The notes beneath the pieces are model-generated. The model worked only from the letters and a program-made list of their open reading frames with translations, did not search any database and had not been told where the DNA came from. Below are positions 1-64,000 of a stretch of 64,000 nt of DNA, piece by piece. Within the stretch, counting starts at the first letter, position 1, and every line of letters begins with the position of its first letter. Source of the DNA: a virus. Location of the stretch: positions 82,037-146,036 of the IMG/VR virus record IMGVR_UViG_3300025809_002164; one strand, written 5' to 3'. The position numbers and the translations under genes were made by a program.

Positions 1-636
1 TATCCAATAGTTTCTAATTAATATCTGCCTAGCTATATTGTAGTCGCATCCAGTTTTTTGACAAAGAAGATACATTTCTGTAAAAAATTGTACTTTAATT
101 GAATAAAAGCTATTGGCGAACAGTTTTGCTGACTCAGATTCCGTACTCTTACATTTAGTAATTCTAGCCCAAGGGTAGTTGATGGAGTGAAAATCAACGA
201 CTAGATTGTAGTGTTCACTTGAGCATAGCTTGGTCCTTCCTAAAACGATATGTTTTTGATTATGGTAATCTTCTTTGGCGGTTCTGGCTGTTAGAAATTC
301 TGGGTTATGAATTATATTTAAATTTGTATAGACCTCGGCAAACTCTTTACAAGATCCTGGTTCCAAGGTGCTTTTGCATATAACACTACCTTTAAATTTT
401 TTTTTATTTAAGTAATCTAGATTTTCCAAAATAGATTCTTTATTATAAGCTTGTAGTTTATTGTCGTAGGGTGTGGGTAGGCAAAGAAAAATTAATTCAG
501 ACACTAAAAGTTCTTCTAGGGTGCTGGCGCATTTTTTAAATTTATCATAAGATAGGACCTTTATTTTTTTCTTCTTAAAGCTTTCTGTCATTGCCCTTCC
601 GACGAATCCAGTTCCAATTACACCAACTGTAGTCAT
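1..636 (-). CDS. ugd: UDP-glucose/GDP-mannose 6-dehydrogenase (C-terminus runs off the window; missing from ORF track)
   Basis: Hand translation from ATG at 636: MTTVGVIGTGFVG (GxGxxG), LCLPTP, CKST, HNPEFL, AKLFANSF. ATGA overlap with the stop of the upstream gene. Confidence 0.9.
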   Translation of the reverse strand, partial: MTTVGVIGTGFVGRAMTESFKKKKIKVLSYDKFKKCASTLEELLVSELIFLCLPTPYDNKLQAYNKESILENLDYLNKKKFKGSVICKSTLEPGSCKEFAEVYTNLNIIHNPEFLTARTAKEDYHNQKHIVLGRTKLCSSEHYNLVVDFHSINYPWARITKCKSTESESAKLFANSFYSIKVQFFTEMYLLCQKTGCDYNIARQILIRNYWI

Positions 637-1253
637 TGTATCTTTTCGTAAAATTTATTCTGTCTTTCCTGGCGATCAATACTCTTAATGTGTGTTAATG
701 CATATTCTATTGTTTCGGGTAGCTTCACTCCGGTTTTGGCTCCAGTAATAATTTCGTGAACTTTGTTTTCCCATTTAATATTGAAATTATTCTTGAAAAT
801 TCTGTATTGATAATCAGGCCAGTTGACCCATTTATTCTCAGTGACCTTCCATTCCCATTTTTTAATATGAGCTTCAGTTAATCCATTAACTACATTGATT
901 CTTGGAACTAAAAATAGGTCAACATCTAGGTTCGACTCCAGTATCTTGTGCAAATTAATTACCGTTTCATCTGCAGGTATTTCGTCGGCATCGATTTGGA
1001 ATATATAATCTCCTTTGCATAATTTTTTTAGATTATTTTTAAATGCTGCAAAATTACCATTGAGCTTAAATGTGTTTTTTTTAAGTTTGAATTTTCTTAA
1101 AACGCTGGAAACTTCTTTTGTGTGATTGTCTTTATCTAATTGAACTACGATTTCGTCATCTTCTCTTTTTGATGAGGTCAGCATTTTGAGTAAAGACTCT
1201 AGTTCTGTGTGTTCATTGCATGCGGTAATTGCGTAGCTTATTTTAAAGTTCAT
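633..1253 (-). CDS. GT2-family glycosyltransferase
   Basis: ISYAITACNE start, KGDYIFQIDADE (DxD), WPDYQYRIF, VHE motifs. Confidence 0.85.
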   Translation of the reverse strand: MNFKISYAITACNEHTELESLLKMLTSSKREDDEIVVQLDKDNHTKEVSSVLRKFKLKKNTFKLNGNFAAFKNNLKKLCKGDYIFQIDADEIPADETVINLHKILESNLDVDLFLVPRINVVNGLTEAHIKKWEWKVTENKWVNWPDYQYRIFKNNFNIKWENKVHEIITGAKTGVKLPETIEYALTHIKSIDRQERQNKFYEKIQ

Positions 1254-1256
1254 TAT

Positions 1257-2111
1257 TTATTGTATTTTGTGTCCTTGGGTTTTCAACAAAAATCTATTCC
1301 ATTTATTTTCTAACATATGCTCTTGATGTTTTACGACTTGATCCTCGTTCTCCCATTTTGTTTGATTGATTGTTACTGATGGGCGAATGGAGGGTATGAA
1401 ATATATTGGAGCTAACCCTCTCAACTTGTCACAGAAATGCCAATGCTCTAACTGACCTTCGGAAAACCATTCAGCCTGATTAAAGTATTCACTCTTAATA
1501 AAAACAAAACCTCCAAATGATCTGTACACATCGATTGGTTTATTCTGATTAAATAACTCTCTATCAAGCTTGCGGTAGAATGGGTTGGAGCTCCAAGTCA
1601 TGCATTGATTTAAGTCGTGATCAACTAGGCTCCAGCTATCATAGTACGAGGTTAAATCTCTTGATCCCATTTTACAAGGAACATTTTGTCTAATGTTTGG
1701 TGTAAGCATTGAGAAATTTAAATTCAAAAAATTGAAATAATCATTAATTATATTTGGACTAAACTCTACATCGCTATCGAGCACGATTGTAAAATCAGAA
1801 TCAACAGGTTTGCCTAGTGCGGCCATGCTATTTCTAATTTTAGCCATCTTTACAACCCTAGCTGACTCCATTGTTGAGCCGTAAGATTTTTCGTTTAAGG
1901 TTTCAGACTTTAGCTCGCCGTTCTTATTCTCAATCCACTCGGATAAAATTCTAGCAGTATTATCTTTCGAGTCATTTTCGTAAAAAAAATATTCAAATTC
2001 TGCATTTGTAATATCCTCCATCAAGTCTAGTGATGATAAAGTTTTATCTATGTAATCCTCTGAATCTCTAAATAAACTAAAAACGGAAATTCGGTATTTT
2101 TTTATTGACAT
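1257..2111 (-). CDS. GT-A fold glycosyltransferase (Anp1/CAP59-like)
   Basis: YENDSKDNT, RN, VLDSDV (DxD), YYDSW, SFGG, EHWHFC pattern. Confidence 0.7.
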   Translation of the reverse strand: MSIKKYRISVFSLFRDSEDYIDKTLSSLDLMEDITNAEFEYFFYENDSKDNTARILSEWIENKNGELKSETLNEKSYGSTMESARVVKMAKIRNSMAALGKPVDSDFTIVLDSDVEFSPNIINDYFNFLNLNFSMLTPNIRQNVPCKMGSRDLTSYYDSWSLVDHDLNQCMTWSSNPFYRKLDRELFNQNKPIDVYRSFGGFVFIKSEYFNQAEWFSEGQLEHWHFCDKLRGLAPIYFIPSIRPSVTINQTKWENEDQVVKHQEHMLENKWNRFLLKTQGHKIQ

Positions 2112-2259
2112 AATCTATAATCTATATATAATCTATAGTATTATATTACCAAGGACATATATAGTCTATTTATTATTAATATATATTATATATAACCTAT
2201 TAAAGTACAGAGTACTTTATTTTCCGATAATTGATTAATTGAAAAGCATGATTATAATC

Positions 2260-2288
2260 TTGACTTTACTTATTTTATGAGGTAATAT
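2260..2288 (+). promoter_or_regulatory. sigma70-type promoter
   Basis: TTGACT-N17-TAATAT, 12 nt before ATG 2301 in a divergent AT-rich gap. Confidence 0.65.
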
Positions 2289-2300
2289 ATAAACCATATT

Positions 2301-2585
2301 ATGAATAACGAAATCAAAAACTATATTGTTTCTTCTGCAGGATGGGAGCTCACCGTTGACCACACAGATCATGAATCTGCGGCCACATCAGCATTGATAA
2401 TGGCAATGTCTATATTTGGTGACAACCTGAAGGTTTCAACCGTAATGATGGTAGATGTTGTGAATTCAGATGGAAATACAAACACTTCACTGACTGAGTT
2501 CGTTCCTACATATCTGGCATTCAAAAGAATGGGAGCCCTCGCTATATCTAAAGATTTGAAGGAAATAACTATATCGACTAATTAA
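2301..2585 (+). CDS. hypothetical protein
   Basis: 94-aa ORF behind a promoter, 3 nt from the next gene. Confidence 0.7.
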   Translation: MNNEIKNYIVSSAGWELTVDHTDHESAATSALIMAMSIFGDNLKVSTVMMVDVVNSDGNTNTSLTEFVPTYLAFKRMGALAISKDLKEITISTN

Positions 2586-2588
2586 TTA

Positions 2589-3128
2589 ATGAAATTAAAT
2601 ATATTGAAAAACTCAGGATCAATTAAGATACCTAAAAACAACGGAGATGCGGGGTACGACTTAATAGCTTCTAGTGACCCTAGGGTTGTAGGATCTATAT
2701 ACCAAGGTCTTTACTATACATCCATATCGCACATAGAATATGATACTGAAATTAAAATTCAACCAGAATTAATTAATGAAAAATACGAATTCTTCATGTT
2801 AATGTTCCCTAGGTCTAGCATCAATAAAACAAACCTACATTTAGCTAACTCTGTAGGGGTTATAGACTCTGGATATACCGGAACAATTAAAGTATGCTTT
2901 AAATATTCGATGCAACCTGAGGATATGAAAATAGTTGAAGGCAAAACCTTTAGGGGCAATAATTCAAAAGGTATAGTTTGTTCAATAAATCCTCAAAGAA
3001 TCTACCAAAAAGGGGACAAAATTTCTCAACTTATTCCTTGCAAACATGAAGATCTTTTAATAAACTATGTAGATGAACTTAATCAATCATCAAGAAGTAG
3101 TAATGGATTTGGGAGCACAGGAAAATGA
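2589..3128 (+). CDS. dut: trimeric dUTPase
   Basis: All five motifs: AGYDL, PRSS, GVIDSGYTG, GDKISQL, GFGSTG. Confidence 0.95.
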   Translation: MKLNILKNSGSIKIPKNNGDAGYDLIASSDPRVVGSIYQGLYYTSISHIEYDTEIKIQPELINEKYEFFMLMFPRSSINKTNLHLANSVGVIDSGYTGTIKVCFKYSMQPEDMKIVEGKTFRGNNSKGIVCSINPQRIYQKGDKISQLIPCKHEDLLINYVDELNQSSRSSNGFGSTGK

Positions 3129-3727
3129 ATAAACTAAAACAGCTAGAGGACAATGTGTTAATCTCTCATATTAAAAATCAGTCAAATACTGAAGAATGTC
3201 TTTCTGAGTTAGTGAATAGGCATTCAGGTTTATGTATATCAATGATAAATGGATATGTATCCAGTAAGGACAACGAGAGCTTAAGGCTTGAATTAATTAA
3301 AGAAAAAGAGTACCAAATCTACAATTCCGCATTAAAATTTGACCCACTAAAAGGATCTAAATTTAGTACATATCTTGGCAATGAAATAAAATGGAAATGC
3401 TTAAATATTTACAATAAAAATAAAAAACGAAAAACCATACAGGTTGAAGAGAACTTGATTAATTACTTAAATTATCACAATCAGGAAGAAAAAAGTGTTG
3501 ACAATAGTGAGATTTTTGGTAATATAATACAACAAGCAAAATCACACTCAGATCCAAGAGTGTTTGAGATTTTCACATTAAGATATGTCGAAGGAAAAAA
3601 CAATTCAGTAATGCCATGGAAGAATATAAGTTCAAAACTTAAGATGAGCATACAGGGTTGCATAAACATACACGACTTAGCACTAAAACAATTTTCTACA
3701 AAAATCAAAAGAGAGATAAACCAATAA
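3125..3727 (+). CDS. phage RNA polymerase sigma-factor-like protein
   Basis: Region-2-like KFDPLKGSKFSTY; C-terminal region-4-like HTH (IFTLRY...WKNISSKLKMSIQGCINIH). Confidence 0.75.
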   Translation: MNKLKQLEDNVLISHIKNQSNTEECLSELVNRHSGLCISMINGYVSSKDNESLRLELIKEKEYQIYNSALKFDPLKGSKFSTYLGNEIKWKCLNIYNKNKKRKTIQVEENLINYLNYHNQEEKSVDNSEIFGNIIQQAKSHSDPRVFEIFTLRYVEGKNNSVMPWKNISSKLKMSIQGCINIHDLALKQFSTKIKREINQ

Positions 3728-4161
3728 TGATGAACAAATACATAGCCATAGGCAACTTAACGCAAGATCCACAATGCAAGGATGTTGGAGAAACTAAAGT
3801 TTGTAACTTTGGTATAGCAATAAACGAATTCTTTTATAAGAATCAACAAAAACAAAAAACTACACTATTTATAGATATAGAAACATGGAGCAAGCAGGCT
3901 GAAAACTGTGTTAAGTTTCTAAAGAAAGGCAGCAAGGTTGCGGTAGAGGGTAAATTAAAAATGAACTCATGGGAAAAGAACGGCCAAAAGTTTACAAAAG
4001 TTTTTTGTTTGTCTGATAAGGTACACTTCTTAGGGTCTGACGAACAGAACTCAACGAAAGCTCCTAATGCTAAAGAAGCAAAGAAAGAGGTCTCCCTTTC
4101 CTCGAGCTCAACTAGCAATAATGATGTCGATGATGTTGATATAGACGACATACCTTTTTAA
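3727..4161 (+). CDS. ssb: single-stranded DNA-binding protein (start moved to 3727 or 3730)
   Basis: MNKYIAIGNLTQDP, W..QAE, LKKGSKVAVEGKL, acidic tail ending DDIPF; TAATG coupling to the sigma gene. Confidence 0.95.
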   Translation: MMNKYIAIGNLTQDPQCKDVGETKVCNFGIAINEFFYKNQQKQKTTLFIDIETWSKQAENCVKFLKKGSKVAVEGKLKMNSWEKNGQKFTKVFCLSDKVHFLGSDEQNSTKAPNAKEAKKEVSLSSSSTSNNDVDDVDIDDIPF

Positions 4162-4163
4162 TA

Positions 4164-5255
4164 ATGGAAAACATAATATACAAAGGTGCAATAAACTCAT
4201 TAAGCTTTGGTAATGTATCTTACAATATACTAAGAGAACTTTACAGAAAGAAAACAAATGTTGCCTTTTTTCCAATAGGAGAAAACTTAGACTTTAGTGC
4301 GTTTGATAAAGTAGATCAAGGGTTTAGGGATTGGGTTATATCTATCTCTCAGAATAGATTCCATTTAGTAAATAAAGATTATCACACATTAACTCAGTGG
4401 CATATTAATGGGGCAGAAAATAGAATATCTAAAAGCCAGACATTATTCTCTTTTTATGAGACAGACCAACCCACCCCAACAGAGAAAGCTCTAGTCGGCC
4501 TCCAGGATAACTGTATATTTTCCAGCAAGCATGCATACGACTCGTTTAAGAGTGTTGGCTGTGATAACATACACTATGTACCTATCGGCTTCGACGAAGA
4601 CTTTACAGCTAGCAATGATGAGTACCTACCCAATAAGGTACACTTTGGTTTAAGTGGCAAATTTGAGAAAAGAAAAAATACCGCCCAGATAATTAGAAAT
4701 TGGGCCAAAAAATATGGAAATAATTTTGACTACCAACTCTCATGCTGTATAACTAATCCGTTCTTTAAACCAGAGCAAATGAACCAAGTTATCAATCAAA
4801 CCTTAGAGGGTAAAACTTATGGCAACATAAACTTTTTACCTAGATTAAAAACCAATTCTGAGGTTAACGAATTAATAAATGCGGTAGACATTGACCTTAC
4901 AGGGCTTAGTGGAGCTGAAGGCTGGAACCTTCCAGCCTTTAATTCGACCGCTTTAGGTAAGTGGAGCATAGTGATGAACCACACATCTCACAAGGATTGG
5001 GCTAATAAGAAAAATTGCATATTGGTCGAGCCAGACAATGTGGTTGATATATACGATGGATCTTTCTTTACTAAGGGTTCGCCGTTTAATCAAGGAACCA
5101 TGAATATGATTTCAGATGAAAAAATGTTAGACTGTTTCGAGAAATCTGAAAAGTTTTATGGAAAAAAGAATAAAGAAGGTTTAAAATTACAAGAACAATT
5201 CACATATAAACAAACATTAAATAATATATTAGAAATTATAAACAATGAAAAATAA
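4164..5255 (+). CDS. GT4-like (GT-B) glycosyltransferase
   Basis: SFGNVS, YET, VPIGFD, GKFEKRKN, SGAEGWNLP. Confidence 0.8.
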   Translation: MENIIYKGAINSLSFGNVSYNILRELYRKKTNVAFFPIGENLDFSAFDKVDQGFRDWVISISQNRFHLVNKDYHTLTQWHINGAENRISKSQTLFSFYETDQPTPTEKALVGLQDNCIFSSKHAYDSFKSVGCDNIHYVPIGFDEDFTASNDEYLPNKVHFGLSGKFEKRKNTAQIIRNWAKKYGNNFDYQLSCCITNPFFKPEQMNQVINQTLEGKTYGNINFLPRLKTNSEVNELINAVDIDLTGLSGAEGWNLPAFNSTALGKWSIVMNHTSHKDWANKKNCILVEPDNVVDIYDGSFFTKGSPFNQGTMNMISDEKMLDCFEKSEKFYGKKNKEGLKLQEQFTYKQTLNNILEIINNEK

Positions 5256-5451
5256 TTACACACTAAGAGAAGAGGGTAACAGAATATTCATGTGCTGCGG
5301 CAAGGCTGGATGCCCGAGCGTAGCTCTAAGCGATGAAGGTCTTATTGAAATTACTGATGATTTTGGAAACACAGTTAAAATGAAAACTCAAGAGGCTGAA
5401 CTCATTAAGGGTGCGGTAGAAAAACTTTCCAAAAGCACCAGCAAAGATTAG
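5245..5451 (+). CDS. small Cys-motif protein
   Basis: MCCGKAGCPSV...ITDDFG; similar to next ORF. Confidence 0.7.
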   Translation: MKNNYTLREEGNRIFMCCGKAGCPSVALSDEGLIEITDDFGNTVKMKTQEAELIKGAVEKLSKSTSKD

Positions 5452-5452
5452 A

Positions 5453-5671
5453 GTGAAAAAGCCTAGCAACGAAGTTATATTATGCTGTCCTTCTGTACCA
5501 TGGAATCCATGTTGCCCGTCTCTAAAAATAAATGAAGAGAAGAGTAAGTTTACAATAACTGATGACTATGACAAGACCATAACAATAGACAATAAAGATA
5601 TACCTAAATTAATAAATGACATTAATAGAATTACTAGCATGCATATCCCTAATGTGGATAATCAAGGATAG
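5453..5671 (+). CDS. small Cys-motif protein, paralogue of the preceding gene (GTG start)
   Basis: LCCPSVPWNPCCPSL...ITDDYD. Confidence 0.65.
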   Translation: MKKPSNEVILCCPSVPWNPCCPSLKINEEKSKFTITDDYDKTITIDNKDIPKLINDINRITSMHIPNVDNQG

Positions 5672-5951
5672 TTATATAACTTTAAAACCTAGAGAATTTT
5701 TAAAATCTAAATCTAAATTCTTAAATAAATTATTAAGCTGTTCACTATGCCTTGGATTCTGGATAGGCTTTATACCAGTATTAGTAGATATGTTCTTATT
5801 AAATTTCCAGCCAACAAATAAAGAAATTGCAAGAGTAAGCTTTTACCCTCTAGCGACAGCAGGAGCATGCTGGGTTGCCGATTCATTACTCAATATGGTT
5901 CAAGAAATATGGGTATATTACAAGAACATAAGAGAAGAAAATAATAAATAA
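5616..5951 (+). CDS. small membrane protein, DUF1360-like
   Basis: Three hydrophobic segments and LLSCSLCLGFWIG (CxxC..FW). Confidence 0.6.
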   Translation: MTLIELLACISLMWIIKDSYITLKPREFLKSKSKFLNKLLSCSLCLGFWIGFIPVLVDMFLLNFQPTNKEIARVSFYPLATAGACWVADSLLNMVQEIWVYYKNIREENNK

Positions 5952-5952
5952 T

Positions 5953-5980
5953 TTGAAAAACAAAACATAAAAAATATTAT
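5953..5980 (+). promoter_or_regulatory. possible sigma70-type promoter, leaderless
   Basis: TTGAAA-N16-TATTAT ending 5 nt before ATG 5986; very AT-rich so may be chance. Confidence 0.4.
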
Positions 5981-5985
5981 AAAAT

Positions 5986-6414
5986 ATGAACTTAGAAATC
6001 GACCCAAGATACAGTACATATTCACTCTCTATAATACTTCACTTAATTCACAATAATGAAGATTACAAGAATGAGTGGATTAAAAAATACCCCAAAACAG
6101 AAAGCTTCGCTACAAACTTTTTTAATAACGAAAATTGCGGATGCAGACCCAAGCTAGTAAGTCAATACAAAAAAGACAGATTTCATGCAGACGTAATGAC
6201 GGTAAATTTTATAAATTCAAACGAAGATGTAATTGATTTCGATAAGTTCTGCGAAGAGAATGGGGGGCAAGATTTAACTGGTCATGTTTTTGCAATTCCA
6301 GCATCAGAAGGTCACTATCAGGATTTTCTTGCAGCAATTCAACAAAAAAATGCAACTTTCTCTCATTTTAACACAATCCAGATTAACGAAAAGATATTGT
6401 TAACATTTTTCTAA
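5986..6414 (+). CDS. hypothetical protein
   Basis: 142-aa ORF, NCGCRP motif, TAATG coupling to next gene. Confidence 0.7.
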   Translation: MNLEIDPRYSTYSLSIILHLIHNNEDYKNEWIKKYPKTESFATNFFNNENCGCRPKLVSQYKKDRFHADVMTVNFINSNEDVIDFDKFCEENGGQDLTGHVFAIPASEGHYQDFLAAIQQKNATFSHFNTIQINEKILLTFF

Positions 6415-6794
6415 TGCCTATTTATACATTTTCTCACCCCAAGAGCGGAAAAACTATTGATTTATTCTTCTCTATGAAGGATGAAAAAAAATATACCGAC
6501 AGCGATGGAACTAGCTGGATAAGGGAGTATTTATCACCACAATTAAACACTAGCGGATCAGTGGACCCATGGGACAGTAAGAGTTTTGTAAGTAAAACTA
6601 ACAACAAAGGAACATTAGGAGATTTACTAGACAGAAGCTCCGACCTGTCAAGTGCTAGAGCCCAGCAAAACGGCGGGGTGGACCCTGTTAAGGAAAAATA
6701 TTACGAAAACTATTCTAAAGAACGTAATGGAGCAACTCATAGAGATAAAATCCCAAAAACTTTCGAAAATAAACACATAAAAATAGATACATGA
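6414..6794 (+). CDS. conserved phage protein with FmdB-like N-terminus (Zn ligands absent)
   Basis: MPIYTFSHPKSG...FFSM...WIR start. Confidence 0.5.
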   Translation: MPIYTFSHPKSGKTIDLFFSMKDEKKYTDSDGTSWIREYLSPQLNTSGSVDPWDSKSFVSKTNNKGTLGDLLDRSSDLSSARAQQNGGVDPVKEKYYENYSKERNGATHRDKIPKTFENKHIKIDT

Positions 6795-7339
6795 GTATAC
6801 AAATATATAAGCCCAATAAAAGTAACTCAGGGTTTGCTTTCAGTTTTTATACTGGAGAAAACTTCAAAGATAAATCTCCGATATTATTTATTAATGCCAT
6901 AGCTCAACACTCTTGGGACGATTCAAGAAAGGTTGGTTCATTTTCTGGGAACAAAAAAAACCAAGAAAAAAATATAAGTATTAAATTCAATCAATTCGAG
7001 TGCGGGTCAATAGTTAGCTCTATAATCAACAGGTTCGAGTGGAATACATATCACTCATTTGAAGATAATAGAACCCAAATAAAGCTATCTCCATGGGATA
7101 AAGAAATATCAACAACTAGAATTAATCAAAAGACAAAAGAATCATATCAAGAAAAGTATAAAGTTCCCGCATTCGGTCTATCTATAACAAGAAATGGAAG
7201 CCAGACATTTAAAATACCGCTAGAGCCTGGAGAAGCTCAATGCTTAAGAATTTTATGTGAAGAAATCGTAAAAAAATCTTGTGAGCATAATGTTTATAAA
7301 TCTACAAAAAAGGTAGAGCCAGAAGAATACGAATTTTAA
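6791..7339 (+). CDS. hypothetical protein (beta-rich, possibly nucleic-acid binding)
   Basis: 182-aa coupled ORF with acidic C-terminus; function not recognised. Confidence 0.6.
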   Translation: MSIQIYKPNKSNSGFAFSFYTGENFKDKSPILFINAIAQHSWDDSRKVGSFSGNKKNQEKNISIKFNQFECGSIVSSIINRFEWNTYHSFEDNRTQIKLSPWDKEISTTRINQKTKESYQEKYKVPAFGLSITRNGSQTFKIPLEPGEAQCLRILCEEIVKKSCEHNVYKSTKKVEPEEYEF

Positions 7340-9253
7340 ATGAAAAAATTAAAAGTATTAATTCACAGCAATCACTCTCGAGCTAAAACAGGTTTTGGTA
7401 AACATTTAAAAAACTTAATCACATATTTGTATAAAACAAAAAAATACGATATCATAGAATTAGCAAACGGCAAACAAGAAAACGATCCTTCTCTTGCTAC
7501 TATGCCTTGGAAATGCCTAGGCTCTCTACCTAGTGACCCTAGATTAATACAGGAATGTAACTCAGATCCCAACAAGGGCAGGCTGGCCAGTTACGGCCAC
7601 TACATGATAGATCAAGCGATCAAGAATGAAAAGCCTGATGTGTATTTAGGGGTAGAAGATATATGGGGCTTAGAGGGGTTATGGAAAAAAAAGTGGTGGA
7701 AAAAAATACACTCAATAGTATGGACCCCCATTGATAGTGTTCCGTTATTGGATAAACATATAGAGGGTGCATTAAATTCCAAGAAGATGATAGTTCAAGC
7801 TTCCTTTGCGATGAAAGCTCTAGAGGAAAAGGGTATAAAAAATACAGAGCTACTCCCGGTACCCCTAGACCCATCTAATTTTTTCAAGATAAGCGATACT
7901 GATAAACTAAATCTAAGACTTTTAAATAGTATAGGCAAGGATGACTTTATAATCGGTTTTGTTTTTCGCAATCAACTGAGGAAAAGTGTACCAAACCTAC
8001 TAGAAGGATTTAAAACTTTTATTAAAAATAATCCTGGAACAAATGCAAAATTATTATTCCACACACACTGGAATGAAGGCTGGGACATTCCGAGGTTATT
8101 AAAAGAAAAAAACATAGATCCTAAATTAGTATTAACCACTTACTTTTGTGATAAATGTAATAAATATGAAATAAAACCATTCTCAGGCCAGGAACTAGAC
8201 TGCAAGTTTTGCGGATCTAAAAAGTCCCAACAGACATCTCAAATAAACAGGGGAGTTTCCGAGTCTCAATTGAATGAAATTTACAATTTAATGGATGTAT
8301 ATTGCCATCCATTTACATCAGGAGGTCAAGAGATACCAATCCAAGAAGCGAAACTTTGTGAAATTATAACCCTAGTTACTAATTATTCATGCGGAGAAGA
8401 TTACAGTTCTATAGAATCTGGAGGCCTACCATTAACTTGGAGTGAATACAGAGAGCCAGGGACTCAATTCATTAAAGCTTCAACCGATAGCTCTAGTATA
8501 GAGTCTCAGTTAAAAGTTGTTTTTAATATGAGTAAAAAAGATAGAAGTTCCATGGGCAAGATTGCAAGAAAATTCACTATAGATTTTTGCTCAATTGATT
8601 CCGTTTGCTCTAAGTTTGATGATATTATATCTACAGTCACTCCCTCCGATTGGGATTTCAATCTAGATTACGAAGTTAAGAACGACACATACAATCCCCC
8701 TGAAATCAAAGAGGACAGAGAGTGGGTTATTGATTTGTATAAAAATATACTTAAAATTAATGCAGAGGAGGAGGATGTGGCTGGAATAAACCATTGGGTC
8801 TCCAGGCTTAAATCAGACTTAAACAGGCAGGCAGTCTATAATTATTTTATAGATGTAGCCAGAAAAGATAACTCAGAAAATAATAAAGTTCCATTTGAGG
8901 AGACCTTAGATCCAGAAGATAAAGGCAAAAGGATACTATTTGCCTTGCCCGGCTCAAGTATAGATGTATTTAATTCAACATCTTTATTGAAATATATAAA
9001 AGACAAGTACCCAGATAATAATATTTATTATGCCACTGATAAAGAAAATTTTGAAATTCTTTTTGGTAACCCATATATACATAAATTAATTCAATACGAC
9101 CCAATAATGGAAAATTTTTCATGGGCAGAAGGTCAAGGATCTCACGAAGGGTTCTTCAATTTTGTATTAATACCCCACACCAACACCCATAAGGCTCCTA
9201 ACTTTATACACGGAGATAAACATAAAATAGAATACGATATAAATTATGCATAA
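7340..9253 (+). CDS. multidomain glycosyltransferase: GT4 + Zn ribbon + DUF4214-like + GT9 N-lobe-like
   Basis: TGFG, FRNQLRKS, SGGQEIPIQEA; CDKC..CKFC; WVIDLYKNIL..GINHW..L; DVFNSTSLLKYIKDKYP..GNPYIH. Confidence 0.75.
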   Translation: MKKLKVLIHSNHSRAKTGFGKHLKNLITYLYKTKKYDIIELANGKQENDPSLATMPWKCLGSLPSDPRLIQECNSDPNKGRLASYGHYMIDQAIKNEKPDVYLGVEDIWGLEGLWKKKWWKKIHSIVWTPIDSVPLLDKHIEGALNSKKMIVQASFAMKALEEKGIKNTELLPVPLDPSNFFKISDTDKLNLRLLNSIGKDDFIIGFVFRNQLRKSVPNLLEGFKTFIKNNPGTNAKLLFHTHWNEGWDIPRLLKEKNIDPKLVLTTYFCDKCNKYEIKPFSGQELDCKFCGSKKSQQTSQINRGVSESQLNEIYNLMDVYCHPFTSGGQEIPIQEAKLCEIITLVTNYSCGEDYSSIESGGLPLTWSEYREPGTQFIKASTDSSSIESQLKVVFNMSKKDRSSMGKIARKFTIDFCSIDSVCSKFDDIISTVTPSDWDFNLDYEVKNDTYNPPEIKEDREWVIDLYKNILKINAEEEDVAGINHWVSRLKSDLNRQAVYNYFIDVARKDNSENNKVPFEETLDPEDKGKRILFALPGSSIDVFNSTSLLKYIKDKYPDNNIYYATDKENFEILFGNPYIHKLIQYDPIMENFSWAEGQGSHEGFFNFVLIPHTNTHKAPNFIHGDKHKIEYDINYA

Positions 9254-10388
9254 ACTAGAAAGCTTCGCTCTATCATCTGGGTCTAAAATTGAAAAACCTT
9301 TCATAGAACAGTGCTTCTTTCCTATATTGGAAAAGAAATTTATATGTATTAGTCAGAAATCAGAAAGCGAATCTAAGAAATACAACTTTTTTGATGATGT
9401 AATTTTTCATATAAAACCTTTCTTGGAAAGAAACGGAATATCTATAGTTGAGATCGGGAGTAATAAATCTAGGCCAACTTTTTATTCTAAGACTTATTCA
9501 AATTTAACCACACTTCAGTCTAGTTATTTAATTAATAAATCAATATTATATCTAGGCAACTATAATTTGCATGCGAACATAGCTGCTCACTTTAATAAGA
9601 AAGTAATATTTCCATCAAACAATGATTTCACTGAGACTTTTAAACCTTATTGGTCTAAGAAAGATTTGTGCAGCATAATCACTCCAGACCTTAAAATTAA
9701 GCCTACCTTCCAGAACGAAGAAAGCCCTAAGACTATAAATAAAATCAACCCAGAAGATGTCGCCTGCGAAGTTCTAGACCTACTAGAAATACCTCACAAC
9801 CTTCAGAACATTCGTACAGTTTTCCTAGGGGAACTATACAAAGATCCGATCATAGATTTAATTCCCGAAGAATTCAACGTTAATGCAATGAATATATCTG
9901 GTCCAGTAAACATCAGGTTTGATAAAGTTTTTAATCCCCAATTTCTGAATCTTTGCGAGTCTCTTAAATTAATTAATATAATAACAGATAAAGTTATACC
10001 TGTAGAGTATATTAAAAATATAATAAACAACATAAACTCAATAACATTTTTTGTAAACTCAAAAACCACAGAAGACGAAATGAATATCATGCAGTCCATA
10101 GGTAAACCTTTAGTTTTATTATGTAAAGAATCTAAAAACATAGACAAACTCAGGCTCAAATTTATAGACTACCCCATTAAACTATTTACGACATTAACAA
10201 AAAAAGATTTAAACCAGCCGGTTCTTAGTGATTTAAAATTTCTAAGCAAGAAAAACATAATAAGCAAAGGTAATGTATTCAACTCTTATTTATCATTAAG
10301 TTTAAATAAAAACGTTTCATCTATAACTAATTCTAAAGAAGTCTGGGAAGACTTGCCATATTTTAGAATTTTTAGAGAAAAAGCTTGA
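9246..10388 (+). CDS. GT9 C-lobe-like protein (degenerate)
   Basis: IVEIG...LQSSYLINKSILYLGNYNLHANIAAHFNKKVI resembles the GT9 nucleotide-binding lobe, without DSG-H. Confidence 0.55.
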   Translation: MHKLESFALSSGSKIEKPFIEQCFFPILEKKFICISQKSESESKKYNFFDDVIFHIKPFLERNGISIVEIGSNKSRPTFYSKTYSNLTTLQSSYLINKSILYLGNYNLHANIAAHFNKKVIFPSNNDFTETFKPYWSKKDLCSIITPDLKIKPTFQNEESPKTINKINPEDVACEVLDLLEIPHNLQNIRTVFLGELYKDPIIDLIPEEFNVNAMNISGPVNIRFDKVFNPQFLNLCESLKLINIITDKVIPVEYIKNIINNINSITFFVNSKTTEDEMNIMQSIGKPLVLLCKESKNIDKLRLKFIDYPIKLFTTLTKKDLNQPVLSDLKFLSKKNIISKGNVFNSYLSLSLNKNVSSITNSKEVWEDLPYFRIFREKA

Positions 10389-10413
10389 CCTAACAATACA
10401 TATGTGGTATTGT
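10385..10413 (+). promoter_or_regulatory. sigma70-type promoter with extended -10, probably leaderless
   Basis: TTGACC-N17-TATTGT with TG upstream of the -10; ATG 10420 follows after 6 nt. Confidence 0.65.
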
Positions 10414-10419
10414 ATTTAG

Positions 10420-11181
10420 ATGCCTAAGAAAAAAGAAACTACAGTAGATAATTCCTCCGGCCCATTATTATTTAAGAGAGATGAAAACGGCCTACTTATT
10501 AATAACCAGTATGAATTCAACGAAGACGGTTCCGTTAATTGGAGAGCAATGATAAGAGAAGAATATCTATTTCCTAATAAGTCTTGGTTTGATTTGCGGA
10601 AAAAAGATATGCCAAGATCTATAACTGGGCTACAAGATCACCAATTATTAATAAAGCTAGGAGGAATAAAAGAGCTTGCTAGAATGAGAGGGTTTTCTAA
10701 AATTTCTTACGATTTAATAAAATCTGAAATAGATCACGTAGCAGTAGTGTGTAGTATATTATACATTCCTAACTATGAGACCTCAGGAGAGCCAGTTTTA
10801 TTTCAGGATGTAGCTAATGCAACAATTGAAAATACTAGTAGTTTTGCCAAAAAATTTCTAGAAACAATAGCTTGCAATAGGTCATTCGTTAGGTGTGTTA
10901 GGAACTTCTTAAATGTGCATATTGTAGGAGACGACGAAATAGATAAGTCAGACAGTCAAAAGCCTCAACAAAACAACGAACTTTCTCCCGTCGGATTCCT
11001 AAAAAAAGAACTTTCAGAGAATCACGGAATATCTTCCTACGAAGAATTTTTACCAGAATTAAGGGAAATGCACAAAGCAGGAAACCTTAATATAACAACA
11101 GACATAATTAAAACTTGGAGCGGCTTTAATGACATATCCCCCAAAGATTGCAGGGTGCTACTTTCAATTTTAAAAAAATAA
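10420..11181 (+). CDS. possible ssDNA-annealing protein (Rad52/Sak-like)
   Basis: DVANA...IACNRSFVRCVRNFL..VGDDEI pattern followed by a linker and helical C-domain. Confidence 0.4.
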   Translation: MPKKKETTVDNSSGPLLFKRDENGLLINNQYEFNEDGSVNWRAMIREEYLFPNKSWFDLRKKDMPRSITGLQDHQLLIKLGGIKELARMRGFSKISYDLIKSEIDHVAVVCSILYIPNYETSGEPVLFQDVANATIENTSSFAKKFLETIACNRSFVRCVRNFLNVHIVGDDEIDKSDSQKPQQNNELSPVGFLKKELSENHGISSYEEFLPELREMHKAGNLNITTDIIKTWSGFNDISPKDCRVLLSILKK

Positions 11182-11184
11182 TAT

Positions 11185-13299
11185 CTAACCTTTAATCCCA
11201 GCGGGCCCAGTGTCCAATACAGATTCTATATTAAAAATAGATTCTTTATCTAACTTCTTAATAGTAACTATCATATCCTTCATATCTAAGTCGTGTAAGA
11301 TTTTGGCCTCACCATTAACTTCAACCACTGGAACTTTTTCTTTTAACTTAGCTTTAATTTTACCATTAGCTAAGCACCAAGTGCCCCTAGTCTGCACGGT
11401 ATTTCCCTGTTCGGGTTGACACTTAAAGTCACTTTCACTAGTGTCATGATGGTAGCTTAAGTGTGAATTTTCATCAAGATCTTCATAAAATTCATCCTTC
11501 TCATAATATTCTTTACTAAATTGATTTTGTGAAGGTTTGTGTAAATTACTAGGAGTGCTATTACTATCGGAATGAGAAAAAGTAACTATGGATTCAGCGA
11601 ATATAGTTATTCCATCTGGATCAGATTTAGAAGTCTTAAACTCCTTGGATGATCCATTAACAGTAGGAACTATACCGTCTTTAGTAGGATCTTGTACCCA
11701 GTTAAACTTAATATTTTCATCATCTATATCGTCTTTACTCCAGAAAAACCTTTTACTTTTTGAGAGTATATTACCCTCAACATTTATCTCAAACGTTTCG
11801 TCAAACCCAACATTTTGCTTCTCCGCTTTAACTGCAGCATTATCGCAAAAGCATCTCACAGCTAAGAAATAATCAGACTGTGTCATTGATATTGAGCTTC
11901 CACCACCAGCATCTTCAGAGCTTATCCCCGTCCATGTACCATCTCTTTTTTGATAACTAAGGATATTAGCATCTTGTGAATTTTCTACTTTTATTTTCTT
12001 TGGGTTCTTTGGATTAGGAGGACCTATTGAATTACCCCCTGGAGAGTAGACATGAACTAAGACTGGCAAGAAATTAGTAGGAGCTAAACATTTAATTTTC
12101 CCAGAACTAGAAACCCTTACTATTTTTTTATCATCATTCCTAGAGAAAACAGGCCCTCTGCTATCTGAATCCCATCCCGCCCCCCTGACTCCATCTTTAC
12201 CTCCATCAACAGATCTAGCTAGTCTGGCCCTATATCTCAATCCTACATCTGGAAAATTGATATTAGCTTCCTCCCCCACTCCTAAAGTAATAGCCTGAGT
12301 TACTTCAAGAGCGGTATTTTCATTATCCATCTTAGAAAGATCAATAGACCTAGTTCCATAAACAAATTCTGCATCCTCATAAACATCCGAAGAGGTCAAG
12401 CCTCCCGTTAAGCCTGAGGATAATTTTATTGTTTTGTTAAAGCTATCTCCTTTTTCTATATCACAATTACAATAGTGCCCATTTTTATGGTATCCTAAAT
12501 TTTCATCTTTAATTTTTGAATCAACTCCGTCCTCTTTTACATTAGAATTGTCTAGATCATCAAAACCTTGATCTCCTGCCCCAGCAGCGCATAAATTAAC
12601 AGGTACATCTATAGGTATTTGCCAGCTACAGTTAGCTTGGTCCTTGAATATTACCATAGTTTTACCTGGCTTTGTTGCGGTCATGGTAAAAGTATGTGAG
12701 TCTTCGTCAAAATTTTCATCAACATTGAAGTTATTTCTTCTTACTTGTTCTGCCCCCATCGTTCTCATCTCTGGTCTAAAATTGTTAGCAGCTACTGAAA
12801 CAGGAGGGTCAATATTAATTATGTCAGGGTTAGCGACAACAGCAAACCTCATATTTCCCAACCCCCCTATAATCTTTATTTTAATTTCTTCTCCCTTAGG
12901 TATTGCCACTCCATTTAATTTTCCAAATTTTCCGGCAATCTTATTAACACAAGATCCTCCACCAAATGCAAGTTGACCTCTACCCGCAATAGCGGCAGCA
13001 AGGCCCCCAACCTGTATTGCTTTTATTCTATTGTCTACTACTCCATTACCTTCAGCCTCGACACAATAATCAACACATCTTCTAGTTATTGTTAATGTAC
13101 CTTTTATTTTATTATCGTTGCCAATAAAATTTTCACCATCAATCCAAATATGACTTTCTGGATTATTTCTAAACACAGTGTTTTCAACAAAATTTATATT
13201 TCCACCACCATCTCCTGGTTGATAGTTCCATGAGATTATTTTATTAATCTTACCCGCAGGGCAACACTGTTCGTTAAATTTGAATATATATTCTGCCAT
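11185..13299 (-). CDS. putative virion protein with Ig-like (Big_2-like) segments
   Basis: ITLGVGEEANI...DDKKIVRVSSSGKIKC; MTATKPGKTMVIF; last gene of the structural operon. Confidence 0.55.
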   Translation of the reverse strand: MAEYIFKFNEQCCPAGKINKIISWNYQPGDGGGNINFVENTVFRNNPESHIWIDGENFIGNDNKIKGTLTITRRCVDYCVEAEGNGVVDNRIKAIQVGGLAAAIAGRGQLAFGGGSCVNKIAGKFGKLNGVAIPKGEEIKIKIIGGLGNMRFAVVANPDIINIDPPVSVAANNFRPEMRTMGAEQVRRNNFNVDENFDEDSHTFTMTATKPGKTMVIFKDQANCSWQIPIDVPVNLCAAGAGDQGFDDLDNSNVKEDGVDSKIKDENLGYHKNGHYCNCDIEKGDSFNKTIKLSSGLTGGLTSSDVYEDAEFVYGTRSIDLSKMDNENTALEVTQAITLGVGEEANINFPDVGLRYRARLARSVDGGKDGVRGAGWDSDSRGPVFSRNDDKKIVRVSSSGKIKCLAPTNFLPVLVHVYSPGGNSIGPPNPKNPKKIKVENSQDANILSYQKRDGTWTGISSEDAGGGSSISMTQSDYFLAVRCFCDNAAVKAEKQNVGFDETFEINVEGNILSKSKRFFWSKDDIDDENIKFNWVQDPTKDGIVPTVNGSSKEFKTSKSDPDGITIFAESIVTFSHSDSNSTPSNLHKPSQNQFSKEYYEKDEFYEDLDENSHLSYHHDTSESDFKCQPEQGNTVQTRGTWCLANGKIKAKLKEKVPVVEVNGEAKILHDLDMKDMIVTIKKLDKESIFNIESVLDTGPAGIKG

Positions 13300-13301
13300 A
13301 A

Positions 13302-16052
13302 TTAAAGATTTTGAATAAATACTACATCACATTCTTGATTTCCTGGAGTTAAGCTTACCGAAATACTAGGAGTAATAGTAGAAGTAACCGTAATGCTAGG
13401 AGTAATAGTAGGAGTAGTCGTAATGCTGGGAGTAATAGTAGGAGTAGCCGTAATAGTAGGAGTGGTCGTAATGCTAGGAGTAATCGTACTCGTTGGAGTA
13501 ATCGAAATAGTACAGGTAACACTAGGAGTGATTGTAATACTAGGAGTAATAGTGGGAGTGATAGTAGGAGTAATCGTGCTCGTCGGAGTAATCGTACTAG
13601 TCGGAGTAATCGTGCTCGTCGCAGTAATCGTACTCGTTGGAGTAATCGTACTCGTTGGAGTAATCGTACTCGTTGGAGTAATCGTGCTCGTCGGAGTAAT
13701 CGTGCTCGTCGGAGTAATCGTGCTCGTCGGAGTAATCGTGCTCGTCGGAGTAATCGTGCTCGTCGGAGTAATTGTGCTGGTTGGAGTTGGCGACAGCCCT
13801 GGGGTAACGCTCTGTGTAGCAGTGGGAGTAGGGCTTTTATCTTGAGTGCTAGTTGGAGTAATTGTGCTTGTCGGAGTAATCGTGCTAGTTGGAGTAATTG
13901 TGCTAGTCGGAGTAATCGTGCTAGTCGGAGTAATTGTGCTTGTCGGAGTAATCGTGCTAGTCGGAGTAATCGTGCTAGTCGGAGTAATCGTACTAGTCGG
14001 AGTGATCGTGCTAGTTGGAGTAATCGTACTAGTCGGAGTAATCGTACTAGTTGGAGTAATCGTACTAGTTGGAGTAATCGTACTAGTTGGAGTAATCGTA
14101 CTAGTCGGAGTAATCGTGCTAGTCGGAGTAACTGTCGGAGTAATCGTACTAGTCGTAGTAACTGTTGGAGTAATTGTCGGTGTTGGGGTGGAACTCAGGC
14201 TAGGTATCGGCGGAGCACAAACATCCACTCCACACATAGCCCCACTCCAATAATTAGGCAATGTATTGTAATTCCATATTCTATCATAGTCTATCTCGTA
14301 ATTTCCTTGGCCGTCCGCATTTTTAACAGGATATCTATTTAAATAAATTTTATAACAACCAGTAGGTATTCCAGTGTAACCACCCCCATCTAATTCAACT
14401 TGTTGCTGGTCGTATAAATAAGATTTATAATTGCCACTAACAGCAGGCCAGTTATTATCTATGTATTTAACATTTCCTTCCATACCCTCATACATACCCT
14501 TAACTTCATCATGCTGATAATTAAACAAATAATAAACACCCTCCACTGAGTCTCCTACAATATTATTAAGAAATAAGTTTTCACTTGCAGGAACAGTATC
14601 ATGAGCGTTTGGGTTTACAGCATAATTTAAATATTGAAAAATTCCTCTAATACTGTAATCATAAAATTCATTAGGGTATGTATAAAAAACGTCTCTACCA
14701 TCACAACTGATTAATTTCCACACAGTAGACGACATCAATTTTCTATCCGAGTAATATCTACCAGCCTTAGTTACATCCACTCCATCGTTAGTCCCAAAGC
14801 TTTGTTTCACTCCAGCCGAAACAACATCAGGCTCCGGTATATTGTATCGCAAAGATATAAGCTCTGTAAACCCATCTCCTATAGCACTAACCAGGTCAGC
14901 TATCTCTTTAGACCTAAAGTCTATTGTTCCTACACTAACAAAAGATGTTGTCCCTTTTTGTATAGCTAGGGCTATTATATTTTTAACTATAGTTATAACT
15001 CTAGGGTTTTTTATTGTAACAATATTATGGTGCAAATATGGTATATCTTTTTGAAAATCAAACCGAGTAGCTATTCCATTATTTCCGGTGGCATAAGTGC
15101 TAGTTATCTCGCTAGAACCAAAATCTATCGGGTCATATGTCGCATGAATTTCAGGTGAAATATTAATCGATACATCATTGATTTTATCCACATATGCATT
15201 AATCTCTCCATTAACTTTTGTGAAAATTCCACTAGCATAAATCTTATTTTTTTCTAGCATTTCAGATGCAGAGTCTGATGTTTTATATAAAAAATTATCT
15301 CTATGAAGCTCAAGCTCTGGAGCATGAGAGGGAACATTAAATGACGAAATTACTTCGGCTGGAGAATATATGGCATTAACTTTCTTAATTAAAGGCATAT
15401 ATGGAAGATCGGCATTATCCAGAGGAAATGCTTTATTTAAACTCCTAGAAGTATCAATATCATATATATAGCAATTATTTAAAATATTATAAAAAATATT
15501 TGAATTATTATCGTCTATAGAAAAATCATATACGTTTTGATCTGCATTAACTGCAGGGATCCCGACAGACTTAACTTTACCGGAAATCAACCTTTTAATC
15601 TTAGATGCAGATAGCCCACTATATATAGTGTTGTTATAAGTAAAACTAACAGGAAAAAGTTCATTGTCTGACCTGCTTTTTCTGTAATCACTACGAAACT
15701 TAGTAAAGCTCCGAACCACCTCGCTCTTTTCTAGAAAAGCCTGAAGAATTGCTTGCCTATCTTGTTCCAGTATTTGCGACCATTTAATGGTAGTCCCACC
15801 GGCCAAATTTATATCTTGGTTAAATGCATCGGTAACAAAATTAGCCTTATCCACCCTATCTTCATACTCTTCGTGAAGATGGACTCCTATGGAAAAGAAT
15901 TTTAAATCAAAATCATTAACATCCCCATCCCCGTCGACATCCCATACATTTAAATTTCCTTTTTTTTCGATGGCTGCATTAAGTTGATTTACAGGTATGC
16001 CTTGATTTACTAAATTAAAAGAAGTTGAAAATTTTATTCGCTTTATTGGCAT
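13302..16052 (-). CDS. mucin-like virion protein: N-terminal dockerin/EF-hand loop, C-terminal PTS array
   Basis: WDVDGDGDVNDFD; about 280 aa of TPTSTI-type repeats. Confidence 0.75.
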   Translation of the reverse strand: MPIKRIKFSTSFNLVNQGIPVNQLNAAIEKKGNLNVWDVDGDGDVNDFDLKFFSIGVHLHEEYEDRVDKANFVTDAFNQDINLAGGTTIKWSQILEQDRQAILQAFLEKSEVVRSFTKFRSDYRKSRSDNELFPVSFTYNNTIYSGLSASKIKRLISGKVKSVGIPAVNADQNVYDFSIDDNNSNIFYNILNNCYIYDIDTSRSLNKAFPLDNADLPYMPLIKKVNAIYSPAEVISSFNVPSHAPELELHRDNFLYKTSDSASEMLEKNKIYASGIFTKVNGEINAYVDKINDVSINISPEIHATYDPIDFGSSEITSTYATGNNGIATRFDFQKDIPYLHHNIVTIKNPRVITIVKNIIALAIQKGTTSFVSVGTIDFRSKEIADLVSAIGDGFTELISLRYNIPEPDVVSAGVKQSFGTNDGVDVTKAGRYYSDRKLMSSTVWKLISCDGRDVFYTYPNEFYDYSIRGIFQYLNYAVNPNAHDTVPASENLFLNNIVGDSVEGVYYLFNYQHDEVKGMYEGMEGNVKYIDNNWPAVSGNYKSYLYDQQQVELDGGGYTGIPTGCYKIYLNRYPVKNADGQGNYEIDYDRIWNYNTLPNYWSGAMCGVDVCAPPIPSLSSTPTPTITPTVTTTSTITPTVTPTSTITPTSTITPTSTITPTSTITPTSTITPTSTITPTSTITPTSTITPTSTITPTSTITPTSTITPTSTITPTSTITPTSTITPTSTITPTSTQDKSPTPTATQSVTPGLSPTPTSTITPTSTITPTSTITPTSTITPTSTITPTSTITPTSTITPTSTITPTSTITATSTITPTSTITPTSTITPTITPTITPSITITPSVTCTISITPTSTITPSITTTPTITATPTITPSITTTPTITPSITVTSTITPSISVSLTPGNQECDVVFIQNL
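13355..14190 (-). repeat. 18-bp coding tandem repeat (TPTSTI)n
   Basis: Plus-strand unit GTCGGAGTAATCGT(A/G)CT(A/C), in two blocks, degenerate at the ends. Confidence 0.95.
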
Positions 16053-16069
16053 TTTATTTTAATGTTAAA

Positions 16070-18253
16070 TTATTTCTCATTCCATCTTATAGGAGTCATA
16101 TTAAAATCCATGAAGGGAAAGTTATCATATACTGTGTATTCTTCACCTCTATACGAGAAAGTTGAATCAAAAGCATAAAGTTTTCTCATGAAAGGAGGAT
16201 TAAATACCTGACTTTTAATGCTTCCGTCAGTGACGGAAGATGGAATTACGTTGGTTATTTTTTCTCCAGGAATAGGGCTAGTCCAATTTTTCAAAAGGGT
16301 GTTAGTGTCGGAGACACTATTGCTAGAACTCATGTAGAGCCCCCACTCAATAAATTGATGAACCCACGGATATCCGTCCGACTCTTTAAACATTATACTC
16401 CATAGCTTTCTTCGTATTACATTCCCGTCACCATTTATGCCCATGTATAAACCTTTTCCACACCTCGAATAGTTCTGCATCATTATATCGCAAACCCCGA
16501 CAGCCTCTTCTCCGCCAAGCTCCATTATTTCTCTTAAGTTAGAATCTTTCTTGTCTAGGAAATCTAAAAGCCCCGAGTCAGCAAAAAAACTACTCATCAT
16601 AAAGCCCAACGAGATGTCCCCGCCCCCTATGCTTTCAATACTTGCAGCTATATCCTTAAATTGCCTCCAAAAACCCTCAGATGTAAGATTCCCGAAGTAT
16701 CTATAGTCCTGACCCAATTCCTTTCCATTGATTAAATCATAATGGGGCATGCCAGGATTATAATGCTCTCCAAAATCAAGGAAATCTCCGAATTCATTTT
16801 GTACTGGTAAAAAATCATTAATATTTAAGTTATTAATAAAGTTATAATTGCCATGAAGCTTACTTGAATTAATTTTTTGCTCAGAATATAAATCATAAAC
16901 CTCTTGCTTTGGCCTCCAATTTTTAAGAAATCCATTATCACTATCAATTCCAGGATATGTTGCATATAAAGGCTTGTTATTAAATGTCAAATTGAGCGAG
17001 TCAAAATCTTCAAAAGAGTGGTCTCCAGCTTCAGGAAATTGATTCATAGCATAAGCTTCATTCTTGTACCATTCTGGATCCCCGAAATCTAAACCTTTTT
17101 CCGTCATCGCTGTCGAAATATATGCAACTTCAGATCCAGCCTCATAGCATCTAGCTAAATCTCCAACCTTAGACGAAATAAAATTTAATCCATCAGAAGT
17201 AATTGACGAGTTCGCCCCGAAAGTGAAACCTCCGCTATTAGCAAAACCCGACTGAACCCATTTTCCTAGATACTTATAAATAAAAACCTCACCAGTATTT
17301 CCATTGGATATTAAAAGAGAAGCCCCACTATGATCTAATGACAAATTGGCTCCAAATTTACTATTTCTAGTCGGCCTATTATCTAATATTGCCCCCCCAA
17401 TTTGCTGCCATCTATTGAACATTTTGTTGAGCCTGAATACTTTTACATTATTCCTAGATGGCTCATAATTACCAAATGCAAATGTCAATCCATCGCCACT
17501 TATAGATACAGAGCTTTTTGAATTAACCATGTCCCAAGATTGAACCTCTAAGTTGAGTCCACCTAGAGAGTTAACCCATTGGCTTCCATTAAAATCGCAC
17601 AAAGTGACTTCAGAAATTAGCCCCAACTTAGAAGATCCTAGTGAAACTATTCGGCTTCCCTCGTCGTTCATTGAAACAGATCTTCCCAATTTAGAATTTT
17701 TTTGCTTGCCCTCTATTCTTGACCCCATCCTTTGCCATACATTTAATGAATTATTAAACTCATAAACCTCAACAAAGCCTGCAGATTCCTGAAAAATCTC
17801 TCCAGAAGATTCTAAATATTCGTAATCGTTAATCTTTTCCTGATAATCCCCAACCCTATCGTCATAATAAAGAGGAATCCTAAACTCTGGGTCTGAGCTT
17901 GAAAAATCATACCCACCCATTGGAGCTCCTATAACTATAGTTTCTCCACTTTCATTCATATCTATAGATCGACCAAATTCATCTAACTTATGATCGCCAG
18001 TCATTACTTGCCCAATCATATTCCATATTCCACTGTCCTCCCTAAAGACTGCCACACTATTTGTGTCAAAGCTTACTGCCAAAATATCGCCAGCTCCATT
18101 CATTACTACTGTTTCGGGATTTTTAATTGGTATTCTGTAAGAACTAATCCAATCGCTTTCTTCTAATTTGAAAACAGAAACTCCAGATTCATCCGAGCAT
18201 GCGGATATTGTTGCTGAATTATTAACTGTTACTGATTTTGCGAAATTTTTCAT
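16070..18253 (-). CDS. FG-GAP beta-propeller virion/adhesin protein
   Basis: Repeated FGRSIDMNESGETIVIGAP, LGRSVSMNDEG, SVSISGDG, FGANLSLDHSG and W..(I/M)G blades. Confidence 0.75.
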   Translation of the reverse strand: MKNFAKSVTVNNSATISACSDESGVSVFKLEESDWISSYRIPIKNPETVVMNGAGDILAVSFDTNSVAVFREDSGIWNMIGQVMTGDHKLDEFGRSIDMNESGETIVIGAPMGGYDFSSSDPEFRIPLYYDDRVGDYQEKINDYEYLESSGEIFQESAGFVEVYEFNNSLNVWQRMGSRIEGKQKNSKLGRSVSMNDEGSRIVSLGSSKLGLISEVTLCDFNGSQWVNSLGGLNLEVQSWDMVNSKSSVSISGDGLTFAFGNYEPSRNNVKVFRLNKMFNRWQQIGGAILDNRPTRNSKFGANLSLDHSGASLLISNGNTGEVFIYKYLGKWVQSGFANSGGFTFGANSSITSDGLNFISSKVGDLARCYEAGSEVAYISTAMTEKGLDFGDPEWYKNEAYAMNQFPEAGDHSFEDFDSLNLTFNNKPLYATYPGIDSDNGFLKNWRPKQEVYDLYSEQKINSSKLHGNYNFINNLNINDFLPVQNEFGDFLDFGEHYNPGMPHYDLINGKELGQDYRYFGNLTSEGFWRQFKDIAASIESIGGGDISLGFMMSSFFADSGLLDFLDKKDSNLREIMELGGEEAVGVCDIMMQNYSRCGKGLYMGINGDGNVIRRKLWSIMFKESDGYPWVHQFIEWGLYMSSSNSVSDTNTLLKNWTSPIPGEKITNVIPSSVTDGSIKSQVFNPPFMRKLYAFDSTFSYRGEEYTVYDNFPFMDFNMTPIRWNEK

Positions 18254-18257
18254 ATTA

Positions 18258-20453
18258 TTAAGATAACTGGTCGGCAGTCACGCCATATGCATAATTCTCA
18301 TTCCCATCATTATCTAAATATGATATATTGTATGTGCATAAGCTTGAATCGTCATATTCAAAAGTTGAAGCAATCGTGTAATCGCTCGCTCCTCCGCCTG
18401 GACTGTACATCATAGGCCAAGTGCCATCGGGATCCCATGTACACGAACCTCCTCCGCCAGGAGAACTATCATTACATGTTCCATTTTCATCCATAGAAAC
18501 ACATTCCTGCCTTAAAAATAAAGTCCAGTAATCCTCATAACTATTCCCCATCGCATTAAATTTTGTTTGATATTTACAATCGCTAGTTATACCTTTTATT
18601 GTTATTGAGGTACCTTCATAGAAAAAATCTGCATCAATTCCGTAGCTACAATCATTTCCACCATAATCACCCAAAATTCCTGCCTGCTTTGGCCCACTGT
18701 ATGTTCCAGTGTAATGAGTCGCATAGACATCTTTACCCATGTAATATCTTGGATTACTACCAGCATCCCAAGATCCTAATTGAGTTTGATTAACATCTTG
18801 CTCTTCCCCCTGATCGTTCGTATATATTAAATTCCCAAATTGATTTATCGTTCCTAAGTATGCAGTTATTTCTTGTCCGGAAGTTATAACTCCTAAATTA
18901 AAATCAACAAAAATCTCATCTCCCTTATGAATTGGATACACAGGGCCGGCATTCTGATGCGTCATCGACGACTCCAGCAATCCAATGTATGTGTTATTAG
19001 TATTTAATACATCTTCCACCGTCCATGAGCATGTTGCTGGATCCTCTGCCAATAGTTTAAATAACCTCTCGAATTGATGATCCGAGTCAGCAGCATCGTA
19101 GTACCAAACAAGATCATTAGTACTATATTGAGTCTGGCATCCAGGAGTAGCCGACGGAGTTATTGAAATTGTTGGAGTAATCGTACTCGTCGGAGTGGTT
19201 GTAGGTGTTACAGTTCTGGTCAAACTTACAGTTGGAGTGACACTACTAGTAGGAGTAGCAGTTAATCCTACCGTCACTGAGGGAGTAATTGTTGGTGTAT
19301 TCGTAGGAGTAATCGTGCTGGTAGGAGTGATCGTACTAGTCGGAGTAATCGTACTAGTTGGAGTAACCGTTGATGTTGGAGTTATAGTAGGGGTTGGAGT
19401 AGAGCTCTGACTTGGGTAAACAATATCCCCACCCAGCTGAAACATTCTTACAACATTCTGCTTAACAAACCCGTCTGGAGCTTGAGTAGAAGTCAAACTC
19501 GGAGTTAATGTCGGAGTAGGACTACTACTAGCCCCCGGAGTCGAAGTTACAGACACAGTAGGAGTTGGAGTTTTAAAAGGGGTAGTAGTTGGGGTCAGTG
19601 TAGGGGTAAAGCTAGGAGAAGCAGAGACACTAGCAGTAACACTTTGAGTTATCAATGGAGGATCTACAGCTGGAACCCTGACTTCAGCTATGTCATAATC
19701 TCTTACCGAAAAACTGCCATCGCTTGCCTCTGAGCCTTTTTTTATAAAAAAATATTGATCCTGGTAGAAAGATATATCAAAAAAATCTTCAACCTCATAC
19801 CTGCTTACATTAAAATTAGAACTATCTGAGACAAGAAAATATTCAGGATTTTCTGGAAATTCTTCACTGGAAAAGAAATATGAAAATGGAGGTTGATCAG
19901 CTACAGAAACTCTCCATCCATCAGAATAAGGATACCCCAACCCTTCGTCTTCGAATTCCTCCAAAGATAAAGCCCTAACAACTTCAATATTTCCTGTAAT
20001 CTTATAACTTAAATCAGACACTCCTATATTAAATATATCAGATTGGTGCAATTTATCATTAATCAAAACCTCGAATTCATATTCTTCAAATTCAGAATTC
20101 CAATTATACGGCAAATATATATCCTTATTAAATAAGTTTGAACCCTGGGCAAAAACTTCAGTATTCCCAAACACTCCTGCAGCTTGTTCAGCTGCAAAAT
20201 ATATCTTAAACATTTCATATCGATCACTATAACCGATAGCCCAGTTGTCAAATTCAAAATATTCACTAGTTGAATTAGTTCTGGATACATATACATACTC
20301 AGAGTCTCCTAAATCCCCTATCCATGGAAAACTGCTTCTTTTTTGTATTTCATACAGCCCAACAGGAGAAACATAATCTCGATTGCCGAAACTTACCGAT
20401 TGAAATCTTTTTTCCGAAAAAGCTAAATACAACTGACCCGCGCTTAGCTCCAT
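18258..20453 (-). CDS. acidic mucin-like virion protein with central PTS stalk
   Basis: Two PTS blocks between an acidic aromatic N-domain and Cys-containing C-terminal modules. Confidence 0.7.
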   Translation of the reverse strand: MELSAGQLYLAFSEKRFQSVSFGNRDYVSPVGLYEIQKRSSFPWIGDLGDSEYVYVSRTNSTSEYFEFDNWAIGYSDRYEMFKIYFAAEQAAGVFGNTEVFAQGSNLFNKDIYLPYNWNSEFEEYEFEVLINDKLHQSDIFNIGVSDLSYKITGNIEVVRALSLEEFEDEGLGYPYSDGWRVSVADQPPFSYFFSSEEFPENPEYFLVSDSSNFNVSRYEVEDFFDISFYQDQYFFIKKGSEASDGSFSVRDYDIAEVRVPAVDPPLITQSVTASVSASPSFTPTLTPTTTPFKTPTPTVSVTSTPGASSSPTPTLTPSLTSTQAPDGFVKQNVVRMFQLGGDIVYPSQSSTPTPTITPTSTVTPTSTITPTSTITPTSTITPTNTPTITPSVTVGLTATPTSSVTPTVSLTRTVTPTTTPTSTITPTISITPSATPGCQTQYSTNDLVWYYDAADSDHQFERLFKLLAEDPATCSWTVEDVLNTNNTYIGLLESSMTHQNAGPVYPIHKGDEIFVDFNLGVITSGQEITAYLGTINQFGNLIYTNDQGEEQDVNQTQLGSWDAGSNPRYYMGKDVYATHYTGTYSGPKQAGILGDYGGNDCSYGIDADFFYEGTSITIKGITSDCKYQTKFNAMGNSYEDYWTLFLRQECVSMDENGTCNDSSPGGGGSCTWDPDGTWPMMYSPGGGASDYTIASTFEYDDSSLCTYNISYLDNDGNENYAYGVTADQLS
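19145..19645 (-). repeat. degenerate PTS-coding repeat with a few canonical 18-bp units
   Basis: GGAGTAATCGTACTAGT units near 19305-19365. Confidence 0.85.
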
Positions 20454-22387
20454 TATTTTTTCCAGCTAAGTTGAAAGGTTAATGATTTTAATTCAAAAGC
20501 CTGATCGATGTCAGTTGGATCTTCTGCTAATGTCTTAACTATTAAAGTGTCATCTATATGCAGGGCATTCCCAGAATCAGTCAAAGGGAATGCCGGCCTA
20601 ATATCAAAAGGCTCAACAAAGGTATTAGTTGGAGCTGAAGGTTGGTTAATTAAATCCACCATCGAGTTCGTACCAGCAGCAGTTAATCCATAATTCTCGA
20701 ACCTATCAAGATCAAATTCATCAACTCCATCTTGATGTCTAAATTTAAACCCTGATCCATTAAATCCAAATTCATAATTTTTTGCACTATTGAAATCAGC
20801 GATCACATTAAAAAATTCAGGGGTTGCAGTATTAATTGGAAAGTTTCCAGATTTTATATTCCAATATTTTAATGGATTACCCATGTTAATCGGACCGCTA
20901 TTCTCGACTATTGATCTATAGTGATTATGAATTTCTTCATCCACGTATTGGCCCGTCATGAATCCATAATACCCAGTAAGATTATTAAGGGAAGATTTAT
21001 CTCCCGATTTATACCATTGATATACAAAAACTCCAGTAGAAAAATCTTGTGGCGGAAGTGTGCTAGAGATGAATGTTGAATATTCTTGAGCAGTGCCTGT
21101 TACTATACCGCTAAAAGACATTGGTGAATATGTCCCATTCTTAAACAAGCCATCAGCAAATTCGCTAGCTTGATAACATCCAGTATAAGTATCCCCTATG
21201 TTTGTACCCGGAAATTGCATTTCCGCAAAAGCATTTCCACCTAAGTGTCTATAAAATACATTAAAATCTGAATCTATAATGCTACTGTCAAAACAACCGG
21301 TTGGTCTATTATATCTTATTCCATGTTTTTTACCAATGTCTTCAGAATAATCAAAATCGGTATCAAGTCCATCCGTGCCATAATAAAAATTATCCATTGG
21401 AGTTGTATAGCTGGTGGTAAATTGATTAATTAAATCCTTGAAGTGTTTTGACCCAGTAACTGAATACTCCTTACTAAGGTCGCTTCCAGCTTCGCCCATT
21501 AGTATTGGCATATTAACTACATCTATTGATCTAGGAGACAAGGAAACTTTATAAGTTGCAGGAATATTTACATCATATCCATCTAGAAAATAATCAGTAA
21601 AATTAAATCCAGTTCCACTAGGCATGCATTCTACAATCTGCCCTGGAGTCACAGGAAGCCCCGTACATGTAGCATAAATCCAAGAAGAGGTTTTGCCGTC
21701 ATACTCGTTCCCTAAATTTAAAAAATTTGCAGTTTCATAAATATCCCCCCTTATTCTAAATGTTATATCCTGAGTGCCGCAGTCAAAGTCGCAATTATTA
21801 TAAAATTTTATTGTGTTTATTTTATTTGCTATTTTAACTTCGTCGTATAAATTAGTATAACTAAAATCAGGCTCGGTTACAAATCCCCCTGTAGCTGCAA
21901 AACTTTTAAGCTCCTGCCTTTCGTATAAGTCTGACTCTACTACATATTTAAAATAAGCTATTTCAGCACCTCGGTCCTCAAACGATGCATGTATGCCTGA
22001 CTGCATGTCAATTTTTCTATCAAAGCAGGAAATTTGTGTTGGCTTAAAATTAATGCTTGGGTCATTCTGATTCAGAAATCCAGACTCTATGGCGATTTCC
22101 TGCCATCCAGTTGAGTATGTCTGTATAGTGATTTTAGACTCGTGAAAAGAAGGGGTGCCATCAACATATTTAAAGCCGCCTACAATAAAATCAATATCTT
22201 TACCACATACACAACTATTACAATCCAAGCAATCGTCAAAAGATCCATATATAGTCCTAGTAGCAATTACTCCGTCTGGAATAATAACACTTTCTGCTAT
22301 TTTCTTATAACAATATCCACTAACCTGAACGAAATCCTTACCTGCTGCATCAGATATAGGGACATATAATGAATTATTTATAGCCAT
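20453..22387 (-). CDS. putative virion protein, Cys-rich N-terminus, S/T-G rich
   Basis: GYCYKK...FDDCLDCNSCVC; GTGTA motif 9 nt upstream. Confidence 0.7.
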   Translation of the reverse strand: MAINNSLYVPISDAAGKDFVQVSGYCYKKIAESVIIPDGVIATRTIYGSFDDCLDCNSCVCGKDIDFIVGGFKYVDGTPSFHESKITIQTYSTGWQEIAIESGFLNQNDPSINFKPTQISCFDRKIDMQSGIHASFEDRGAEIAYFKYVVESDLYERQELKSFAATGGFVTEPDFSYTNLYDEVKIANKINTIKFYNNCDFDCGTQDITFRIRGDIYETANFLNLGNEYDGKTSSWIYATCTGLPVTPGQIVECMPSGTGFNFTDYFLDGYDVNIPATYKVSLSPRSIDVVNMPILMGEAGSDLSKEYSVTGSKHFKDLINQFTTSYTTPMDNFYYGTDGLDTDFDYSEDIGKKHGIRYNRPTGCFDSSIIDSDFNVFYRHLGGNAFAEMQFPGTNIGDTYTGCYQASEFADGLFKNGTYSPMSFSGIVTGTAQEYSTFISSTLPPQDFSTGVFVYQWYKSGDKSSLNNLTGYYGFMTGQYVDEEIHNHYRSIVENSGPINMGNPLKYWNIKSGNFPINTATPEFFNVIADFNSAKNYEFGFNGSGFKFRHQDGVDEFDLDRFENYGLTAAGTNSMVDLINQPSAPTNTFVEPFDIRPAFPLTDSGNALHIDDTLIVKTLAEDPTDIDQAFELKSLTFQLSWKK

Positions 22388-22396
22388 ATTTATATA

Positions 22397-22401
22397 TACA
22401 C
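22397..22401 (-). promoter_or_regulatory. GTGTA late-promoter motif
   Basis: GTGTA-N9-ATG(22387). Confidence 0.65.
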
Positions 22402-22421
22402 TTTTTATATTTAGTTTTCAT

Positions 22422-25400
22422 TTAAAAAATTCCAGTTTGCCCGTAAGTAAAAATGCCGCCAGTGTAAGATAGTCCGGTAGAGAAATGGTTCAACTCCCAA
22501 CTAGGCTGCGGGAGTTGCTGCATTCTTTGATAGCCTTTCGCAGAATTCAAAACTCCAGTTAGATCTATTGGTATGCATATCTCATAAATTGATACAGATT
22601 CTGGGCATTTTTCATAAATAGATACTTGAGCTCCAGGAGTTCTTGATGGAGTAATCGTACTAGTCGGAGTAATCGTACTGGTCGGAGTAATCGTACTAGT
22701 CGGAGTAATCGTACTGGTCGGAGTAATCGTACTGGTCGGAGTAATCGTACTAGTCGGAGTAATCGTACTAGTCGGAGTAATCGTACTGGTCGGAGTAATC
22801 GTACTAGTCGGAGTAATCGTACTAGTCGGAGTAATCGTACTGGTCGGAGTAATCGTACTGGTCGGAGTAATCGTACTGGTCGGAGTAATCGTACTAGTCG
22901 GAGTAATCGTACTGGTCGGAGTAATCGTACTGGTCGGAGTAATCGTGCTAGTTGGAGTACGGCTAGCTCCTGGAGTCATAGTATTCGTAGGAGTAATCGT
23001 ACTAGTAGGAGTCAATGTCACACTGGGAGTAACAGTAACTGTTGGAGTTCTGCTTGAAGGAGGACAATACGGAGGTTGATCATTATCAACGATTAAAACA
23101 TTGTATGGATTTTTATATAAAATCCTAGATGAAACACAATTTATTTGACCTATATTATATAATGTAATATTAAAAAATTCAGACTCTTCATGAATAAGAT
23201 CTTCTTTTGTGTTTATTGCAATATACTGAACATTTTCTCCGCCTGCAAAATTCAGAACCCCTGTGGTTCCAAAAAAGTCTATACCCTGATCTGCAGAAAA
23301 TAGGCTAGACGATGTTTTATATCCTACGGAAAAAGGCCCCGAGTAATCTTTGTCAGAGTAAGTTAATTCCCTATAAACCCTGACTCCAGTAGCTTGACCC
23401 TCAACGACATAAGTTGATGGATATTGAAATCTAATAGAGAGTTCTTTTTGAATACAAGTCGGAGTCGGAGTAATCGTATTAGTCGGAGTAATCGTGTTAG
23501 TCGGAGTAATCGTATTGCTCGGAGTAATCGTGCTTGTTGGGGTAATCGTACTGGTCGGAGTAATCGTATTGCTCGGAGTAATCGTGCTTGTTGGGGTAAT
23601 CGTACTGGTCGGAGTAATCGTACTAGTCGGAGTAATCGTACTAGTCGGAGTAATTGTACTAGTCGGAGTAATCGTACTGGTCGGAGTAATCGTACTAGTC
23701 GGAGTAATCGTACTAGTCGGAGTAATCGTACTAGTCGGAGTAATCGTACTAGTCGGAGTAATCGTACTAGTCGGAGTAATCGTACTAGTCGGAGTAATCG
23801 TACTAGTTGGAGTAATCGTACTAGTCGGAGTAATCGTACTAGTCGGAGTAATCGTACTAGTTGGAGTAATCGTGCTTGTTGGAGTAATCGTACTAGTCGG
23901 AGTAATCGTACTAGTCGGAGTAATCGTGCTTGTTGGAGTAATCGTACTAGTCGGAGTAATCGTACTAGTCGGAGTAATCGTACTGGTCGGAGTAATCGTA
24001 CTGGTCGGAGTAATCGTACTAGTTGGAGTAATCGTACTAGTCGGAGTAATCGTGCTAGTCAAGGTCGGAGTAATCGTACTAGTCGGAGTAATCGTGCTAG
24101 TCGGAGTAATCGTGCTAGTCAAGGTCGGAGTAATCGTACTAGTCGGAGTAATCGTGCTAGTCGGAGTCGCTGTCTGACTGCTTGTTGGAGTCGGAGTTGG
24201 GGTTCTTACTGCGATATTAATAACTCCACACTTAGATTTCCTATTAGTATTCAAGTTATCTATAAAAACAAAAGCATTGTAATTACCTAAGCTACTATAA
24301 GTATGACTTACTGTCGTATAATATCCGACTTCATTATCCCATGATAATTTTTGATTGCTCAGAATAGTACCATCTCCAAAGTTAACACTATACCTCAAAT
24401 CATTACTTACATTAAATTGATCTTCAGCCATCAAACCTAAAGAAAAAGTAGAAGCTCCATACTCAACCCTAGAACCAAAAGGAATACAGCAACTTCCCGA
24501 TAGTAAAGATGTCGATGGCGTTATAGTTGGAGTAATCGTACTGGTCGGAGTAATCGTACTAGTTGGAGTAATTGTACTGGTCGCAGTTGGAGTAATCGTA
24601 CTGGTTGGAGTAATCGTACTAGTCGTAGTCGGAGTACTGGTCGCAGTCGGAGTAATCGTACTGGTCGGAGTAATCGTACTAGTCGGAGTAATCGTACTGG
24701 TCGGAGTATTTGTCGGAGTAATCGTACTGGTCGGAGTATTTGTCGGAGTAATCGTACTAGTCGGAGTATTTGTTGGAGTAATCGTACTAGTAATCGAAAT
24801 AGTCGGAGTATTCGTCGGAGTAATCGTACTAGTCGGAGTATTCGTCGGAGTAATCGTACTGGTCGGAGTATTTGTCGGAGTAATCGTACTGGTCGGAGTA
24901 TTTGTCGGAGTAATCGTGCTAGTCGGAGTATTTGTAGGAGTAATCGTACTAGTAATCGAAATAGTCGGAGTATTCGTCGGAGTAATCGAAATAGTCGGAG
25001 TATTCGTCGGAGTAATCGTACTAGTAATCGAAATAGTCGGAGTAATCGTGCTAGTCGGAGTATTTGTAGGAGTAATCGTAGGGGTGGCTGTACTACTCGG
25101 ACTCGGAGGCGGAACTTCGCCCTGCACGATATTCATTGGAGCGGGAGAACCCGCCATCGAAATCGGACTAGAAGCATAAGTTAAAGTAAGGCTCGGAGTA
25201 AATACTGAAGATTTCTGAATTGTCCCGTTAGTAATCTGCTCAGACCTAGAAAATCCTCCATCTCCTACTAGCCTGACTTGTATCAACTTGTCTCCTGGGT
25301 TTAATGCATCGTCATGAAGAGAAATCTCAAAAATTTTTCTTCTTCCAAGATTATTTAATGCCGCAACATTCGTAGTTGGAGGATTCATGTGAGTTCCACG

Positions 25401-25949
25401 AAACGTAGTCGCTACTGCGGATCCTTTGTATGTATTAAAATGATTCTCGTTTGTAAAAATTGGATCCTGACCATCCAGCTTTTCATTGTAACCCATGTAA
25501 TAATAGATTCCAACTGGAGACATCTCCACAATATTTGAAATGGCAAACAATTTAGTGTATATCTTTGTTACCAAACCAGCCCGAGTTTCACCCGCTGCAA
25601 TATTAATATTTGCTATATTAAAATCGAAGGTGTGGGATGTTGGGGGGTTAGTAACACTTCCAGAAAACAACCCATTGAAGCCGCGAGCTGTGCTGCCATT
25701 CTGGAGCTTATAGTAACCCAAACTTGTCGCAGTCCTTCTCTCTGAAGGCCAGGATCGAACACCTCCAACTATTTTTTTTGATAATTGCTGAAGGGCCGGT
25801 AAAAACCCAACAATACTGAGCTCTCCAGAAAAAACTCCCCCTATTGCCAAGCTAGCGGCAGCAGGCAGCCTGAATAAATATTTCTTATCATAAGAACTGG
25901 AGCCGTTGTAGATATGTTTATTCCATCTATCTGTATGAACTACCGACAT
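22422..25949 (-). CDS. mucin-like virion protein: N-domain, PTS, PKD, PTS, Calx-beta, PTS (start moved to ATG 25949)
   Basis: [17 protein letters not shown] (PKD); [32 protein letters not shown] (Calx-beta); ATG lies 1 nt after the upstream stop. Confidence 0.85.
22648..23050 (-). repeat. 18-bp tandem repeat (TPTSTI)n
   Basis: About 17 near-perfect units GTCGGAGTAATCGTACT(A/G). Confidence 0.95.
23458..24200 (-). repeat. longest 18-bp tandem repeat array (about 39 units)
   Basis: Near-perfect units with TPTLTSTI and TPSNTI variants. Confidence 0.95.
24515..25110 (-). repeat. PTS repeat with higher-order 30-bp unit ([10 protein letters not shown])n
   Basis: GTCGGAGTATTTGTCGGAGTAATCGTACTG repeated. 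Confidence 0.9.
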
Positions 25950-25950
25950 A

Positions 25951-28170
25951 CTAACTAGGCTCAACTATAAATACCGAGTAAGGATTAACTCCTAGGATCT
26001 GAACGTTAGAACTTACACTAACTGGGTTAGATAAGTAAATATTAAAAAACTCATCGCTCTCCCTAGGGTCATTATCTCCAGGAATCGGCAAGCCAGTAAC
26101 TGTTATTTCTTTGAAAAGTTCACCCTTATTGAAAGATAGTGTGCCTGCCCCAGAAGCATAGTCATATTCATACCCAGCAATCGCAAAAACACCGGAGCCG
26201 GAAGCACTATTTCCCGCATCCCTAGTGGAGTAATCAACAGAAAATGCTTCTAAAGATTGATCGCTCCTGAACGAATCTCTTACAACTCTTAAAGTCGCAA
26301 CTGTTCCTTCTACTAAATAAGTGGAAGAATATTGAAACCTTACATACTGATTATTTATCCGGCTCAAAGTCGGAGTAATCGTAGTAGTCGGAGTAATCGT
26401 AGTAGTCGGAGTAATCGTACTAGTCGGAGTAATCGTGCTAGTTGGAGTAATCGTACTAGTTGGAGTAATTGTGCTGGTCGCAGTTGGAGTGATCGTACTA
26501 GTCGGAGTAATCGTACTAGTCGGAGTAATCGTACTAGTTGGAGTAATCGTACTAGTCGGAGTAATCGTACTGGTCGGAGTAATCGTACTGGTTGGAGTGC
26601 GGCTAGCTCCTGGAGTCATAGTATTCGTAGGAGTAATCGTACTAGTTGGAGTGATCGTACTAGTCGGAGTAATCGTACTGGTTGGAGTAATCGTACTGGT
26701 CGGAGTAATCGTACTAGTCGGAGTAATCGTACTGGTCGGAGTAATCGTACTGGTCGGAGTAATCGTACTGGTTGGAGTAATTGTGCTAGTAGTAGTAACA
26801 GTCGGAGTAACCGTGCTGCTAATCGTAATGCTCGGAGTAATAGTCGGAGTGATTGTACTGGTTGGAGTAATAGTTGGGGTTAAGCTACTCGTAGGAGTAG
26901 GGCTTAAAGCTATTACCGGAGGACAGAAAAGAGCTTCGTCAAAATCTGAAGATGACGGATTACCTGGGCACGGCTTTGGGTCGTTAGATCCTGGAGCAGA
27001 GGCTGAGTTGAGGCAACCCCCACTCACCAGAAAACCATTAGTGGTTGTTAACGTAAAATCAAAGCCAACATCAACACTAGCAGCTCCGCCAATCTGCATG
27101 TTCGTATTTTTGCTTTTCAATACAGCATTATCAATAACATAAGTCATTAACGTTCTTCTCGAGGTATCGTCTCCCTGACAAAAGGAAGAGGATGGCGGAC
27201 AATTATCCTTACAATCTATTGTTATCTTGTAAGGCTTATCGTAACCTAATATTTTATTCAAATTACCCGTCTCTAAATTTCTTTTAATTATATTCAGATT
27301 TAAAGATCCCCTAGCGGGCAAACTTAATTTCCTATCATACGGATACATAGATCCAAACCCATACAGATTTCTACGATTTAAGTCAACACCAATATCAAAG
27401 CCTACAGCATTAGCATTATCCTTAGATACTACAGATCCTCCGATATTTAATTCTTCAATTTTAATATCTATATAATTAGGAAGCAAGGCTGGAGCGGAAT
27501 ACTCATCAGCGAAGTCCTGAGGTCCAAATTGATATTTATGACGATCCTTGTACTCTCCGTCGTATAAATGAATTGCAGGTATATAATTATTGGAGTTATA
27601 TTCATCCAGCTTAATATTTGAAGCTTGATAATCCATTGAGACCACAGCTGGCGAGCCAACTTGCACCGATAAATTATAACTTGTAGCGAATGCATTGCCT
27701 ACACCCATGACATAATGCCCAATAAAGTCAGACTCTTTCAGTAAATAATTAGCTTGCTTACCTACATCACTCCTAAGGACCAGGAAAAAGTTTTTATCCC
27801 CAAAGTGTCTAGATATAAAGCTATTTTCCGCAATACCTCCGTTAGGGACAACATTAAAATTTAAAAGGTATTCATTAAGCCCACAAGTAGGTAGGTAGCT
27901 GAAACTAAAATTAACAGGAACCGGCTCTATGTTTACATCAATATTACTTCCAGGGCTAGGAACTGCATTGATTACATTAATTCTCCGAGTAAGCAAGTCT
28001 TCATGACCTATCTGCTTAATCTCTTCTCTATTTATATCAAAACCATAAGAAACGGACTGAACTTTTGTTATTTGTCTAAGAAATGATTGGTCGACATCAA
28101 AATGCGGCCTGAATGCTGGAGCTGGACCAACAAATAAAGCTGCATAATCAGACCTAAAAAAATTCCTCAT
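25951..28170 (-). CDS. tail tube paralogue fused to a PTS stalk and Calx-beta domain
   Basis: First ~390 aa align by eye with the 540-aa protein (ALF.sP, VQS..Y.F.INR, FSY, NFF, GN, IPAI, GNL, AVL.S); then TPTSTI array; [29 protein letters not shown]. Confidence 0.8.
26368..26900 (-). repeat. 18-bp tandem repeat (TPTSTI)n
   Basis: Same unit as the other arrays. Confidence 0.95.
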
Positions 28171-28183
28171 ACCTTAATAAACA

Positions 28184-28214
28184 ATTACACCACAACCGGA
28201 GATTGTGGTGTAAT
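28184..28214 (-). terminator. perfect 12-bp inverted repeat; probable terminator of the tail tube gene, with GTGTA in its arms
   Basis: ATTACACCACAA-ccggaga-TTGTGGTGTAAT, followed by TGTTTATT on the minus strand. Confidence 0.65.
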
Positions 28215-28253
28215 ATAATAAAATATATATACTTTATTTACATTCTTTTAAAA

Positions 28254-29876
28254 TTAAAAGTGTTTTGTGTGTTTAGCCACTTCGGAATTCCAACCTTCAG
28301 ACTCTTTTCCGGAGTAGTATCCAGATGTTCCAAGGTGTCCATATCTGAAATATTTCAGCCCGTCCCCTGTATTCTCAATAGTTGGGAAAGATTTATTCTT
28401 GCCATCAGCCCCTGTCTGGTTTTCATAGCCAGAAAAGAATACTCCAACCGCTGATTCTTCAGGGCCTCCTATTTGAGTTGAAAATGTAAGGTCTACGGTT
28501 TTATTGTCTCCTATTGATGAACTAAAGCTTTCTGAATCTAGTACGGCTTTTTTGAAATCAATCACAATAGCATCAGGTTTTGCGTTAGGATCACATACAA
28601 CACATGAAGGATTTTGAATTCTAACCTTAAGGTCGTAAGTTCCTCCGCAAATAAGATCAACTAAATTTCCATCTTTTAAATCTGCTACTAATGCATTAAC
28701 ACTCAAAGAGCAAGTTACAGGAAAATCTACTTCTTTAGCATATGCATATGTACTACCCAATCTCTGTAATGCTGATCTACCGAGAGGAGTAGATAACGAA
28801 AAGCTTTGAATGTGAGCACTACCAAAATCGGCAGGATTATTATACCCAACAGAATTTCCAGATAATTGCCTAGAAATTAATGCAGAATCTTGAAGATCTA
28901 TAGTTATATCTCCAGGCTTTAAGACGCTTTGACCTTGACCACTTTCAGTGGGGGGTAAAGTGAAGCATCTATCACAAATTAATGTGCCATCTGTTGGATC
29001 AATTGCTGGTATATTTTTGTAATCTGTACCCACGTCAGATTTTAAATTCATTCCTTCTACGGTAACTGAAGCTGTTGGAAAGGATCCAACACTTCCTTCT
29101 ATAGAATAATCAGTAACATAACCGTTTCCAAGACTAATAGATGTTTTCTCTGCCTCGGTTACCATTTGGTCACCCTTGAGAGCATCTCTGCCTTCTGGCA
29201 CAGTTAATATAAAAAAGTTGTTTCCAAATTCATTTTGAGATCGAGTCATCATTCCTGACAAGCTCTGAAATGAGCCATCAGTTACCATCCCCATTAATCT
29301 TTCATTTTCTCCATCCGTCAAGTAGTAAGAAAAATCCAGACTTACAGTTGGAGCCTCAAGGACCACAGAGTCGATTCTTGCTAAATGTCCAAACTGATTG
29401 ACATCTTGCCTATTTATAGTAAAGCTATAATTAGCGCTTTGAACTCTTTTAAGTTGCTCAACAGTTGTTCCCCATGAACCTTTAACATTGACGTCTCCAT
29501 AGTGCTTCATGTATTTCAAGCCATTACCCGTAACACCACTTAGCATACCAAGGTCAGCGAGTACTGGATGCCCCACCGCTTTGTAACCAGTATTCCCTGT
29601 AAGATTAAAGCCTGTAAAAGTTCCAGTACAGTCGTAAGTTTTATATTTAAAGTCAGTCCAAAGACCTCCTCCAGTTGTTCCGGATCCCACACAAGCATTA
29701 AAACCAAACGTGGAGTCATTCACACCACTTCCGGTTATCATACATTCATTTATCGTTGTTGCCCCGGTTACCGACTCGGGTGGCATGTAGTAAAGATGAT
29801 GACCTGTCGTGTCTGGTGATATGAATAAAGCTTCACTTTGATAAATTACTCGATTTCTTGCTGGTAGTTTGCTCAT
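28254..29876 (-). CDS. major tail tube protein (two tube domains)
   Basis: Beta-rich; RVQSANYSFTINR..FG and HIQSFSLSTPLGR..LG mark duplicated halves; follows neck genes; own promoter and terminator. Confidence 0.7.
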   Translation of the reverse strand: MSKLPARNRVIYQSEALFISPDTTGHHLYYMPPESVTGATTINECMITGSGVNDSTFGFNACVGSGTTGGGLWTDFKYKTYDCTGTFTGFNLTGNTGYKAVGHPVLADLGMLSGVTGNGLKYMKHYGDVNVKGSWGTTVEQLKRVQSANYSFTINRQDVNQFGHLARIDSVVLEAPTVSLDFSYYLTDGENERLMGMVTDGSFQSLSGMMTRSQNEFGNNFFILTVPEGRDALKGDQMVTEAEKTSISLGNGYVTDYSIEGSVGSFPTASVTVEGMNLKSDVGTDYKNIPAIDPTDGTLICDRCFTLPPTESGQGQSVLKPGDITIDLQDSALISRQLSGNSVGYNNPADFGSAHIQSFSLSTPLGRSALQRLGSTYAYAKEVDFPVTCSLSVNALVADLKDGNLVDLICGGTYDLKVRIQNPSCVVCDPNAKPDAIVIDFKKAVLDSESFSSSIGDNKTVDLTFSTQIGGPEESAVGVFFSGYENQTGADGKNKSFPTIENTGDGLKYFRYGHLGTSGYYSGKESEGWNSEVAKHTKHF

Positions 29877-29914
29877 TATATTATATATTTTAGTAAATTT
29901 GTAGTTGAAATTAA

Positions 29915-29941
29915 ATACACAAGAAAAATATTTTTGTGAAA
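29915..29941 (-). promoter_or_regulatory. late promoter TTTCACAAAA-N12-TGTAT (contains GTGTA)
   Basis: Identical elements and spacing at 63664-63690. Confidence 0.6.
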
Positions 29942-29942
29942 T

Positions 29943-31544
29943 TTATTCCCAAATTCCAGTAAACCTAATTTCCATTTTTGGAACACTGGAGGTTCCGTAG
30001 TTTGTGCTGACGGGGTCACTACTATAAAGGCCTACTCTTAGGTGTATGCTTTGATTATGCGCATCTTTAGTTATGGTCTTAACTTGAGTAAATGTCCCGT
30101 TATTATTTTTCTGCATCAGTCCAAAATCATATAAAAGAAAATCTGACAGTGTACATCCCGCAGGGTTTGCGAAATAATCAGGAGCAGATGTAAATTTATC
30201 ATCCGCAGCATTATCCATATTCAAGTAAGGCCACGGATCATCTGAACCTTGGTACACCCATCCGTACCCATCATCATGAGCCCCGTTACAACCTGCAGTA
30301 GATTTAATATTCATTGGATCTGCCGGTAAGATTGTAAATTTAGTTTTACCTTCAGGCCAAGCGATATTTGATTTACTCGAATTAAAGGCTGAACCTTGTG
30401 TATCTAATCCCCCATCGATTAAGGCTACGACTCCTCCTCCGCCTGCTCCAGTTAATTGTATGTAAGAATATTCAGGGTCAGCCTGACTTGGTGGTGAAGA
30501 CGTCGCTGTAGGAGTTACCGTAGCAGTCGGAGTGATAGTACTGGTAGGAGTAATAGATGAAGTAGCAGTCGGAGTGATAGTACTGGTAGGACTCACTGAA
30601 GATGTTATTGTAGCAGTCGGAGTGATAGTGCTGGTAGGAGTAATAGATGAAGTAGTAGTCGGAGTAGTAGTGGTCGTTGGAGTCGGAGTTTCACTAGCTC
30701 CAGGACTAACGCTAGCAGTCGGAGTAATCGTGCTCGTTGGAGTAATAGAGTTAGTCGGAGTTATTGTCTGAGTTATGGTCGGAGTTATTGTGCTAGTAGG
30801 AGTAATGGATGAGGTAACAGTCGGAGTTATCGTACTGGTAGGAGTCACTGAAGATGTTACTGTGGCAGTCGGAGTTATTGTGCTAGTAGGAGTAATGGAT
30901 GAGGTAACAGTCGGAGTTATCGTACTGGTAGGAGTCACTGAAGATGTTACTGTAGCCGTCGGAGTAATCGTACTGGTCGCACTCGGAGTAATCGTGCTAG
31001 TCGGAGTAATACTTGGAGTAGTCGTAATAGTCGGAGTAATACTCGGAGTAATCGTAATAGTCGGAGTAATACTTGGAGTAGTCGTAATAGTCGGAGTAAT
31101 CGTACTAGTCGGAGTAATCGAGCTGGTAGCAGTCGGGGTGATAGTGCTAGTGGGGGTAATAGTATTAGTTGGCGTAACACTTGCAGACATTAGCATTGAA
31201 GATGTCGGAGTTGGAGTCGGAGTAGTCGTGCTAGTTGGAGTAACACTAGGGTCAGGAGGGCAATTAAATTTTATCCCCGACAGCATTGGACTGATTCCAA
31301 ATACTTCTCCCTGCTCATTATAAGCGGAAACTTTATAATTATAAAGCACTGTATCACAATATTCTACTTCGTCAACCCCAGTAATAAGTATAGGGTTTCC
31401 TACTCCGGAAGGAATTAAAGTCTTAATGTGATTAAAATCTCCATAAGTAGATCCAGCGACTTCCTGCCTGTACAGCTTATAACCGTCAGCCAAGTAAGGC
31501 TCCTCGTTTTTGTGCAAAAAACTATAATATACTTTATATGCCAT
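29943..31544 (-). CDS. mucin-like virion protein: FN3-like N-domain, PTS stalk, globular tip
   Basis: GYKLYR...YNYKVSAYNEQGE; about 250 aa PTS. Confidence 0.8.
   Translation of the reverse strand: MAYKVYYSFLHKNEEPYLADGYKLYRQEVAGSTYGDFNHIKTLIPSGVGNPILITGVDEVEYCDTVLYNYKVSAYNEQGEVFGISPMLSGIKFNCPPDPSVTPTSTTTPTPTPTSSMLMSASVTPTNTITPTSTITPTATSSITPTSTITPTITTTPSITPTITITPSITPTITTTPSITPTSTITPSATSTITPTATVTSSVTPTSTITPTVTSSITPTSTITPTATVTSSVTPTSTITPTVTSSITPTSTITPTITQTITPTNSITPTSTITPTASVSPGASETPTPTTTTTPTTTSSITPTSTITPTATITSSVSPTSTITPTATSSITPTSTITPTATVTPTATSSPPSQADPEYSYIQLTGAGGGGVVALIDGGLDTQGSAFNSSKSNIAWPEGKTKFTILPADPMNIKSTAGCNGAHDDGYGWVYQGSDDPWPYLNMDNAADDKFTSAPDYFANPAGCTLSDFLLYDFGLMQKNNNGTFTQVKTITKDAHNQSIHLRVGLYSSDPVSTNYGTSSVPKMEIRFTGIWE
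30500..31250 (-). repeat. PTS-coding repeat with an internal ~84-bp duplication
   Basis: [30 protein letters not shown] occurs twice (about 30780-30960). Confidence 0.9.
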
Positions 31545-31553
31545 CTTTAATGT

Positions 31554-31558
31554 TACAC
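31554..31558 (-). promoter_or_regulatory. GTGTA late-promoter motif
   Basis: GTGTA-N9-ATG(31544). Confidence 0.65.
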
Positions 31559-31605
31559 TATTTTTTAACCTAGATAAAATATAAACCTATTTTTTATTAT
31601 AGAAG

Positions 31606-32637
31606 CTATTCCTTCAACTGTAAACCATAAGGAGCCTTTGGAGCTCTGGACTCTAAAATTAACCCATACGGAGACTGAGGTTTGAATGTAGTCTTTAAAG
31701 TTAGCGAGTATGGAGCTAAAGGAATGTATGCTGTCCTTGGAGCTCTAGAAGCTACCGGCTCAACTAATGGCTGCCTGGGAAACCTATGACTCCTTACATC
31801 AAAATCAACAAACCCTATATACAATCCAGGGTGAGCTTTTTTAGCAATTCTGTCATTGAGTTTAGATACAGTTACATTATCTATATAAAAAGAGCTTTGA
31901 CTATTATTTATATTAAAATACCTATCACTCAAATCCTTATACTCGTAGGTACCAAATTTTAAGTCACCAAATTCATTCAATGGATGCTCATTAAAGCCCA
32001 CGTTAGCCACATTCGTAAGCTTAGTATCTTTCAGTATTGAGAAAACCCCATCCAGCTGATATGAATTTTCCGCAAAAACAACACATCTAATCTTACTTTC
32101 GGTTGTATCTTCTCCGCCAAAAGCAAAAGGGTTATTCACTCCAGCCTCATAAGAGCAAAATATAGCAGGAACAACTTGATCGTATGGCTTAATTCCCTTA
32201 AAAATTTCTTGATCAAATCGACTATTTTTATCAAATTTAGTTTCAATTAATAATTCTTCTTCAGTTTGGTCTGTGATATATATATTAAAATCCTTAACAG
32301 AATACAACCCATCAACTTTCGATGACTCGTTAGCCATTTGCCTAGGTATTAATACTCTTCCATTATTGAAGTCATACTTAACTCCCATTTTATTTCTATC
32401 GATAAAAAAATTATCCAAAGTTATTCCCTTTATTATTTCAGCTCCCTCTACAGAAGAATCTGTGACCCATTGCTTGTGAGGCGAGGCAAATGCATAAAAA
32501 TTATCATCCAACCTTCCGTCATTTTGGAAATAAAAACTAGACTCTATGTTCTGGTATGCTTCTCCCTTACATAGTATTGCATGATCTAACCATAATACGA
32601 AACTTGTTATTATTTGGTGCTGGAATTGAGGTTTCAT
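31606..32637 (-). CDS. putative neck/tail terminator protein with C-terminal PxxPYxL triple repeat
   Basis: Position upstream of tube gene; PAIF..PFAFGG..IRCVVFAE..QLDG pattern. Confidence 0.5.
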   Translation of the reverse strand: MKPQFQHQIITSFVLWLDHAILCKGEAYQNIESSFYFQNDGRLDDNFYAFASPHKQWVTDSSVEGAEIIKGITLDNFFIDRNKMGVKYDFNNGRVLIPRQMANESSKVDGLYSVKDFNIYITDQTEEELLIETKFDKNSRFDQEIFKGIKPYDQVVPAIFCSYEAGVNNPFAFGGEDTTESKIRCVVFAENSYQLDGVFSILKDTKLTNVANVGFNEHPLNEFGDLKFGTYEYKDLSDRYFNINNSQSSFYIDNVTVSKLNDRIAKKAHPGLYIGFVDFDVRSHRFPRQPLVEPVASRAPRTAYIPLAPYSLTLKTTFKPQSPYGLILESRAPKAPYGLQLKE

Positions 32638-33233
32638 TATATTTTCTTTAAATTTATTTTTTTGATATCTATTTCAAATTGATTTATTATACTAGATATA
32701 TATTTAGTATTGCTAAATTTAGCAGACCTAATATTCTTATTTGTCTGAATTCCTTCTCCAGATCTACTAACATCTGATTCTGTGTGTAAGAATTTACCCA
32801 ATCCAGGCAGTCCAGACTCAATGCCTTTAGCCCAGCTTCTCCCTTCAGCCCAAGGAAGTGGGGTAATTTTAAATATATCAGAAGCTGAGGGATACATTAT
32901 ATAAGTTTGAGAGTCTCCATTTCTTTTAACCATGGTCGAAGTAAGTCTTATAGCATTAAAAGCAGACCTTATTGCATCTATAGGTCGATCATTTCTCTCA
33001 AAACCTATAAAGGTAAACAAATTGCCAACACCACCCAAGGTTCCAGAAGAGTTTAGAGAGTCCACTCCACTTTCAATCTCTTTAGTTACTGGGTGATTAT
33101 TAAATTCTCTCAATAAATCTTCCTTAATTTTATTAAATTCCGAATTAACTATTCTTTTTACCTCATTTATATATTCAATAGACTTACTGAAATCCGCGCC
33201 CTTCAAGGCTTGCTTTGCTCCTCCCATTCTCAT
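32637..33233 (-). CDS. putative tail completion/neck protein
   Basis: Basic 198-aa protein; synteny only. Confidence 0.45.
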   Translation of the reverse strand: MRMGGAKQALKGADFSKSIEYINEVKRIVNSEFNKIKEDLLREFNNHPVTKEIESGVDSLNSSGTLGGVGNLFTFIGFERNDRPIDAIRSAFNAIRLTSTMVKRNGDSQTYIMYPSASDIFKITPLPWAEGRSWAKGIESGLPGLGKFLHTESDVSRSGEGIQTNKNIRSAKFSNTKYISSIINQFEIDIKKINLKKI

Positions 33234-33234
33234 A

Positions 33235-33693
33235 TCAGCCTTCGTCTACAGCTTTTAAGTAGAAAGTATAATACCTTGGAGAGAATAACCCATGAGGCAT
33301 TTCGTCACTAATTACAGAAAACTTCCTTCCATCAAATTCGCATCTTTTGGTTTCCTTTAAATAAGAATATCCGTCTGGCCCCACCTTGATTCGAACCTCT
33401 CCTACATGCTTCTCTACCTTAATTTGAGCTCCCGCTTCTCCATCAAAAGCCTCATCATTCTGCCTTCCCATATATAATATTCTAGCTTTAAATGTAGCTT
33501 CAACTATCTTTCTAGTTATTGATGTAACTGAACCTCTTACATTTTTATATAAATAATTATAATAAGGATCCGTACTTAAGATTACTCTCTGAGCATCTTT
33601 AATAAATTTTATATCCCTAGCAAAAGTATCGTGTATATCATCAAATACAGACTCCATTGATTCCTTGTCGTCATCATTAATTAGTGATCCCAT
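33235..33693 (-). CDS. putative head-closure/adaptor protein (start moved to ATG 33693)
   Basis: MGSLINDDDK...; beta-rich 152 aa; GTGTA 9 nt upstream; new start removes overlap with the divergent gene. Confidence 0.55.
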   Translation of the reverse strand: MGSLINDDDKESMESVFDDIHDTFARDIKFIKDAQRVILSTDPYYNYLYKNVRGSVTSITRKIVEATFKARILYMGRQNDEAFDGEAGAQIKVEKHVGEVRIKVGPDGYSYLKETKRCEFDGRKFSVISDEMPHGLFSPRYYTFYLKAVDEG

Positions 33694-33702
33694 TATATTT
33701 TT

Positions 33703-33727
33703 TACACCTAAACCAAGAATAAGTGTA
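33703..33727. promoter_or_regulatory. back-to-back GTGTA motifs for the two divergent structural operons
   Basis: TACAC 33703-33707 (minus, N9-ATG) and GTGTA 33723-33727 (plus, N21-ATG). Confidence 0.7.
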
Positions 33728-33748
33728 TCATTAATTGTAATAAGGTTT

Positions 33749-34030
33749 ATGGAAGCTAAAGATTTTTTATCGGATAGGGTTAACGGAAGTACTAAAAGTT
33801 TGTTTAAACACTTTTTAGTCATTATCGAGGATTTGCACGCAGAAAACGAAATCTGTTTCGCTAAATTAAGAAGAGCTATACCCGAACATAAAGACTTAAT
33901 AGTTCAAGCCAATTACCTGGACGAGGATAAGATGAAGTACCTAAGGAAGAAGATTTTAGACATAGGTAATGAATCTATCAGGGGAGCTAATTCAGATTTA
34001 GAAAAATTTACTATAAAATTTAATTTTTAA
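33749..34030 (+). CDS. hypothetical helical protein (start moved to ATG 33749)
   Basis: MEAKDFLSDRV...; TAAGG just upstream. Confidence 0.7.
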   Translation: MEAKDFLSDRVNGSTKSLFKHFLVIIEDLHAENEICFAKLRRAIPEHKDLIVQANYLDEDKMKYLRKKILDIGNESIRGANSDLEKFTIKFNF

Positions 34031-34067
34031 TATTATTATATTAATAATCTATTAAATAATTCACACT

Positions 34068-34913
34068 ATGTATACTAAGTCTAATAAAGAAATATATCGC
34101 TTTACTATTAATCTCGAGCAAGAAATTGAAAAAGAAGTTGATGTCGAAAAAGAAATAGAAGTCGAAAGAGAAGTTGAGGTTACTAAAACCAGAAAAGACG
34201 ATTCAGGCAAAACTGAAAAATATAAAGAAAGTGTGCTTAAAAAAGTAAAAGAGAAAGAAGTAGTTAAAGAGAAAAGAACCTCCAAGGAAAAAGTCCCACA
34301 TGTCTTCGTAATTAAACAACCGAATCGCCGGCAGATGGAAGAAGCCGACATGGAATTTAGTATTGAAATGAGCAGGTGTGTGAAAGAGGGGATACTAACT
34401 AAAGCTATGCTCTTAAATAAGTATACAGACACTGGAGGAATTATGAGCGAGTCTGAAGCTAAAGAATTATCTAAGCTTTATTCTAAACTATCAGAGAAAC
34501 AAACAGAATTTACTGCCTGGAAAATTTCTGATAAATCAAACTTTACTGAAAAACAAAAAGCTGTTATAGAGGAAATATCCTCACTCAGAAGAGTGATCGC
34601 TCAAACTGAAACTAATTATTCCGCACTACTCAATCACACAGCAGATCATAAAGCTCAAACTCGAGTGATAGGTTGGTATTTATTATCTCTCGCCCACATA
34701 GAAAAAGACGGAGAACTTGAGCAGTTCTTTAAAGGAACAGGTTATGAAGAGAAAAAAGAAAATTTGTATAAACTAGAGGAAGAAGAGGATGACCTACTAG
34801 CGGCCGTATACGACAAACTAATAGCATTTATTAGCTTTTGGTATTTCAGTGTCTCGACCAACTTTGACGACTTCGTTGATCTAGAAAAAGACATAGAGGC
34901 AGGCAACCTATAA
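34068..34913 (+). CDS. putative tail assembly chaperone
   Basis: Charged helical protein two genes upstream of the TMP. Confidence 0.5.
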   Translation: MYTKSNKEIYRFTINLEQEIEKEVDVEKEIEVEREVEVTKTRKDDSGKTEKYKESVLKKVKEKEVVKEKRTSKEKVPHVFVIKQPNRRQMEEADMEFSIEMSRCVKEGILTKAMLLNKYTDTGGIMSESEAKELSKLYSKLSEKQTEFTAWKISDKSNFTEKQKAVIEEISSLRRVIAQTETNYSALLNHTADHKAQTRVIGWYLLSLAHIEKDGELEQFFKGTGYEEKKENLYKLEEEEDDLLAAVYDKLIAFISFWYFSVSTNFDDFVDLEKDIEAGNL

Positions 34914-34914
34914 T

Positions 34915-35919
34915 GTGGAATCAACAGAGTACAGGAAGATATTTAGAGATATAATTAAAGGCCGAACCGATGTAGAAATAGGCGGCACTAAATATTACAT
35001 TAAACATCTTAGCTCTTTAGATCAAGTTGATATTGATGAAATTAGAGATTCCTATATAGAAATAGCCTTATCAAGAGGTATTCCCAGCATGAAGGAAGCC
35101 CTTCAATCCATAAAGGATCAAGGTTTATGGACAGACAAAGACGAAAGAGAAATTAAACGTCAAGAAAACTTCATATCACAATTACGAGATAACAAGACTG
35201 AACTAGTCTTAAAGTCTCAAATAGACTTACAGAATAAAGAGATAGAAGAAACTCGCGCAAAAATAAATGATCTTGAATCCAAGAAGCAAAGGTTACTTGG
35301 AGTTAATGCAGAGGATTATGCCAGTAAACGTGCTAGTGACTACTACATAATTAAGTCATTTTACTTAGACCTCGAGTTAACTAAACCATTATTTTTAGAG
35401 GAGGAAGACTTCAATGAATTATATGCGGAGGAAGTTTCTGAGTTTATCCTTGGATACAATAAAGCTTTTAATGATTTTGATGAACTTAAAATTCAAGAAA
35501 TGATACTTCAAGATTTTTATTATATATATTTTCCCTTTAGCGATGATACTGTTGGCTTTTTTGGTACTCCCGTAGTCGAATTAACTCATAATCAATTAAA
35601 GATGATAGTTTATACTAAAATATTTAAAAATATATTTGAAAATAATAAACATATTCCAGAAAAAATTAAAAAAGACCCTAAAGCATTACTTGACTATGGT
35701 AGCATATCAGATGATGCCAAATCAAACTTACAGGATAAGTTTGGAGAAGATAAAGATGGATCAACTTTATTTAATGCCACGGAAGAAGATTTTGAGTATG
35801 CCGGCCTAGAAAAACCTTCAGATAAAGCTGGAATTTCCCTTCATGACGCCGCCAAAAAGAAAGGCGGAAGTTTATCAATGGAAGATCTAATGGAATTAAG
35901 TGGTTTACCCAAAAAATAA
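34915..35919 (+). CDS. putative tail assembly chaperone 2 (GTG start)
   Basis: Acidic coiled-coil protein directly upstream of the TMP. Confidence 0.5.
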   Translation: MESTEYRKIFRDIIKGRTDVEIGGTKYYIKHLSSLDQVDIDEIRDSYIEIALSRGIPSMKEALQSIKDQGLWTDKDEREIKRQENFISQLRDNKTELVLKSQIDLQNKEIEETRAKINDLESKKQRLLGVNAEDYASKRASDYYIIKSFYLDLELTKPLFLEEEDFNELYAEEVSEFILGYNKAFNDFDELKIQEMILQDFYYIYFPFSDDTVGFFGTPVVELTHNQLKMIVYTKIFKNIFENNKHIPEKIKKDPKALLDYGSISDDAKSNLQDKFGEDKDGSTLFNATEEDFEYAGLEKPSDKAGISLHDAAKKKGGSLSMEDLMELSGLPKK

Positions 35920-35920
35920 A

Positions 35921-35925
35921 GTGTA
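35921..35925 (+). promoter_or_regulatory. GTGTA late-promoter motif
   Basis: 24 nt before the TMP ATG; leader ends AAGGAATAAGGT. Confidence 0.55.
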
Positions 35926-35949
35926 CTTACCTGCAACAAGGAATAAGGT

Positions 35950-38900
35950 ATGTCACTAGGATTAAGAACTCATGTAATAGATTTAGAACAAAACATTAAT
36001 CGTATTGTTCGAAAAGTAAATGCAGGTGGAGGTATAGTAGTTAAAGTGCGAGCGAGCGACTTTACTCAACCACTGGGCAGAATGTCGGCGAAAGCTAATG
36101 AATTCACAAAGTCTCTTGAAGCTTCCAATGCTCGAGTGATAGCCTTCGGAGCATCTGCGGCAATTATAGGGGGAGTAACCTTAGGATTCACCCAACTAGT
36201 TGTTCAGGCCACAAAAGTAGAAAAGATCTTAACCGACATTAATGTAGTTCTTAATACTTCCACACAGAATTTAGAAAAGTTCGGAAACAGCTTGTTTAAG
36301 GTTGCTCGAAATACATCCCAAACTCTAGAGGTCGCAGCAGAAGCAGCTCTGGAGTTTTCCAGACAAGGATTAAGTATGGAGGAGACTCTAAAGAGAACGA
36401 ATGATGCCCTAATCTTGACTAGGCTCACTAGTTTAAAAGCTGCCGATTCAGTAAAAGGTCTAACTGCTGCGGTTAACGGTTTCGCTGATGCAGGCATGAC
36501 TACAGCCATGGTTATCAATAAATTATCCGCAGTAGATATTAAATTTGCCGTAAGTACAGACGACTTAATTAACGCTCTATCTAGAGCTGGAGCTGTAGCT
36601 CAAGATGCGGGGGTTAGTTTTGATCAATTAATGGGAGCAGTAACTTCAGCTCAGCAGATTACAGCTCGAGGAGGAGCCGTAATAGGTAATAGTTTTAAGA
36701 CTATCTTTACAAGAGTACAAAGAGGATCAACATTACAATCCTTAGAGGATTTAGGTATTGCGGTCAGAGATATAAGAGGAAACACACTTCCTGCTATGAC
36801 GGTCCTTCAGAATTTATCATCAACTTACGAAAAGTTAGGAGCAACAACTAAAGCTGCGGTAGCCGAGCAAGTGGGTGGAGTTTTTCAAATCAACATACTT
36901 AAAGCGGCAATTAAAGACTTAAATGCCGAAACTTCAATATATAGTCAGGCGACCAAAGCATCATCGTCAGCGACAAATGAAGCTTATACAAAAAATGCAC
37001 AACTACAAAAAACTCTATCATCAATAGCCAATCAAACATTAACTACTGTTAGGGAATTAACAGCCAACCTAGGAAGCTTGACTATAGCTCCAGCCTTACA
37101 AGATTTCCTAAGCTCAGCTAACGAAGTTTTGGGGTCATTCAATAAGCTCTTTGGGGACACAGAGGGCGAATCTATTGGGGGTGACTTCGCTAAAGGTTTT
37201 GCAAGAGGTCTGGGCTCAGTACTCATGGGCCCCGGAATGATGGTTGCAGTTTTAGTGTTTGCAAAATTATTTAGTCAAGCTTTCAAATTTGCCAAAAGCT
37301 CAGTTAAAGATTTATTGCAGATTCAAAGCATTAAAGAAAAAGAAAAAGCAATACAAGAGTCTATCGTTGATGCTATGATCAAGAATGTAGCCTTAAGTAA
37401 AGAGCTAGTAAAAATAGACGGAGACCAAGTTAAGCAAGAGCAAATAGTATTAGCTTTACTAAAAGAACAGACCGCACACATAGAACAGCAAAGAAGGATT
37501 GCTTCAGATATATCTCCGGCACTTAGAAGAGCTGGAGTTCAACCTAACTTGATAGTCTCAAAAGGTTCAAAACATGGATCTGACGGCCTTATTCCAAATT
37601 ACTCAAACACAACACCCCTTGAGAGAGAAAGAGAAAGAAGCGGAGCACAGAAGGGTGGGTACACAGCTGGAGCCATAGCTAAAATGCATGTGCCCAAATT
37701 AGGTGAAGTTGTCTACAACAAAAGAGAATCAGTTAGGAAATTCCCAGGAATGCAGCAACCCGCAATTATTCCACCAATCAGCAGTAAGGCTGGTAAAAAA
37801 TACCAAGACAATTTTTCCGAGAGGCATGGCTTTGATCCATACGGCAGTTCTAATAACTCAACCTATAATGGCGGCTTAATTCCTAATTTCGCATCCAATA
37901 CAACTGAGAAGTCTGCAATTCGAGCAATCCTAGATACACTAAAGAAAAGAAAGGTAAAAGTCTTACCCAACGACCCGAAGCTCTCTTTCGCTGCAAATAG
38001 ATACATGGAGGCGACCAAAGACAGGGAGTATCCTGGAGGTTCTGTTAATTTTGGCAAACATAAAATAAGCATGAATGAAATCACCCTAGCCTTAAAGAAG
38101 CATGGTAATTATATGGGTGACGAAGATTTCTATGGAAATAAAGCTGGAGGCCTTATTCCTAACTTCGCACTTGGAGCCTCGCAACTCGCAGGTACAAATA
38201 TTCTGAAATTGCCAAAAGCGAAAATGGCAACGCAAACAACTAAATCAGACTTTAGAGGAAATAGAGTTAAGGGTTGGAAAAATTTAGAAGCTCCACTTGA
38301 CAGCATACAAAAAAGTGCCGCTAGTTATGCAGACGAGTTTAATGTTTTAAAAGGTCTAGGTATTAATGTGCTACAAAGAAAAATGTTCTTCACAAACAAA
38401 GAAGACGGAGGGATACGAAAATCTATAAATACTACTGATAGAAAAATGGCTAAATCCCGAGGATTTCAGAAAAACAATAGAGACAACATAGCCGGATCTT
38501 CATACGAATCAGGACTTTACAAAAATCATTTAAAAGATAAAGGCTATAATGAAACTTGGACTGGAGGCTACACCCCTAAAGGTTTCCAGAAAGGCACAGG
38601 GGACCCTCAATCTACGGTTGATTTTTTTAAGGCTGGAAGGCTTCCAATAGAAGCTAAGTATGGGAAATTTACTCAAGCGAACTTAATAGCAAAAAGCATA
38701 AGGCTGTCTAGCGATAGATACATAGAAGACTTTTTATCAAGCAGGGGCGAGGGCGATATTGCTAACAATATGGCTAATAAAAAATTTCAAGATGCATCAA
38801 GCACTCTTTCTAGCCTAGGTCATAAAAACGTAGATAAATCTATGGTGAAAAAATTCGGACTATCTTCAGGATTAGTACCTAATTTTATGTCTATTGGTTT

Positions 38901-41900
38901 AGGGCCTCATATGAACAGTAGCGATTGGCTAACCTCAAGTCTTAACCTAACCCGACAAAACTGGGACCAGGGCCAAAACCTAAAAGATGGTAGCTTTAGT
39001 GACTGGGTAGATTTCATAACAAAAGATCGCCAAATAGGCGTCCCGCTTCATTACAGAGACCGGCCGAGCAAAATAGACGAGATAGCTCAAAATAAATCGA
39101 ACTCGAAAAGAGCTCGTCAGGCCAAAATACTCTACAATGACTACCTTAAAAATTTCACGAACACAAACACTAAGAAAATCAAGATGTCTAAATTTGGAAA
39201 TGTTCTTGAAATGGCTTTGGCTCAAAATTTCGGCAAAAAACCTACGTCAGCTTCATACCCAATGGACTTCACACATAATCCAATACATAAGCTTGACGGG
39301 AACCCTATAGTGAGTAGACAAACTTTAGGTCTCAACTCGCAGGTGGGAGATGCCGTTGTGACTTCTTCGGGACACGAAAAAAATAAGTTTTTCTCAAAAA
39401 TTTTAGCTCACCAAATTAAATCAGGGTCAGCCGTCCTTGGAAAAAGAGGCAAATTTCCAGCAAGAATTAAAAACACAGGAGGATACAATGACTTAATCGG
39501 ACACTCAGGCAAGACGAAACTTGATAAAACTGTTACAAACCATACAGCTACAGGAGCACAGTTAACCAAAAAAAACGGCATCTTAGGGAAGTACTTAAAT
39601 CCTAAGCAAAGTTATAAGTTAGATAAGTACAAAAAAGACTTCTGGAGTTACGACGAACTAGGCATAAAGGCAGGTCAGGCTGTATCCAATTCGCAAGGTT
39701 TTATTCCAAATTATCTAAACACTGAAGAATTCGGCGACACCAGCACTAGCGCTGCCCAATTTAATCAAAATAACGGACTCGACCTACAAACAGCTCTCTC
39801 AGGAGGCAAGGGTTTCAAGCTTACAAAATCTAACTTTCAAAAAGTAAGGCAATTCCTTAATAGTGCAGAATTCAGAAGTCTTCCTGCAGGAATTAAAACT
39901 CAATTAACAAACAAGCTCAGGATTCAATCAAAATTTCTAAAAATGGGAGATGTAACTAGACCTTACTTAAAAGGCAAAACATCTTTTCCAGGTCGAATCG
40001 CAGTCTCTGGAGGTCTCATTCCGAATTTCTCCAACCCCTTGGCTGAAGCTATAGGTAGAGAAAAAGCAGCACTTTCAAGCCAGGGATCTACAGCTAAAGT
40101 CTATGTAGATCAGGATCAGAGACTTAAAGACACACTAAACCCTATGGGGCTAATGGTAGCAAACAGAAGAGATGAGCCAATATCTGGTGCTCAAGGAGTT
40201 AATCGAGCAATTAATCAAGGGCTTAATCCGAAAACTCACGGCAGTTCAAATAATTCTACATATGATTCAGGGCTAATTCCTAATTTCAACAGCCCAGTAG
40301 TAACGGGTACAGGCGGCAGTGTGTTCGCACCAGGTATTAAGGAATTAGATAAAGCAGCTAAGGATACTGCTTCCAAAGTTAAAGATCACGGTAAATCTAG
40401 CAAAGAAGCATCAGGATCAGGAATGGATATGATGGGAGCAATGTTTGCTCTGACTAGTGTCTCATATGCAGTTGAGGGAGCTTTAGGAGATGTCGACAGC
40501 TCCGCCGGAGCATTGGTTAAAACTCTCAATGCGGGAATAATGGGAGCTTCTCAGGGAGTAATGGTCTGGCAAGGCCTAAGTTCTGTAGGGGATAGCCTTA
40601 TTAAGAAAAACACAAAGATGGGAAAAGCTATGGGTGTCGGAACAAAAATTCTCGGAGGTCTTGGCGCAGCTGTCGGAGTCCTAGTTCCAGTATTTCAAGC
40701 TTTAGGGGAAAATACCAGCATGCTGGATGGTCCGTTTGAAACTTTAGCTAAAAGTGTAAAAGAAACATCGAAATCTATAGGGGCTCTAGGTAATGCCATA
40801 ACTGCCCACACAGATCTAGAGTCTACTCGTAGTGAAATTTCACAATTAAATAATTCTCAAGATAAAAATACTTACGACGGAAGGATGAAACTATTAACCC
40901 TGCAGACGAAAGAAGCCAAAAATAACTCTGATTTAATTAAATCTGCTGGAGAACTTGGTAAAGCTTTAAACCTAACAGGAGCGGATCTTATGACAATGAC
41001 ATCTGGAACTGCTTTGGGCATGGAAAAACTACAAGAAAACATGTTAAAATACCAACAAGCACTTGCCGTAGAAACCGCGATGATGCAATTTACTAAAGGG
41101 CTAGGTAGTGGTGGGTTTGCTGGAATGTTCAAACAAGAAGGTACTGATTATGAAAGAAGGGCCGGCCAAGTGGGTGTAGCTCAGCAAATAGCTAGTCAAT
41201 CAGAAAATCCCAAACAGTTAGACGAACAACTAAAAGTGTTTATGAAGGCCTTTTCTACCCTCAAAGAAGACTCCCAGCCCCTAAGAGACTCGGTCAGTAC
41301 CTACCAGAATGTGTTGGCAGCAGGTAATAAAACAGGATTTGGAAGGTCCGCCGGATCACTTGCTATGATGGCGAACAGTGCTAAGAATGAGCTTGGGATG
41401 GGAGTTGACGTGAGCAAGATTACTTCCACCTTTGAGAGTTCCGTCTCTAAGCTTCCTGTAGCCTATCAAACTTTAGCATCCCAAATCATAAAGAACGCGC
41501 AATCAATGGAAATAGGGGATATTGAATCGCTCCTTAAAGGAGTTGAGAGTAATGCGAGGCTTTTAGTTAAAGATTCTAAAAAGTCAGCAGAACAACAAGT
41601 AATTAATTATAAATACCTAAGAGAGACTACTAGACTTAATCGAGAACTGGCCAACCGAACACAACTATCATTAAATCAGGACAAAATAAACCTATCCTTA
41701 GGAAAAGAAAAGCAGGGAGTTCTAAAGTCAGCTCGAGCACACAATATAAAATACCTTGCAGCCCTGGGTGCGACAACTAAAGCCGCCACGCTTGAATCAG
41801 AGATGCTCGAAAAAAGCAAACAAATTGATCAAGATTTAATGAACAAAAAAACGGAAATAAATAATAAATACAAAGCCGAAGGAATCAAGTATATTGACAC

Positions 41901-44900
41901 ATTATTTAACGATAAAAAAAATAGCCTTATCGATCCAGTATTAACTCAGAGCCAGGGGGGCAAGGATTCGAGTGGAAAGAGCCTTTCTGCTGAAAAAACA
42001 TGGGAAAAATCTCAAAAAGAGCTACAGTCACGAATGATAGCAGCATCCTTCAATAACAAGGGCATTGAAGAGGGCGGCACACAAGATCCAAAACTTCTAA
42101 AACTCAAGAAAGATTTAGGCCTTGCCCAGAACCAAGAACGAGTAAGCTTTCTATTTAAAGAGTACATCCATTCCTTGAAGGATTCAGTAAAACAGCAAGA
42201 GGCCCTAAATAACTTTCAAAAAGCAAAGATAATACCAGAGCAGATAGACCTGGCAACGTTCTTCAGTCATTCCGTAAATCTTAAGAACCAAGAAATCAAG
42301 ACGGAAGAAGACTCCGCTAAGGTTAAGAAAATCAACCTGGATGTAGTGAGAGCACAGCTCAATATGGAAAAAGGAACTCTATCTCATGCCCAGAAAAGGC
42401 TTACAGATATCAAAGCTATCCCTTACCACCAATTAGACGAAGTAACAAAGGAACAAATAGACACCAATAAAACTGTAGCTCAGGCTGACTACGAGATCCT
42501 TAGAAATAAAGAAATATATCTTTCCTTCGGAGAAGGTCTTGCATCCCTACAATCAGAGCAGCTTGAGGTTGAAAGGTTAAGAGTAAAAAAAGAATCGGAT
42601 TCGCTCAATACTCAATCTAAAAGGCTAGATGCAGAAGAAAAGCTTAGAAAATCGACGGATGATTATAAAAACATAATAAGGCTAAAGGTAGAAAATGAGC
42701 TTAAGACTTTAAGGAATTCTACTGATGATGATATTACGACTTTAAAAGAGGAGAAAAAACAGGGTGCCTTCGGAAAGCGAACTGAAGCCGGGAACAGTCA
42801 GTTGGTTAGGGACGAAGAAAGGGCGATGCTCAATCACATAGAAGCCTTAAAGCAAGGCACTTATTCTCTCGGAGCTCTGCACAGCATGGCTGAGAGTACC
42901 AGATCTTTCGAAAAAGCCCTAATAGAAGCTAAAACAAAACTCGAGAACGGAGGCGACTTTCTAGAGGGTCAGCAAGGAGTAATTCTGGATACAGCTCACC
43001 AAAAAGGGGGCATAGAAAAACTTAAAGGAGAAAAATCAGTATTCAACGACAGAGGAGCAACAGTAAGAGTTGCAGAAACAGACCTGAAGATAGCTCAAGC
43101 GCACAAGGAGTTAAATTTAACAATGGGTGAAGGGAGTTTATTTGCGGACTCAATGAGAGTAAAAATTGCTGAAGCAAATGTAGAAATGTCCAGGTTTGGC
43201 GAAACAATGGCCAACACGGCATTTGATGCGACCAAGGAAGGCTTTAAGGGGCTTATTCAAGACATGGGAGACGGAACTAAATCTCTAGGTGACGTAGCCG
43301 CTAATTTCTTTGGAACTATAGTAGACAGAATGAATGAGAAGTTGATAGATAGAGCTGCAGGTCAATTAACTGCAGGCCTAATGGAAGCCGCAGGCTTCAA
43401 TCAAGGTGGCCATGTGGGATTCAATCAGGGAGGTCATGTCTCTAGGTATTCATCTGGAGGCACAACTCGCCAAGTTCCAGCCATGTTGACCTCTGGAGAA
43501 TATGTTGTACAAAAAAGAATAGTCGACAGGCTTGGAACTAACGAACTTAATAAAATTAACGACTCTGGATCCCTCGAGGAACTATATGATAAACCAAATA
43601 ATGAGTCTTTTTCATTATTAAATGAAGGAGGCATAGCAAGCCCTCCAATCATAAAACTAAAAGAGGGAGGAGTTGCTAAAAATTATCTTTCAGGAATAGT
43701 AGGAACAATTAATAAATTCATGGGGGGCATAGTAAAAATGGCAGGGGGCGGAATACTATCCTCAAGCCCAGACGATAGTGCAGGTATGAAAATGGCAAAA
43801 GGGGCGGGCTACTTAGCAGGCTCAAGCCTCCATGCATATCAAAACAGAGGAGAAGGCAACCAAGGCCCTAGCGCTCCTAAAGCTCCGACCGCGCTCAACA
43901 CACACTCCTCCTTGAATATTGACCCAACAGGAAACAGGATGAGTGCTAAATATAAAGCTAATGATTCCTATCGTCAAGATTATGGGAAATATCTACTAGA
44001 TAAATACCAGCATGATGTTGACACTAATAACCAAAAAGTAAAAAGTAGGGCATCTACAGCTCAAGGAATAGTAAATGGCATTGGATTCATGGGAATAGGA
44101 ATGGCAGCTAGTGCAGCCGGAGATTACGCTAAAGCGGGAGGCTTTACCAAAGAGGGGCGAATGGCCATGCGTGCTGAAAAAGATGCTGCTGAATATGCAG
44201 CAAACCCTCAAGCTTACGCTCCTCCAGCAAAGGGCTCCGAAAGAATGCCCTACCATACAGGGGGTATAAACTTTAATTCTCCAGGTTCAGCAAACTCAAA
44301 CCCAGCAGGAATAGGGGGAGGAGTCACAAATAATGTAAGCAATTCCACTCAAGCTGGAAACAATTATCATACCGGTGGCATGAATTTCAATTCATCTCGC
44401 TCCACCCAGTCAAACTTAAATAAAGTTAATGACTACTCATGGACAAAAAATAACAACTTATCCTCAGGGCTCAAAAATCCATATCAACTGAATCAAGGAG
44501 GAATGATAAAGATGAGCTCCGGAGGTAAAGTTCACGGCCCAGGAGGTATTGATAAGGTTGGGCCAGTTATGCTCGATAGAGGTGAATTTGTGATAAAATC
44601 TTCCAGTGTTAATAAGATTGAAAAACAAAGTCCAGGATTCTTCAATAGGCTTAACTCAATGAAGATGTATGAAGGAGGAATAGTTGACCCTTCAGCCAAA
44701 GCTGTGGCTAGCACCACAGAGAGTGGGAATACTCAAAACTCATCAAGCAATGTAACCATCAATATCAACGTTTCTTCTGGAGGAGAAACTTCAGTTAGTG
44801 GCGGAGAAGCGAAGCAGCAAGCATTTGCATCCAAAATTAAAGAAGCTGTGGTTGGCATTATATCTCAAGAGAAAAGAGTAGGAGGCATGCTCAGTGGCAA

Positions 44901-44904
44901 CTAA
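35950..44904 (+). CDS. tape measure protein, 2984 aa, with internal GxIPNF-delimited cassettes
   Basis: TP901-like TMP core (EFSRQGL, AGAVAQDAGVSFDQL, GNSFKTIFTR, LEDLGI), hydrophobic segments, coiled coil, C-terminal GG..VPAML..GE(Y/F)V motifs. Confidence 0.95.
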   Translation: MSLGLRTHVIDLEQNINRIVRKVNAGGGIVVKVRASDFTQPLGRMSAKANEFTKSLEASNARVIAFGASAAIIGGVTLGFTQLVVQATKVEKILTDINVVLNTSTQNLEKFGNSLFKVARNTSQTLEVAAEAALEFSRQGLSMEETLKRTNDALILTRLTSLKAADSVKGLTAAVNGFADAGMTTAMVINKLSAVDIKFAVSTDDLINALSRAGAVAQDAGVSFDQLMGAVTSAQQITARGGAVIGNSFKTIFTRVQRGSTLQSLEDLGIAVRDIRGNTLPAMTVLQNLSSTYEKLGATTKAAVAEQVGGVFQINILKAAIKDLNAETSIYSQATKASSSATNEAYTKNAQLQKTLSSIANQTLTTVRELTANLGSLTIAPALQDFLSSANEVLGSFNKLFGDTEGESIGGDFAKGFARGLGSVLMGPGMMVAVLVFAKLFSQAFKFAKSSVKDLLQIQSIKEKEKAIQESIVDAMIKNVALSKELVKIDGDQVKQEQIVLALLKEQTAHIEQQRRIASDISPALRRAGVQPNLIVSKGSKHGSDGLIPNYSNTTPLERERERSGAQKGGYTAGAIAKMHVPKLGEVVYNKRESVRKFPGMQQPAIIPPISSKAGKKYQDNFSERHGFDPYGSSNNSTYNGGLIPNFASNTTEKSAIRAILDTLKKRKVKVLPNDPKLSFAANRYMEATKDREYPGGSVNFGKHKISMNEITLALKKHGNYMGDEDFYGNKAGGLIPNFALGASQLAGTNILKLPKAKMATQTTKSDFRGNRVKGWKNLEAPLDSIQKSAASYADEFNVLKGLGINVLQRKMFFTNKEDGGIRKSINTTDRKMAKSRGFQKNNRDNIAGSSYESGLYKNHLKDKGYNETWTGGYTPKGFQKGTGDPQSTVDFFKAGRLPIEAKYGKFTQANLIAKSIRLSSDRYIEDFLSSRGEGDIANNMANKKFQDASSTLSSLGHKNVDKSMVKKFGLSSGLVPNFMSIGLGPHMNSSDWLTSSLNLTRQNWDQGQNLKDGSFSDWVDFITKDRQIGVPLHYRDRPSKIDEIAQNKSNSKRARQAKILYNDYLKNFTNTNTKKIKMSKFGNVLEMALAQNFGKKPTSASYPMDFTHNPIHKLDGNPIVSRQTLGLNSQVGDAVVTSSGHEKNKFFSKILAHQIKSGSAVLGKRGKFPARIKNTGGYNDLIGHSGKTKLDKTVTNHTATGAQLTKKNGILGKYLNPKQSYKLDKYKKDFWSYDELGIKAGQAVSNSQGFIPNYLNTEEFGDTSTSAAQFNQNNGLDLQTALSGGKGFKLTKSNFQKVRQFLNSAEFRSLPAGIKTQLTNKLRIQSKFLKMGDVTRPYLKGKTSFPGRIAVSGGLIPNFSNPLAEAIGREKAALSSQGSTAKVYVDQDQRLKDTLNPMGLMVANRRDEPISGAQGVNRAINQGLNPKTHGSSNNSTYDSGLIPNFNSPVVTGTGGSVFAPGIKELDKAAKDTASKVKDHGKSSKEASGSGMDMMGAMFALTSVSYAVEGALGDVDSSAGALVKTLNAGIMGASQGVMVWQGLSSVGDSLIKKNTKMGKAMGVGTKILGGLGAAVGVLVPVFQALGENTSMLDGPFETLAKSVKETSKSIGALGNAITAHTDLESTRSEISQLNNSQDKNTYDGRMKLLTLQTKEAKNNSDLIKSAGELGKALNLTGADLMTMTSGTALGMEKLQENMLKYQQALAVETAMMQFTKGLGSGGFAGMFKQEGTDYERRAGQVGVAQQIASQSENPKQLDEQLKVFMKAFSTLKEDSQPLRDSVSTYQNVLAAGNKTGFGRSAGSLAMMANSAKNELGMGVDVSKITSTFESSVSKLPVAYQTLASQIIKNAQSMEIGDIESLLKGVESNARLLVKDSKKSAEQQVINYKYLRETTRLNRELANRTQLSLNQDKINLSLGKEKQGVLKSARAHNIKYLAALGATTKAATLESEMLEKSKQIDQDLMNKKTEINNKYKAEGIKYIDTLFNDKKNSLIDPVLTQSQGGKDSSGKSLSAEKTWEKSQKELQSRMIAASFNNKGIEEGGTQDPKLLKLKKDLGLAQNQERVSFLFKEYIHSLKDSVKQQEALNNFQKAKIIPEQIDLATFFSHSVNLKNQEIKTEEDSAKVKKINLDVVRAQLNMEKGTLSHAQKRLTDIKAIPYHQLDEVTKEQIDTNKTVAQADYEILRNKEIYLSFGEGLASLQSEQLEVERLRVKKESDSLNTQSKRLDAEEKLRKSTDDYKNIIRLKVENELKTLRNSTDDDITTLKEEKKQGAFGKRTEAGNSQLVRDEERAMLNHIEALKQGTYSLGALHSMAESTRSFEKALIEAKTKLENGGDFLEGQQGVILDTAHQKGGIEKLKGEKSVFNDRGATVRVAETDLKIAQAHKELNLTMGEGSLFADSMRVKIAEANVEMSRFGETMANTAFDATKEGFKGLIQDMGDGTKSLGDVAANFFGTIVDRMNEKLIDRAAGQLTAGLMEAAGFNQGGHVGFNQGGHVSRYSSGGTTRQVPAMLTSGEYVVQKRIVDRLGTNELNKINDSGSLEELYDKPNNESFSLLNEGGIASPPIIKLKEGGVAKNYLSGIVGTINKFMGGIVKMAGGGILSSSPDDSAGMKMAKGAGYLAGSSLHAYQNRGEGNQGPSAPKAPTALNTHSSLNIDPTGNRMSAKYKANDSYRQDYGKYLLDKYQHDVDTNNQKVKSRASTAQGIVNGIGFMGIGMAASAAGDYAKAGGFTKEGRMAMRAEKDAAEYAANPQAYAPPAKGSERMPYHTGGINFNSPGSANSNPAGIGGGVTNNVSNSTQAGNNYHTGGMNFNSSRSTQSNLNKVNDYSWTKNNNLSSGLKNPYQLNQGGMIKMSSGGKVHGPGGIDKVGPVMLDRGEFVIKSSSVNKIEKQSPGFFNRLNSMKMYEGGIVDPSAKAVASTTESGNTQNSSSNVTININVSSGGETSVSGGEAKQQAFASKIKEAVVGIISQEKRVGGMLSGN

Positions 44905-45697
44905 AAATGCCGTATTAAACTACGAGCAACAGTTCTATCTGTCTGGAGCTTTACTATCTGGAGTTACATCAATAGGTGGAGGCTACTCGATACAGGAAGA
45001 GCCTATAAACATAATAGGAAAAGGGCATAGCATGCCAGTCAGACAAGGGCCCCTGGTAGGTAATTTCGACATATCGAGATACTACATAGGCGAAGATCCC
45101 CTTCTGTTCTACACTGGAGATAGCCCTATTAGTGGAAGTATCAATTTTAACGATAAAAGTTTCGGGTTCAATAGTGGATATTTAAGCGAGTATAGTATGT
45201 CTGCAGGCATAGGTCAAATACCTCAAGCTAATGCATCCTTAATAGTATATGGAGACATAGGATCCGGAATCGATGGTTCAGGATCCAACCCTCACCCTAT
45301 AATTCAGATACCCAATCAAGGATCAATATCCCTAAATGCCAGCGGATATCAATCCAATAGGATAACAAATTTTTCATACACATTAAGAATAGATAGATCT
45401 CCTGTCTACGAAATAGGTTCGCCCTTTCCAGTTCAAGTAGATAGAAAGTTTCCCTTAGTCCAGGAATCTTCATTTACTCTAGAAGTTGACGACCTAGAGG
45501 TGTCAAGAATGCGCGAATACTTAATAAAACCTAAACAGCAAAAAATTGAAATTAAATTTAAAAACCCAATAGATTCATCTAAGATAGAAAGCTTTATCAT
45601 ACCAAAAGCAAGACTACTCTCTCAAGAAATCTCCTCAAGCAGTGAAGATCTCCTCACCGTAAACCTAACCTATCGAGGTTACATTAATAAAAAATGA
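44894..45697 (+). CDS. baseplate tube-like protein (tail tube paralogue, GTG start)
   Basis: GYLSEYSMSAGIGQIPQA and NFSYTLRIDRSPVYEIGS..FP mirror tube motifs. Confidence 0.6.
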   Translation: MATKNAVLNYEQQFYLSGALLSGVTSIGGGYSIQEEPINIIGKGHSMPVRQGPLVGNFDISRYYIGEDPLLFYTGDSPISGSINFNDKSFGFNSGYLSEYSMSAGIGQIPQANASLIVYGDIGSGIDGSGSNPHPIIQIPNQGSISLNASGYQSNRITNFSYTLRIDRSPVYEIGSPFPVQVDRKFPLVQESSFTLEVDDLEVSRMREYLIKPKQQKIEIKFKNPIDSSKIESFIIPKARLLSQEISSSSEDLLTVNLTYRGYINKK

Positions 45698-46863
45698 CCT
45701 TTTTACCCTACGAAGACGTTCCTCTATATCTGGCGGTGGATGGGCATTCCGGCCAGTATATTTTCGCTGAAAATGCATCACTGTCCGTGTCTCAATCTTT
45801 ACAAGTAAACAGACAGATAGATGATAATATTATAAGTGTATGTAATTGGAGTGATGGAGGCTTCACTAATTATATTCCCCTAAATATGGTCGCCAATACA
45901 GCAACCACAGCCCTATTAGGGCCAACGAGTGGTCCTCCATCTCCACTAGCTACATCTATATATAAAATACCAGCAGACACCAAAGTTACATTCCCCAACG
46001 GAAAACATCTCTATTTTGAATCAGATGTATTCCCTGACGGTCACGACTACCTAGTCTCCCTCTATCCGAAAAGCGGAGGTTGGACTCTTCTTGAGGGTGA
46101 AGCTCAAAGTGGGCACTTTGATCCAATATTTAACTACAGATCAGAAAGTCCAATCAAAGGCTCTCTTAGTGTTAATTTTTATATTAATACAGGAAACCTT
46201 AATAATTTCTTTAATATCACTGGTCTGTCGGATCCTAATGTTTATCCAGCTATAGACGAAACTAAAGTCACGGGCCATTTAGGGGATTTTATTTTTTCCG
46301 ATGCATACTTAACCTCTTTTAGTTTTGGCCTATCTCCAAACTCTATATCTCAAGCCTCAGCCTCTTTTGATATCTATGGCGAAATTAAGCTTGACCCGGC
46401 GGTATCTAGTGATTATTACTCGTCAAGCCTATATTCCCAGCAATCAATAGCTCATGGTCAAAATAGCCAAATACTTTCGACATCAAGTGCAGGAATAAAT
46501 CACCCAATTCAATTCAATTACTCTATGGAGACATCACGGTCAGCAAGGTACGAAGCTCCTACAGGGTCTAGCCTTGATACAGTCGGGCTTGTTCCTACTA
46601 GAGTTTCCAAGGGAAGGACTTTAATAAATATGTCAATAGAAGGAGAGGGAATAGATCCGAACATACTGAGTGAAGGTTTCGGAGGAAAAAGGGCAAATTT
46701 AACAGCTCAAGTTTACGATCTTGCATACAACTCTTTCGACGATAACTCCAATGGGTTACTTAATGAGTTTCATTGTAGCGGAGTAATTACATCTCAAAAC
46801 CTTTCGGTTGACTCCGCCGGGTATCTCAATGGATCTATATCAGTCAAGCAGGATTTAAAATAA
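45694..46863 (+). CDS. second tube-like tail tip protein with an inserted domain
   Basis: AYLTSFSF..ASASFDIYG shared with the preceding gene. Confidence 0.55.
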   Translation: MTFLPYEDVPLYLAVDGHSGQYIFAENASLSVSQSLQVNRQIDDNIISVCNWSDGGFTNYIPLNMVANTATTALLGPTSGPPSPLATSIYKIPADTKVTFPNGKHLYFESDVFPDGHDYLVSLYPKSGGWTLLEGEAQSGHFDPIFNYRSESPIKGSLSVNFYINTGNLNNFFNITGLSDPNVYPAIDETKVTGHLGDFIFSDAYLTSFSFGLSPNSISQASASFDIYGEIKLDPAVSSDYYSSSLYSQQSIAHGQNSQILSTSSAGINHPIQFNYSMETSRSARYEAPTGSSLDTVGLVPTRVSKGRTLINMSIEGEGIDPNILSEGFGGKRANLTAQVYDLAYNSFDDNSNGLLNEFHCSGVITSQNLSVDSAGYLNGSISVKQDLK

Positions 46864-47978
46864 TGGAAATAAAAGACAATAATAATAGAGCCATGCCCAT
46901 ACTCCCATCGTTTGGGTCTACAGCATCTTTTTCCTCGCTCACTGACTCAGTTAAATACGGAGATAATCACTCGCAAAGATCCCTGAAGGGAATAAATGGA
47001 TTAAGCATGTCTATGAACTTAAATTTTAGTGAGCTTACTGATGTAGAGTCCCAGAGTTTAATAAGCTTCCTACAGAGCCACTTCTACTATCAACCTCAAA
47101 TTTACTCCCCAGACGGAAGTTTCTCTAATAAAAGAATTAACCCGTTTGACTATCAACCCTTTTACCCCTATAAGTCAAACAAGTTTTTCTGCCTTGACTT
47201 TTCTCACGATAAGTCTTATTTTAATATTAATGAAGTCTCAGTCAGTTTGATTGATGCCTCTTGCAGCATACTTAACTCGGTAGAGTCGGGAGCTGGGCAT
47301 AATCCTAATATAGATTCATTAATTAATTTCGTACCAGGAGCTGGCACCTCGTCAGTTCAGAATTTAAATGTAAACCTACCTGAAGGCAGCTTGATTTATC
47401 ACTCGGGAGACTATAGAGTCGCTAAAATAAACTCCGATACTTCGGTTGTGGCAGGTAACTCAGTTAATTTCAACTATACAGCTGACTTTGGGTTTCCTGC
47501 TTCTACGGCTTCGAGCAATCAAACCCCCCTCAGGAATTCCATATACATAAATAACCCTAATGATTGCTTCTATTATCCATACCAACCTATAACAGACTTA
47601 GGAACTTTAGATCATAGAATGTTTGATTTCAGGCCAAGCGATTCTATCAATCTAAGGAATTCTCCAAAGCACAGAGTGTCCGATGCCTCAGATTTTTATA
47701 AAAAATATCATAAATACGGATTCAATCCGAACTTAATGAATTTAAATTTGTCATTCAATGGAAGGTCTGATCTAGAAGCTAAAAGAATACTCTTATTCCT
47801 GGAGTCTCATCTTGGGTATAAAAAATTCGGATTTAACGTATCAAGGGATTATACCTCATCCAATTATGACCCCAGAAAAACACTGTCTTCTTTCTACTGT
47901 CCAGAATGGAAGCACTCCTACACCTATAAAGATAATCACTCAATATCTGCTACTTTCATTGAATGTATTGATTATTAA
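46863..47978 (+). CDS. lambda gpM-like distal tail protein, two tandem domains
   Basis: VKYGDNHSQR..KGIN..NLNF..FLQSH and NLSFNGR..FLESHLG..FYCPEW..ISATFIE. Confidence 0.75.
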   Translation: MEIKDNNNRAMPILPSFGSTASFSSLTDSVKYGDNHSQRSLKGINGLSMSMNLNFSELTDVESQSLISFLQSHFYYQPQIYSPDGSFSNKRINPFDYQPFYPYKSNKFFCLDFSHDKSYFNINEVSVSLIDASCSILNSVESGAGHNPNIDSLINFVPGAGTSSVQNLNVNLPEGSLIYHSGDYRVAKINSDTSVVAGNSVNFNYTADFGFPASTASSNQTPLRNSIYINNPNDCFYYPYQPITDLGTLDHRMFDFRPSDSINLRNSPKHRVSDASDFYKKYHKYGFNPNLMNLNLSFNGRSDLEAKRILLFLESHLGYKKFGFNVSRDYTSSNYDPRKTLSSFYCPEWKHSYTYKDNHSISATFIECIDY

Positions 47979-47992
47979 TTTAATATATAAAT

Positions 47993-48862
47993 ATGGAAAA
48001 AACAATTCACGAAGAAATCTTCAAGCTAGAGCCTTCAACTTTAGTCACTCTTTATGAATTAGTATTAAAAGGTTTTGGAGAAAGCTACTATTTTCACTCT
48101 GGAGAAAACGGTTTCACTAATGAGATTATATTTAAGGGTAATAATTATAACTACATACCAATGAAGACTCATGGTTTTGACTCTACAGAGTCTCAGCTTC
48201 CAAGGCCTCGCATTACAGCAGATAACAGCGATTCGTTTTTTAGTCTCAAAACTAGATTCTTTAAAGATTTTATAGGATTTACCTTTAAAAGAACTCGAAC
48301 TTTTGTAAAATTTTTACATAAAGACAACTTTCCTGGCGGAGTTAATCCCCACGGTTCGGACACGGAAGTATCTTTCCCTGAAGAAAAATATATAATAAAC
48401 CAAAAAACCGTTGAAAATCAAAACATAATTGAGTTCGAATTGGTATCAGTTCTAGAAAAAGAGCAAGCTTTCATACCTAATAGAAAAATAGTATACAATA
48501 CATGCCAGTGGAAATACAGGCATAGTATAGGTTGTGGATATGCAGGAGCTCCTGTTAGCGACGCAAGGGGAAATCAGATAAACTTTACTCCAGCAGGACC
48601 ACCTCAAGAATTTGATGAATCAACCACATACAATTCAGGGAATTATGTTAAATTATCACCCGCACCTTTGTCCTCAGACCCAGATAGAGTTTTCGTTTGT
48701 GTGGTAAATGGAACTTTAGGCAAGAACCCGCAAAACGATAGAGACTCGTGGATCATGGACTCTTGCCCAAAAAACATAAGCGGCTGCAGGTCTAGATTTG
48801 GAGTAACAGAAACACTTAATGGACTACCTTTCGGAGGATTTCCTGGGACTTGGGAATACTAA
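47993..48862 (+). CDS. lambda gpL-like tail tip protein (Fe-S Cys motif)
   Basis: LPRP, RTFVKFL, IEFEL, CQWKYR..CGY..DSCPK..GC..RF..PFGGFPG. Confidence 0.92.
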   Translation: MEKTIHEEIFKLEPSTLVTLYELVLKGFGESYYFHSGENGFTNEIIFKGNNYNYIPMKTHGFDSTESQLPRPRITADNSDSFFSLKTRFFKDFIGFTFKRTRTFVKFLHKDNFPGGVNPHGSDTEVSFPEEKYIINQKTVENQNIIEFELVSVLEKEQAFIPNRKIVYNTCQWKYRHSIGCGYAGAPVSDARGNQINFTPAGPPQEFDESTTYNSGNYVKLSPAPLSSDPDRVFVCVVNGTLGKNPQNDRDSWIMDSCPKNISGCRSRFGVTETLNGLPFGGFPGTWEY

Positions 48863-49568
48863 ACCCATCCGAAGCTGCCTTCGTTTCGCTTTAGAAAGTT
48901 GCGATAATGAGCGTTTTGGAATTTTCGTACACAAGGACAGTGATTACGATTATGAATTTATACCTATTGATAATTTAGATAAATCAAATCCAAATCATTT
49001 CAATATTAATAATAAATTATTTTATAATTACTATAAACAGTCAAAAGTTATATCTTTATTTCATACACATATAATTGACTCTCCAGAACCGAGTCCTATA
49101 GATATAGCTTTATCTCAATCTTTAAATCTACCTACTTATATATTGTCATGTTCGAGCAAGAAGAGCTCTCTGTACTACCCGCCTGTACACAATCGAGCAG
49201 AGCTGTATTCAAGGATATTCATACCTTTTTTTCAAGATTGCATTACATTTGTTAAAGATTTTTTATATTTAAAATTTAATATTAATTTAGTAGAACTTTT
49301 TAAAAATTGGGCCAGAAGATCTAAAGACTCAAACTCTTACTTAATTAACGAATTGGAAAAACATTTCAACGAAGTTAAAAAAACAGAATTAAAATACGGG
49401 GATGTGGTTATATTTAAACCCTCAATGACAAACTTATTTCATGCTGGAATAATTGACGAAAAACTAATGCTATCCCATCACCCAATGGGCTACCAACCTA
49501 CCAGCGAATTATTTACCCCTCAACTACTTAATAAGGTGTATAAAGTATATAGGAGTAAGGTTTTATGA
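48819..49568 (+). CDS. lambda gpK-like JAB + NlpC/P60 tail assembly protein
   Basis: FHTH..PSPID; QDCITFV, GDVVIF, HAGI, SHH. Confidence 0.85.
   Translation: MDYLSEDFLGLGNTKPIRSCLRFALESCDNERFGIFVHKDSDYDYEFIPIDNLDKSNPNHFNINNKLFYNYYKQSKVISLFHTHIIDSPEPSPIDIALSQSLNLPTYILSCSSKKSSLYYPPVHNRAELYSRIFIPFFQDCITFVKDFLYLKFNINLVELFKNWARRSKDSNSYLINELEKHFNEVKKTELKYGDVVIFKPSMTNLFHAGIIDEKLMLSHHPMGYQPTSELFTPQLLNKVYKVYRSKVL
49536..49540 (+). promoter_or_regulatory. GTGTA late-promoter motif
   Basis: 24 nt before ATG 49565; leader contains AGGAGTAAGG. Confidence 0.5.
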
Positions 49569-52500
49569 AGAGATTTATTTTATATGGAGAAATGGCTGAT
49601 CTATTTTGCAAAGAAATAGAATTAAGAGCTAGCACCATGAGGGAAGCTATAGAGGGTCTATCTGCCAATTTCCCTAAGTTTAGAAGTTATTTTATTAATA
49701 AATTAAATAAAGGGATCCATTATCATTTTGTATGTCCAGATAAAAACTCCATGGAAATGTACTGCCTGGACATGCCTTTAGCTGCAGACGAGTACGACAT
49801 ACTTCCATCCGTAGAAGGATCCGCAGCTGGTGCGACAGCATTTGCAGGAAATGCTTTACTTGGATACGGAATGTCCTGGCTTTCTGATAAATTAACCCCA
49901 AAGGAACCTCCTGAAAACGAAATAATTACAACCAACTCTTTCATATATTCAAACAACGAAAACAGGGCAGAGCAGGGCACACCAGTTCCCGTGGTATATG
50001 GACAACTAAGAGTCGGATCTAAAGTAATACATTCCAGCATTCATAACTATGATTACGATTATGACGCCGGAAGCATACACGAAGGCAAGCCAATCAACAC
50101 AAGACTATCTAGACTAATAGGAGGAGCTGACTATAATTTCATAAATCCGACAGATATAACAGATCTGAGAGCAGGAACTTCAGAAAGTTTTAAAGGCCTC
50201 AAAGATTCTGCCTCAGACATCACGAAGAGGTTTGCTGGAATAGGCATGTCAATGCATGCGGGGAATGGCACTAAAAACCTCAGCTCCAAATTGGAGAATG
50301 AAGCAATGAACGAAGTCTTTGAAAATAATAAAGATAGTTCGAATAAAAAGATGCATTTCGGACCTTCAGAAAATACCGCAACCCACACTGAGGCTAGAGA
50401 AGGCTGGTGGGATATCGGTGCATCAAAAAACGCAAGACCCTTTTTATATCCAATAGCGGGAAGCGTTGACATTAACATGAGGCCGGCAGGACCAACCACC
50501 TTATCTGTAGAAAGAGAGTCTAAAGCCGGATTAGTGCCTGTAAATATAGATGAAAAATGCTTATCGTTTGTAAGTCCAAGGGTCGTATCAACAGTAGGAA
50601 CCAGGACAGCTTACAATAAACTGGAATCTATAGGCATTCATAAATCTCTAGATATTATATCCGAAGGCCCAATTGCAGGCCTAGCTAACCCGATAACTGG
50701 CCTTGATGCAGACAACGGATTAGTTAATTACCCTTATTCTAAAGCAGACCCTGTTCGCTCTACAAGATCAGCATTAGTCCAAAATATTGATTATGCTAAC
50801 CTGCAGACACCAAACTTCCCCTTAGTTATCTCGAACGCGGGATCTGATTATCCAAATGGAGTATACAATAAAACGGGTAACGATCAGTCTGATCCAAGTT
50901 TTTTTATAACAATTAAAGGTCCATCTTCGCTAAAATCAGCAAGCATTCAAGATTCATCTTTCTATAAGGGAGACCAGAATAATGACGGCCTGCCAGATAA
51001 TACAGTTTTCTTCAAAAATAATATTGCAACCACTGAACCTTTATTCTTTTCAGACAATAGAATATTCTTACTCTCCTCGGGGGACGGTAGAATATGCCTA
51101 AACGACAACGATAACAATGCAATAAACGGTTCTCTACCTGCAGTATACACAACCGCTGAGAATCCAGGAGCCGGTGTCACGGGGGTTATTGATTTAGCTC
51201 AACTTGAATCTGACTCAAACATACTACCAGGATTTAATTCGAACTTTAAAATAGGAAAAGGCTACGGTTCTCCACCTGCAGGCCTAACATACAACATCTC
51301 TCCCCACAACGAGAGCTTGGAGTATGATGTAGAAATTGAAAAACTTTCGAGTTCTAAAAGGATATCAAACTCGGAAGTGATGGATTATGGTTACTTTTTT
51401 TTAGACAGAGAATCAAATCCCACTTTTCAAAACGAATTTAATGCTGTCCACAATTCTACAGCTCCGATCATCCCTAGGACGAATTTAAATTGGTCAGCCT
51501 CAGTAAGGAATTCTATTTATTCAACGGCATTTAATGCAAATTCAAGTATAACCATAGTGGTTGGAACTTGGAGGCAGAATTTGCGATTTGGCAGCCGAAT
51601 AAACAACGTTAGCCTTACTATAACTATGCAGCAATACATAGATTGCAGTAATGTTACTGCATCCAATACCAATGCAACGGCAACAGCGACACCTGGTTTT
51701 AATTCATGGAATAATGATCAAGCCTCTATTACGAATGAATTTCAAAATTTAGTCACAGGATCAGCCGTTCCTCTAGGTTTTTTACTGCGAAATGCAGCCT
51801 TCGCAAACACCGTTTTTAATCAATTTAACTCTCAAGCTGGCAACACATTAACGTCAATAACTATTCCCGCCGTAACTATAACGAGAGCTCAGAGTATTCA
51901 ATCCGGCGGAGGAAGGTACTTAAAGTTCGGTCCAGGCTCAGGAAGCAATACAGCAAGCGGGACAACAGCTGCAGGGTGGACCACTCCGTCGCACATGCTA
52001 GAAGTAGGTAATAATAATTTCGCCACTGTATCTATAATGAGCGATGGAGCAATACCTGAAGATTTAAGCCCAACTCCTAGAGGCTTTTATTGCCCAATGC
52101 TACACCCAAGAATAACAGTGTTTGTCCTAAGAAAGACAACAGGCTCAACGGGATCATCATTCAGGTTTCTACCTACTAATATTGATGCTGTAGCTACAAT
52201 TTCGGCCACAGGAACGGTTTCAAGTGTGAACCTTCTGAGGGTTCCGGATCTACCCGTTTACGAGTCGACATTTAATGGTGGAGACTGGACTCCTATTTTA
52301 GTCAATAGTTCGACAGATACACCTGTAGTTCTTTTTCCTAATTCGCCAGATTTTTCGTACCAAGATTTAGGATACTATTGCCAAATTGATCCTAGTAATG
52401 CCGCCATCAGTGCGGACTTCGAAATTGACAACGGAACATTAACTCATGATGCTATAGCGGGAAGTAGGAGACATTTATGCACTATGGAGGCCAACTGGAA

Positions 52501-55500
52501 CAACCATATATCGAGAAACAGAATCACTCCAGGTAGGACACAACATGGAGCCGGAATGTTCCCCTCTATATTAAACAATGCATCTATACTTTCGGCAACC
52601 CCCACTATAGCTTTCAATATTGAAGCTGGTAATAAATTCAACACCCCTACAGCTACAGCTCAAGCTCAAGTTACAGTCGAAAGCATAAACCTTACGGGTG
52701 CGGATTTTTTAATCAATGCCCTTACAAACCCTACATTAGGTGCGGCATCCACCATAATATGCACAGGAAGGCCAGCCTCACTTACTGTGCTAAATGCCGG
52801 AATAGGTTATACTTTCAAATCAGGAAACGCAAACGGCTCCAGAATATCTCAAGATATATATAATTTCCAATACGGAATCAAAAAATTCGATCTTAAAAAT
52901 ACAGGAAATAAGGGGTACAAACCTGATCAGACCTTTTATGCATATGGAGTAAGCAGAACTAAGAATTTCGCCGCAGCAACAGCCAATCCCAATAATGCTA
53001 TATATAACTCATGCAAGCTTAAAATTTCGACAGACAATGCCGGTTCTATCTCTGACATAGAAATTTTGGATCCAGGATTTGGTTTTTCTACAGTACTTGA
53101 TCCAGATGATTTTATATTTTCTAACGACTCTCAATTTTTTAATAATCCTCCGGATGCCGCATTTTTAGCAGGAAGCTCGACTGAGTTCATAGACCCGGCT
53201 ATTCACTTTTTGAAGCAAGATCTTATCGTATCAGTAGCCAACAATCATCTTAATATTCTTAATAATGAAGGCTCAATCAGTAAGTTCTACATAAGCCAGG
53301 AAGGGTTAGGATTCAATCGATTTCAAGACATCTTTAACCCTTTTTCGAGCATCTCCTTTAATCCTCCAGTTTTTCAAATAACTATAGTCAACGGAAGCAT
53401 TGCCTCTATCCTCGTACAAAACCCTGGATCTGGATACTCAAACTTAGACTCGTCTATAAAAATAAAAATTTCAGACCCTCCTACATTTGCCCTGCCTCAA
53501 GTTAACAATGCAGCCATAGATCCCGATTCATGGGCTAGATCTATATATCTAAACGATGTTCCAATGAGAGACAAGAATGGAATGTTTAACTTTTCTAAAT
53601 TTCACTTCGATACAAGAATAGGTCACGGAAAAAACGGACTAGGTGAGAGCAATTTAATTCCAAGCCAGGTCGACCTTATCGCCACCAAATCGAGACCCAA
53701 TATGATAAGTTCTGAATTCAAGCTGCCCTCGTATACTAAAGTGATTGATTATCCTCTATATGGGCCCAGGAATGAAAATGAAAAGGACTACTACTACGCC
53801 CACACGATCAAAAACCCAGAAGTCTCTGTGATAGGAATTTCTATCAACATTAAAGAGCTTCACTATATTTATGAAGGAGATGAAGCTGCTGTTTATGTAA
53901 ACTTGATCCCATTGATGATGGCTGGAGTTGGTTTTATGGCTGCAAAAGCAATGAAGGACGCAATTTCAGCAGCCTTCATACAAGACCCAATATCGCTATA
54001 CTCAAAAGGAATGGGTTCTGGTACTGGAGTAGGGGCCTGCATGGGAGCCCCGATAGCCACTCAGAATCGAGACGGCGGACAGGGAATGGGTACGACCGTC
54101 GCAAAAGTTGGAGAAATGGCTAAATCGGCAATAATGGCCGGAATAGGTGCCGCGATTCTCGGAGGAGCGGCTGGAATGGTATTAACTTATTTACTGGTTA
54201 AAATATTTCCTTGTAGTAAAATTCCCTGGCTATGCTTTAAAATTGGAGAAATAATCAAGAATAGTGGAGAGATCTGGCCCGCGAAAGTAAGAATAGCTAT
54301 AGAGTATGGAGTCGAGGGAGAGACTCTTGAAAAAGATGTAATCTCATTCAACGGCTGTGCTACCAACGAATATGTAAAAGATGTATTGATTGAAAACCTC
54401 CCCAAAGCCGAAGGCTCTAGCAATAACTTTAAAAATAGGATTGTAAAAGTCTACAGAACAACTCGTAGCTTGGACCCAATCTCTGGAGGTATAGTTGAGG
54501 CTAGATATAAAATTCAAACATCACTACACTCGATAACAGAATACGTCGAAGGCTTTTTTAGTTACCCAAATACAGCGATAATAGGAACTAGAGTAAATTC
54601 AAAAGATTTTCCACAACAACCCAAAAAAGAATTTTTAATAAAAGGCCGAATGATCAGAGTGCCGCATAACTATAACCCCTCAATTGGAACGTACAATGGG
54701 GACTGGGACGGAAACTGGAAATACATAGACTCGAACGCTGATAATCTAGCTCAGACTAGCGAAATTTTGCTAGAATGGACAAGTAATCCAGCATGGATAA
54801 TTTTCGACCTATTAACTAACGAGAGATACGGGATGGGAAAATATGGAATAAAAGAATCAGATATTGATGCCTGGTCTTTTTATACTTTTTCAAAGTTTTG
54901 CGATGAGAAGGTCGATGTAGTTATAGATGGAGTTAAGTCAAGTGAGCGCAGGCATATGTGCAACCTTTATATAGACTCAGAACGTCAAGCATACGATTAC
55001 ATAAAAGACTTGATGTATATTTATAACTCCTCAATTAGTTTTAACGGGGGGAAAATATACATAACTACAGATTCATCTGTCTTAGGGAAAAATGAATCGA
55101 TAATGATATTTAACAATTCAAATGTAGATGAGTCTGGCTTTTCTTATTCTAGTACTCCTGAGACTTCAAGGATCACTTCTGCGACTGTAGATTACCTAGA
55201 CGAAAGAGATAATTACATGCAAAAAAGCGAATACGTAGAAGATGGCGAAGGAGTTAAAGAGCACGGATACTCTCACATAAAAATAGCAGGAATGGGAGTA
55301 ACAAGGAGGGGAGAGGCTCACCGCCTGGCTTGGCATAAAATTTTAACAAAGCAATTAGAAAAAGAAATAATACAATTCAAAACTGGACTCCAAGGATCAT
55401 ACTTAAGGATTGGCGACGTTATAGATGTAGTTGATAATCATAAGATAGAAAAACATTCAGGAGGTAGAATTACCAGGATCGTTTCGGCCACAGAGATTGA

Positions 55501-55915
55501 AATCGATATCCCTGCAGCAGCCATAGCTTCTTCAGCCCTACTTCTTGAAGTGCCCAGCCCATCTGATTCAGATTCCGATACTATAGATTCCTCTAATATA
55601 CTCAATCGCAGATCCAGCCAATTCAAAGAGTATTCTATATCTATAAAGCAAAATTTTTCAATCACATTCTCTTCACCCATAGATCCAGAAATCGTGAAAG
55701 GCTTAATATGGATCATTAAAGAAGATGCCGCAAGTGAAATATCTCCAAAAAAATATCGAGTGAAGGAGATTAAAGAGTCTTCCTCCATGAACTTCGAAAT
55801 TATTGGCACAGAATATCTGGAAGGTAAATACGAGCAAATAGACAAAAGCTCTTCATCTAAAGATGGTATTCTCCTCGAAGAGAGGGAGTATTATGGGCAC
55901 AACATAATAGTATAG
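49565..55915 (+). CDS. fused lambda gpI-gpJ-like tail tip/hub protein with large insertions
   Basis: Ubiquitin-like LYGE start, QGTPVPVVYG..VGS, ISEGPIAGL, YPNTA, WTSNPAWI..DLL..RYGMG, FCDE, LRIGDVI..GGRI. Confidence 0.92.
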   Translation: MKRFILYGEMADLFCKEIELRASTMREAIEGLSANFPKFRSYFINKLNKGIHYHFVCPDKNSMEMYCLDMPLAADEYDILPSVEGSAAGATAFAGNALLGYGMSWLSDKLTPKEPPENEIITTNSFIYSNNENRAEQGTPVPVVYGQLRVGSKVIHSSIHNYDYDYDAGSIHEGKPINTRLSRLIGGADYNFINPTDITDLRAGTSESFKGLKDSASDITKRFAGIGMSMHAGNGTKNLSSKLENEAMNEVFENNKDSSNKKMHFGPSENTATHTEAREGWWDIGASKNARPFLYPIAGSVDINMRPAGPTTLSVERESKAGLVPVNIDEKCLSFVSPRVVSTVGTRTAYNKLESIGIHKSLDIISEGPIAGLANPITGLDADNGLVNYPYSKADPVRSTRSALVQNIDYANLQTPNFPLVISNAGSDYPNGVYNKTGNDQSDPSFFITIKGPSSLKSASIQDSSFYKGDQNNDGLPDNTVFFKNNIATTEPLFFSDNRIFLLSSGDGRICLNDNDNNAINGSLPAVYTTAENPGAGVTGVIDLAQLESDSNILPGFNSNFKIGKGYGSPPAGLTYNISPHNESLEYDVEIEKLSSSKRISNSEVMDYGYFFLDRESNPTFQNEFNAVHNSTAPIIPRTNLNWSASVRNSIYSTAFNANSSITIVVGTWRQNLRFGSRINNVSLTITMQQYIDCSNVTASNTNATATATPGFNSWNNDQASITNEFQNLVTGSAVPLGFLLRNAAFANTVFNQFNSQAGNTLTSITIPAVTITRAQSIQSGGGRYLKFGPGSGSNTASGTTAAGWTTPSHMLEVGNNNFATVSIMSDGAIPEDLSPTPRGFYCPMLHPRITVFVLRKTTGSTGSSFRFLPTNIDAVATISATGTVSSVNLLRVPDLPVYESTFNGGDWTPILVNSSTDTPVVLFPNSPDFSYQDLGYYCQIDPSNAAISADFEIDNGTLTHDAIAGSRRHLCTMEANWNNHISRNRITPGRTQHGAGMFPSILNNASILSATPTIAFNIEAGNKFNTPTATAQAQVTVESINLTGADFLINALTNPTLGAASTIICTGRPASLTVLNAGIGYTFKSGNANGSRISQDIYNFQYGIKKFDLKNTGNKGYKPDQTFYAYGVSRTKNFAAATANPNNAIYNSCKLKISTDNAGSISDIEILDPGFGFSTVLDPDDFIFSNDSQFFNNPPDAAFLAGSSTEFIDPAIHFLKQDLIVSVANNHLNILNNEGSISKFYISQEGLGFNRFQDIFNPFSSISFNPPVFQITIVNGSIASILVQNPGSGYSNLDSSIKIKISDPPTFALPQVNNAAIDPDSWARSIYLNDVPMRDKNGMFNFSKFHFDTRIGHGKNGLGESNLIPSQVDLIATKSRPNMISSEFKLPSYTKVIDYPLYGPRNENEKDYYYAHTIKNPEVSVIGISINIKELHYIYEGDEAAVYVNLIPLMMAGVGFMAAKAMKDAISAAFIQDPISLYSKGMGSGTGVGACMGAPIATQNRDGGQGMGTTVAKVGEMAKSAIMAGIGAAILGGAAGMVLTYLLVKIFPCSKIPWLCFKIGEIIKNSGEIWPAKVRIAIEYGVEGETLEKDVISFNGCATNEYVKDVLIENLPKAEGSSNNFKNRIVKVYRTTRSLDPISGGIVEARYKIQTSLHSITEYVEGFFSYPNTAIIGTRVNSKDFPQQPKKEFLIKGRMIRVPHNYNPSIGTYNGDWDGNWKYIDSNADNLAQTSEILLEWTSNPAWIIFDLLTNERYGMGKYGIKESDIDAWSFYTFSKFCDEKVDVVIDGVKSSERRHMCNLYIDSERQAYDYIKDLMYIYNSSISFNGGKIYITTDSSVLGKNESIMIFNNSNVDESGFSYSSTPETSRITSATVDYLDERDNYMQKSEYVEDGEGVKEHGYSHIKIAGMGVTRRGEAHRLAWHKILTKQLEKEIIQFKTGLQGSYLRIGDVIDVVDNHKIEKHSGGRITRIVSATEIEIDIPAAAIASSALLLEVPSPSDSDSDTIDSSNILNRRSSQFKEYSISIKQNFSITFSSPIDPEIVKGLIWIIKEDAASEISPKKYRVKEIKESSSMNFEIIGTEYLEGKYEQIDKSSSSKDGILLEEREYYGHNIIV

Positions 55916-55922
55916 TTTATTT

Positions 55923-58793
55923 ATGACCGTGCTACCTAAAACCGGAATATTGGATTTTTCATGGAACAACATTCCTGATGTAGACGGATACTATGCAAGG
56001 ATGAGTAAAAATGGATTATTGATTGACACTTTCAATACTTCACTCAACTACTTATCTATAAATAAACTGTCGGAGTCTGACTACGTGCAAGGGGTAGTTT
56101 ATCCATACATTGGAGACAATATTTATCCAACTGGCATTGAGCTTCAAAAACAAAGCATGCCAATAACAAATTTCCACGAACAAGGAAAGACTTTTGAATT
56201 TAATTCAATAAAAATAGACGGCCTTGAAGTTCCTCTGGTTAAAACGTCAAGCGGTTATTACAGCACAGGAGAATATCAGAACGGTAATGCTAATATTACA
56301 TTCGAATTAACTAATCCAAGAGACTCAAAAGTCTTAACCCATCCGCTTCAAGAGCCGTTTCTTGATAAAATAGAGTACGAAACTTCAAGCACAACTAACG
56401 AATTAAGCAATTTCTCATTTTCGTTTCTTAATGAATCGACTGTAAGCTCGAGTCAGGAGCCTGATTTGGGAATATTCAATGAAGGTATTACGTTTAACGA
56501 AAATGGAGGTTTCACTACCAATACGATACTAGGCCAAGACGGAGTATTCAGTAGTGAATACATCTCTGATGACTCACAATTTAAAATTACATTTGTGGAG
56601 GCAGGCCAACCAATAGAAGCCAAAGCGGCAATCACTTTAATACATGTTGATAGTGGCTGGACTCTAGATCTTGGAGAGTACAGTTTTGATGGTATATCAA
56701 GCACCATGCCACTAAGTTCCGACCTTGGGTTTATGCCTAACGAAGGTGGTATTATTATGGGAAATTTCGATAAAATAAGTTTACTTTACTATCCACCTTT
56801 CGGAGAGGAAGTTTCTCAAGAAATCTCAAGAAATATCGACTTAAAAATTAAGGCATACGATATACTGGGATCAGGAATTACCGGAAATATCACATTGCTG
56901 AATGAACCCGTATCAATAAACGGGATACATATGCAGTCTCAACCTTACGATGTTCCCGGCTCGGGACTGTTCAATATAATCCCCAGCTTCGACTTAAGGC
57001 CCAGTTCAATTAAATATGTTCTTCTAAATAAGGACAAGACTTCACATATAGTTAGCGGTCACTCAATAGATGTAGACAATTTTCAAATAACTATCCCACT
57101 AAGAGAGTCAGGATACTTATCACTAACTCCTTACGACTGGCTCGGATCCGGATCCACGTTTAATCGTCTCGAGCCAATCTTCATAGAGGAACCTTCCTTA
57201 ATTGATAGTAATAAAATCACAAACTTTGAGTCTAACCTGTCGGACTCACACTTAAATATTGACTGCAATTATAAAGCAAATAATGAAATTGGAAGCTTTT
57301 TTGAATACTCCGTCGACTCCACAGACACTTCGTCTTTTTCCTTAAACTCTTATTTAACCGGCCAGTCGGAATCCTTAGTACAACTATCCTTCGATCATTT
57401 CTCGCAAAGAACGGGCATTCACACCGATTTTTACATATCCTTAAATCTATACAGAAGTGGGTCGAGAACTCTGGATGATTCTGCGAAATCCATAATAAAA
57501 ATACCTAAACCAAAAATATCAAAAGCTGATCTTAATTTTGACCACTATAATGGTAGTTATTCTGCAGAATTAGAATCAACCCCCAGCTTTACATTTTCAG
57601 GATTAGAATTACTCATCTCCACAGGAGAAAGCTCAAGCTTTGAAGTTTCTCCTGAAGGGCTCATAGAGATGTCGGGATCATCGGCATATATTCATTCTAA
57701 ACTGGTAAACTCTCACGACAACTCATTGATTTATGATGAGAGCTTATTAACAGGTAAGGGCTTGACTCCCTCTATTGATGTCTCAACATACACACCGACT
57801 GAACTAGATGGTAGTAATTTTTTCTTTTTCAGCAATTCCGACGGAATACCAATAAATGAAATTAAAGTTCACAGAAAAGAATCTTTTTACCTAACTAGTG
57901 GAAACTTAAATGCGACCATGTCTGGGCTACAGCAATTTGAAGATTATGACAATTTTCATACAAATTCTTCAAATTTAGGATTATACTCAGACTCGGCTCC
58001 ACCAAGTATAAAGAGAGCTTCAGAATTTTCAACAACTGGCATTAATTTTTCAGGGTATTACAGCTCAGGTAGGGAGTACATTTATAGATTCACCCCGATA
58101 GGAGCCTTCGGTTCTGGATCAACTACTGACCCCATCATCAAAGCCTTCACTCAAAACGAAATAAGCGTGTCAAGTGAATCTAGTTTAATTGTCGCAGAAA
58201 AGCAAATAGAATCAATACAACATACAACAGTATTTACTAGCGGCAATCAAGATATTTTTGGGGAAAAAACATTCTTAGAAAATATATCCACAATCAACCC
58301 AACAGAGCCCGACCATGCGGCAACCAAAGAGTACACAGACGGACTGCTCCAGCAATACCCTGTAATGCCGCCGTCAATTAGGGATACATTCAGTCAGATT
58401 AATACAGGAGTTAATAAAATAACCGGATCCAAGCTTTACTTGACTAATATATTATATGACGGCTTTATCTTCATAAATGGTCATAGTGGAGACTACTCGC
58501 TTAATTCATTTTTTTATCCAATAGAATGCACTGGATTACAGGCTCAAAACTCAGGGCAACTTTCTTATTTTTCTGGAGAATCAATCGATAGTTCAATTCC
58601 GAGCCCGTCACCCTCTTCGACCCCTACTGTCACACCAACTCAGACCCCCACGACGACACCAACTCCGACCTTAACTCAAACACCAAGCATGACTCCGTCC
58701 AGGACTCCAGGGGCTCAAGTTGCAATGTACGAAAAATGCCTACCCACACCGACCGCAACTCCAACCATAACACCATCTTTAAGTCAAAATTAA
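55923..58793 (+). CDS. tail tip/fibre protein: FN3-like domains, fibre motif, short PTS tail
   Basis: LDFSWNNIPDVDGY; PYDWLGSG; GNQDIFGEKTF..PDHAATKEYTD; C-terminal TPT repeats. Confidence 0.7.
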   Translation: MTVLPKTGILDFSWNNIPDVDGYYARMSKNGLLIDTFNTSLNYLSINKLSESDYVQGVVYPYIGDNIYPTGIELQKQSMPITNFHEQGKTFEFNSIKIDGLEVPLVKTSSGYYSTGEYQNGNANITFELTNPRDSKVLTHPLQEPFLDKIEYETSSTTNELSNFSFSFLNESTVSSSQEPDLGIFNEGITFNENGGFTTNTILGQDGVFSSEYISDDSQFKITFVEAGQPIEAKAAITLIHVDSGWTLDLGEYSFDGISSTMPLSSDLGFMPNEGGIIMGNFDKISLLYYPPFGEEVSQEISRNIDLKIKAYDILGSGITGNITLLNEPVSINGIHMQSQPYDVPGSGLFNIIPSFDLRPSSIKYVLLNKDKTSHIVSGHSIDVDNFQITIPLRESGYLSLTPYDWLGSGSTFNRLEPIFIEEPSLIDSNKITNFESNLSDSHLNIDCNYKANNEIGSFFEYSVDSTDTSSFSLNSYLTGQSESLVQLSFDHFSQRTGIHTDFYISLNLYRSGSRTLDDSAKSIIKIPKPKISKADLNFDHYNGSYSAELESTPSFTFSGLELLISTGESSSFEVSPEGLIEMSGSSAYIHSKLVNSHDNSLIYDESLLTGKGLTPSIDVSTYTPTELDGSNFFFFSNSDGIPINEIKVHRKESFYLTSGNLNATMSGLQQFEDYDNFHTNSSNLGLYSDSAPPSIKRASEFSTTGINFSGYYSSGREYIYRFTPIGAFGSGSTTDPIIKAFTQNEISVSSESSLIVAEKQIESIQHTTVFTSGNQDIFGEKTFLENISTINPTEPDHAATKEYTDGLLQQYPVMPPSIRDTFSQINTGVNKITGSKLYLTNILYDGFIFINGHSGDYSLNSFFYPIECTGLQAQNSGQLSYFSGESIDSSIPSPSPSSTPTVTPTQTPTTTPTPTLTQTPSMTPSRTPGAQVAMYEKCLPTPTATPTITPSLSQN

Positions 58794-58802
58794 AATACAC
58801 AT

Positions 58803-59168
58803 ATGAACATACACAGCCAAAAAGAATTCATTAACGATATAATGTCAATGGGAAAATCATTCAAAAGTTCGGAGCATCAAGATTTTTACTCCAGCACAGT
58901 ATCAGACTTTTCGAGCGAGACATTCAAAACTCTAGGCATATCCGGATCAATTAAGGATTTCGACATTGACTCAATGTTTAAAACTTGCGAAGAGCAGGGG
59001 GTCGAGCCTATAGAAATTATAGACTGGGCTTTCGACATGCTCTCAAAGTGTCCTACTATTAACACGGGAGGTCAAGAAATAGACATGTCAAGCTCCAACG
59101 ATATCTTACAAGATCTTAAATCTAAATTTTCAGGACATCAAGACTCGCAAGATATAAATAAATTCTAA
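58803..59168 (+). CDS. hypothetical acidic protein
   Basis: 121-aa ORF in operon. Confidence 0.65.
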   Translation: MNIHSQKEFINDIMSMGKSFKSSEHQDFYSSTVSDFSSETFKTLGISGSIKDFDIDSMFKTCEEQGVEPIEIIDWAFDMLSKCPTINTGGQEIDMSSSNDILQDLKSKFSGHQDSQDINKF

Positions 59169-59187
59169 ATAACATGCTTCACTATTG

Positions 59188-59192
59188 GTGTA
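59188..59192 (+). promoter_or_regulatory. GTGTA late-promoter motif
   Basis: GTGTA-N10-ATG(59203). Confidence 0.6.
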
Positions 59193-59202
59193 ATCATAAT
59201 TA

Positions 59203-60273
59203 ATGAATATACTATTAACTGCCTCTTTTGCTAACGGCCTATTTTGTAATGGACTTCAGCAAAACATTGTCTTCCTAGCCGAAATGTTAAAAGACATGAA
59301 CTACAATGTAGCTATCTGCATAAATCATCCTATCAGCGAGTGTAGCGATCCTCCAACTGGAATCTTAATAATGGAAGAGGATGAAATAGATTCTGAATTT
59401 AATCCTGACTTTGTTCTTCAAACTGGATTTGTATTAAGAGACTCTACGATTGATGGAATAAAAAATAAAAATCATAGATGCAAAAACATTCATGTTCATT
59501 ACGGAAACAGAATGCTAGCAGATATAGAGCAGTGCAAGTGGGATACTATGGCGATCACCGACCACAAAGTCGATGAAATTTGGGTCTCCCCTCATTATGA
59601 AATCTCAATACCATACTTTAAGGCATTCTACCACACTCAGAAGGTTCACATTATACCTTATATTTGGAGCCCTAAGTATATAGACATTCATAGATCTATA
59701 TACATAAAACGAGGAAAGGATTGTAAATACATCCCAGGTCAAGAAAAAAACATTGCAATAGTTGAGCCTAATTTAAACATGACAAAAAACTGCTTGCCTG
59801 CAATACTTATAGCCGAGGAGTTAATTCAAGACCAGCCTGACTTGTTTAATAAACTTTATGTGTATTGCTCTAGCTCGATAATGGAAAAGAGATATTTTAG
59901 AGGGTGGATGTGGAACTTAGATTTACCAAAGCTCGGTAAAGTTCAATTCTCAGGAAGAAATAAAATCTCAGACATCTTTGCGAACGATGCGAATGTCGTC
60001 ATCTCTCACCACTTAATGAATGCTTTAAATTACACTCATTTAGAATCTATATATTTAGATATACCCTTAGTGCATAACTCTGAATACATGAAAGACTCCG
60101 GGTACTATTACCCAGATTACGATATACAGAAGGGAGCGTCAAGATTAATGGAAGCCTTAACTTATCACGATGAAAGCCTTGACGAATATAGAAAAAAAGC
60201 TAAATCGACATTGCATCGTTTCTCGCCAGACAACGAGCTAGTGAGAGCTAAATACCGACTACTGTTCTTATGA
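59203..60273 (+). CDS. DUF2827-like putative GT-B glycosyltransferase
   Basis: NGLQQN, GN, W.SPH, PYIWSP, EPN..KN..P, SH..N.LNY, PLVHNS, GYYYPD. Confidence 0.75.
   Translation: MNILLTASFANGLFCNGLQQNIVFLAEMLKDMNYNVAICINHPISECSDPPTGILIMEEDEIDSEFNPDFVLQTGFVLRDSTIDGIKNKNHRCKNIHVHYGNRMLADIEQCKWDTMAITDHKVDEIWVSPHYEISIPYFKAFYHTQKVHIIPYIWSPKYIDIHRSIYIKRGKDCKYIPGQEKNIAIVEPNLNMTKNCLPAILIAEELIQDQPDLFNKLYVYCSSSIMEKRYFRGWMWNLDLPKLGKVQFSGRNKISDIFANDANVVISHHLMNALNYTHLESIYLDIPLVHNSEYMKDSGYYYPDYDIQKGASRLMEALTYHDESLDEYRKKAKSTLHRFSPDNELVRAKYRLLFL

Positions 60274-64000: not shown

Follow-up and report, generated by a model that had tools for sequence, protein, structure and literature searches.

Seven in-frame arrays of one 18-nt repeat encode Thr/Pro linkers in five virion genes of a marine phage

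The window, by which we mean the whole 64-kb stretch analysed here of the 146,036-bp genome of an uncultured phage, contains a siphovirus tail module with Pfam matches to Phage_min_tail, Phage_tail_L, NlpC/P60 and Phage-tail_3, and a 2984-aa ORF (35950-44904) lies in the same region. The tail tube gene is located on the opposite strand and is divergently transcribed. It is one of five minus-strand ORFs carrying seven arrays (A1 to A7) of an 18-nt unit that encodes the hexapeptide TPTSTI. The arrays are in-frame tandem repeats encoding low-complexity segments, and they constitute Thr/Pro linkers between the folded modules of virion proteins.

The first ORF (13302..16052) encodes a 916-aa virion protein with a 609-aa N-domain, the C-terminal array A1 (13338-14225, 296 aa, 27 TPTSTI units) and an 11-residue C-terminal peptide (…ECDVVFIQNL). 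Pfam and PDB searches with this protein returned no match; its homologues (31-35% identity) all combine the N-domain with a PT tail and a short conserved, Cys-containing hydrophobic C-terminal peptide. The 731-aa protein (18258..20453) consists of an N-domain, an eighth PT stretch outside the TPTSTI repeat family (A2b, 19485-19652), a short spacer, array A2 (19131-19427, 99 aa) with only four canonical units, and a 290-aa C-domain. The most complex architecture is that of the 1180-aa protein g1180 (22422..25964), in which an orphan N-domain (residues 1-281) is followed by A5, a PKD-like domain, A4, a Calx-beta domain, A3 and a conserved 64-aa C-terminus. Its Calx-beta domain scores above the Pfam cut-off (32.3 bits) and its PKD domain slightly below (22.3 bits), while the sole homologue of the orphan N-domain is one 98-aa fragment with 99% identity. 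A5 (24492-25121, 210 aa, 13 units) has interleaved 10-residue units and a 132-nt higher-order repeat, A4 (23457-24224, 256 aa, 32 units) contains the longest perfect run (110 nt), and A3 (22617-23066, 150 aa, 18 units) has a 12-residue non-repeat insert near its start. The same insert is present in A6 (26353-26925, 191 aa, 18 units), the array of the 739-aa protein g739 (25951..28170). Finally, the 533-aa protein (29943..31544) has a conserved 98-aa N-domain, array A7 (30471-31250, 260 aa) and a variable 175-aa C-domain. With only 10 TPTSTI units, mixed spelling and higher-order repeats of 42, 60 and 90 nt, A7 is the most diverged family member.

The AlphaFold2 model of g739 (pLDDT 68.5, pTM 0.74) identifies the protein as a predicted major tail tube protein of the T5 pb6/P74-26 type, with a fused double tail-tube fold (residues 1-415) preceding A6 and a C-terminal Calx-beta domain. 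In Foldseek, it matches the P74-26 tail tube (8ed0_A, E 3.6e-11) and T5 pb6 (7qg9_A) as well as 9iny_A and 5ngj_A, all with probability 1.00 and TM scores of 0.45-0.56. The Calx-beta domain scores 26.5 bits, slightly below the cut-off of 27; 26 homologues have the same layout, and tube homologues contain one to four Calx-beta modules with PT linkers between them. A 540-aa tube-domain paralogue (28254..29876, minus strand; 27% identity to the g739 N-domain, E 6e-21, BLASTP) has no PT array and lies outside the repeat family.

Allowing up to two mismatches, the unit ACTCCGACTAGTACGATT has 117 matches between 13482 and 31115, all on the minus strand, compared with 0 expected by chance from shuffled sequence. 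At up to one mismatch there are 92 matches in the whole 146,036-bp genome, every one of them inside the window, and near-copies are confined to the seven arrays. The preliminary description, which had reported an 18-bp repeat in seven same-orientation arrays across five genes, is thereby confirmed. The codon phase (TPTSTI) is identical in all seven arrays, and the 122 TPTSTI units use 26 DNA spellings, of which the commonest accounts for 36 copies and the four commonest for 80. Rare codons had also been claimed to persist at synonymous positions, and the codon counts agree: CCG makes up 55% of Pro codons in the arrays versus 8.3% in non-array ORFs, ACG 25% versus 7.0% of Thr codons (about 91% at codon 5 of the unit) and ATT 87% versus 39% of Ile codons. 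Given the codon usage of the genome, the canonical spelling has a probability of about 6e-5. The PT tail of a 956-aa plus-strand ORF (58557-58724) is, again as described, spelled differently, with mixed codons.

The repeat DNA is not only common to these neighbouring genes but homogenised among them, as had been proposed. A3 shares exact runs of up to 86 nt with both A6 and A4, and A4 shares one of 80 nt with A6; overall, inter-array identity reaches 84-92% over 370-600 nt. The non-repeat insert of A3 and A6 is identical at 47 of 48 nt (with its flanks about 96% over about 110 nt), whereas the Calx-beta domains adjoining these two arrays have only 35% protein identity. Because a non-repeat insert and multi-unit variant haplotypes are shared between arrays, physical copying of DNA is needed. 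In addition, there are signs of local expansion, namely private-variant tandem runs (EEEEE and FFF in A1, which lacks the B variant, and AAAAAA in A4) and the higher-order repeats. The phage encodes a RecA-family recombinase; a search of all 146 kb for the reverse transcriptase (RVT_1) of a diversity-generating retroelement gave no match.

Such similarity might in principle be produced by collapsed or chimeric short-read assembly, given that the record is metagenome-assembled, that the repeats are difficult and that Logan contigs are broken at the arrays. We consider this very improbable. All exact repeats are shorter than 120 nt (the longest being 110 nt), so that reads of 150-250 nt can bridge them; long ORFs remain open through all seven arrays with conserved domains on both sides; the arrays occupy the same positions in relatives; and contigs of four independent studies, whose flanking sequence is 99.9-100% identical, extend into the arrays. 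The arrays are thus probably not an assembly artefact, while their exact lengths are uncertain as taken from a metagenome assembly.

Four related phages have PT arrays at the orthologous positions. The repeat flavour is specific to each genome and common to that genome's own genes: TPTSTI here, TPTQTI in G005, TQTQTQ in G003 and G001, and TPTISV in G004. Accordingly, the arrays of this genome share 15-mers among themselves at 0.05-0.43, compared with 0.00-0.13 for each array and its orthologue in G005, and this flavour pattern adds to the support for homogenisation across genes. High CCG/ACG use occurs only in this genome and in the g1180-like arrays of G005, whereas CCG stays at 3-17% in all but one array of the three other relatives, which suggests that the codons hitchhiked with one unit.

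Relatives also differ in what the linkers connect. The g1180 homologues of G003, G004 and G005 begin at the PKD-like domain and lack the orphan N-domain and A5. In G001, the tube protein has the order tube-PT-Calx-PT-propeller-PT-Calx, and its propeller is related to a stand-alone 727-aa gene of this genome (E 1e-9). As judged from these sequences, modules (Calx-beta, propeller, orphan N-domain) appear to be gained, lost or relocated at the PT linkers of relatives. Because the arrays have a single codon phase, recombination within them would keep the frame, making the linkers tolerant junctions for modules. The domain-shuffling platform suggested earlier is in this respect supported only indirectly: the common phase and the module differences speak for it, and no recombinant junction was observed. 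The module differences may also have other origins, with PT linkers being merely tolerated at any domain boundary. Moreover, a crossover between direct arrays within one genome would delete the tube gene or other structural genes and would hence be mostly lethal.

The relation to G005 is of a different kind. Four-fold sites of orthologous genes are 38% identical between the two genomes versus 32% by chance, i.e. saturated, and the domains flanking the arrays have 56-67% DNA identity. Nevertheless, G005 contains seven exact copies of the canonical 18-mer, its major unit differs from the canonical one in codon 4 only, and the longest exact match between the genomes (56 nt) lies inside the arrays. 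All other IMG/VR contigs and all 185,579 prokaryote species genomes searched lack the tandem 36-mer of the unit. The sharing is not accounted for by neutral concerted evolution inside a single genome; exchange between phage lineages or nucleotide-level selection is needed.

Two explanations address this point. One is a mobile linker cassette, whose DNA would move horizontally between co-infecting related phages or would be selected as DNA or RNA, in either form serving as a patch of conserved homology at which genomes diverged elsewhere could exchange mosaic segments in frame. It is suggested by the 18-mers, the 56-nt match and the restricted distribution amid near-chance four-fold sites. Yet the presence of the unit in just two genomes amounts to a single comparison, the unique flanks beside the arrays have no clear rise in identity between this genome and G005, no mechanism of nucleotide-level selection was identified and other relatives manage with different codons. 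We regard the cassette as possible but clearly the weaker reading; it would extend the explanation that we favour below, not exclude it. Its most far-reaching form, in which the 18-nt unit is a nucleotide-conserved in-frame homology cassette and a coding "joint" that swaps virion modules within or between genomes otherwise too diverged to recombine, is more speculative still. The other explanation needs no DNA exchange: rare CCG and ACG codons might be selected because they pace translation of the linker, for instance for co-translational modification. Two of the six codons are indeed rare and regularly spaced, and their spelling is common to G005 despite saturated synonymous divergence elsewhere. 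This explanation is improbable, as the equivalent linkers of G003, G004 and G001 are written in ordinary codons and the shared insert and variant haplotypes require physical copying.

The preliminary description further took the locus for a contingency locus, which does not hold in the defining sense. An 18-nt unit preserves the frame and therefore provides no on/off switch; the variant units of 12, 18, 30 and 42 nt are all multiples of three, all five ORFs are open through the arrays, and nothing was found of the phase-variation pattern in which repeat number shifts frame or promoter spacing to give reversible on/off states. Array length does vary between orthologues of relatives with 60-75% protein identity (in the fetched loci, A6 145-215 aa and A1 174-297 aa), and together with the private-variant runs these lengths show that expansion and contraction have occurred over evolutionary time. 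One might therefore think of frequent length change within populations by which stalk length or adsorption is pre-adapted to hosts that vary, an idea to which the perfect runs, extending to six identical units or 110 nt, also lend some credit and which has precedents in the slippage of SD repeats (PMC3324548) and in a virophage deletion within a 27-nt repeat array that altered host range (PMC7242381). However, Logan contigs from four runs stop at the arrays, with no indel in the flanks and A2 where contigs aligned, and the lengths of orthologous arrays vary by no more than about ±30% although their sequences have turned over completely, which suggests stabilising selection on length. Such a locus is unlikely. 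The phage turned up in 20 runs belonging to 16 studies, and a search for a near-identical second genome found none.

The explanation that we favour, at a probability of roughly 70%, is that the arrays are in-frame minisatellites encoding Thr/Pro tethers that have been spread between linkers by DNA exchange and form tolerant module junctions. A single founder 18-nt unit, rare codons included, would have been amplified by slippage or unequal crossover and would then have spread among the linkers of neighbouring same-strand genes via gene conversion or unequal recombination, so that the arrays evolve in concert. Module changes may have arisen by recombination inside the arrays. No recombinant or length variant was observed directly, short-read contigs ending at the arrays. 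The encoded tethers would be extended, Thr/Pro-rich connections between virion modules of a long-tailed marine siphovirus, with a Calx-beta domain hung from each tail tube subunit on a stalk of about 190 residues, whose fully extended length is estimated at about 50 nm. We infer the stalk function of the PT arrays and their glycosylation; glycosyltransferase genes are present in the window (GT2-like, 1257-2111; a DUF2827 pair, 59203-61370; GT25/GT34, 61357-63648).

Studies of phage mosaicism usually map it to the boundaries between genes, and the in-frame building of multi-domain virion proteins is poorly documented. The locus offers a concrete, testable case, as one coding repeat is kept alike over 18 kb in five structural genes, the same letters recur in a second phage with saturated silent sites in its other genes, and throughout a widespread clade of marine phages modules appear to be gained and lost at PT linkers. 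The predicted virion, with a very long tail and a stalked domain on each tube subunit, would bear on adsorption in dilute seawater and on possible glycosylation of the virion.

In composition and presumed spacer role, the arrays resemble the Pro/Thr linkers of cellulases and mucin-type PTS domains, which are extended, O-glycosylated and protease-resistant spacers between modules. The DNA of those linkers is usually degenerate, whereas that of the arrays is near-identical across genes. Among decorated siphovirus tail tubes (T5 pb6, P74-26 TTP and the Ig-like domain of lambda gpV), g739 is like T5 pb6 and P74-26 TTP in joining a fused double tube fold to a C-terminal beta-sandwich decoration, but its Calx-beta domain is carried on the PT stalk instead of being packed on the tube, and relatives have up to four modules. 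The staphylococcal Sdr/Clf adhesins also use an 18-nt in-frame unit (GAY TCN GAY TCN GAY AGY) in several paralogous surface-protein genes, encoding a low-complexity stalk between anchor and ligand-binding domain. These SD repeats change length by slippage in vitro (PMC3324548) and are glycosylated by dedicated transferases (PMC3794999). That system is a bacterial cell-wall adhesin and its peptide is SD; the arrays here encode TPTSTI in phage virion proteins, and their glycosylation and length polymorphism are putative. In-frame repeats are likewise found in the yeast FLO/ALS genes, where Ser/Thr-rich repeats form glycosylated stalks and ectopic recombination between paralogues gives rise to chimaeric alleles that confer new adhesion properties (PMC3512402); there the system is eukaryotic, the units are longer and recombinants are experimental, whereas here they are inferred from comparative architectures. 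Similar, too, are the collagen-like Gly-X-Y repeats in phage antireceptor or tail-fibre genes and in virophage ORF8. Such in-frame repeats separate domains of phage receptor-binding proteins (PMC5601072) and are proposed hot spots of recombination according to Desiere et al. (1998) as cited in PMC7242381, and in virophage ORF8 it was the 27-nt array deletion that altered host range (PMC7242381). Collagen-like repeats form a triple helix, in contrast to a presumably extended PT linker, and those cases involve one gene, whereas seven arrays are homogenised over five genes here.

Matches to ACTCCGACTAGTACGATT with up to two mismatches occur 117 times in the window, all on the minus strand, while shuffled sequences contain none. 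At no more than one mismatch, 92 copies are found genome-wide, all at 13.6–31.1 kb of the window. These copies form seven in-frame arrays (A1–A7) in five ORFs, and every array is read as the peptide TPTSTI, which confirms the preliminary description of one 18-bp repeat in seven same-orientation arrays over five genes. A1 lies in a 916-aa ORF, A2 in a 731-aa ORF, A3, A4 and A5 in an 1,180-aa ORF (g1180), A6 in a 739-aa tail tube ORF and A7 in a 533-aa ORF. The canonical spelling accounts for 36 of the 122 TPTSTI units and the four commonest spellings for 80 of the 122. The rare codons of the unit are indeed kept: CCG makes up 55% of the proline codons in the arrays versus 8.3% in the genome's other ORFs, and ACG 25% versus 7.0% of the threonine codons. 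Given the codon frequencies of these other ORFs, the canonical spelling has a probability of ~6e-5, and the units thus share descent. As also described before, the Thr/Pro-rich (PT) tail of a 956-aa ORF at 58.6 kb uses other, mixed codons.

The 956-aa ORF lies downstream of a J-like gene, and its C-terminal tail (58557–58793, plus strand) has a 14-residue motif that recurs directly after A3 in the 1,180-aa ORF (22422–22640, minus strand). The two copies are 79% identical over 52 nt with mostly silent differences, and the pair has the appearance of an older linker end shared between opposite strands. Plus-strand ORFs within the arrays (13393–14342, 23424–24290, 26332–27142 and 30775–31323) were rejected as genes, being mirror-frame products of the repeat that consist of SNRTSR or VGVIVL repeats (for example, VGVIVL at 23494–24177). 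Matches to PHROGs 15511 and 5353 were likewise discarded, as they cover a low-complexity stretch only.

The window covers bases 82037–146036 of its IMG/VR virus record, which CheckV rates as a complete genome of 146,036 bp. The array genes sit within a divergently transcribed block of twelve large ORFs (11185–33822, minus strand), and a lambda-like tail module occupies the plus strand beyond 34 kb, including a 2,984-aa ORF (35950–44904, plus strand) and Pfam matches to Phage_min_tail, Phage_tail_L, NlpC/P60 and Phage-tail_3. The window is present in 20 marine metagenome runs, drawn from 16 studies, and the phage carrying the arrays is widespread; a blastn search of INPHARED phages returned no match to it. 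Outside the window, the genome encodes a RecA-family recombinase (58299–58982 of the whole genome, minus strand; PF00154, 63 bits; 380-aa ORF), while RecT, ERF and reverse transcriptase were not found in the phage genome.

Residues 1–415 of the 739-aa ORF form a fused double tail-tube domain (AlphaFold2 with 20 homologues, pLDDT 68.5, pTM 0.74), for which Foldseek returned the P74-26 tail tube (E 3.6e-11) and also T5 pb6; the C-terminal end past A6 matches a Calx-beta domain at 26.5 bits against a cut-off of 27. The 1,180-aa ORF runs from an orphan N-domain through A5, a PKD-like domain, A4, a Calx-beta domain (32.3 bits) and A3 to a conserved 64-residue C-terminus. The 916-aa ORF consists of a 609-residue domain, A1 and an 11-residue C-terminal peptide, a layout kept in all seven of seven database homologues. 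These layouts identify the arrays as linkers between folded modules of virion, largely tail, proteins. From their composition and from known PT linkers, we infer that the arrays form extended tethers, and their predicted glycosylation is plausible given the glycosyltransferase genes in the window. In the 916-aa family (window 13302–13337, minus strand; homologues P0030–P0032), the short conserved peptide past the PT tail (ECDVVFIQNL, GCVFIHVEDL, NCAVEFITEI) could be a docking strand, in which case the PT array would act as a tether to a further protein of the virion. A C(P/A)P motif directly precedes four of the seven arrays (CAPP, CPP, CPP, CPP), and a cysteine follows five of them within ~12 residues (TPGNQEC, TPGCQ, …YEKC, TPTPTC, SGSCC). 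These array-edge cysteines are retained in relatives and may mark disulfide-stabilised domain borders.

The neighbouring 540-aa ORF is a paralogue of the tube domain of the 739-aa ORF, so that two paralogous double-fold tube-like genes lie at 25951–29876 (minus strand); a related phage, G004, has the 540-type gene in two copies in addition to the tube gene (contig L014, 802–4162). Sequence searches of Pfam, PHROGs and PDB found no match for the N-domain of the 916-aa ORF, either domain of the 731-aa ORF, the domains of the 533-aa ORF, the orphan N-domain of the 1,180-aa ORF or a 644-aa ORF, and a 704-aa ORF had none in Pfam or PHROGs. The orphan N-domain (281 residues; 25122–25964, minus strand) has no relative among IMG/VR or JGI contigs, and in a search of 1.84 billion representative proteins its only matches were a 98-aa fragment (99% identity) and two weak hits.

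The relatives compared are all IMG/VR contigs. Five of these encode tube proteins 62–73% identical to the 739-aa protein, and for four of the five (G001, G003, G004 and G005) we rebuilt the loci, 16–34 kb each. The relatives keep the gene order and carry PT arrays at orthologous positions, and each genome has a repeat flavour common to its own genes: TPTSTI in this phage, TPTQTI in G005, TQTQTQ in G003 and G001, and TPTISV in G004. The fraction of shared 15-mers is 0.05–0.43 among the arrays of this genome versus 0.00–0.13 when its arrays are compared with their G005 orthologues. Concerted evolution of the PT arrays within each genome is supported by these comparisons.

Copying between genes is visible at the DNA level. 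Between arrays of different genes, exact matches extend to 86 nt and identity is 84–92% over 370–600 nt. A3 and A6 hold the same non-repeat 12-residue insert together with neighbouring units (47/48 nt; ~96% over ~110 nt), and the adjoining Calx-beta domains are only 35% identical as proteins. The insert is not present in G005, the closest relative, and thus arose and was copied after the lineages split. Together with the genome-specific flavours, these similarities support the homogenisation across genes that had been proposed. Units of the B spelling, which have ACC as codon 3, are interspersed among canonical ones in A3–A6 and have no copy in A1, indicating that exchange is stronger among close neighbours. 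Within arrays, private spelling variants cluster in tandem, as with EEEEE and FFF in A1 and a run of six identical units in A4, and higher-order units of 30–132 nt are duplicated; slippage or unequal crossover leaves such a footprint.

Only this genome and two g1180-like arrays of G005 make heavy use of CCG and ACG, CCG use being 3–17% in all but one of the other relatives' arrays. This distribution argues for hitchhiking of the rare codons with one founder unit and against a general need for them in PT linkers. The tube-gene array of G005 is degenerate. In the lineage of the window, other linkers probably received the unit from the g1180-type gene; alternatively, the tube-gene array may have decayed in G005. 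The canonical 18-mer occurs letter for letter seven times in G005, whose major unit departs from it in codon 4 only, and the longest exact match between the genomes (56 nt) lies within the arrays. Across seven orthologous domains, the four-fold degenerate sites of conserved residues match G005 at 38%, versus 32% by chance, and are hence saturated, and the unique flanks have 56–67% DNA identity without a clear peak beside the arrays. Under neutral concerted evolution, the consensus unit would be expected to drift as fast as silent sites do; the common spelling, in this single comparison of two genomes, points either to exchange of array DNA across lineages or to selection acting on the nucleotides. 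No other IMG/VR contig has a tandem 36-mer of the unit, nor does any of 185,579 prokaryote species genomes, and the search for a host source was thus negative. A relaxed version of the core pattern matched two further IMG/VR contigs, L099 and L100 (IMGVR_UViG_3300036399_000964 and IMGVR_UViG_3300042429_000698), with two TPTNTI units in mixed-codon linkers, which we judged to be chance. Both encode a protein of >1,000 aa with Cys-rich modules between TPTNT-type linkers, and PT linkers appear to be common as module joints in marine phage virion proteins.

The arrays had also been proposed as an in-frame domain-shuffling platform, and whole modules do differ at linkers among relatives. The g1180-type gene of G003, G004 and G005 begins a few residues ahead of the PKD-like domain, and the 281-residue N-domain and A5 are fused in front of it in this phage only. 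The linker between Calx-beta domain and C-terminus (the A3 position) exists in this phage and G005 and is missing from G003 and G004. The 1,653-aa tube protein of G001 reads tube-PT-Calx-PT-propeller-PT-Calx, its propeller being related (E 1e-9) to the N-terminal half of a 727-aa ORF that stands alone in this phage, and the G001 homologue of the 533-aa ORF has an additional domain between two PT arrays. Tube protein homologues in databases carry one to four Calx-beta modules with PT linkers between them. These differences fit PT linkers as permissive in-frame joints; that the joints arose by recombination in homogenised arrays is a candidate explanation. The C-domain of the 533-aa ORF is at most a putative swapped tip, having weak but present similarity to the C-domains of relatives (E 4.5e-6 for G001, 0.01 for G005). 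Downstream of its tube gene, G001 (contigs L011/L096, IMGVR_UViG_3300046163_000090) also has a 5,331-aa ORF (oriented positions 17688–33683) with many PT linkers between Calx-beta, PKD-like and unknown modules.

Contingency loci are defined by frame- or promoter-shifting repeats, and the suggestion that the arrays form such a locus fails, because 18-nt units cannot shift the frame and all variant units likewise have lengths divisible by three. Putative in-frame variation in array length is plausible. Orthologous array lengths vary among relatives within ~±30% despite complete sequence turnover, which hints at selection on stalk length. Contigs of four studies match the flanks in the stretch 14230–22640 at 99.9–100% and end at A2; apparent joints there, whose loose ends match A7, A1 or A6 flanks and A5-like units, were rejected as chimaeras and attributed to cross-mapping. 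No near-identical second assembly was found, and an exact 32-mer of the Calx region did not occur in IMG/VR or JGI contigs. Exact repeats in the array region reach 110 nt, with none of at least 120 nt, and all array ORFs are open. Arrays occupy the same positions in relatives, and independent contigs run from identical flanks into the arrays. The arrays are thus probably real rather than an assembly artefact, with copy numbers that are approximate in a metagenome assembly.

The nearest analogues of the TPTSTI arrays are staphylococcal SD repeats, yeast FLO repeats and the collagen-like repeats of phage antireceptors. The 18-nt units of staphylococcal SD-repeat regions recur in several adhesin genes, these regions being subject to slippage and to glycosylation (PMC3324548, PMC3794999), and yeast FLO repeats undergo ectopic recombination (PMC3512402). 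Collagen-like repeats lie between domains of phage antireceptors and have been put forward as hot spots of recombination (PMC5601072, PMC7242381). The present case is a phage Thr/Pro minisatellite that is homogenised over seven arrays in five virion genes, the tail tube gene among them.

What the first reader, a model, noticed from the sequence alone, without database searches (positions are those of the whole stretch)
31250..31722. Possible donor-strand docking: three FN3 A-strand-like peptides on the neck protein, A-strand-less FN3 in the next gene
The 343-aa protein ends PLAPYSLTL-PQSPYGLIL-PKAPYGLQL, matching the PxAPxxL first strand of FN3 domains. The next gene starts an FN3-like domain at strand B (VYYSF..GYKLYR..YKVSAYN..GE) with no such strand, then its mucin stalk. 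Inference: each neck subunit binds up to three stalk proteins by strand complementation, forming a collar brush.
Basis: inference. Interest (0 to 1): 0.8.

Follow-up and report, generated by a model that had tools for sequence, protein, structure and literature searches.

The report
Repeated strand docks phage neck stalks
In this uncultured marine phage, a probable neck (tail-terminator) protein ends in three copies of a short strand that the next gene's fibronectin-type domain lacks, so each neck subunit can probably clip on up to three long Thr/Pro-rich stalk proteins by completing their fold; a similar rope-and-whisker design is known from other phages, and binding here is predicted, not measured.

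Summary
The 343-aa protein ends in three P-x-x-P-Y-x-L-x-L units found nowhere else in the 146-kb genome. The next gene begins with an FN3 domain that lacks exactly strand A. Evidence: (1) natural fusions (core + one unit + domain, no partner gene) fold as a complete FN3 with the unit as strand A. (2) In 26 split loci, 2-5 units always come with the partner gene; 88 tail-less loci lack both. (3) A complex model places a unit antiparallel to strand B (score 0.64, best control 0.01). (4) Where the units carry Cys at +2, the acceptor has Cys at the predicted facing position (2 of 2, against 0 of 23; the second case was predicted first). One fused form arose again inside the split clade. Full triple occupancy, the tail-terminator identity and stalk glycosylation are inferred. 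It works like the Bas63/GP4/A1002 rope-whisker and the Tuc2009 BppU-BppA joint, but uses a repeated FN3 strand A. The scan has noted other split FN3/PKD joints on other phage genomes.

The parts
31774..32637 (-). Core (residues 1-288) of the 343-aa protein; probable tail terminator with an inserted beta domain
   Evidence: 752 homologues, many ending at this point. Nearest annotated ESM Atlas clusters are Gp37 / Phage_tail_terminator / SP10_terminator at 0.85 or lower, a lead only. Gene order as described for terminators in PMC11784142.
31723..31773 (-). Pro-rich linker (289-305) of fixed length
   Evidence: Distance from core end to the key Pro of unit 1 is 20 aa in 59 of 60 split tails and nearly the same in fused forms
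31696..31722 (-). Donor unit 1 (FN3 strand A), residues 306-314
   Evidence: Aligns with the single unit of fused homologues, which is strand E312-318 of a complete FN3
31654..31680 (-). Donor unit 2, residues 320-328
   Evidence: Motif and PSSM match
31615..31641 (-). Donor unit 3, residues 333-341
   Evidence: Antiparallel on acceptor strand B (5-11), touching F (70-74) and G, in the best run of the complex model
31545..31605 (-). 61-nt AT-rich spacer with GTGTAA at 31553-31558, a probable phage promoter motif of the partner gene
   Evidence: GTGTA lies within 40 nt upstream of all 22 partner genes checked. Spacers are 23-61 nt in all three frames. The partner's frame opens only at 31586.
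31260..31544 (-). Acceptor: FN3 domain lacking strand A (residues 1-95), with Cys63 and Cys95
   Evidence: AF2 model and structure search. Cys63 is invariant in 23 acceptors and Cys95 is kept wherever the row reaches it.
30489..31259 (-). Thr/Ser/Pro stalk, 257 aa
   Evidence: 60% T+S, 77% T+S+P. About 150-520 aa in relatives; absent in L107 and L139.
29946..30488 (-). Distal head domain, about 180 aa, fast-evolving, no known family
   Evidence: Mostly 24-40% identity between relatives; no Pfam or Atlas hit
28254..29876 (-). Context: probable tail-tube protein. It directly follows the terminator gene in tail-less and fused relatives.
   Evidence: The tube identity rests on gene order and earlier scan notes and was not tested here.

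Best explanation
The two genes are made as separate proteins (shown by sequence: own start, conserved upstream motif, no shared frame). The 343-aa protein is probably the hexameric tail terminator (inferred, about 0.8). Its C-terminal tail is a rope of three FN3 A strands. Each strand slips into the groove between strands B and G of the A-less FN3 domain at the N-terminus of a 533-aa stalk protein and completes the sandwich (predicted, and supported by fusions and covariation, about 0.9). With 12-14 aa between units, several acceptors can sit in series (predicted, about 0.7). That gives up to 3 per subunit and 18 per six-fold ring, each carrying a 257-aa Thr/Ser/Pro stalk and a variable head: a brush of adhesion or shielding fibres at the head-tail junction (function inferred; O-glycosylation by phage enzymes is a guess). 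The system most likely arose when a terminator-FN3 fusion split after strand A and the strand was then duplicated 2-5 times. At least one lineage fused again.
For: Fusions: P0057, P0061-P0069, P0071 and P0072 are core + one unit + the homologous domain; in the five read in context the probable tube gene follows directly (and L103). The fused domain is a full FN3 with the unit as strand A; the acceptor alone lacks just that strand. Covariation: 22 tailed loci plus the window, L185, L186 and L200 all have the partner next door; 88 tail-less loci have none. No acceptor was found in 27 tail-less virus records, three of them at least 90% complete, while 5 of 5 tailed records have one. Complex model of 3 acceptors + tail: score 0.64, best control 0.01 (mark reached by 58 of 80 solved and 2 of 110 mismatched pairs; runs agree in at least 77% of contacts; partner pLDDT at least 53). 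Two of three runs have 264-269 confident contacts against 96 in the run with one strand bound. Cys pair: donor +2 Cys with acceptor Cys10 in L124 and L200, neither in the other 23 loci; residues 10 and 338 are among the closest predicted pairs; L200 was predicted in a note before it was fetched. Periods are never under 12 aa in 145 intervals. Tree of cores: P0057 nests in the split clade, and one clade of all fused forms is rejected, p-AU 0.003.
Against: No binding, virion or expression data exist. A pass for two halves of an FN3 domain can come from likeness to solved FN3 structures. The interface was printed only for the run with one strand fully bound, so triple occupancy is inferred from contact counts. 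Presence/absence covariation reflects few evolutionary events (3-4 changes on the tree), and the Cys pair may be a single event (the two acceptors are 72% identical). Fused P0069 has Cys10 without a donor Cys. Two diverged acceptors (P0138, P0140) lie next to an RNR gene, away from any terminator, and their donor could not be found. The terminator fold of the core was not confirmed.
Confidence: 0.72

Rival explanations
1. Strand complementation is real but monovalent: one acceptor binds per terminator subunit, and the extra units are spare sites that speed capture, give alternative registers or pair with neighbouring subunits.
For: The best-scoring run shows only unit 3 fully inserted. Crowding on a six-fold ring was not modelled.
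Against: Two of three runs have about 2.8 times more confident contacts, with partner pLDDT 80-81. In L124 all four units, and in L200 three of four, carry the Cys facing acceptor Cys10. Periods are never under 12 aa. Fused forms keep exactly one unit.
Confidence: 0.15
2. The joint is real but the 343-aa protein is not the tail terminator, so the stalks are not a collar brush but sit elsewhere on the virion.
For: No Pfam, PHROG, PDB-sequence, fold or hhalign match to a terminator. The core is about twice the size of lambda gpU.
Against: It lies immediately upstream of the probable tube gene, the usual terminator position (PMC11784142). All ten best annotated Atlas hits share a family or clan with the Gp37/terminator hit. 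The predicted helix-sheet-helix order outside the inserted beta domain fits a terminator (my reading).
Confidence: 0.07
3. The A-less domain is stable by itself (stapled by Cys63-Cys95) or self-associates, and the repeats are relics or bind something else.
For: AF2 folds it alone with pLDDT 86. P0138 and P0140 lie far from a terminator gene and have changed groove residues.
Against: The units are amplified and conserved only where the partner exists. The Cys pair covaries across the two genes. Control complexes score 0.00-0.01.
Confidence: 0.04
4. Read-through or a frameshift joins the two ORFs, so the domain is completed in cis, as with frameshift-added Ig/FN3 domains on phage tail proteins (SPP1 gp17.1*; own knowledge).
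For: Fused relatives exist, and such recoding is known in tail genes (own knowledge).
Against: The partner frame opens at 31586, 20 nt past the terminator stop. Spacers vary from 23 to 61 nt in all frames, and every partner has its own GTGTA motif. In the 452-762-aa terminators, 110-420 aa of other domains lie between the units and the stop.
Confidence: 0.02

Closest known systems
Collar/rope-whisker assemblies of phages Bas63 (PMC12609058), Sf14, GP4 and A1002 (PMC13730344)
   Same: An extended rope from a neck or nozzle protein runs through grooves and completes a series of incomplete beta-sandwiches, so several separately encoded subunits hang on one scaffold subunit.
   Different: There the beads are whisker dimers of about 140-170 aa, and the rope comes from an Ig-like collar or nozzle protein or a separate rope protein. 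Here the acceptor is an FN3 lacking strand A, the rope is a C-terminal array of discrete A-strand copies on a probable tail terminator, each bead carries a long T/S/P stalk and head, and fused relatives show the origin.
Lactococcus phage Tuc2009 baseplate joint, BppU C-terminal hairpin with BppA domain 2 (PMC4742702)
   Same: A C-terminal extension of a structural protein completes a sandwich in an accessory protein, and the composite resembles a titin domain (2NZI). 2NZI is also among the matches here.
   Different: Tuc2009 donates one two-strand hairpin, 1:1, at the baseplate. Here a single strand A is repeated 2-5 times, probably at the neck.
Donor-strand complementation in chaperone-usher pili (FimA, PapA; own knowledge)
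   Same: A missing strand of an Ig-like sandwich is supplied in trans by a short peptide.
   Different: Pilins lack strand G, each subunit carries both donor and acceptor, they polymerise, and they need a chaperone and an usher. Here strand A is missing, the donor is only on the scaffold, and the acceptor has no donor, so it cannot polymerise.
Ig/FN3 domains fused or frameshift-appended to phage tail proteins (SPP1 gp17.1*, lambda gpV, T5 pb6; own knowledge)
   Same: An FN3/Ig domain decorates a tail ring protein. The fused relatives found here are of this kind.
   Different: Those are covalent and one per chain. Here the link is non-covalent (or a disulfide in some lineages) and can be multivalent.

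Membership tests
FN3 domain | Seven-stranded A-B-E / C'-C-F-G sandwich | tested here: met
   Fused homologue residues 304-419: Z 10.3, rmsd 2.4, 94 aligned to twitchin Fn3. The acceptor alone has six strands and matches FN3 from strand B on, Z 8.8.
FN3 domain | P-x-x-P-x-x-L-x-hydrophobic strand A packing antiparallel on strand B | tested here: met
   The unit is strand E312-318 in the fused model and lies antiparallel to residues 5-11 in the complex model. Prediction only.
Rope-whisker assembly (Bas63/Sf14/GP4/A1002) | Rope completes a series of incomplete sandwiches | tested here: inconclusive
   One site shown in the model; several sites inferred from contact counts and Cys in all units
Rope-whisker assembly (Bas63/Sf14/GP4/A1002) | Beads are dimers of the whisker/Fiber-1 fold with an N-terminal helix | tested here: not met
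   The acceptor model has no helix and is an FN3 sandwich (description of whiskers)
Chaperone-usher donor-strand pilins | Each subunit lacks strand G and carries its own donor strand, so it polymerises | tested here: not met
   Strand A is missing and G is present. No donor motif occurs in the 533-aa protein.
Tuc2009 BppU-BppA joint | Single beta-hairpin donor, at the baseplate | tested here: not met
   Single-strand donors in tandem
Tail terminator (gpU / gp17 / p142 / Mu gp37) | Gene between tail completion and tail tube genes | tested here: met
   Order kept in all loci read (PMC11784142). The neighbours are themselves named by position only.
Tail terminator (gpU / gp17 / p142 / Mu gp37) | Four-stranded sheet flanked by two helices | tested here: inconclusive
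   Secondary structure compatible; Atlas lead 0.85; FN3 filled the fold-search lists; hhalign to gpU not significant
Tail terminator (gpU / gp17 / p142 / Mu gp37) | Hexameric ring at the top of the tail tube | not testable with these tools
   Needs a virion structure

The most novel reading that the evidence does not exclude
A natural, tunable multivalent peptide-tag system. A phage split an FN3 domain after strand A and duplicated that strand so that copy number (2-5) sets the number of mucin-like stalks per neck subunit. Some lineages lock the joint with an inter-chain disulfide, and extra acceptor genes elsewhere in the genome (P0138, P0140) may load different heads on the same rope.
Probability: 0.45. 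Interest if true: 0.75.

Novelty: new variant of a known kind. Interest (0 to 1): 0.64.

Why it matters
It catches the birth of a strand-complementation joint: fused, split-and-amplified, and re-fused states all survive in one phage group, so the step from a covalent decoration domain to a multivalent docking rope can be traced. It explains how an uncultured marine phage could hang up to 18 long T/S/P stalks on its neck. It also offers a small natural peptide/domain pair (9-aa tag, 95-aa catcher, an optional disulfide variant) that is easy to test and may be useful as a tagging tool. The general principle is already known from solved phage structures, which limits the surprise.

Tried and rejected
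Pfam, PHROG and PDB-sequence searches gave nothing for either protein. No cultured phage in INPHARED encodes a homologue of the 343-aa protein. Fold searches with the fused model were filled by FN3 and did not test the core; hhalign to lambda gpU was not significant. Read-through or frameshift was rejected. No second acceptor or further donor array was found in the own genome; one 35-aa segment at E 0.001 was treated as chance. The terminator of the P0138 phage is not on its 61-kb, 43%-complete record. The partner of P0032 (Cys at +4) is cut off after five codons. L184 looked like an interrupted partner but appears to be a chimeric assembly; L185 has the frame intact. The FN3-like start of L016:9913 is not detectably homologous to the acceptor. 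RNA contigs touched only the core and say nothing about expression. The sigma-70 scan was near chance level. Literature searches for donor-strand FN3 on tail terminators found no report; the library is incomplete.

Full report
Setting. The window is the last 64 kb of a 146-kb virus record, found in marine metagenomes of many studies. On the minus strand run genes of 195, 198, 343, 533 and 540 aa; relatives carry a PhageMin_Tail tape-measure gene nearby on the other strand. No cultured phage has a homologue of the 343-aa protein.

Observation. The 343-aa protein has a conserved core ending at residue 288 and a 55-aa tail with three P-x-x-P-Y-x-L-x-L units at 306-314, 320-328 and 333-341. The motif occurs nowhere else in the genome's ORFs, and 0 of 200,000 tail shuffles gave two copies. 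The next gene starts 61 nt later. Its first 95 residues fold as a six-stranded sandwich (pLDDT 86) that matches FN3 domains from strand B onward. A 257-aa stalk with 77% T/S/P and a 180-aa head of no known family follow.

Three states in relatives. Homologues fall into three kinds. (i) About 281 aa, no tail, probable tube gene directly behind: 88 non-redundant loci, none with the partner; 27 such virus records searched whole had no acceptor, though most are partial. (ii) A tail of 2-5 units with the partner gene directly behind: 22 loci plus the window, L185, L186 and L200; two more loci end too early to tell. (iii) Fusions of core, one unit and the homologous domain, with the probable tube gene directly behind. 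AF2 of fused P0062 makes the unit strand 312-318, and residues 304-419 match whole FN3 domains (Z 10.3, rmsd 2.4). The same PDB chains are matched 13-18 residues later by the acceptor alone (Ihog 464 against 477, twitchin 5 against 19). The unit is therefore strand A of this very domain.

Two proteins, not one. The partner frame opens 20 nt after the terminator stop. Spacers are 23-61 nt in all three frames. All 22 partners checked have a GTGTA motif just upstream, as do other genes of this phage. In some relatives 110-420 aa of further domains lie between the units and the stop. Recoding is rejected.

Binding model. Three acceptors plus tail 299-343 scored 0.64 against a best control of 0.01. 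The mark was reached by 58 of 80 solved and 2 of 110 mismatched pairs (counts hold only roughly here); runs agree in at least 77% of contacts and the partner's pLDDT is at least 53. In the printed run, unit 3 lies antiparallel on strand B (11 with 336-337, 7 with 339-341) and touches F and G, the strand-A site. The other two runs have 264-269 confident contacts against 96, with partner pLDDT 80-81, which fits all three sites being filled; those interfaces were not printed. Halves of an FN3 domain can pass by likeness to solved structures, so this alone is not proof.

Sequence evidence for the register. Acceptor residue 10 faces donor position +2 (residue 338) in the model. In L124 all four units have Cys at +2 and the acceptor has Cys10. 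I noted the prediction and then fetched P0036, whose first three units have that Cys: its partner also has Cys10. None of the other 23 loci has either. The two terminator cores are 77% and the acceptors 72% identical, so this may be one event; fused P0069 has Cys10 alone. A second swap fits FN3 geometry. Split acceptors have an invariant Cys63 (E-F loop) and a C-terminal Cys95; the main fused clade lacks Cys63 but has a Cys just after strand A. From FN3 topology (own knowledge) all these positions lie at one pole, so the C-terminal Cys probably changed partner when strand A left the chain. Unit spacing is mostly 12-14 aa and never below 12, about the length one domain needs in series (inference).

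History. On a tree of cores only, the main fused clade (98/96) is sister to the split clade (88/82, moderate support). Fused P0057 nests deep inside the split clade, and one clade of all fused forms is rejected (p-AU 0.003). P0057 keeps the split-type Cys63 and a single unit. The simplest reading is fission with strand duplication, then one re-fusion; the direction of the first step rests on a moderately supported node. The presence/absence pattern stands for only 3-4 events.

What the scaffold is. Position before the probable tube gene fits a tail terminator (PMC11784142), the nearest annotated Atlas clusters are Gp37 and terminator families (0.85, a lead), and the predicted secondary structure is compatible. 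No direct fold match was obtained. A hexamer would give up to 18 stalks. Stalks vary from none (L107, L139: a bare 94-aa domain) to over 500 aa, and heads diverge quickly, as expected of outward-facing adhesion or shielding fibres. The genome encodes several glycosyltransferases; that they modify the stalks is untested.

Loose end. P0138 and P0140 begin with a diverged acceptor, carry a stalk and an unrelated head (a weak LamG hit in P0140), and sit behind an RNR beta gene. The P0138 phage is a close relative (RNR beta 95%, RecA 84%), but its terminator is not on the record. They may be a second cargo for the same rope or a counter-example.

Comparison. [quoted passage not shown] In Tuc2009 a BppU hairpin completes BppA into a titin-like domain (PMC4742702). 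So it works like these systems, but it is a member of neither: the fold, the donor, the scaffold and the cargo differ. I found no report of tandem FN3 A strands on a terminator. Earlier notes of this scan describe other split FN3/PKD joints in unrelated phages; they are unchecked and not counted as support.

Verdict. A real feature and a new variant of a known kind. Binding about 0.9, multivalency about 0.7, neck location about 0.8; interest 0.64.

Noticed in passing
L183:3001-4125 (P0138) and P0140: Diverged A-less acceptor + stalk + unrelated head, encoded behind RNR beta; the P0138 phage is a close relative. Possible second cargo; its terminator was not found.
   Followed up: partly
L016:9913-11862: A 649-aa protein also seems to start with an FN3-like domain at strand B, in a phage whose terminator has no tail. 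Not detectably homologous to the acceptor; donor unknown.
   Followed up: partly
L107:2703-2987, L139:2011-2295: The partner is only the bare 94-aa acceptor domain, and the terminator is about 760 aa with further beta and FN3-like domains after the three units.
   Followed up: partly
L001, L003, L010 terminators (452-469 aa): A conserved 110-aa beta-rich domain ending in Cys follows the last donor unit; fold not examined.
   Followed up: no
P0032 (L202:75-1163): Donor units carry Cys at +4 and just after the unit, predicting a Cys near acceptor position 8; the partner is cut off by the contig end.
   Followed up: partly
P0099: A terminator homologue outside the tailed clade with a different 197-aa C-terminal extension and no units: an independent decoration.
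   Followed up: no
window 31553-31558, and upstream of 28170, 22387, 35950, 49565, 59203: GTGTA(A/T) motif within 30 nt upstream of 17 of 161 ORFs of the genome; probable phage promoter element.
   Followed up: partly
window 633-2111, 7340-9253, 59203-63648: Several glycosyltransferase-like genes (GT2, CAP59-like, GT25/GT34, DUF2827 pair) in a genome with at least five T/S/P-stalk proteins.
   Followed up: partly
L184:5288 onward: Phage partner gene joined to bacterial ECF-sigma DNA; probably a chimeric assembly, since L185 has the frame intact.
   Followed up: yes
L121, L123, L007 donor/acceptor pairs: Acidic residues at donor +2 face Lys at acceptor position 10, a possible charge complement at the same cross-strand pair; too few cases to test.
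   Followed up: partly

Follow-up and report, generated by a model that had tools for sequence, protein, structure and literature searches.

A tape measure protein (TMP) sets the problem at this locus: why should it contain six segments separated by near-identical short peptides, and what might those segments do? The gene, P0001, is a single uninterrupted ORF of 2984 aa (35950..44904; this and all features below lie on the plus strand) in a 64,000-nt stretch of DNA, here called the window, from the 146,036-bp genome of an uncultured marine phage. We analyzed the protein, its cassettes and its relatives computationally, starting from an initial annotation made from the sequence alone.

Identity and layout of the tape measure protein

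Judged by homology and gene order, the 2984-aa ORF is a true tail TMP of the TP901/PF10145 type, and the evidence agrees with the name that the initial annotation had given it. Residues 119-310 (36304-36879) match PF10145 (E 1.9e-20; bit score 74, with 33.2 as cut-off), and the protein matches PHROG TMP families, with phrog_4211 at E 4e-43. On its 3′ side lie minor tail proteins of the lambda gpM, gpL, and gpK type and a gpI-J fusion; the relatives' genes at this position carry PF05939, PF05100, and PF13550. On its 5′ side, two genes of 281 and 334 aa (34068..35919) occupy the tail assembly chaperone position. Both are syntenic in all relatives at 60-72% identity, and Pfam and PHROG scans of them returned no match. 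The gene order around the TMP is kept in 15 loci, and a TMP of equal length occurs in at least 15 other assemblies.

The protein opens with a conserved scaffold (aa 1-545; 35950..37584), which contains the PF10145 domain and hydrophobic segments at aa 60-88 and aa 417-448 and is 65-77% identical across 15 relatives with differing cassette content. The cassette array is placed between this scaffold and a hydrophobic, helical ruler body. The body and C terminus (40288..44904) consist, in order, of a Gly-rich hydrophobic stretch peaking at aa 1560-1586 (40627-40707), a long charged helical region, and a Gly-rich C terminus bearing repeats.

A regular-expression scan for G[LF][IV]PN[FY] found seven matches in the TMP, at aa 546, 642, 734, 974, 1250, 1355, and 1441. 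They read GLIPNY (37585..37602), GLIPNF (37873..37890 and 38149..38166), GLVPNF (38869..38886), GFIPNY (39697..39714), and again GLIPNF (40012..40029 and 40270..40287). All seven starts listed in the initial annotation were exact, and its units of 96, 92, 240, 276, 105, and 86 aa were reproduced when counted from start to start. Based on the amino-acid composition of the genome, 0.00086 copies would be expected in the TMP and 0.013 over all long ORFs. The motif was found in no other frame of the window and nowhere else in the genome, and none of the papers searched for the motif strings contains them.

Conservation, as displayed in a sequence logo, is confined to positions −3 to +6 around the motif, and the extended motif is an 8-10-residue peptide, [AL]-[SA]-x-G-[LF]-[IV]-P-N-[FY]-[AS]. 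The codons of the copies differ synonymously, which indicates that the peptide itself is conserved and not the DNA alone. The linker GSSNNSTY..GLIPNF had been described as duplicated with similarity at the DNA level, and indeed its two copies (37841..37890 and 40238..40287) are 80% identical over 50 nt. In a 913-aa AlphaFold model, all seven motifs, from the coil segment holding motif 1 onward, fall in coil with pLDDT <50 between better-modelled units; the motifs are predicted to sit in flexible, unstructured linkers.

The six cassettes

The six cassettes fall into six BLAST families, cassettes 1 and 6 being distant paralogues. They had been called basic and unlike the helical body, and the values agree: cassettes 1 to 5 have a pI of 9.7-10.4 and a net charge of +6 to +21, and cassette 6 has a pI of 8.1, compared with 6.3-9.3 for the body. 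None of the six had a Pfam or PDB match, and no family, fold, or function was recognised for any of them.

Cassette 1 (90 aa, family 3; 37603..37872; pLDDT 54-69) is the usual first "bookend" of the array, and cassette 6 (80 aa, family 2; 40030..40269) is the conserved last one. The two are 36% identical over 119 columns including the motifs and linker (E 7e-13). The family of cassette 6 closes the array in 78 of 120 relatives, with 42-58% identity over seven loci, and a relative of this cassette is encoded in 298 IMG/VR stretches. These conserved paralogous bookends may be scaffold instead of cargo.

Among the inner cassettes, cassette 2 (86 aa, family 10; 37891..38148; pLDDT 63-78) showed only a weak likeness to lobe IIB of the Hsp70 NBD (Z 5.4-6.9, 63-75 residues aligned), and cassette 5 (99 aa, family 5; 39715..40011) was modelled at a pLDDT of 61-75. 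Cassette 4 (270 aa, family 30; 38887..39696) is rare, being present in 4 of the 120 relatives, and had no match in Pfam, PDB, or Atlas. In hhalign, it is linked to family 41 (92.8% probability), and no relation to cassette 3 was detected. With only three homologues in its alignment, the model of cassette 4 is poor (pLDDT 23-50). A shallow, mosaic alignment may also be part of the reason for the low pLDDT at the motifs.

Cassette 3 (234 aa, family 1; 38167..38868) was modelled by AF2 as an alpha/beta domain with high confidence (pLDDT 89, pTM 0.86). Folding each cassette had been proposed as a check, and this model supports the view that at least one of them is a folded domain. Homologues of cassette 3 occur inside giant TMPs only, and structure searches of the PDB and BFVD returned no significant match. 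Its alignment has 25 invariant columns; in 12 sequences, D152, E162, and K164 (cassette numbering) are invariant and E114 is nearly so. In the model, D152 and E162/K164 lie on or beside strands 153-154 and 161-164, an acidic/lysine arrangement on adjacent strands of the D...(D/E)xK kind seen in PD-(D/E)xK nucleases. Structural likeness to the alpha-beta-beta-beta-alpha-beta core fold of restriction endonucleases is weak: MspI (Z 3.0, 116 aligned, rmsd 6.5), PspGI (Z 2.9, 95 aligned), and PfoI (Z 2.0) stand among unrelated structures of equal Z.

Cassette content among relatives

Related TMPs with the motif number in the hundreds. For comparison, we used 120 related giant TMPs from metagenomes, at least 117 of which carry 3-15 copies. 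Their 717 cassettes form 159 sequence families that are combined differently among the relatives, and a second sample of 80 IMG/VR loci, anchored on the last cassette, gave 108 families from 353 cassettes. Cassette content varies while the flanking genes and the TMP N terminus keep 60-78% identity. The nearest relative (L017), with flanks 97% identical to ours, has one additional whole 157-aa cassette between two motif copies, inserted at the junction marked here by motif 2; the shared sequence at that junction is TTATTCCTAATTTYGCA. Moreover, of the ends of BLASTP blocks that fall in the array, 64-66% are found at −10 to +15 aa relative to a motif, compared with 13.7% in a random control.

These comparisons support the motif as the junction at which cassettes are gained, lost, and replaced, and the cassette as the unit of evolutionary exchange. 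The initial annotation had suggested swappable cassettes and a motif serving as recombination anchor, and had advised looking in the TMPs of relatives for gain and loss at the motif. The 159 families and the whole-cassette indel bear out the first suggestion; that indel and the block ends at motifs bear out the second. It had also held that fixed cassette content and a lack of folded domains would speak against the idea. Content varies and cassette 3 folds, and so neither objection applies.

Motif variants are more alike within one TMP than between TMPs (variance 1.6-2.4 times the null, p 0.0005-0.013). Gene conversion could likewise yield such uniformity.

Proposed payload and processing, and competing explanations

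Enzyme cassettes were recognised only in the relatives, none being present in this TMP. The relatives' family-6 cassette (L003:5653-6240) is an SNase (PF00565, E 3.3e-5; PDB thermonuclease 4pmc, E 8e-5), whereas Pfam scans of our TMP and its cassettes gave no SNase match. Relatives also have a GNAT cassette (E 8e-7), and PF00565, PF00583, and PF07022 appear in the precomputed Pfam annotation of some of them. Pfam matches were obtained for only 2 of the 30 scanned representatives of the relatives' cassettes. Since the six cassettes here have no recognised family or fold, the label "effector" draws on the relatives and on basic charge. That modules are added, dropped, and replaced exactly at the motif argues that the tail is probably a vehicle bringing an exchangeable set of proteins into the host.

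The explanation we favour, with a probability of about one half, is a genuine TMP with a hypervariable array of exchangeable payload modules joined by a conserved linker peptide, which is possibly read by a protease. Six self-contained basic modules are each joined to the next by the conserved 8-10-residue peptide within a flexible linker. As the TMP leaves the tail at infection before the DNA, the modules would be carried along into the envelope or cytoplasm of the host and so enter it as a phage-specific payload. Our one basis for this proposed delivery into the recipient cell is that TMPs are known to be expelled (PMC10038345). The payload would comprise nuclease and acetyltransferase modules in relatives and, in this phage, proteins that probably bind nucleic acid. 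The least certain step is that the peptide would be kept because a conserved reader recognises the motif; the uniformity of motif variants within a TMP suggests a conserved, phage-specific reader of this kind. Such a reader would most likely be a processing protease freeing the modules, in the way that the enzyme domain of the T5 TMP is released, and the short DNA homology supplied by the peptide would also ease in-frame module exchange.

We searched for a candidate protease in several ways. Pfam scans of the whole TMP (E up to 0.1) and of single cassettes (E up to 1) found no peptidase family, most cassettes being Pfam-dark. The prohead protease families PF04586 and PF00574 gave no match in the genome and did match in control genomes; PF03420 was not found in the genome, but the control genomes gave nothing either, so that this search is uninformative. 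The neighbour genes of the TMP had no Pfam match, and no protease domain was recognised in them. The predicted coil position of the motifs is compatible with cleavage, although it does not demonstrate it. Only tentatively, then, do we put forward the motif as a processing site for a conserved phage, host, or Pfam-dark cassette protease. The TMP would then be a polyprotein that, as the tail is assembled or at ejection, frees up to six basic proteins, which would reach the cell just ahead of the DNA, in a widespread plug-and-play injection of effectors by aquatic siphophages that would draw on well over 150 cassette families, mostly without known fold or function.

The cassettes could instead stay attached in an uncleaved, multi-domain TMP, which we regard as possible but rather doubtful. 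They would act in cis, where they might bind and pilot the leading DNA end or aid envelope crossing. The motif would form a flexible joint and, by docking on some conserved part of the tail (for example the lumen of the tube, the TMP trimer itself, or the assembly chaperones), would keep the bulky modules in register. Strongly basic cassettes are expected of DNA binding, the array is flanked by the hydrophobic segments of the TMP, and the hydrophobic and aromatic residues of the motif are typical of a docking peptide. The failure of the protease searches, the scaffold role suggested by the conserved bookends, and the within-phage uniformity of the motif, which fits any phage-specific reader, point the same way. 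However, a plain tether has no need of about 25 bits of conserved sequence, and TMP enzyme domains are cut off in T5. The nuclease and acetyltransferase cassettes of relatives fit freed enzymes better, though they could act tethered, and, judging from size, the tube lumen of a siphophage would have little room to spare if three copies of a folded 234-270-aa domain lay at the same level.

We consider it improbable that the motif is mainly a DNA-level target of recombination or gene conversion and that the cassettes are largely neutral, selfish, or ruler-length modulators without payload function. It is true that the indel junction in the nearest relative falls in shared motif DNA, that the motif and linker DNA is repeated over as much as 50 nt (80% identity), and that most cassettes have no recognisable function. 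Yet the peptide is invariant despite synonymous codon variation, with exact DNA matches of only ~8-17 nt, and cassette families are kept across phages that are 60-70% identical elsewhere. The 25 invariant columns and confident fold of cassette 3, and an arrangement kept stably across at least 15 assemblies, likewise argue against it. Chance, low-complexity repeats, or an assembly chimera, to which we assign a negligible probability, were rejected given seven copies against 0.0009 expected, independent assembly in many samples, and the hundreds of motif-bearing TMPs.

If the exchangeable modules are delivered, the tail lumen would be a second cargo compartment besides the capsid, with contents re-assorted at a fixed peptide joint. 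This would explain the large size of these TMPs (2,000-5,100 aa), and the cassettes would amount to an extensive list, largely uncharacterised, of candidates for early-acting proteins of host takeover or anti-defence. For laboratory-engineered phage tails, the conserved joint would then be a natural insertion site for proteins. The array also bears on an old question about TMPs such as lambda gpH and T5 pb2, namely by which protease, and for what reason, they are processed.

The closest known concepts are the polyvalent proteins and the T5 TMP pb2. Our TMP has the trait of several unrelated, independently shuffled modules in one phage polypeptide that characterises the former, for which, to our knowledge, no conserved inter-domain delimiter has been described. 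The polyvalent proteins, found in phages and conjugative elements (Iyer, Burroughs, Anand, de Souza, and Aravind 2017, PMC5512222), are also large single polypeptides of shuffled unrelated effector-type domains, including nucleases and GNAT, predicted, as proposed here, to accompany the DNA into the host and to be split into their parts. They are not TMPs, and "tape measure" does not occur in the text of that study; moreover, their predicted processing is by an embedded Zn-metallopeptidase, of which none was detected in our TMP. The T5 protein pb2 is processed during tail assembly, like lambda gpH, at a defined site beside a hydrophobic stretch; cleavage after R1127 splits off its enzyme domain, and this domain is expelled into the envelope of the host (Linares et al. 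2023, PMC10038345). Our motif has F-V-P in common with the site in T5, ..SFVPR|A.., a likeness of three residues only. T5 has one site and one C-terminal peptidoglycan hydrolase domain at the tip end, whereas the TMP described here has seven motif sites and six variable modules in its N-terminal half, and its cleavage is only proposed.

Other systems share single features with the array. The catalytic domain of SPbeta yomI, annotated as a transglycosylase, lies within a TMP. Mycobacteriophage TMPs have embedded Rpf-like or peptidase motifs. These enzymes are single, fixed, and envelope-directed, and are not known to have a delimiting motif or combinatorial exchange. In the polymorphic toxins CdiA and Rhs, demarcating peptides such as VENN and DPxGL separate a constant scaffold from swappable C-terminal modules; the peptide is the recombination junction and, in Rhs, also the autoproteolysis site. 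These are secreted bacterial toxins with one variable tip each and paired immunity genes, whereas our array has many modules, is part of a phage structural protein, and lacks immunity genes. In viral polyproteins with repeated protease sites, short conserved motifs likewise lie in linkers between folded units, and the ejection or internal proteins packaged in phage heads are pre-made proteins delivered at infection, with the capsid as carrier. Here, no protease was found, and the carrier would be a protein of the tail lumen.

Organization of the tape measure gene and its motif array

The IMG/VR record that holds the window is 146,036 bp long and is rated 100% complete, the window being its final 64 kb. 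Within it, the tape measure protein (TMP) is encoded by a single 2984-aa ORF at 35950-44904 on the plus strand. The ORF matches the Pfam TMP domain PF10145 (E 1.9e-20, aa 119-310) and the PHROG tape-measure families (E 4e-43). On its 3' side lie genes for minor tail proteins of the lambda types M, L, and K and for an I-J fusion of 2116 aa, and on its 5' side the usual chaperone position is taken by two conserved genes (281 and 334 aa). These domain matches, together with the tail-gene neighbors, identify the ORF on sequence grounds as the real TMP of a large siphovirus. An identical or near-identical TMP (2981-2984 aa) is found in at least 15 assemblies besides this one. No DNA match to the window was found among 50,697 deposited phage genomes; at the protein level, only the N-terminal TMP domain was matched there, to distant Bacillus and Lactococcus phage TMPs, and a bookend cassette (the bookends being cassettes 1 and 6) returned no match at E up to 1.

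The initial annotation had described seven G(L/F)(I/V)PN(F/Y) motifs in this TMP, bounding six basic cassettes. Using a regex scan, we located the motif at aa 546, 642, 734, 974, 1250, 1355, and 1441, so that both the positions and the unit sizes (96, 92, 240, 276, 105, and 86 aa) were exactly as claimed. No further copy is present in the rest of the window or of the genome, and 0.0009 copies would be expected in the TMP by chance given the genome's own amino-acid frequencies. The cassettes are indeed basic (pI 9.7-10.4), cassette 6 being lower at pI 8.1, and the reported duplication of the GSSNNSTY..GLIPNF linker was recovered in the DNA, with 80% identity over 50 nt. Synonymous codons differ among the seven motif copies, and selection therefore acts on the peptide. 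Hydrophobic stretches (aa 417-448 and about 1490-1586) flank the array.

Several features were observed around the TMP gene. At 34068-35919, the 281-aa ORF is followed, one base past its stop, by the GTG start of the 334-aa ORF, which lies in the +1 frame. That frame opens only at 34897. The eight relatives checked all have a non-ATG start for the second ORF, within 1-4 bases of the stop of the first. The two genes may represent a large G/GT-type tail-chaperone pair expressed by frameshifting, or may simply be translationally coupled; no slippery site was identified for the pair. The 2116-aa tip protein (49565-55915) combines a gpI-like tail assembly domain (phrog_32, aa 1-102) with a gpJ-like central fiber domain (phrog_31, aa 1565-2095), the roughly 1,450 aa between them being without assignment. 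Internally repetitive DNA at 30503-31177, within a minus-strand 533-aa gene, gave many off-diagonal blastn matches (68-78% identity) with two places in L017, the locus of the nearest relative, and probably encodes Thr/Pro/Ser repeat arrays.

Cassette exchange at the motif

Using TMP aa 530-1470 as a query, we retrieved 241 giant TMPs, all from metagenomes, with lengths of 2,089-5,131 aa among the 120 of the 241 listed. Three to fifteen copies of G-x-[IVL]-P-N-[FYW] were present in 117 of the 120 retrieved TMPs. The logo of 777 distinct motif instances reads [AL]-[SA]-x-G-[LF]-[IV]-P-N-[FY]-[AS], with conservation confined to positions -3 to +6 and unconserved flanks. A joint variant, GFIPNM (Met for Phe/Tyr), lies between the first two cassettes of another relative's locus (L005:4903-4920), and a strict regex therefore undercounts joints.

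BLASTP clustering of the 717 inter-motif segments of the 120 TMPs, with mutual coverage set at 60%, gave 159 families, 84 of them singletons. The order of families is 3-10-1-30-5-2 in the window and, for example, 3-1-6-4-5-2, 3-1-43-17-8-2, or 1-11-12-16-7 in relatives. Arrays usually open with family 3 and close with family 2, which are distant paralogues of each other (36% identity, E 7e-13). A second sample, with a different bias, was built around the last cassette, with 80 loci fetched out of 298 IMG/VR stretches found; its 353 cassettes formed 108 families, and of the 80 loci only about 13 had family 1 (window cassette 3).

That relatives would gain and lose cassettes at the motif was borne out by three comparisons. 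L017 is a 61-kb ENA contig whose flanking tail genes are 97% identical to those of the window and whose TMP carries one additional cassette of 157 aa. The insertion starts directly after GLIPNFA and finishes with GGFIPNFA, with TTATTCCTAATTTYGCA shared, and both of its ends are therefore in motif DNA. Across the 120 TMPs, 64-66% of BLASTP block ends in the array fell within -10 to +15 aa of a motif, versus 13.7% for random positions. Finally, 15 further loci differ in cassette content yet are 60-78% identical in the TMP N-terminus and in the two genes on each side of the TMP gene; the array is thus a hypervariable island within a tail module that is conserved. Splits of the TMP gene in some assemblies were considered as candidate breaks at motifs and rejected, as the breakpoints do not match the motifs and resemble artefacts of assembly or frameshifting.

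Other changes were seen elsewhere in these proteins. In the TMP body, 40716-41578 (about aa 1590-1877) has no blastn similarity to L017, which is otherwise 93-98% identical, while blastp still aligns through; the stretch is a divergent or replaced patch, without a motif at its bounds. P0139 (5016 aa) and P0008 (4888 aa), two relatives' TMPs that are 92-98% identical, show a cassette duplication inside one TMP, the segments from aa 1006 and 2218 being 53% identical, and P0139 is longer by about one cassette (124-128 aa). Five other relatives' TMPs (P0075, P0092, P0097, P0105, and P0112) have additional motif pairs far downstream in the TMP body, e.g., at aa 3045/3121 and 4372/4463 of P0092; motif-bounded insertions are therefore not limited to the N-terminal array.

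Fold and identity of the cassettes

For cassette 3, a confident AlphaFold model was obtained from a 12-sequence alignment (pLDDT 89, pTM 0.86). The 913-aa array model, built from a 13-row mosaic alignment, was poor globally (mean pLDDT 53), and cassette 4, with three homologues only in that alignment, was not interpretable. In the same model, all seven motifs lie inside coil segments with pLDDT below 50, and the units rank above them (cassette 1, 54-69; cassette 2, 63-78; cassette 3, 70-90; cassette 5, 61-75; cassette 6, 54-72). This is consistent with the motif joints being flexible, exposed linkers, the low pLDDT perhaps deriving in part from the mosaic alignment.

None of the six window cassettes had a Pfam or PDB-sequence match or a significant PDB or BFVD fold match; the window array contains no recognizable enzyme. 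For the cassette 3 fold, nothing rose above background in Foldseek (best E 0.36 in PDB and 0.26 in BFVD) or in VIA (best Z 3.7 in the wide search and 3.0 in a second look), and its profile retrieved only Cas1 from PDB sequences (E 0.47). D152, E162, and K164 are invariant in cassette 3 and sit on or beside neighboring strands of the model, a predicted arrangement that fits a PD-(D/E)xK layout; restriction-enzyme rows in the fold searches were at background level (Z 2.0-3.0). ESM Atlas look-ups of cassettes 3 and 4 gave no usable match, near-length searches with both found no free-standing homologues, and an exhaustive profile search with cassette 3 returned 37 clusters, all giant TMPs or fragments, with no free-standing homologue. 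Cassette 4 was also considered as a degenerate copy of cassette 3, which was rejected (hhalign probability 10%). With the 913-aa model, Foldseek found nothing and VIA gave only a weak likeness of cassette 2 to the Hsp70 NBD IIB.

Enzyme domains were recognized in two cassette families of the relatives: family 6 is a staphylococcal nuclease (E 3e-5 in Pfam, E 8e-5 to a thermonuclease), and another family is a GNAT acetyltransferase (E 8e-7). For 28 other cassette representatives from relatives, there was no Pfam match at or near the family threshold. The additional cassette of L017 (L017:11948-12418) opens with ..WYDFDETLG.. and contains ..LIDDAPEN.., which by eye resemble HAD phosphatase motifs I and IV; this assignment (DFDET..DD) had no Pfam or PDB sequence support.

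Possible processing and delivery, and known systems

TMPs with single embedded enzymes are already known. The window TMP differs in having a multi-module, combinatorially exchanged array in the ruler protein, fenced by one conserved peptide; in the papers that our literature search covered, neither the motif strings in a TMP context nor TMP cassette arrays were found. The closest concept is that of the polyvalent proteins (Iyer et al. 2017), although TMPs go unmentioned in that paper (PMC5512222); the processing predicted there depends on embedded metallopeptidases, and none was detected in the window TMP.

The cassettes are modular, the conserved peptide joint lies in linkers, and exchange occurs at that joint. 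A TMP occupies the lumen of the tail, its C-terminus located at the tip, and is ejected at infection. The cassettes would then be passengers that reach the host with the TMP, and the conservation of the joint would reflect a factor that reads it. The most economical reader would be a processing protease: polyprotein sites typically show this degree of linker conservation (about 25 bits), and TMP processing has a precedent. T5 pb2 is cut after R1127 during assembly, which frees an enzyme domain that is then expelled into the envelope of the host (Linares et al. 2023, PMC10038345); pb2 undergoes that single cleavage, already known, whereas the window TMP carries a multi-module array. The T5 site, ..SFVPR|A.., has F-V-P in common with the motif, and lambda gpH has GGMIPMF at aa 107, both slight likenesses.

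The main rival is a TMP that stays uncleaved, its basic modules acting in cis (e.g., on the end of the DNA that leads) and its motif serving as a joint for docking. It is favored by the search for a protease, which found none in the TMP (Pfam) or neighboring genes and neither S78 nor ClpP families in the genome, a result that counts against cleavage; the polyprotein-like conservation of the joint and the processing precedent argue for the protease. Within a single TMP, motif variants resemble one another more than they do across TMPs (p 0.0005-0.013), which fits a phage-specific reader but also gene conversion.

The Gly-rich C-terminus of the window TMP holds short tandem peptide repeats at 43396-43440 and 44251-44394 (FNQGGHV and YHTGG(I/M)NFNS, two copies each). 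Its length differs from that in L017, where window 44295-44543 aligns twice, and two ML..GE(Y/F)V(V/I) elements in it are similar to the stretch that immediately follows the cleavage site of T5 pb2.
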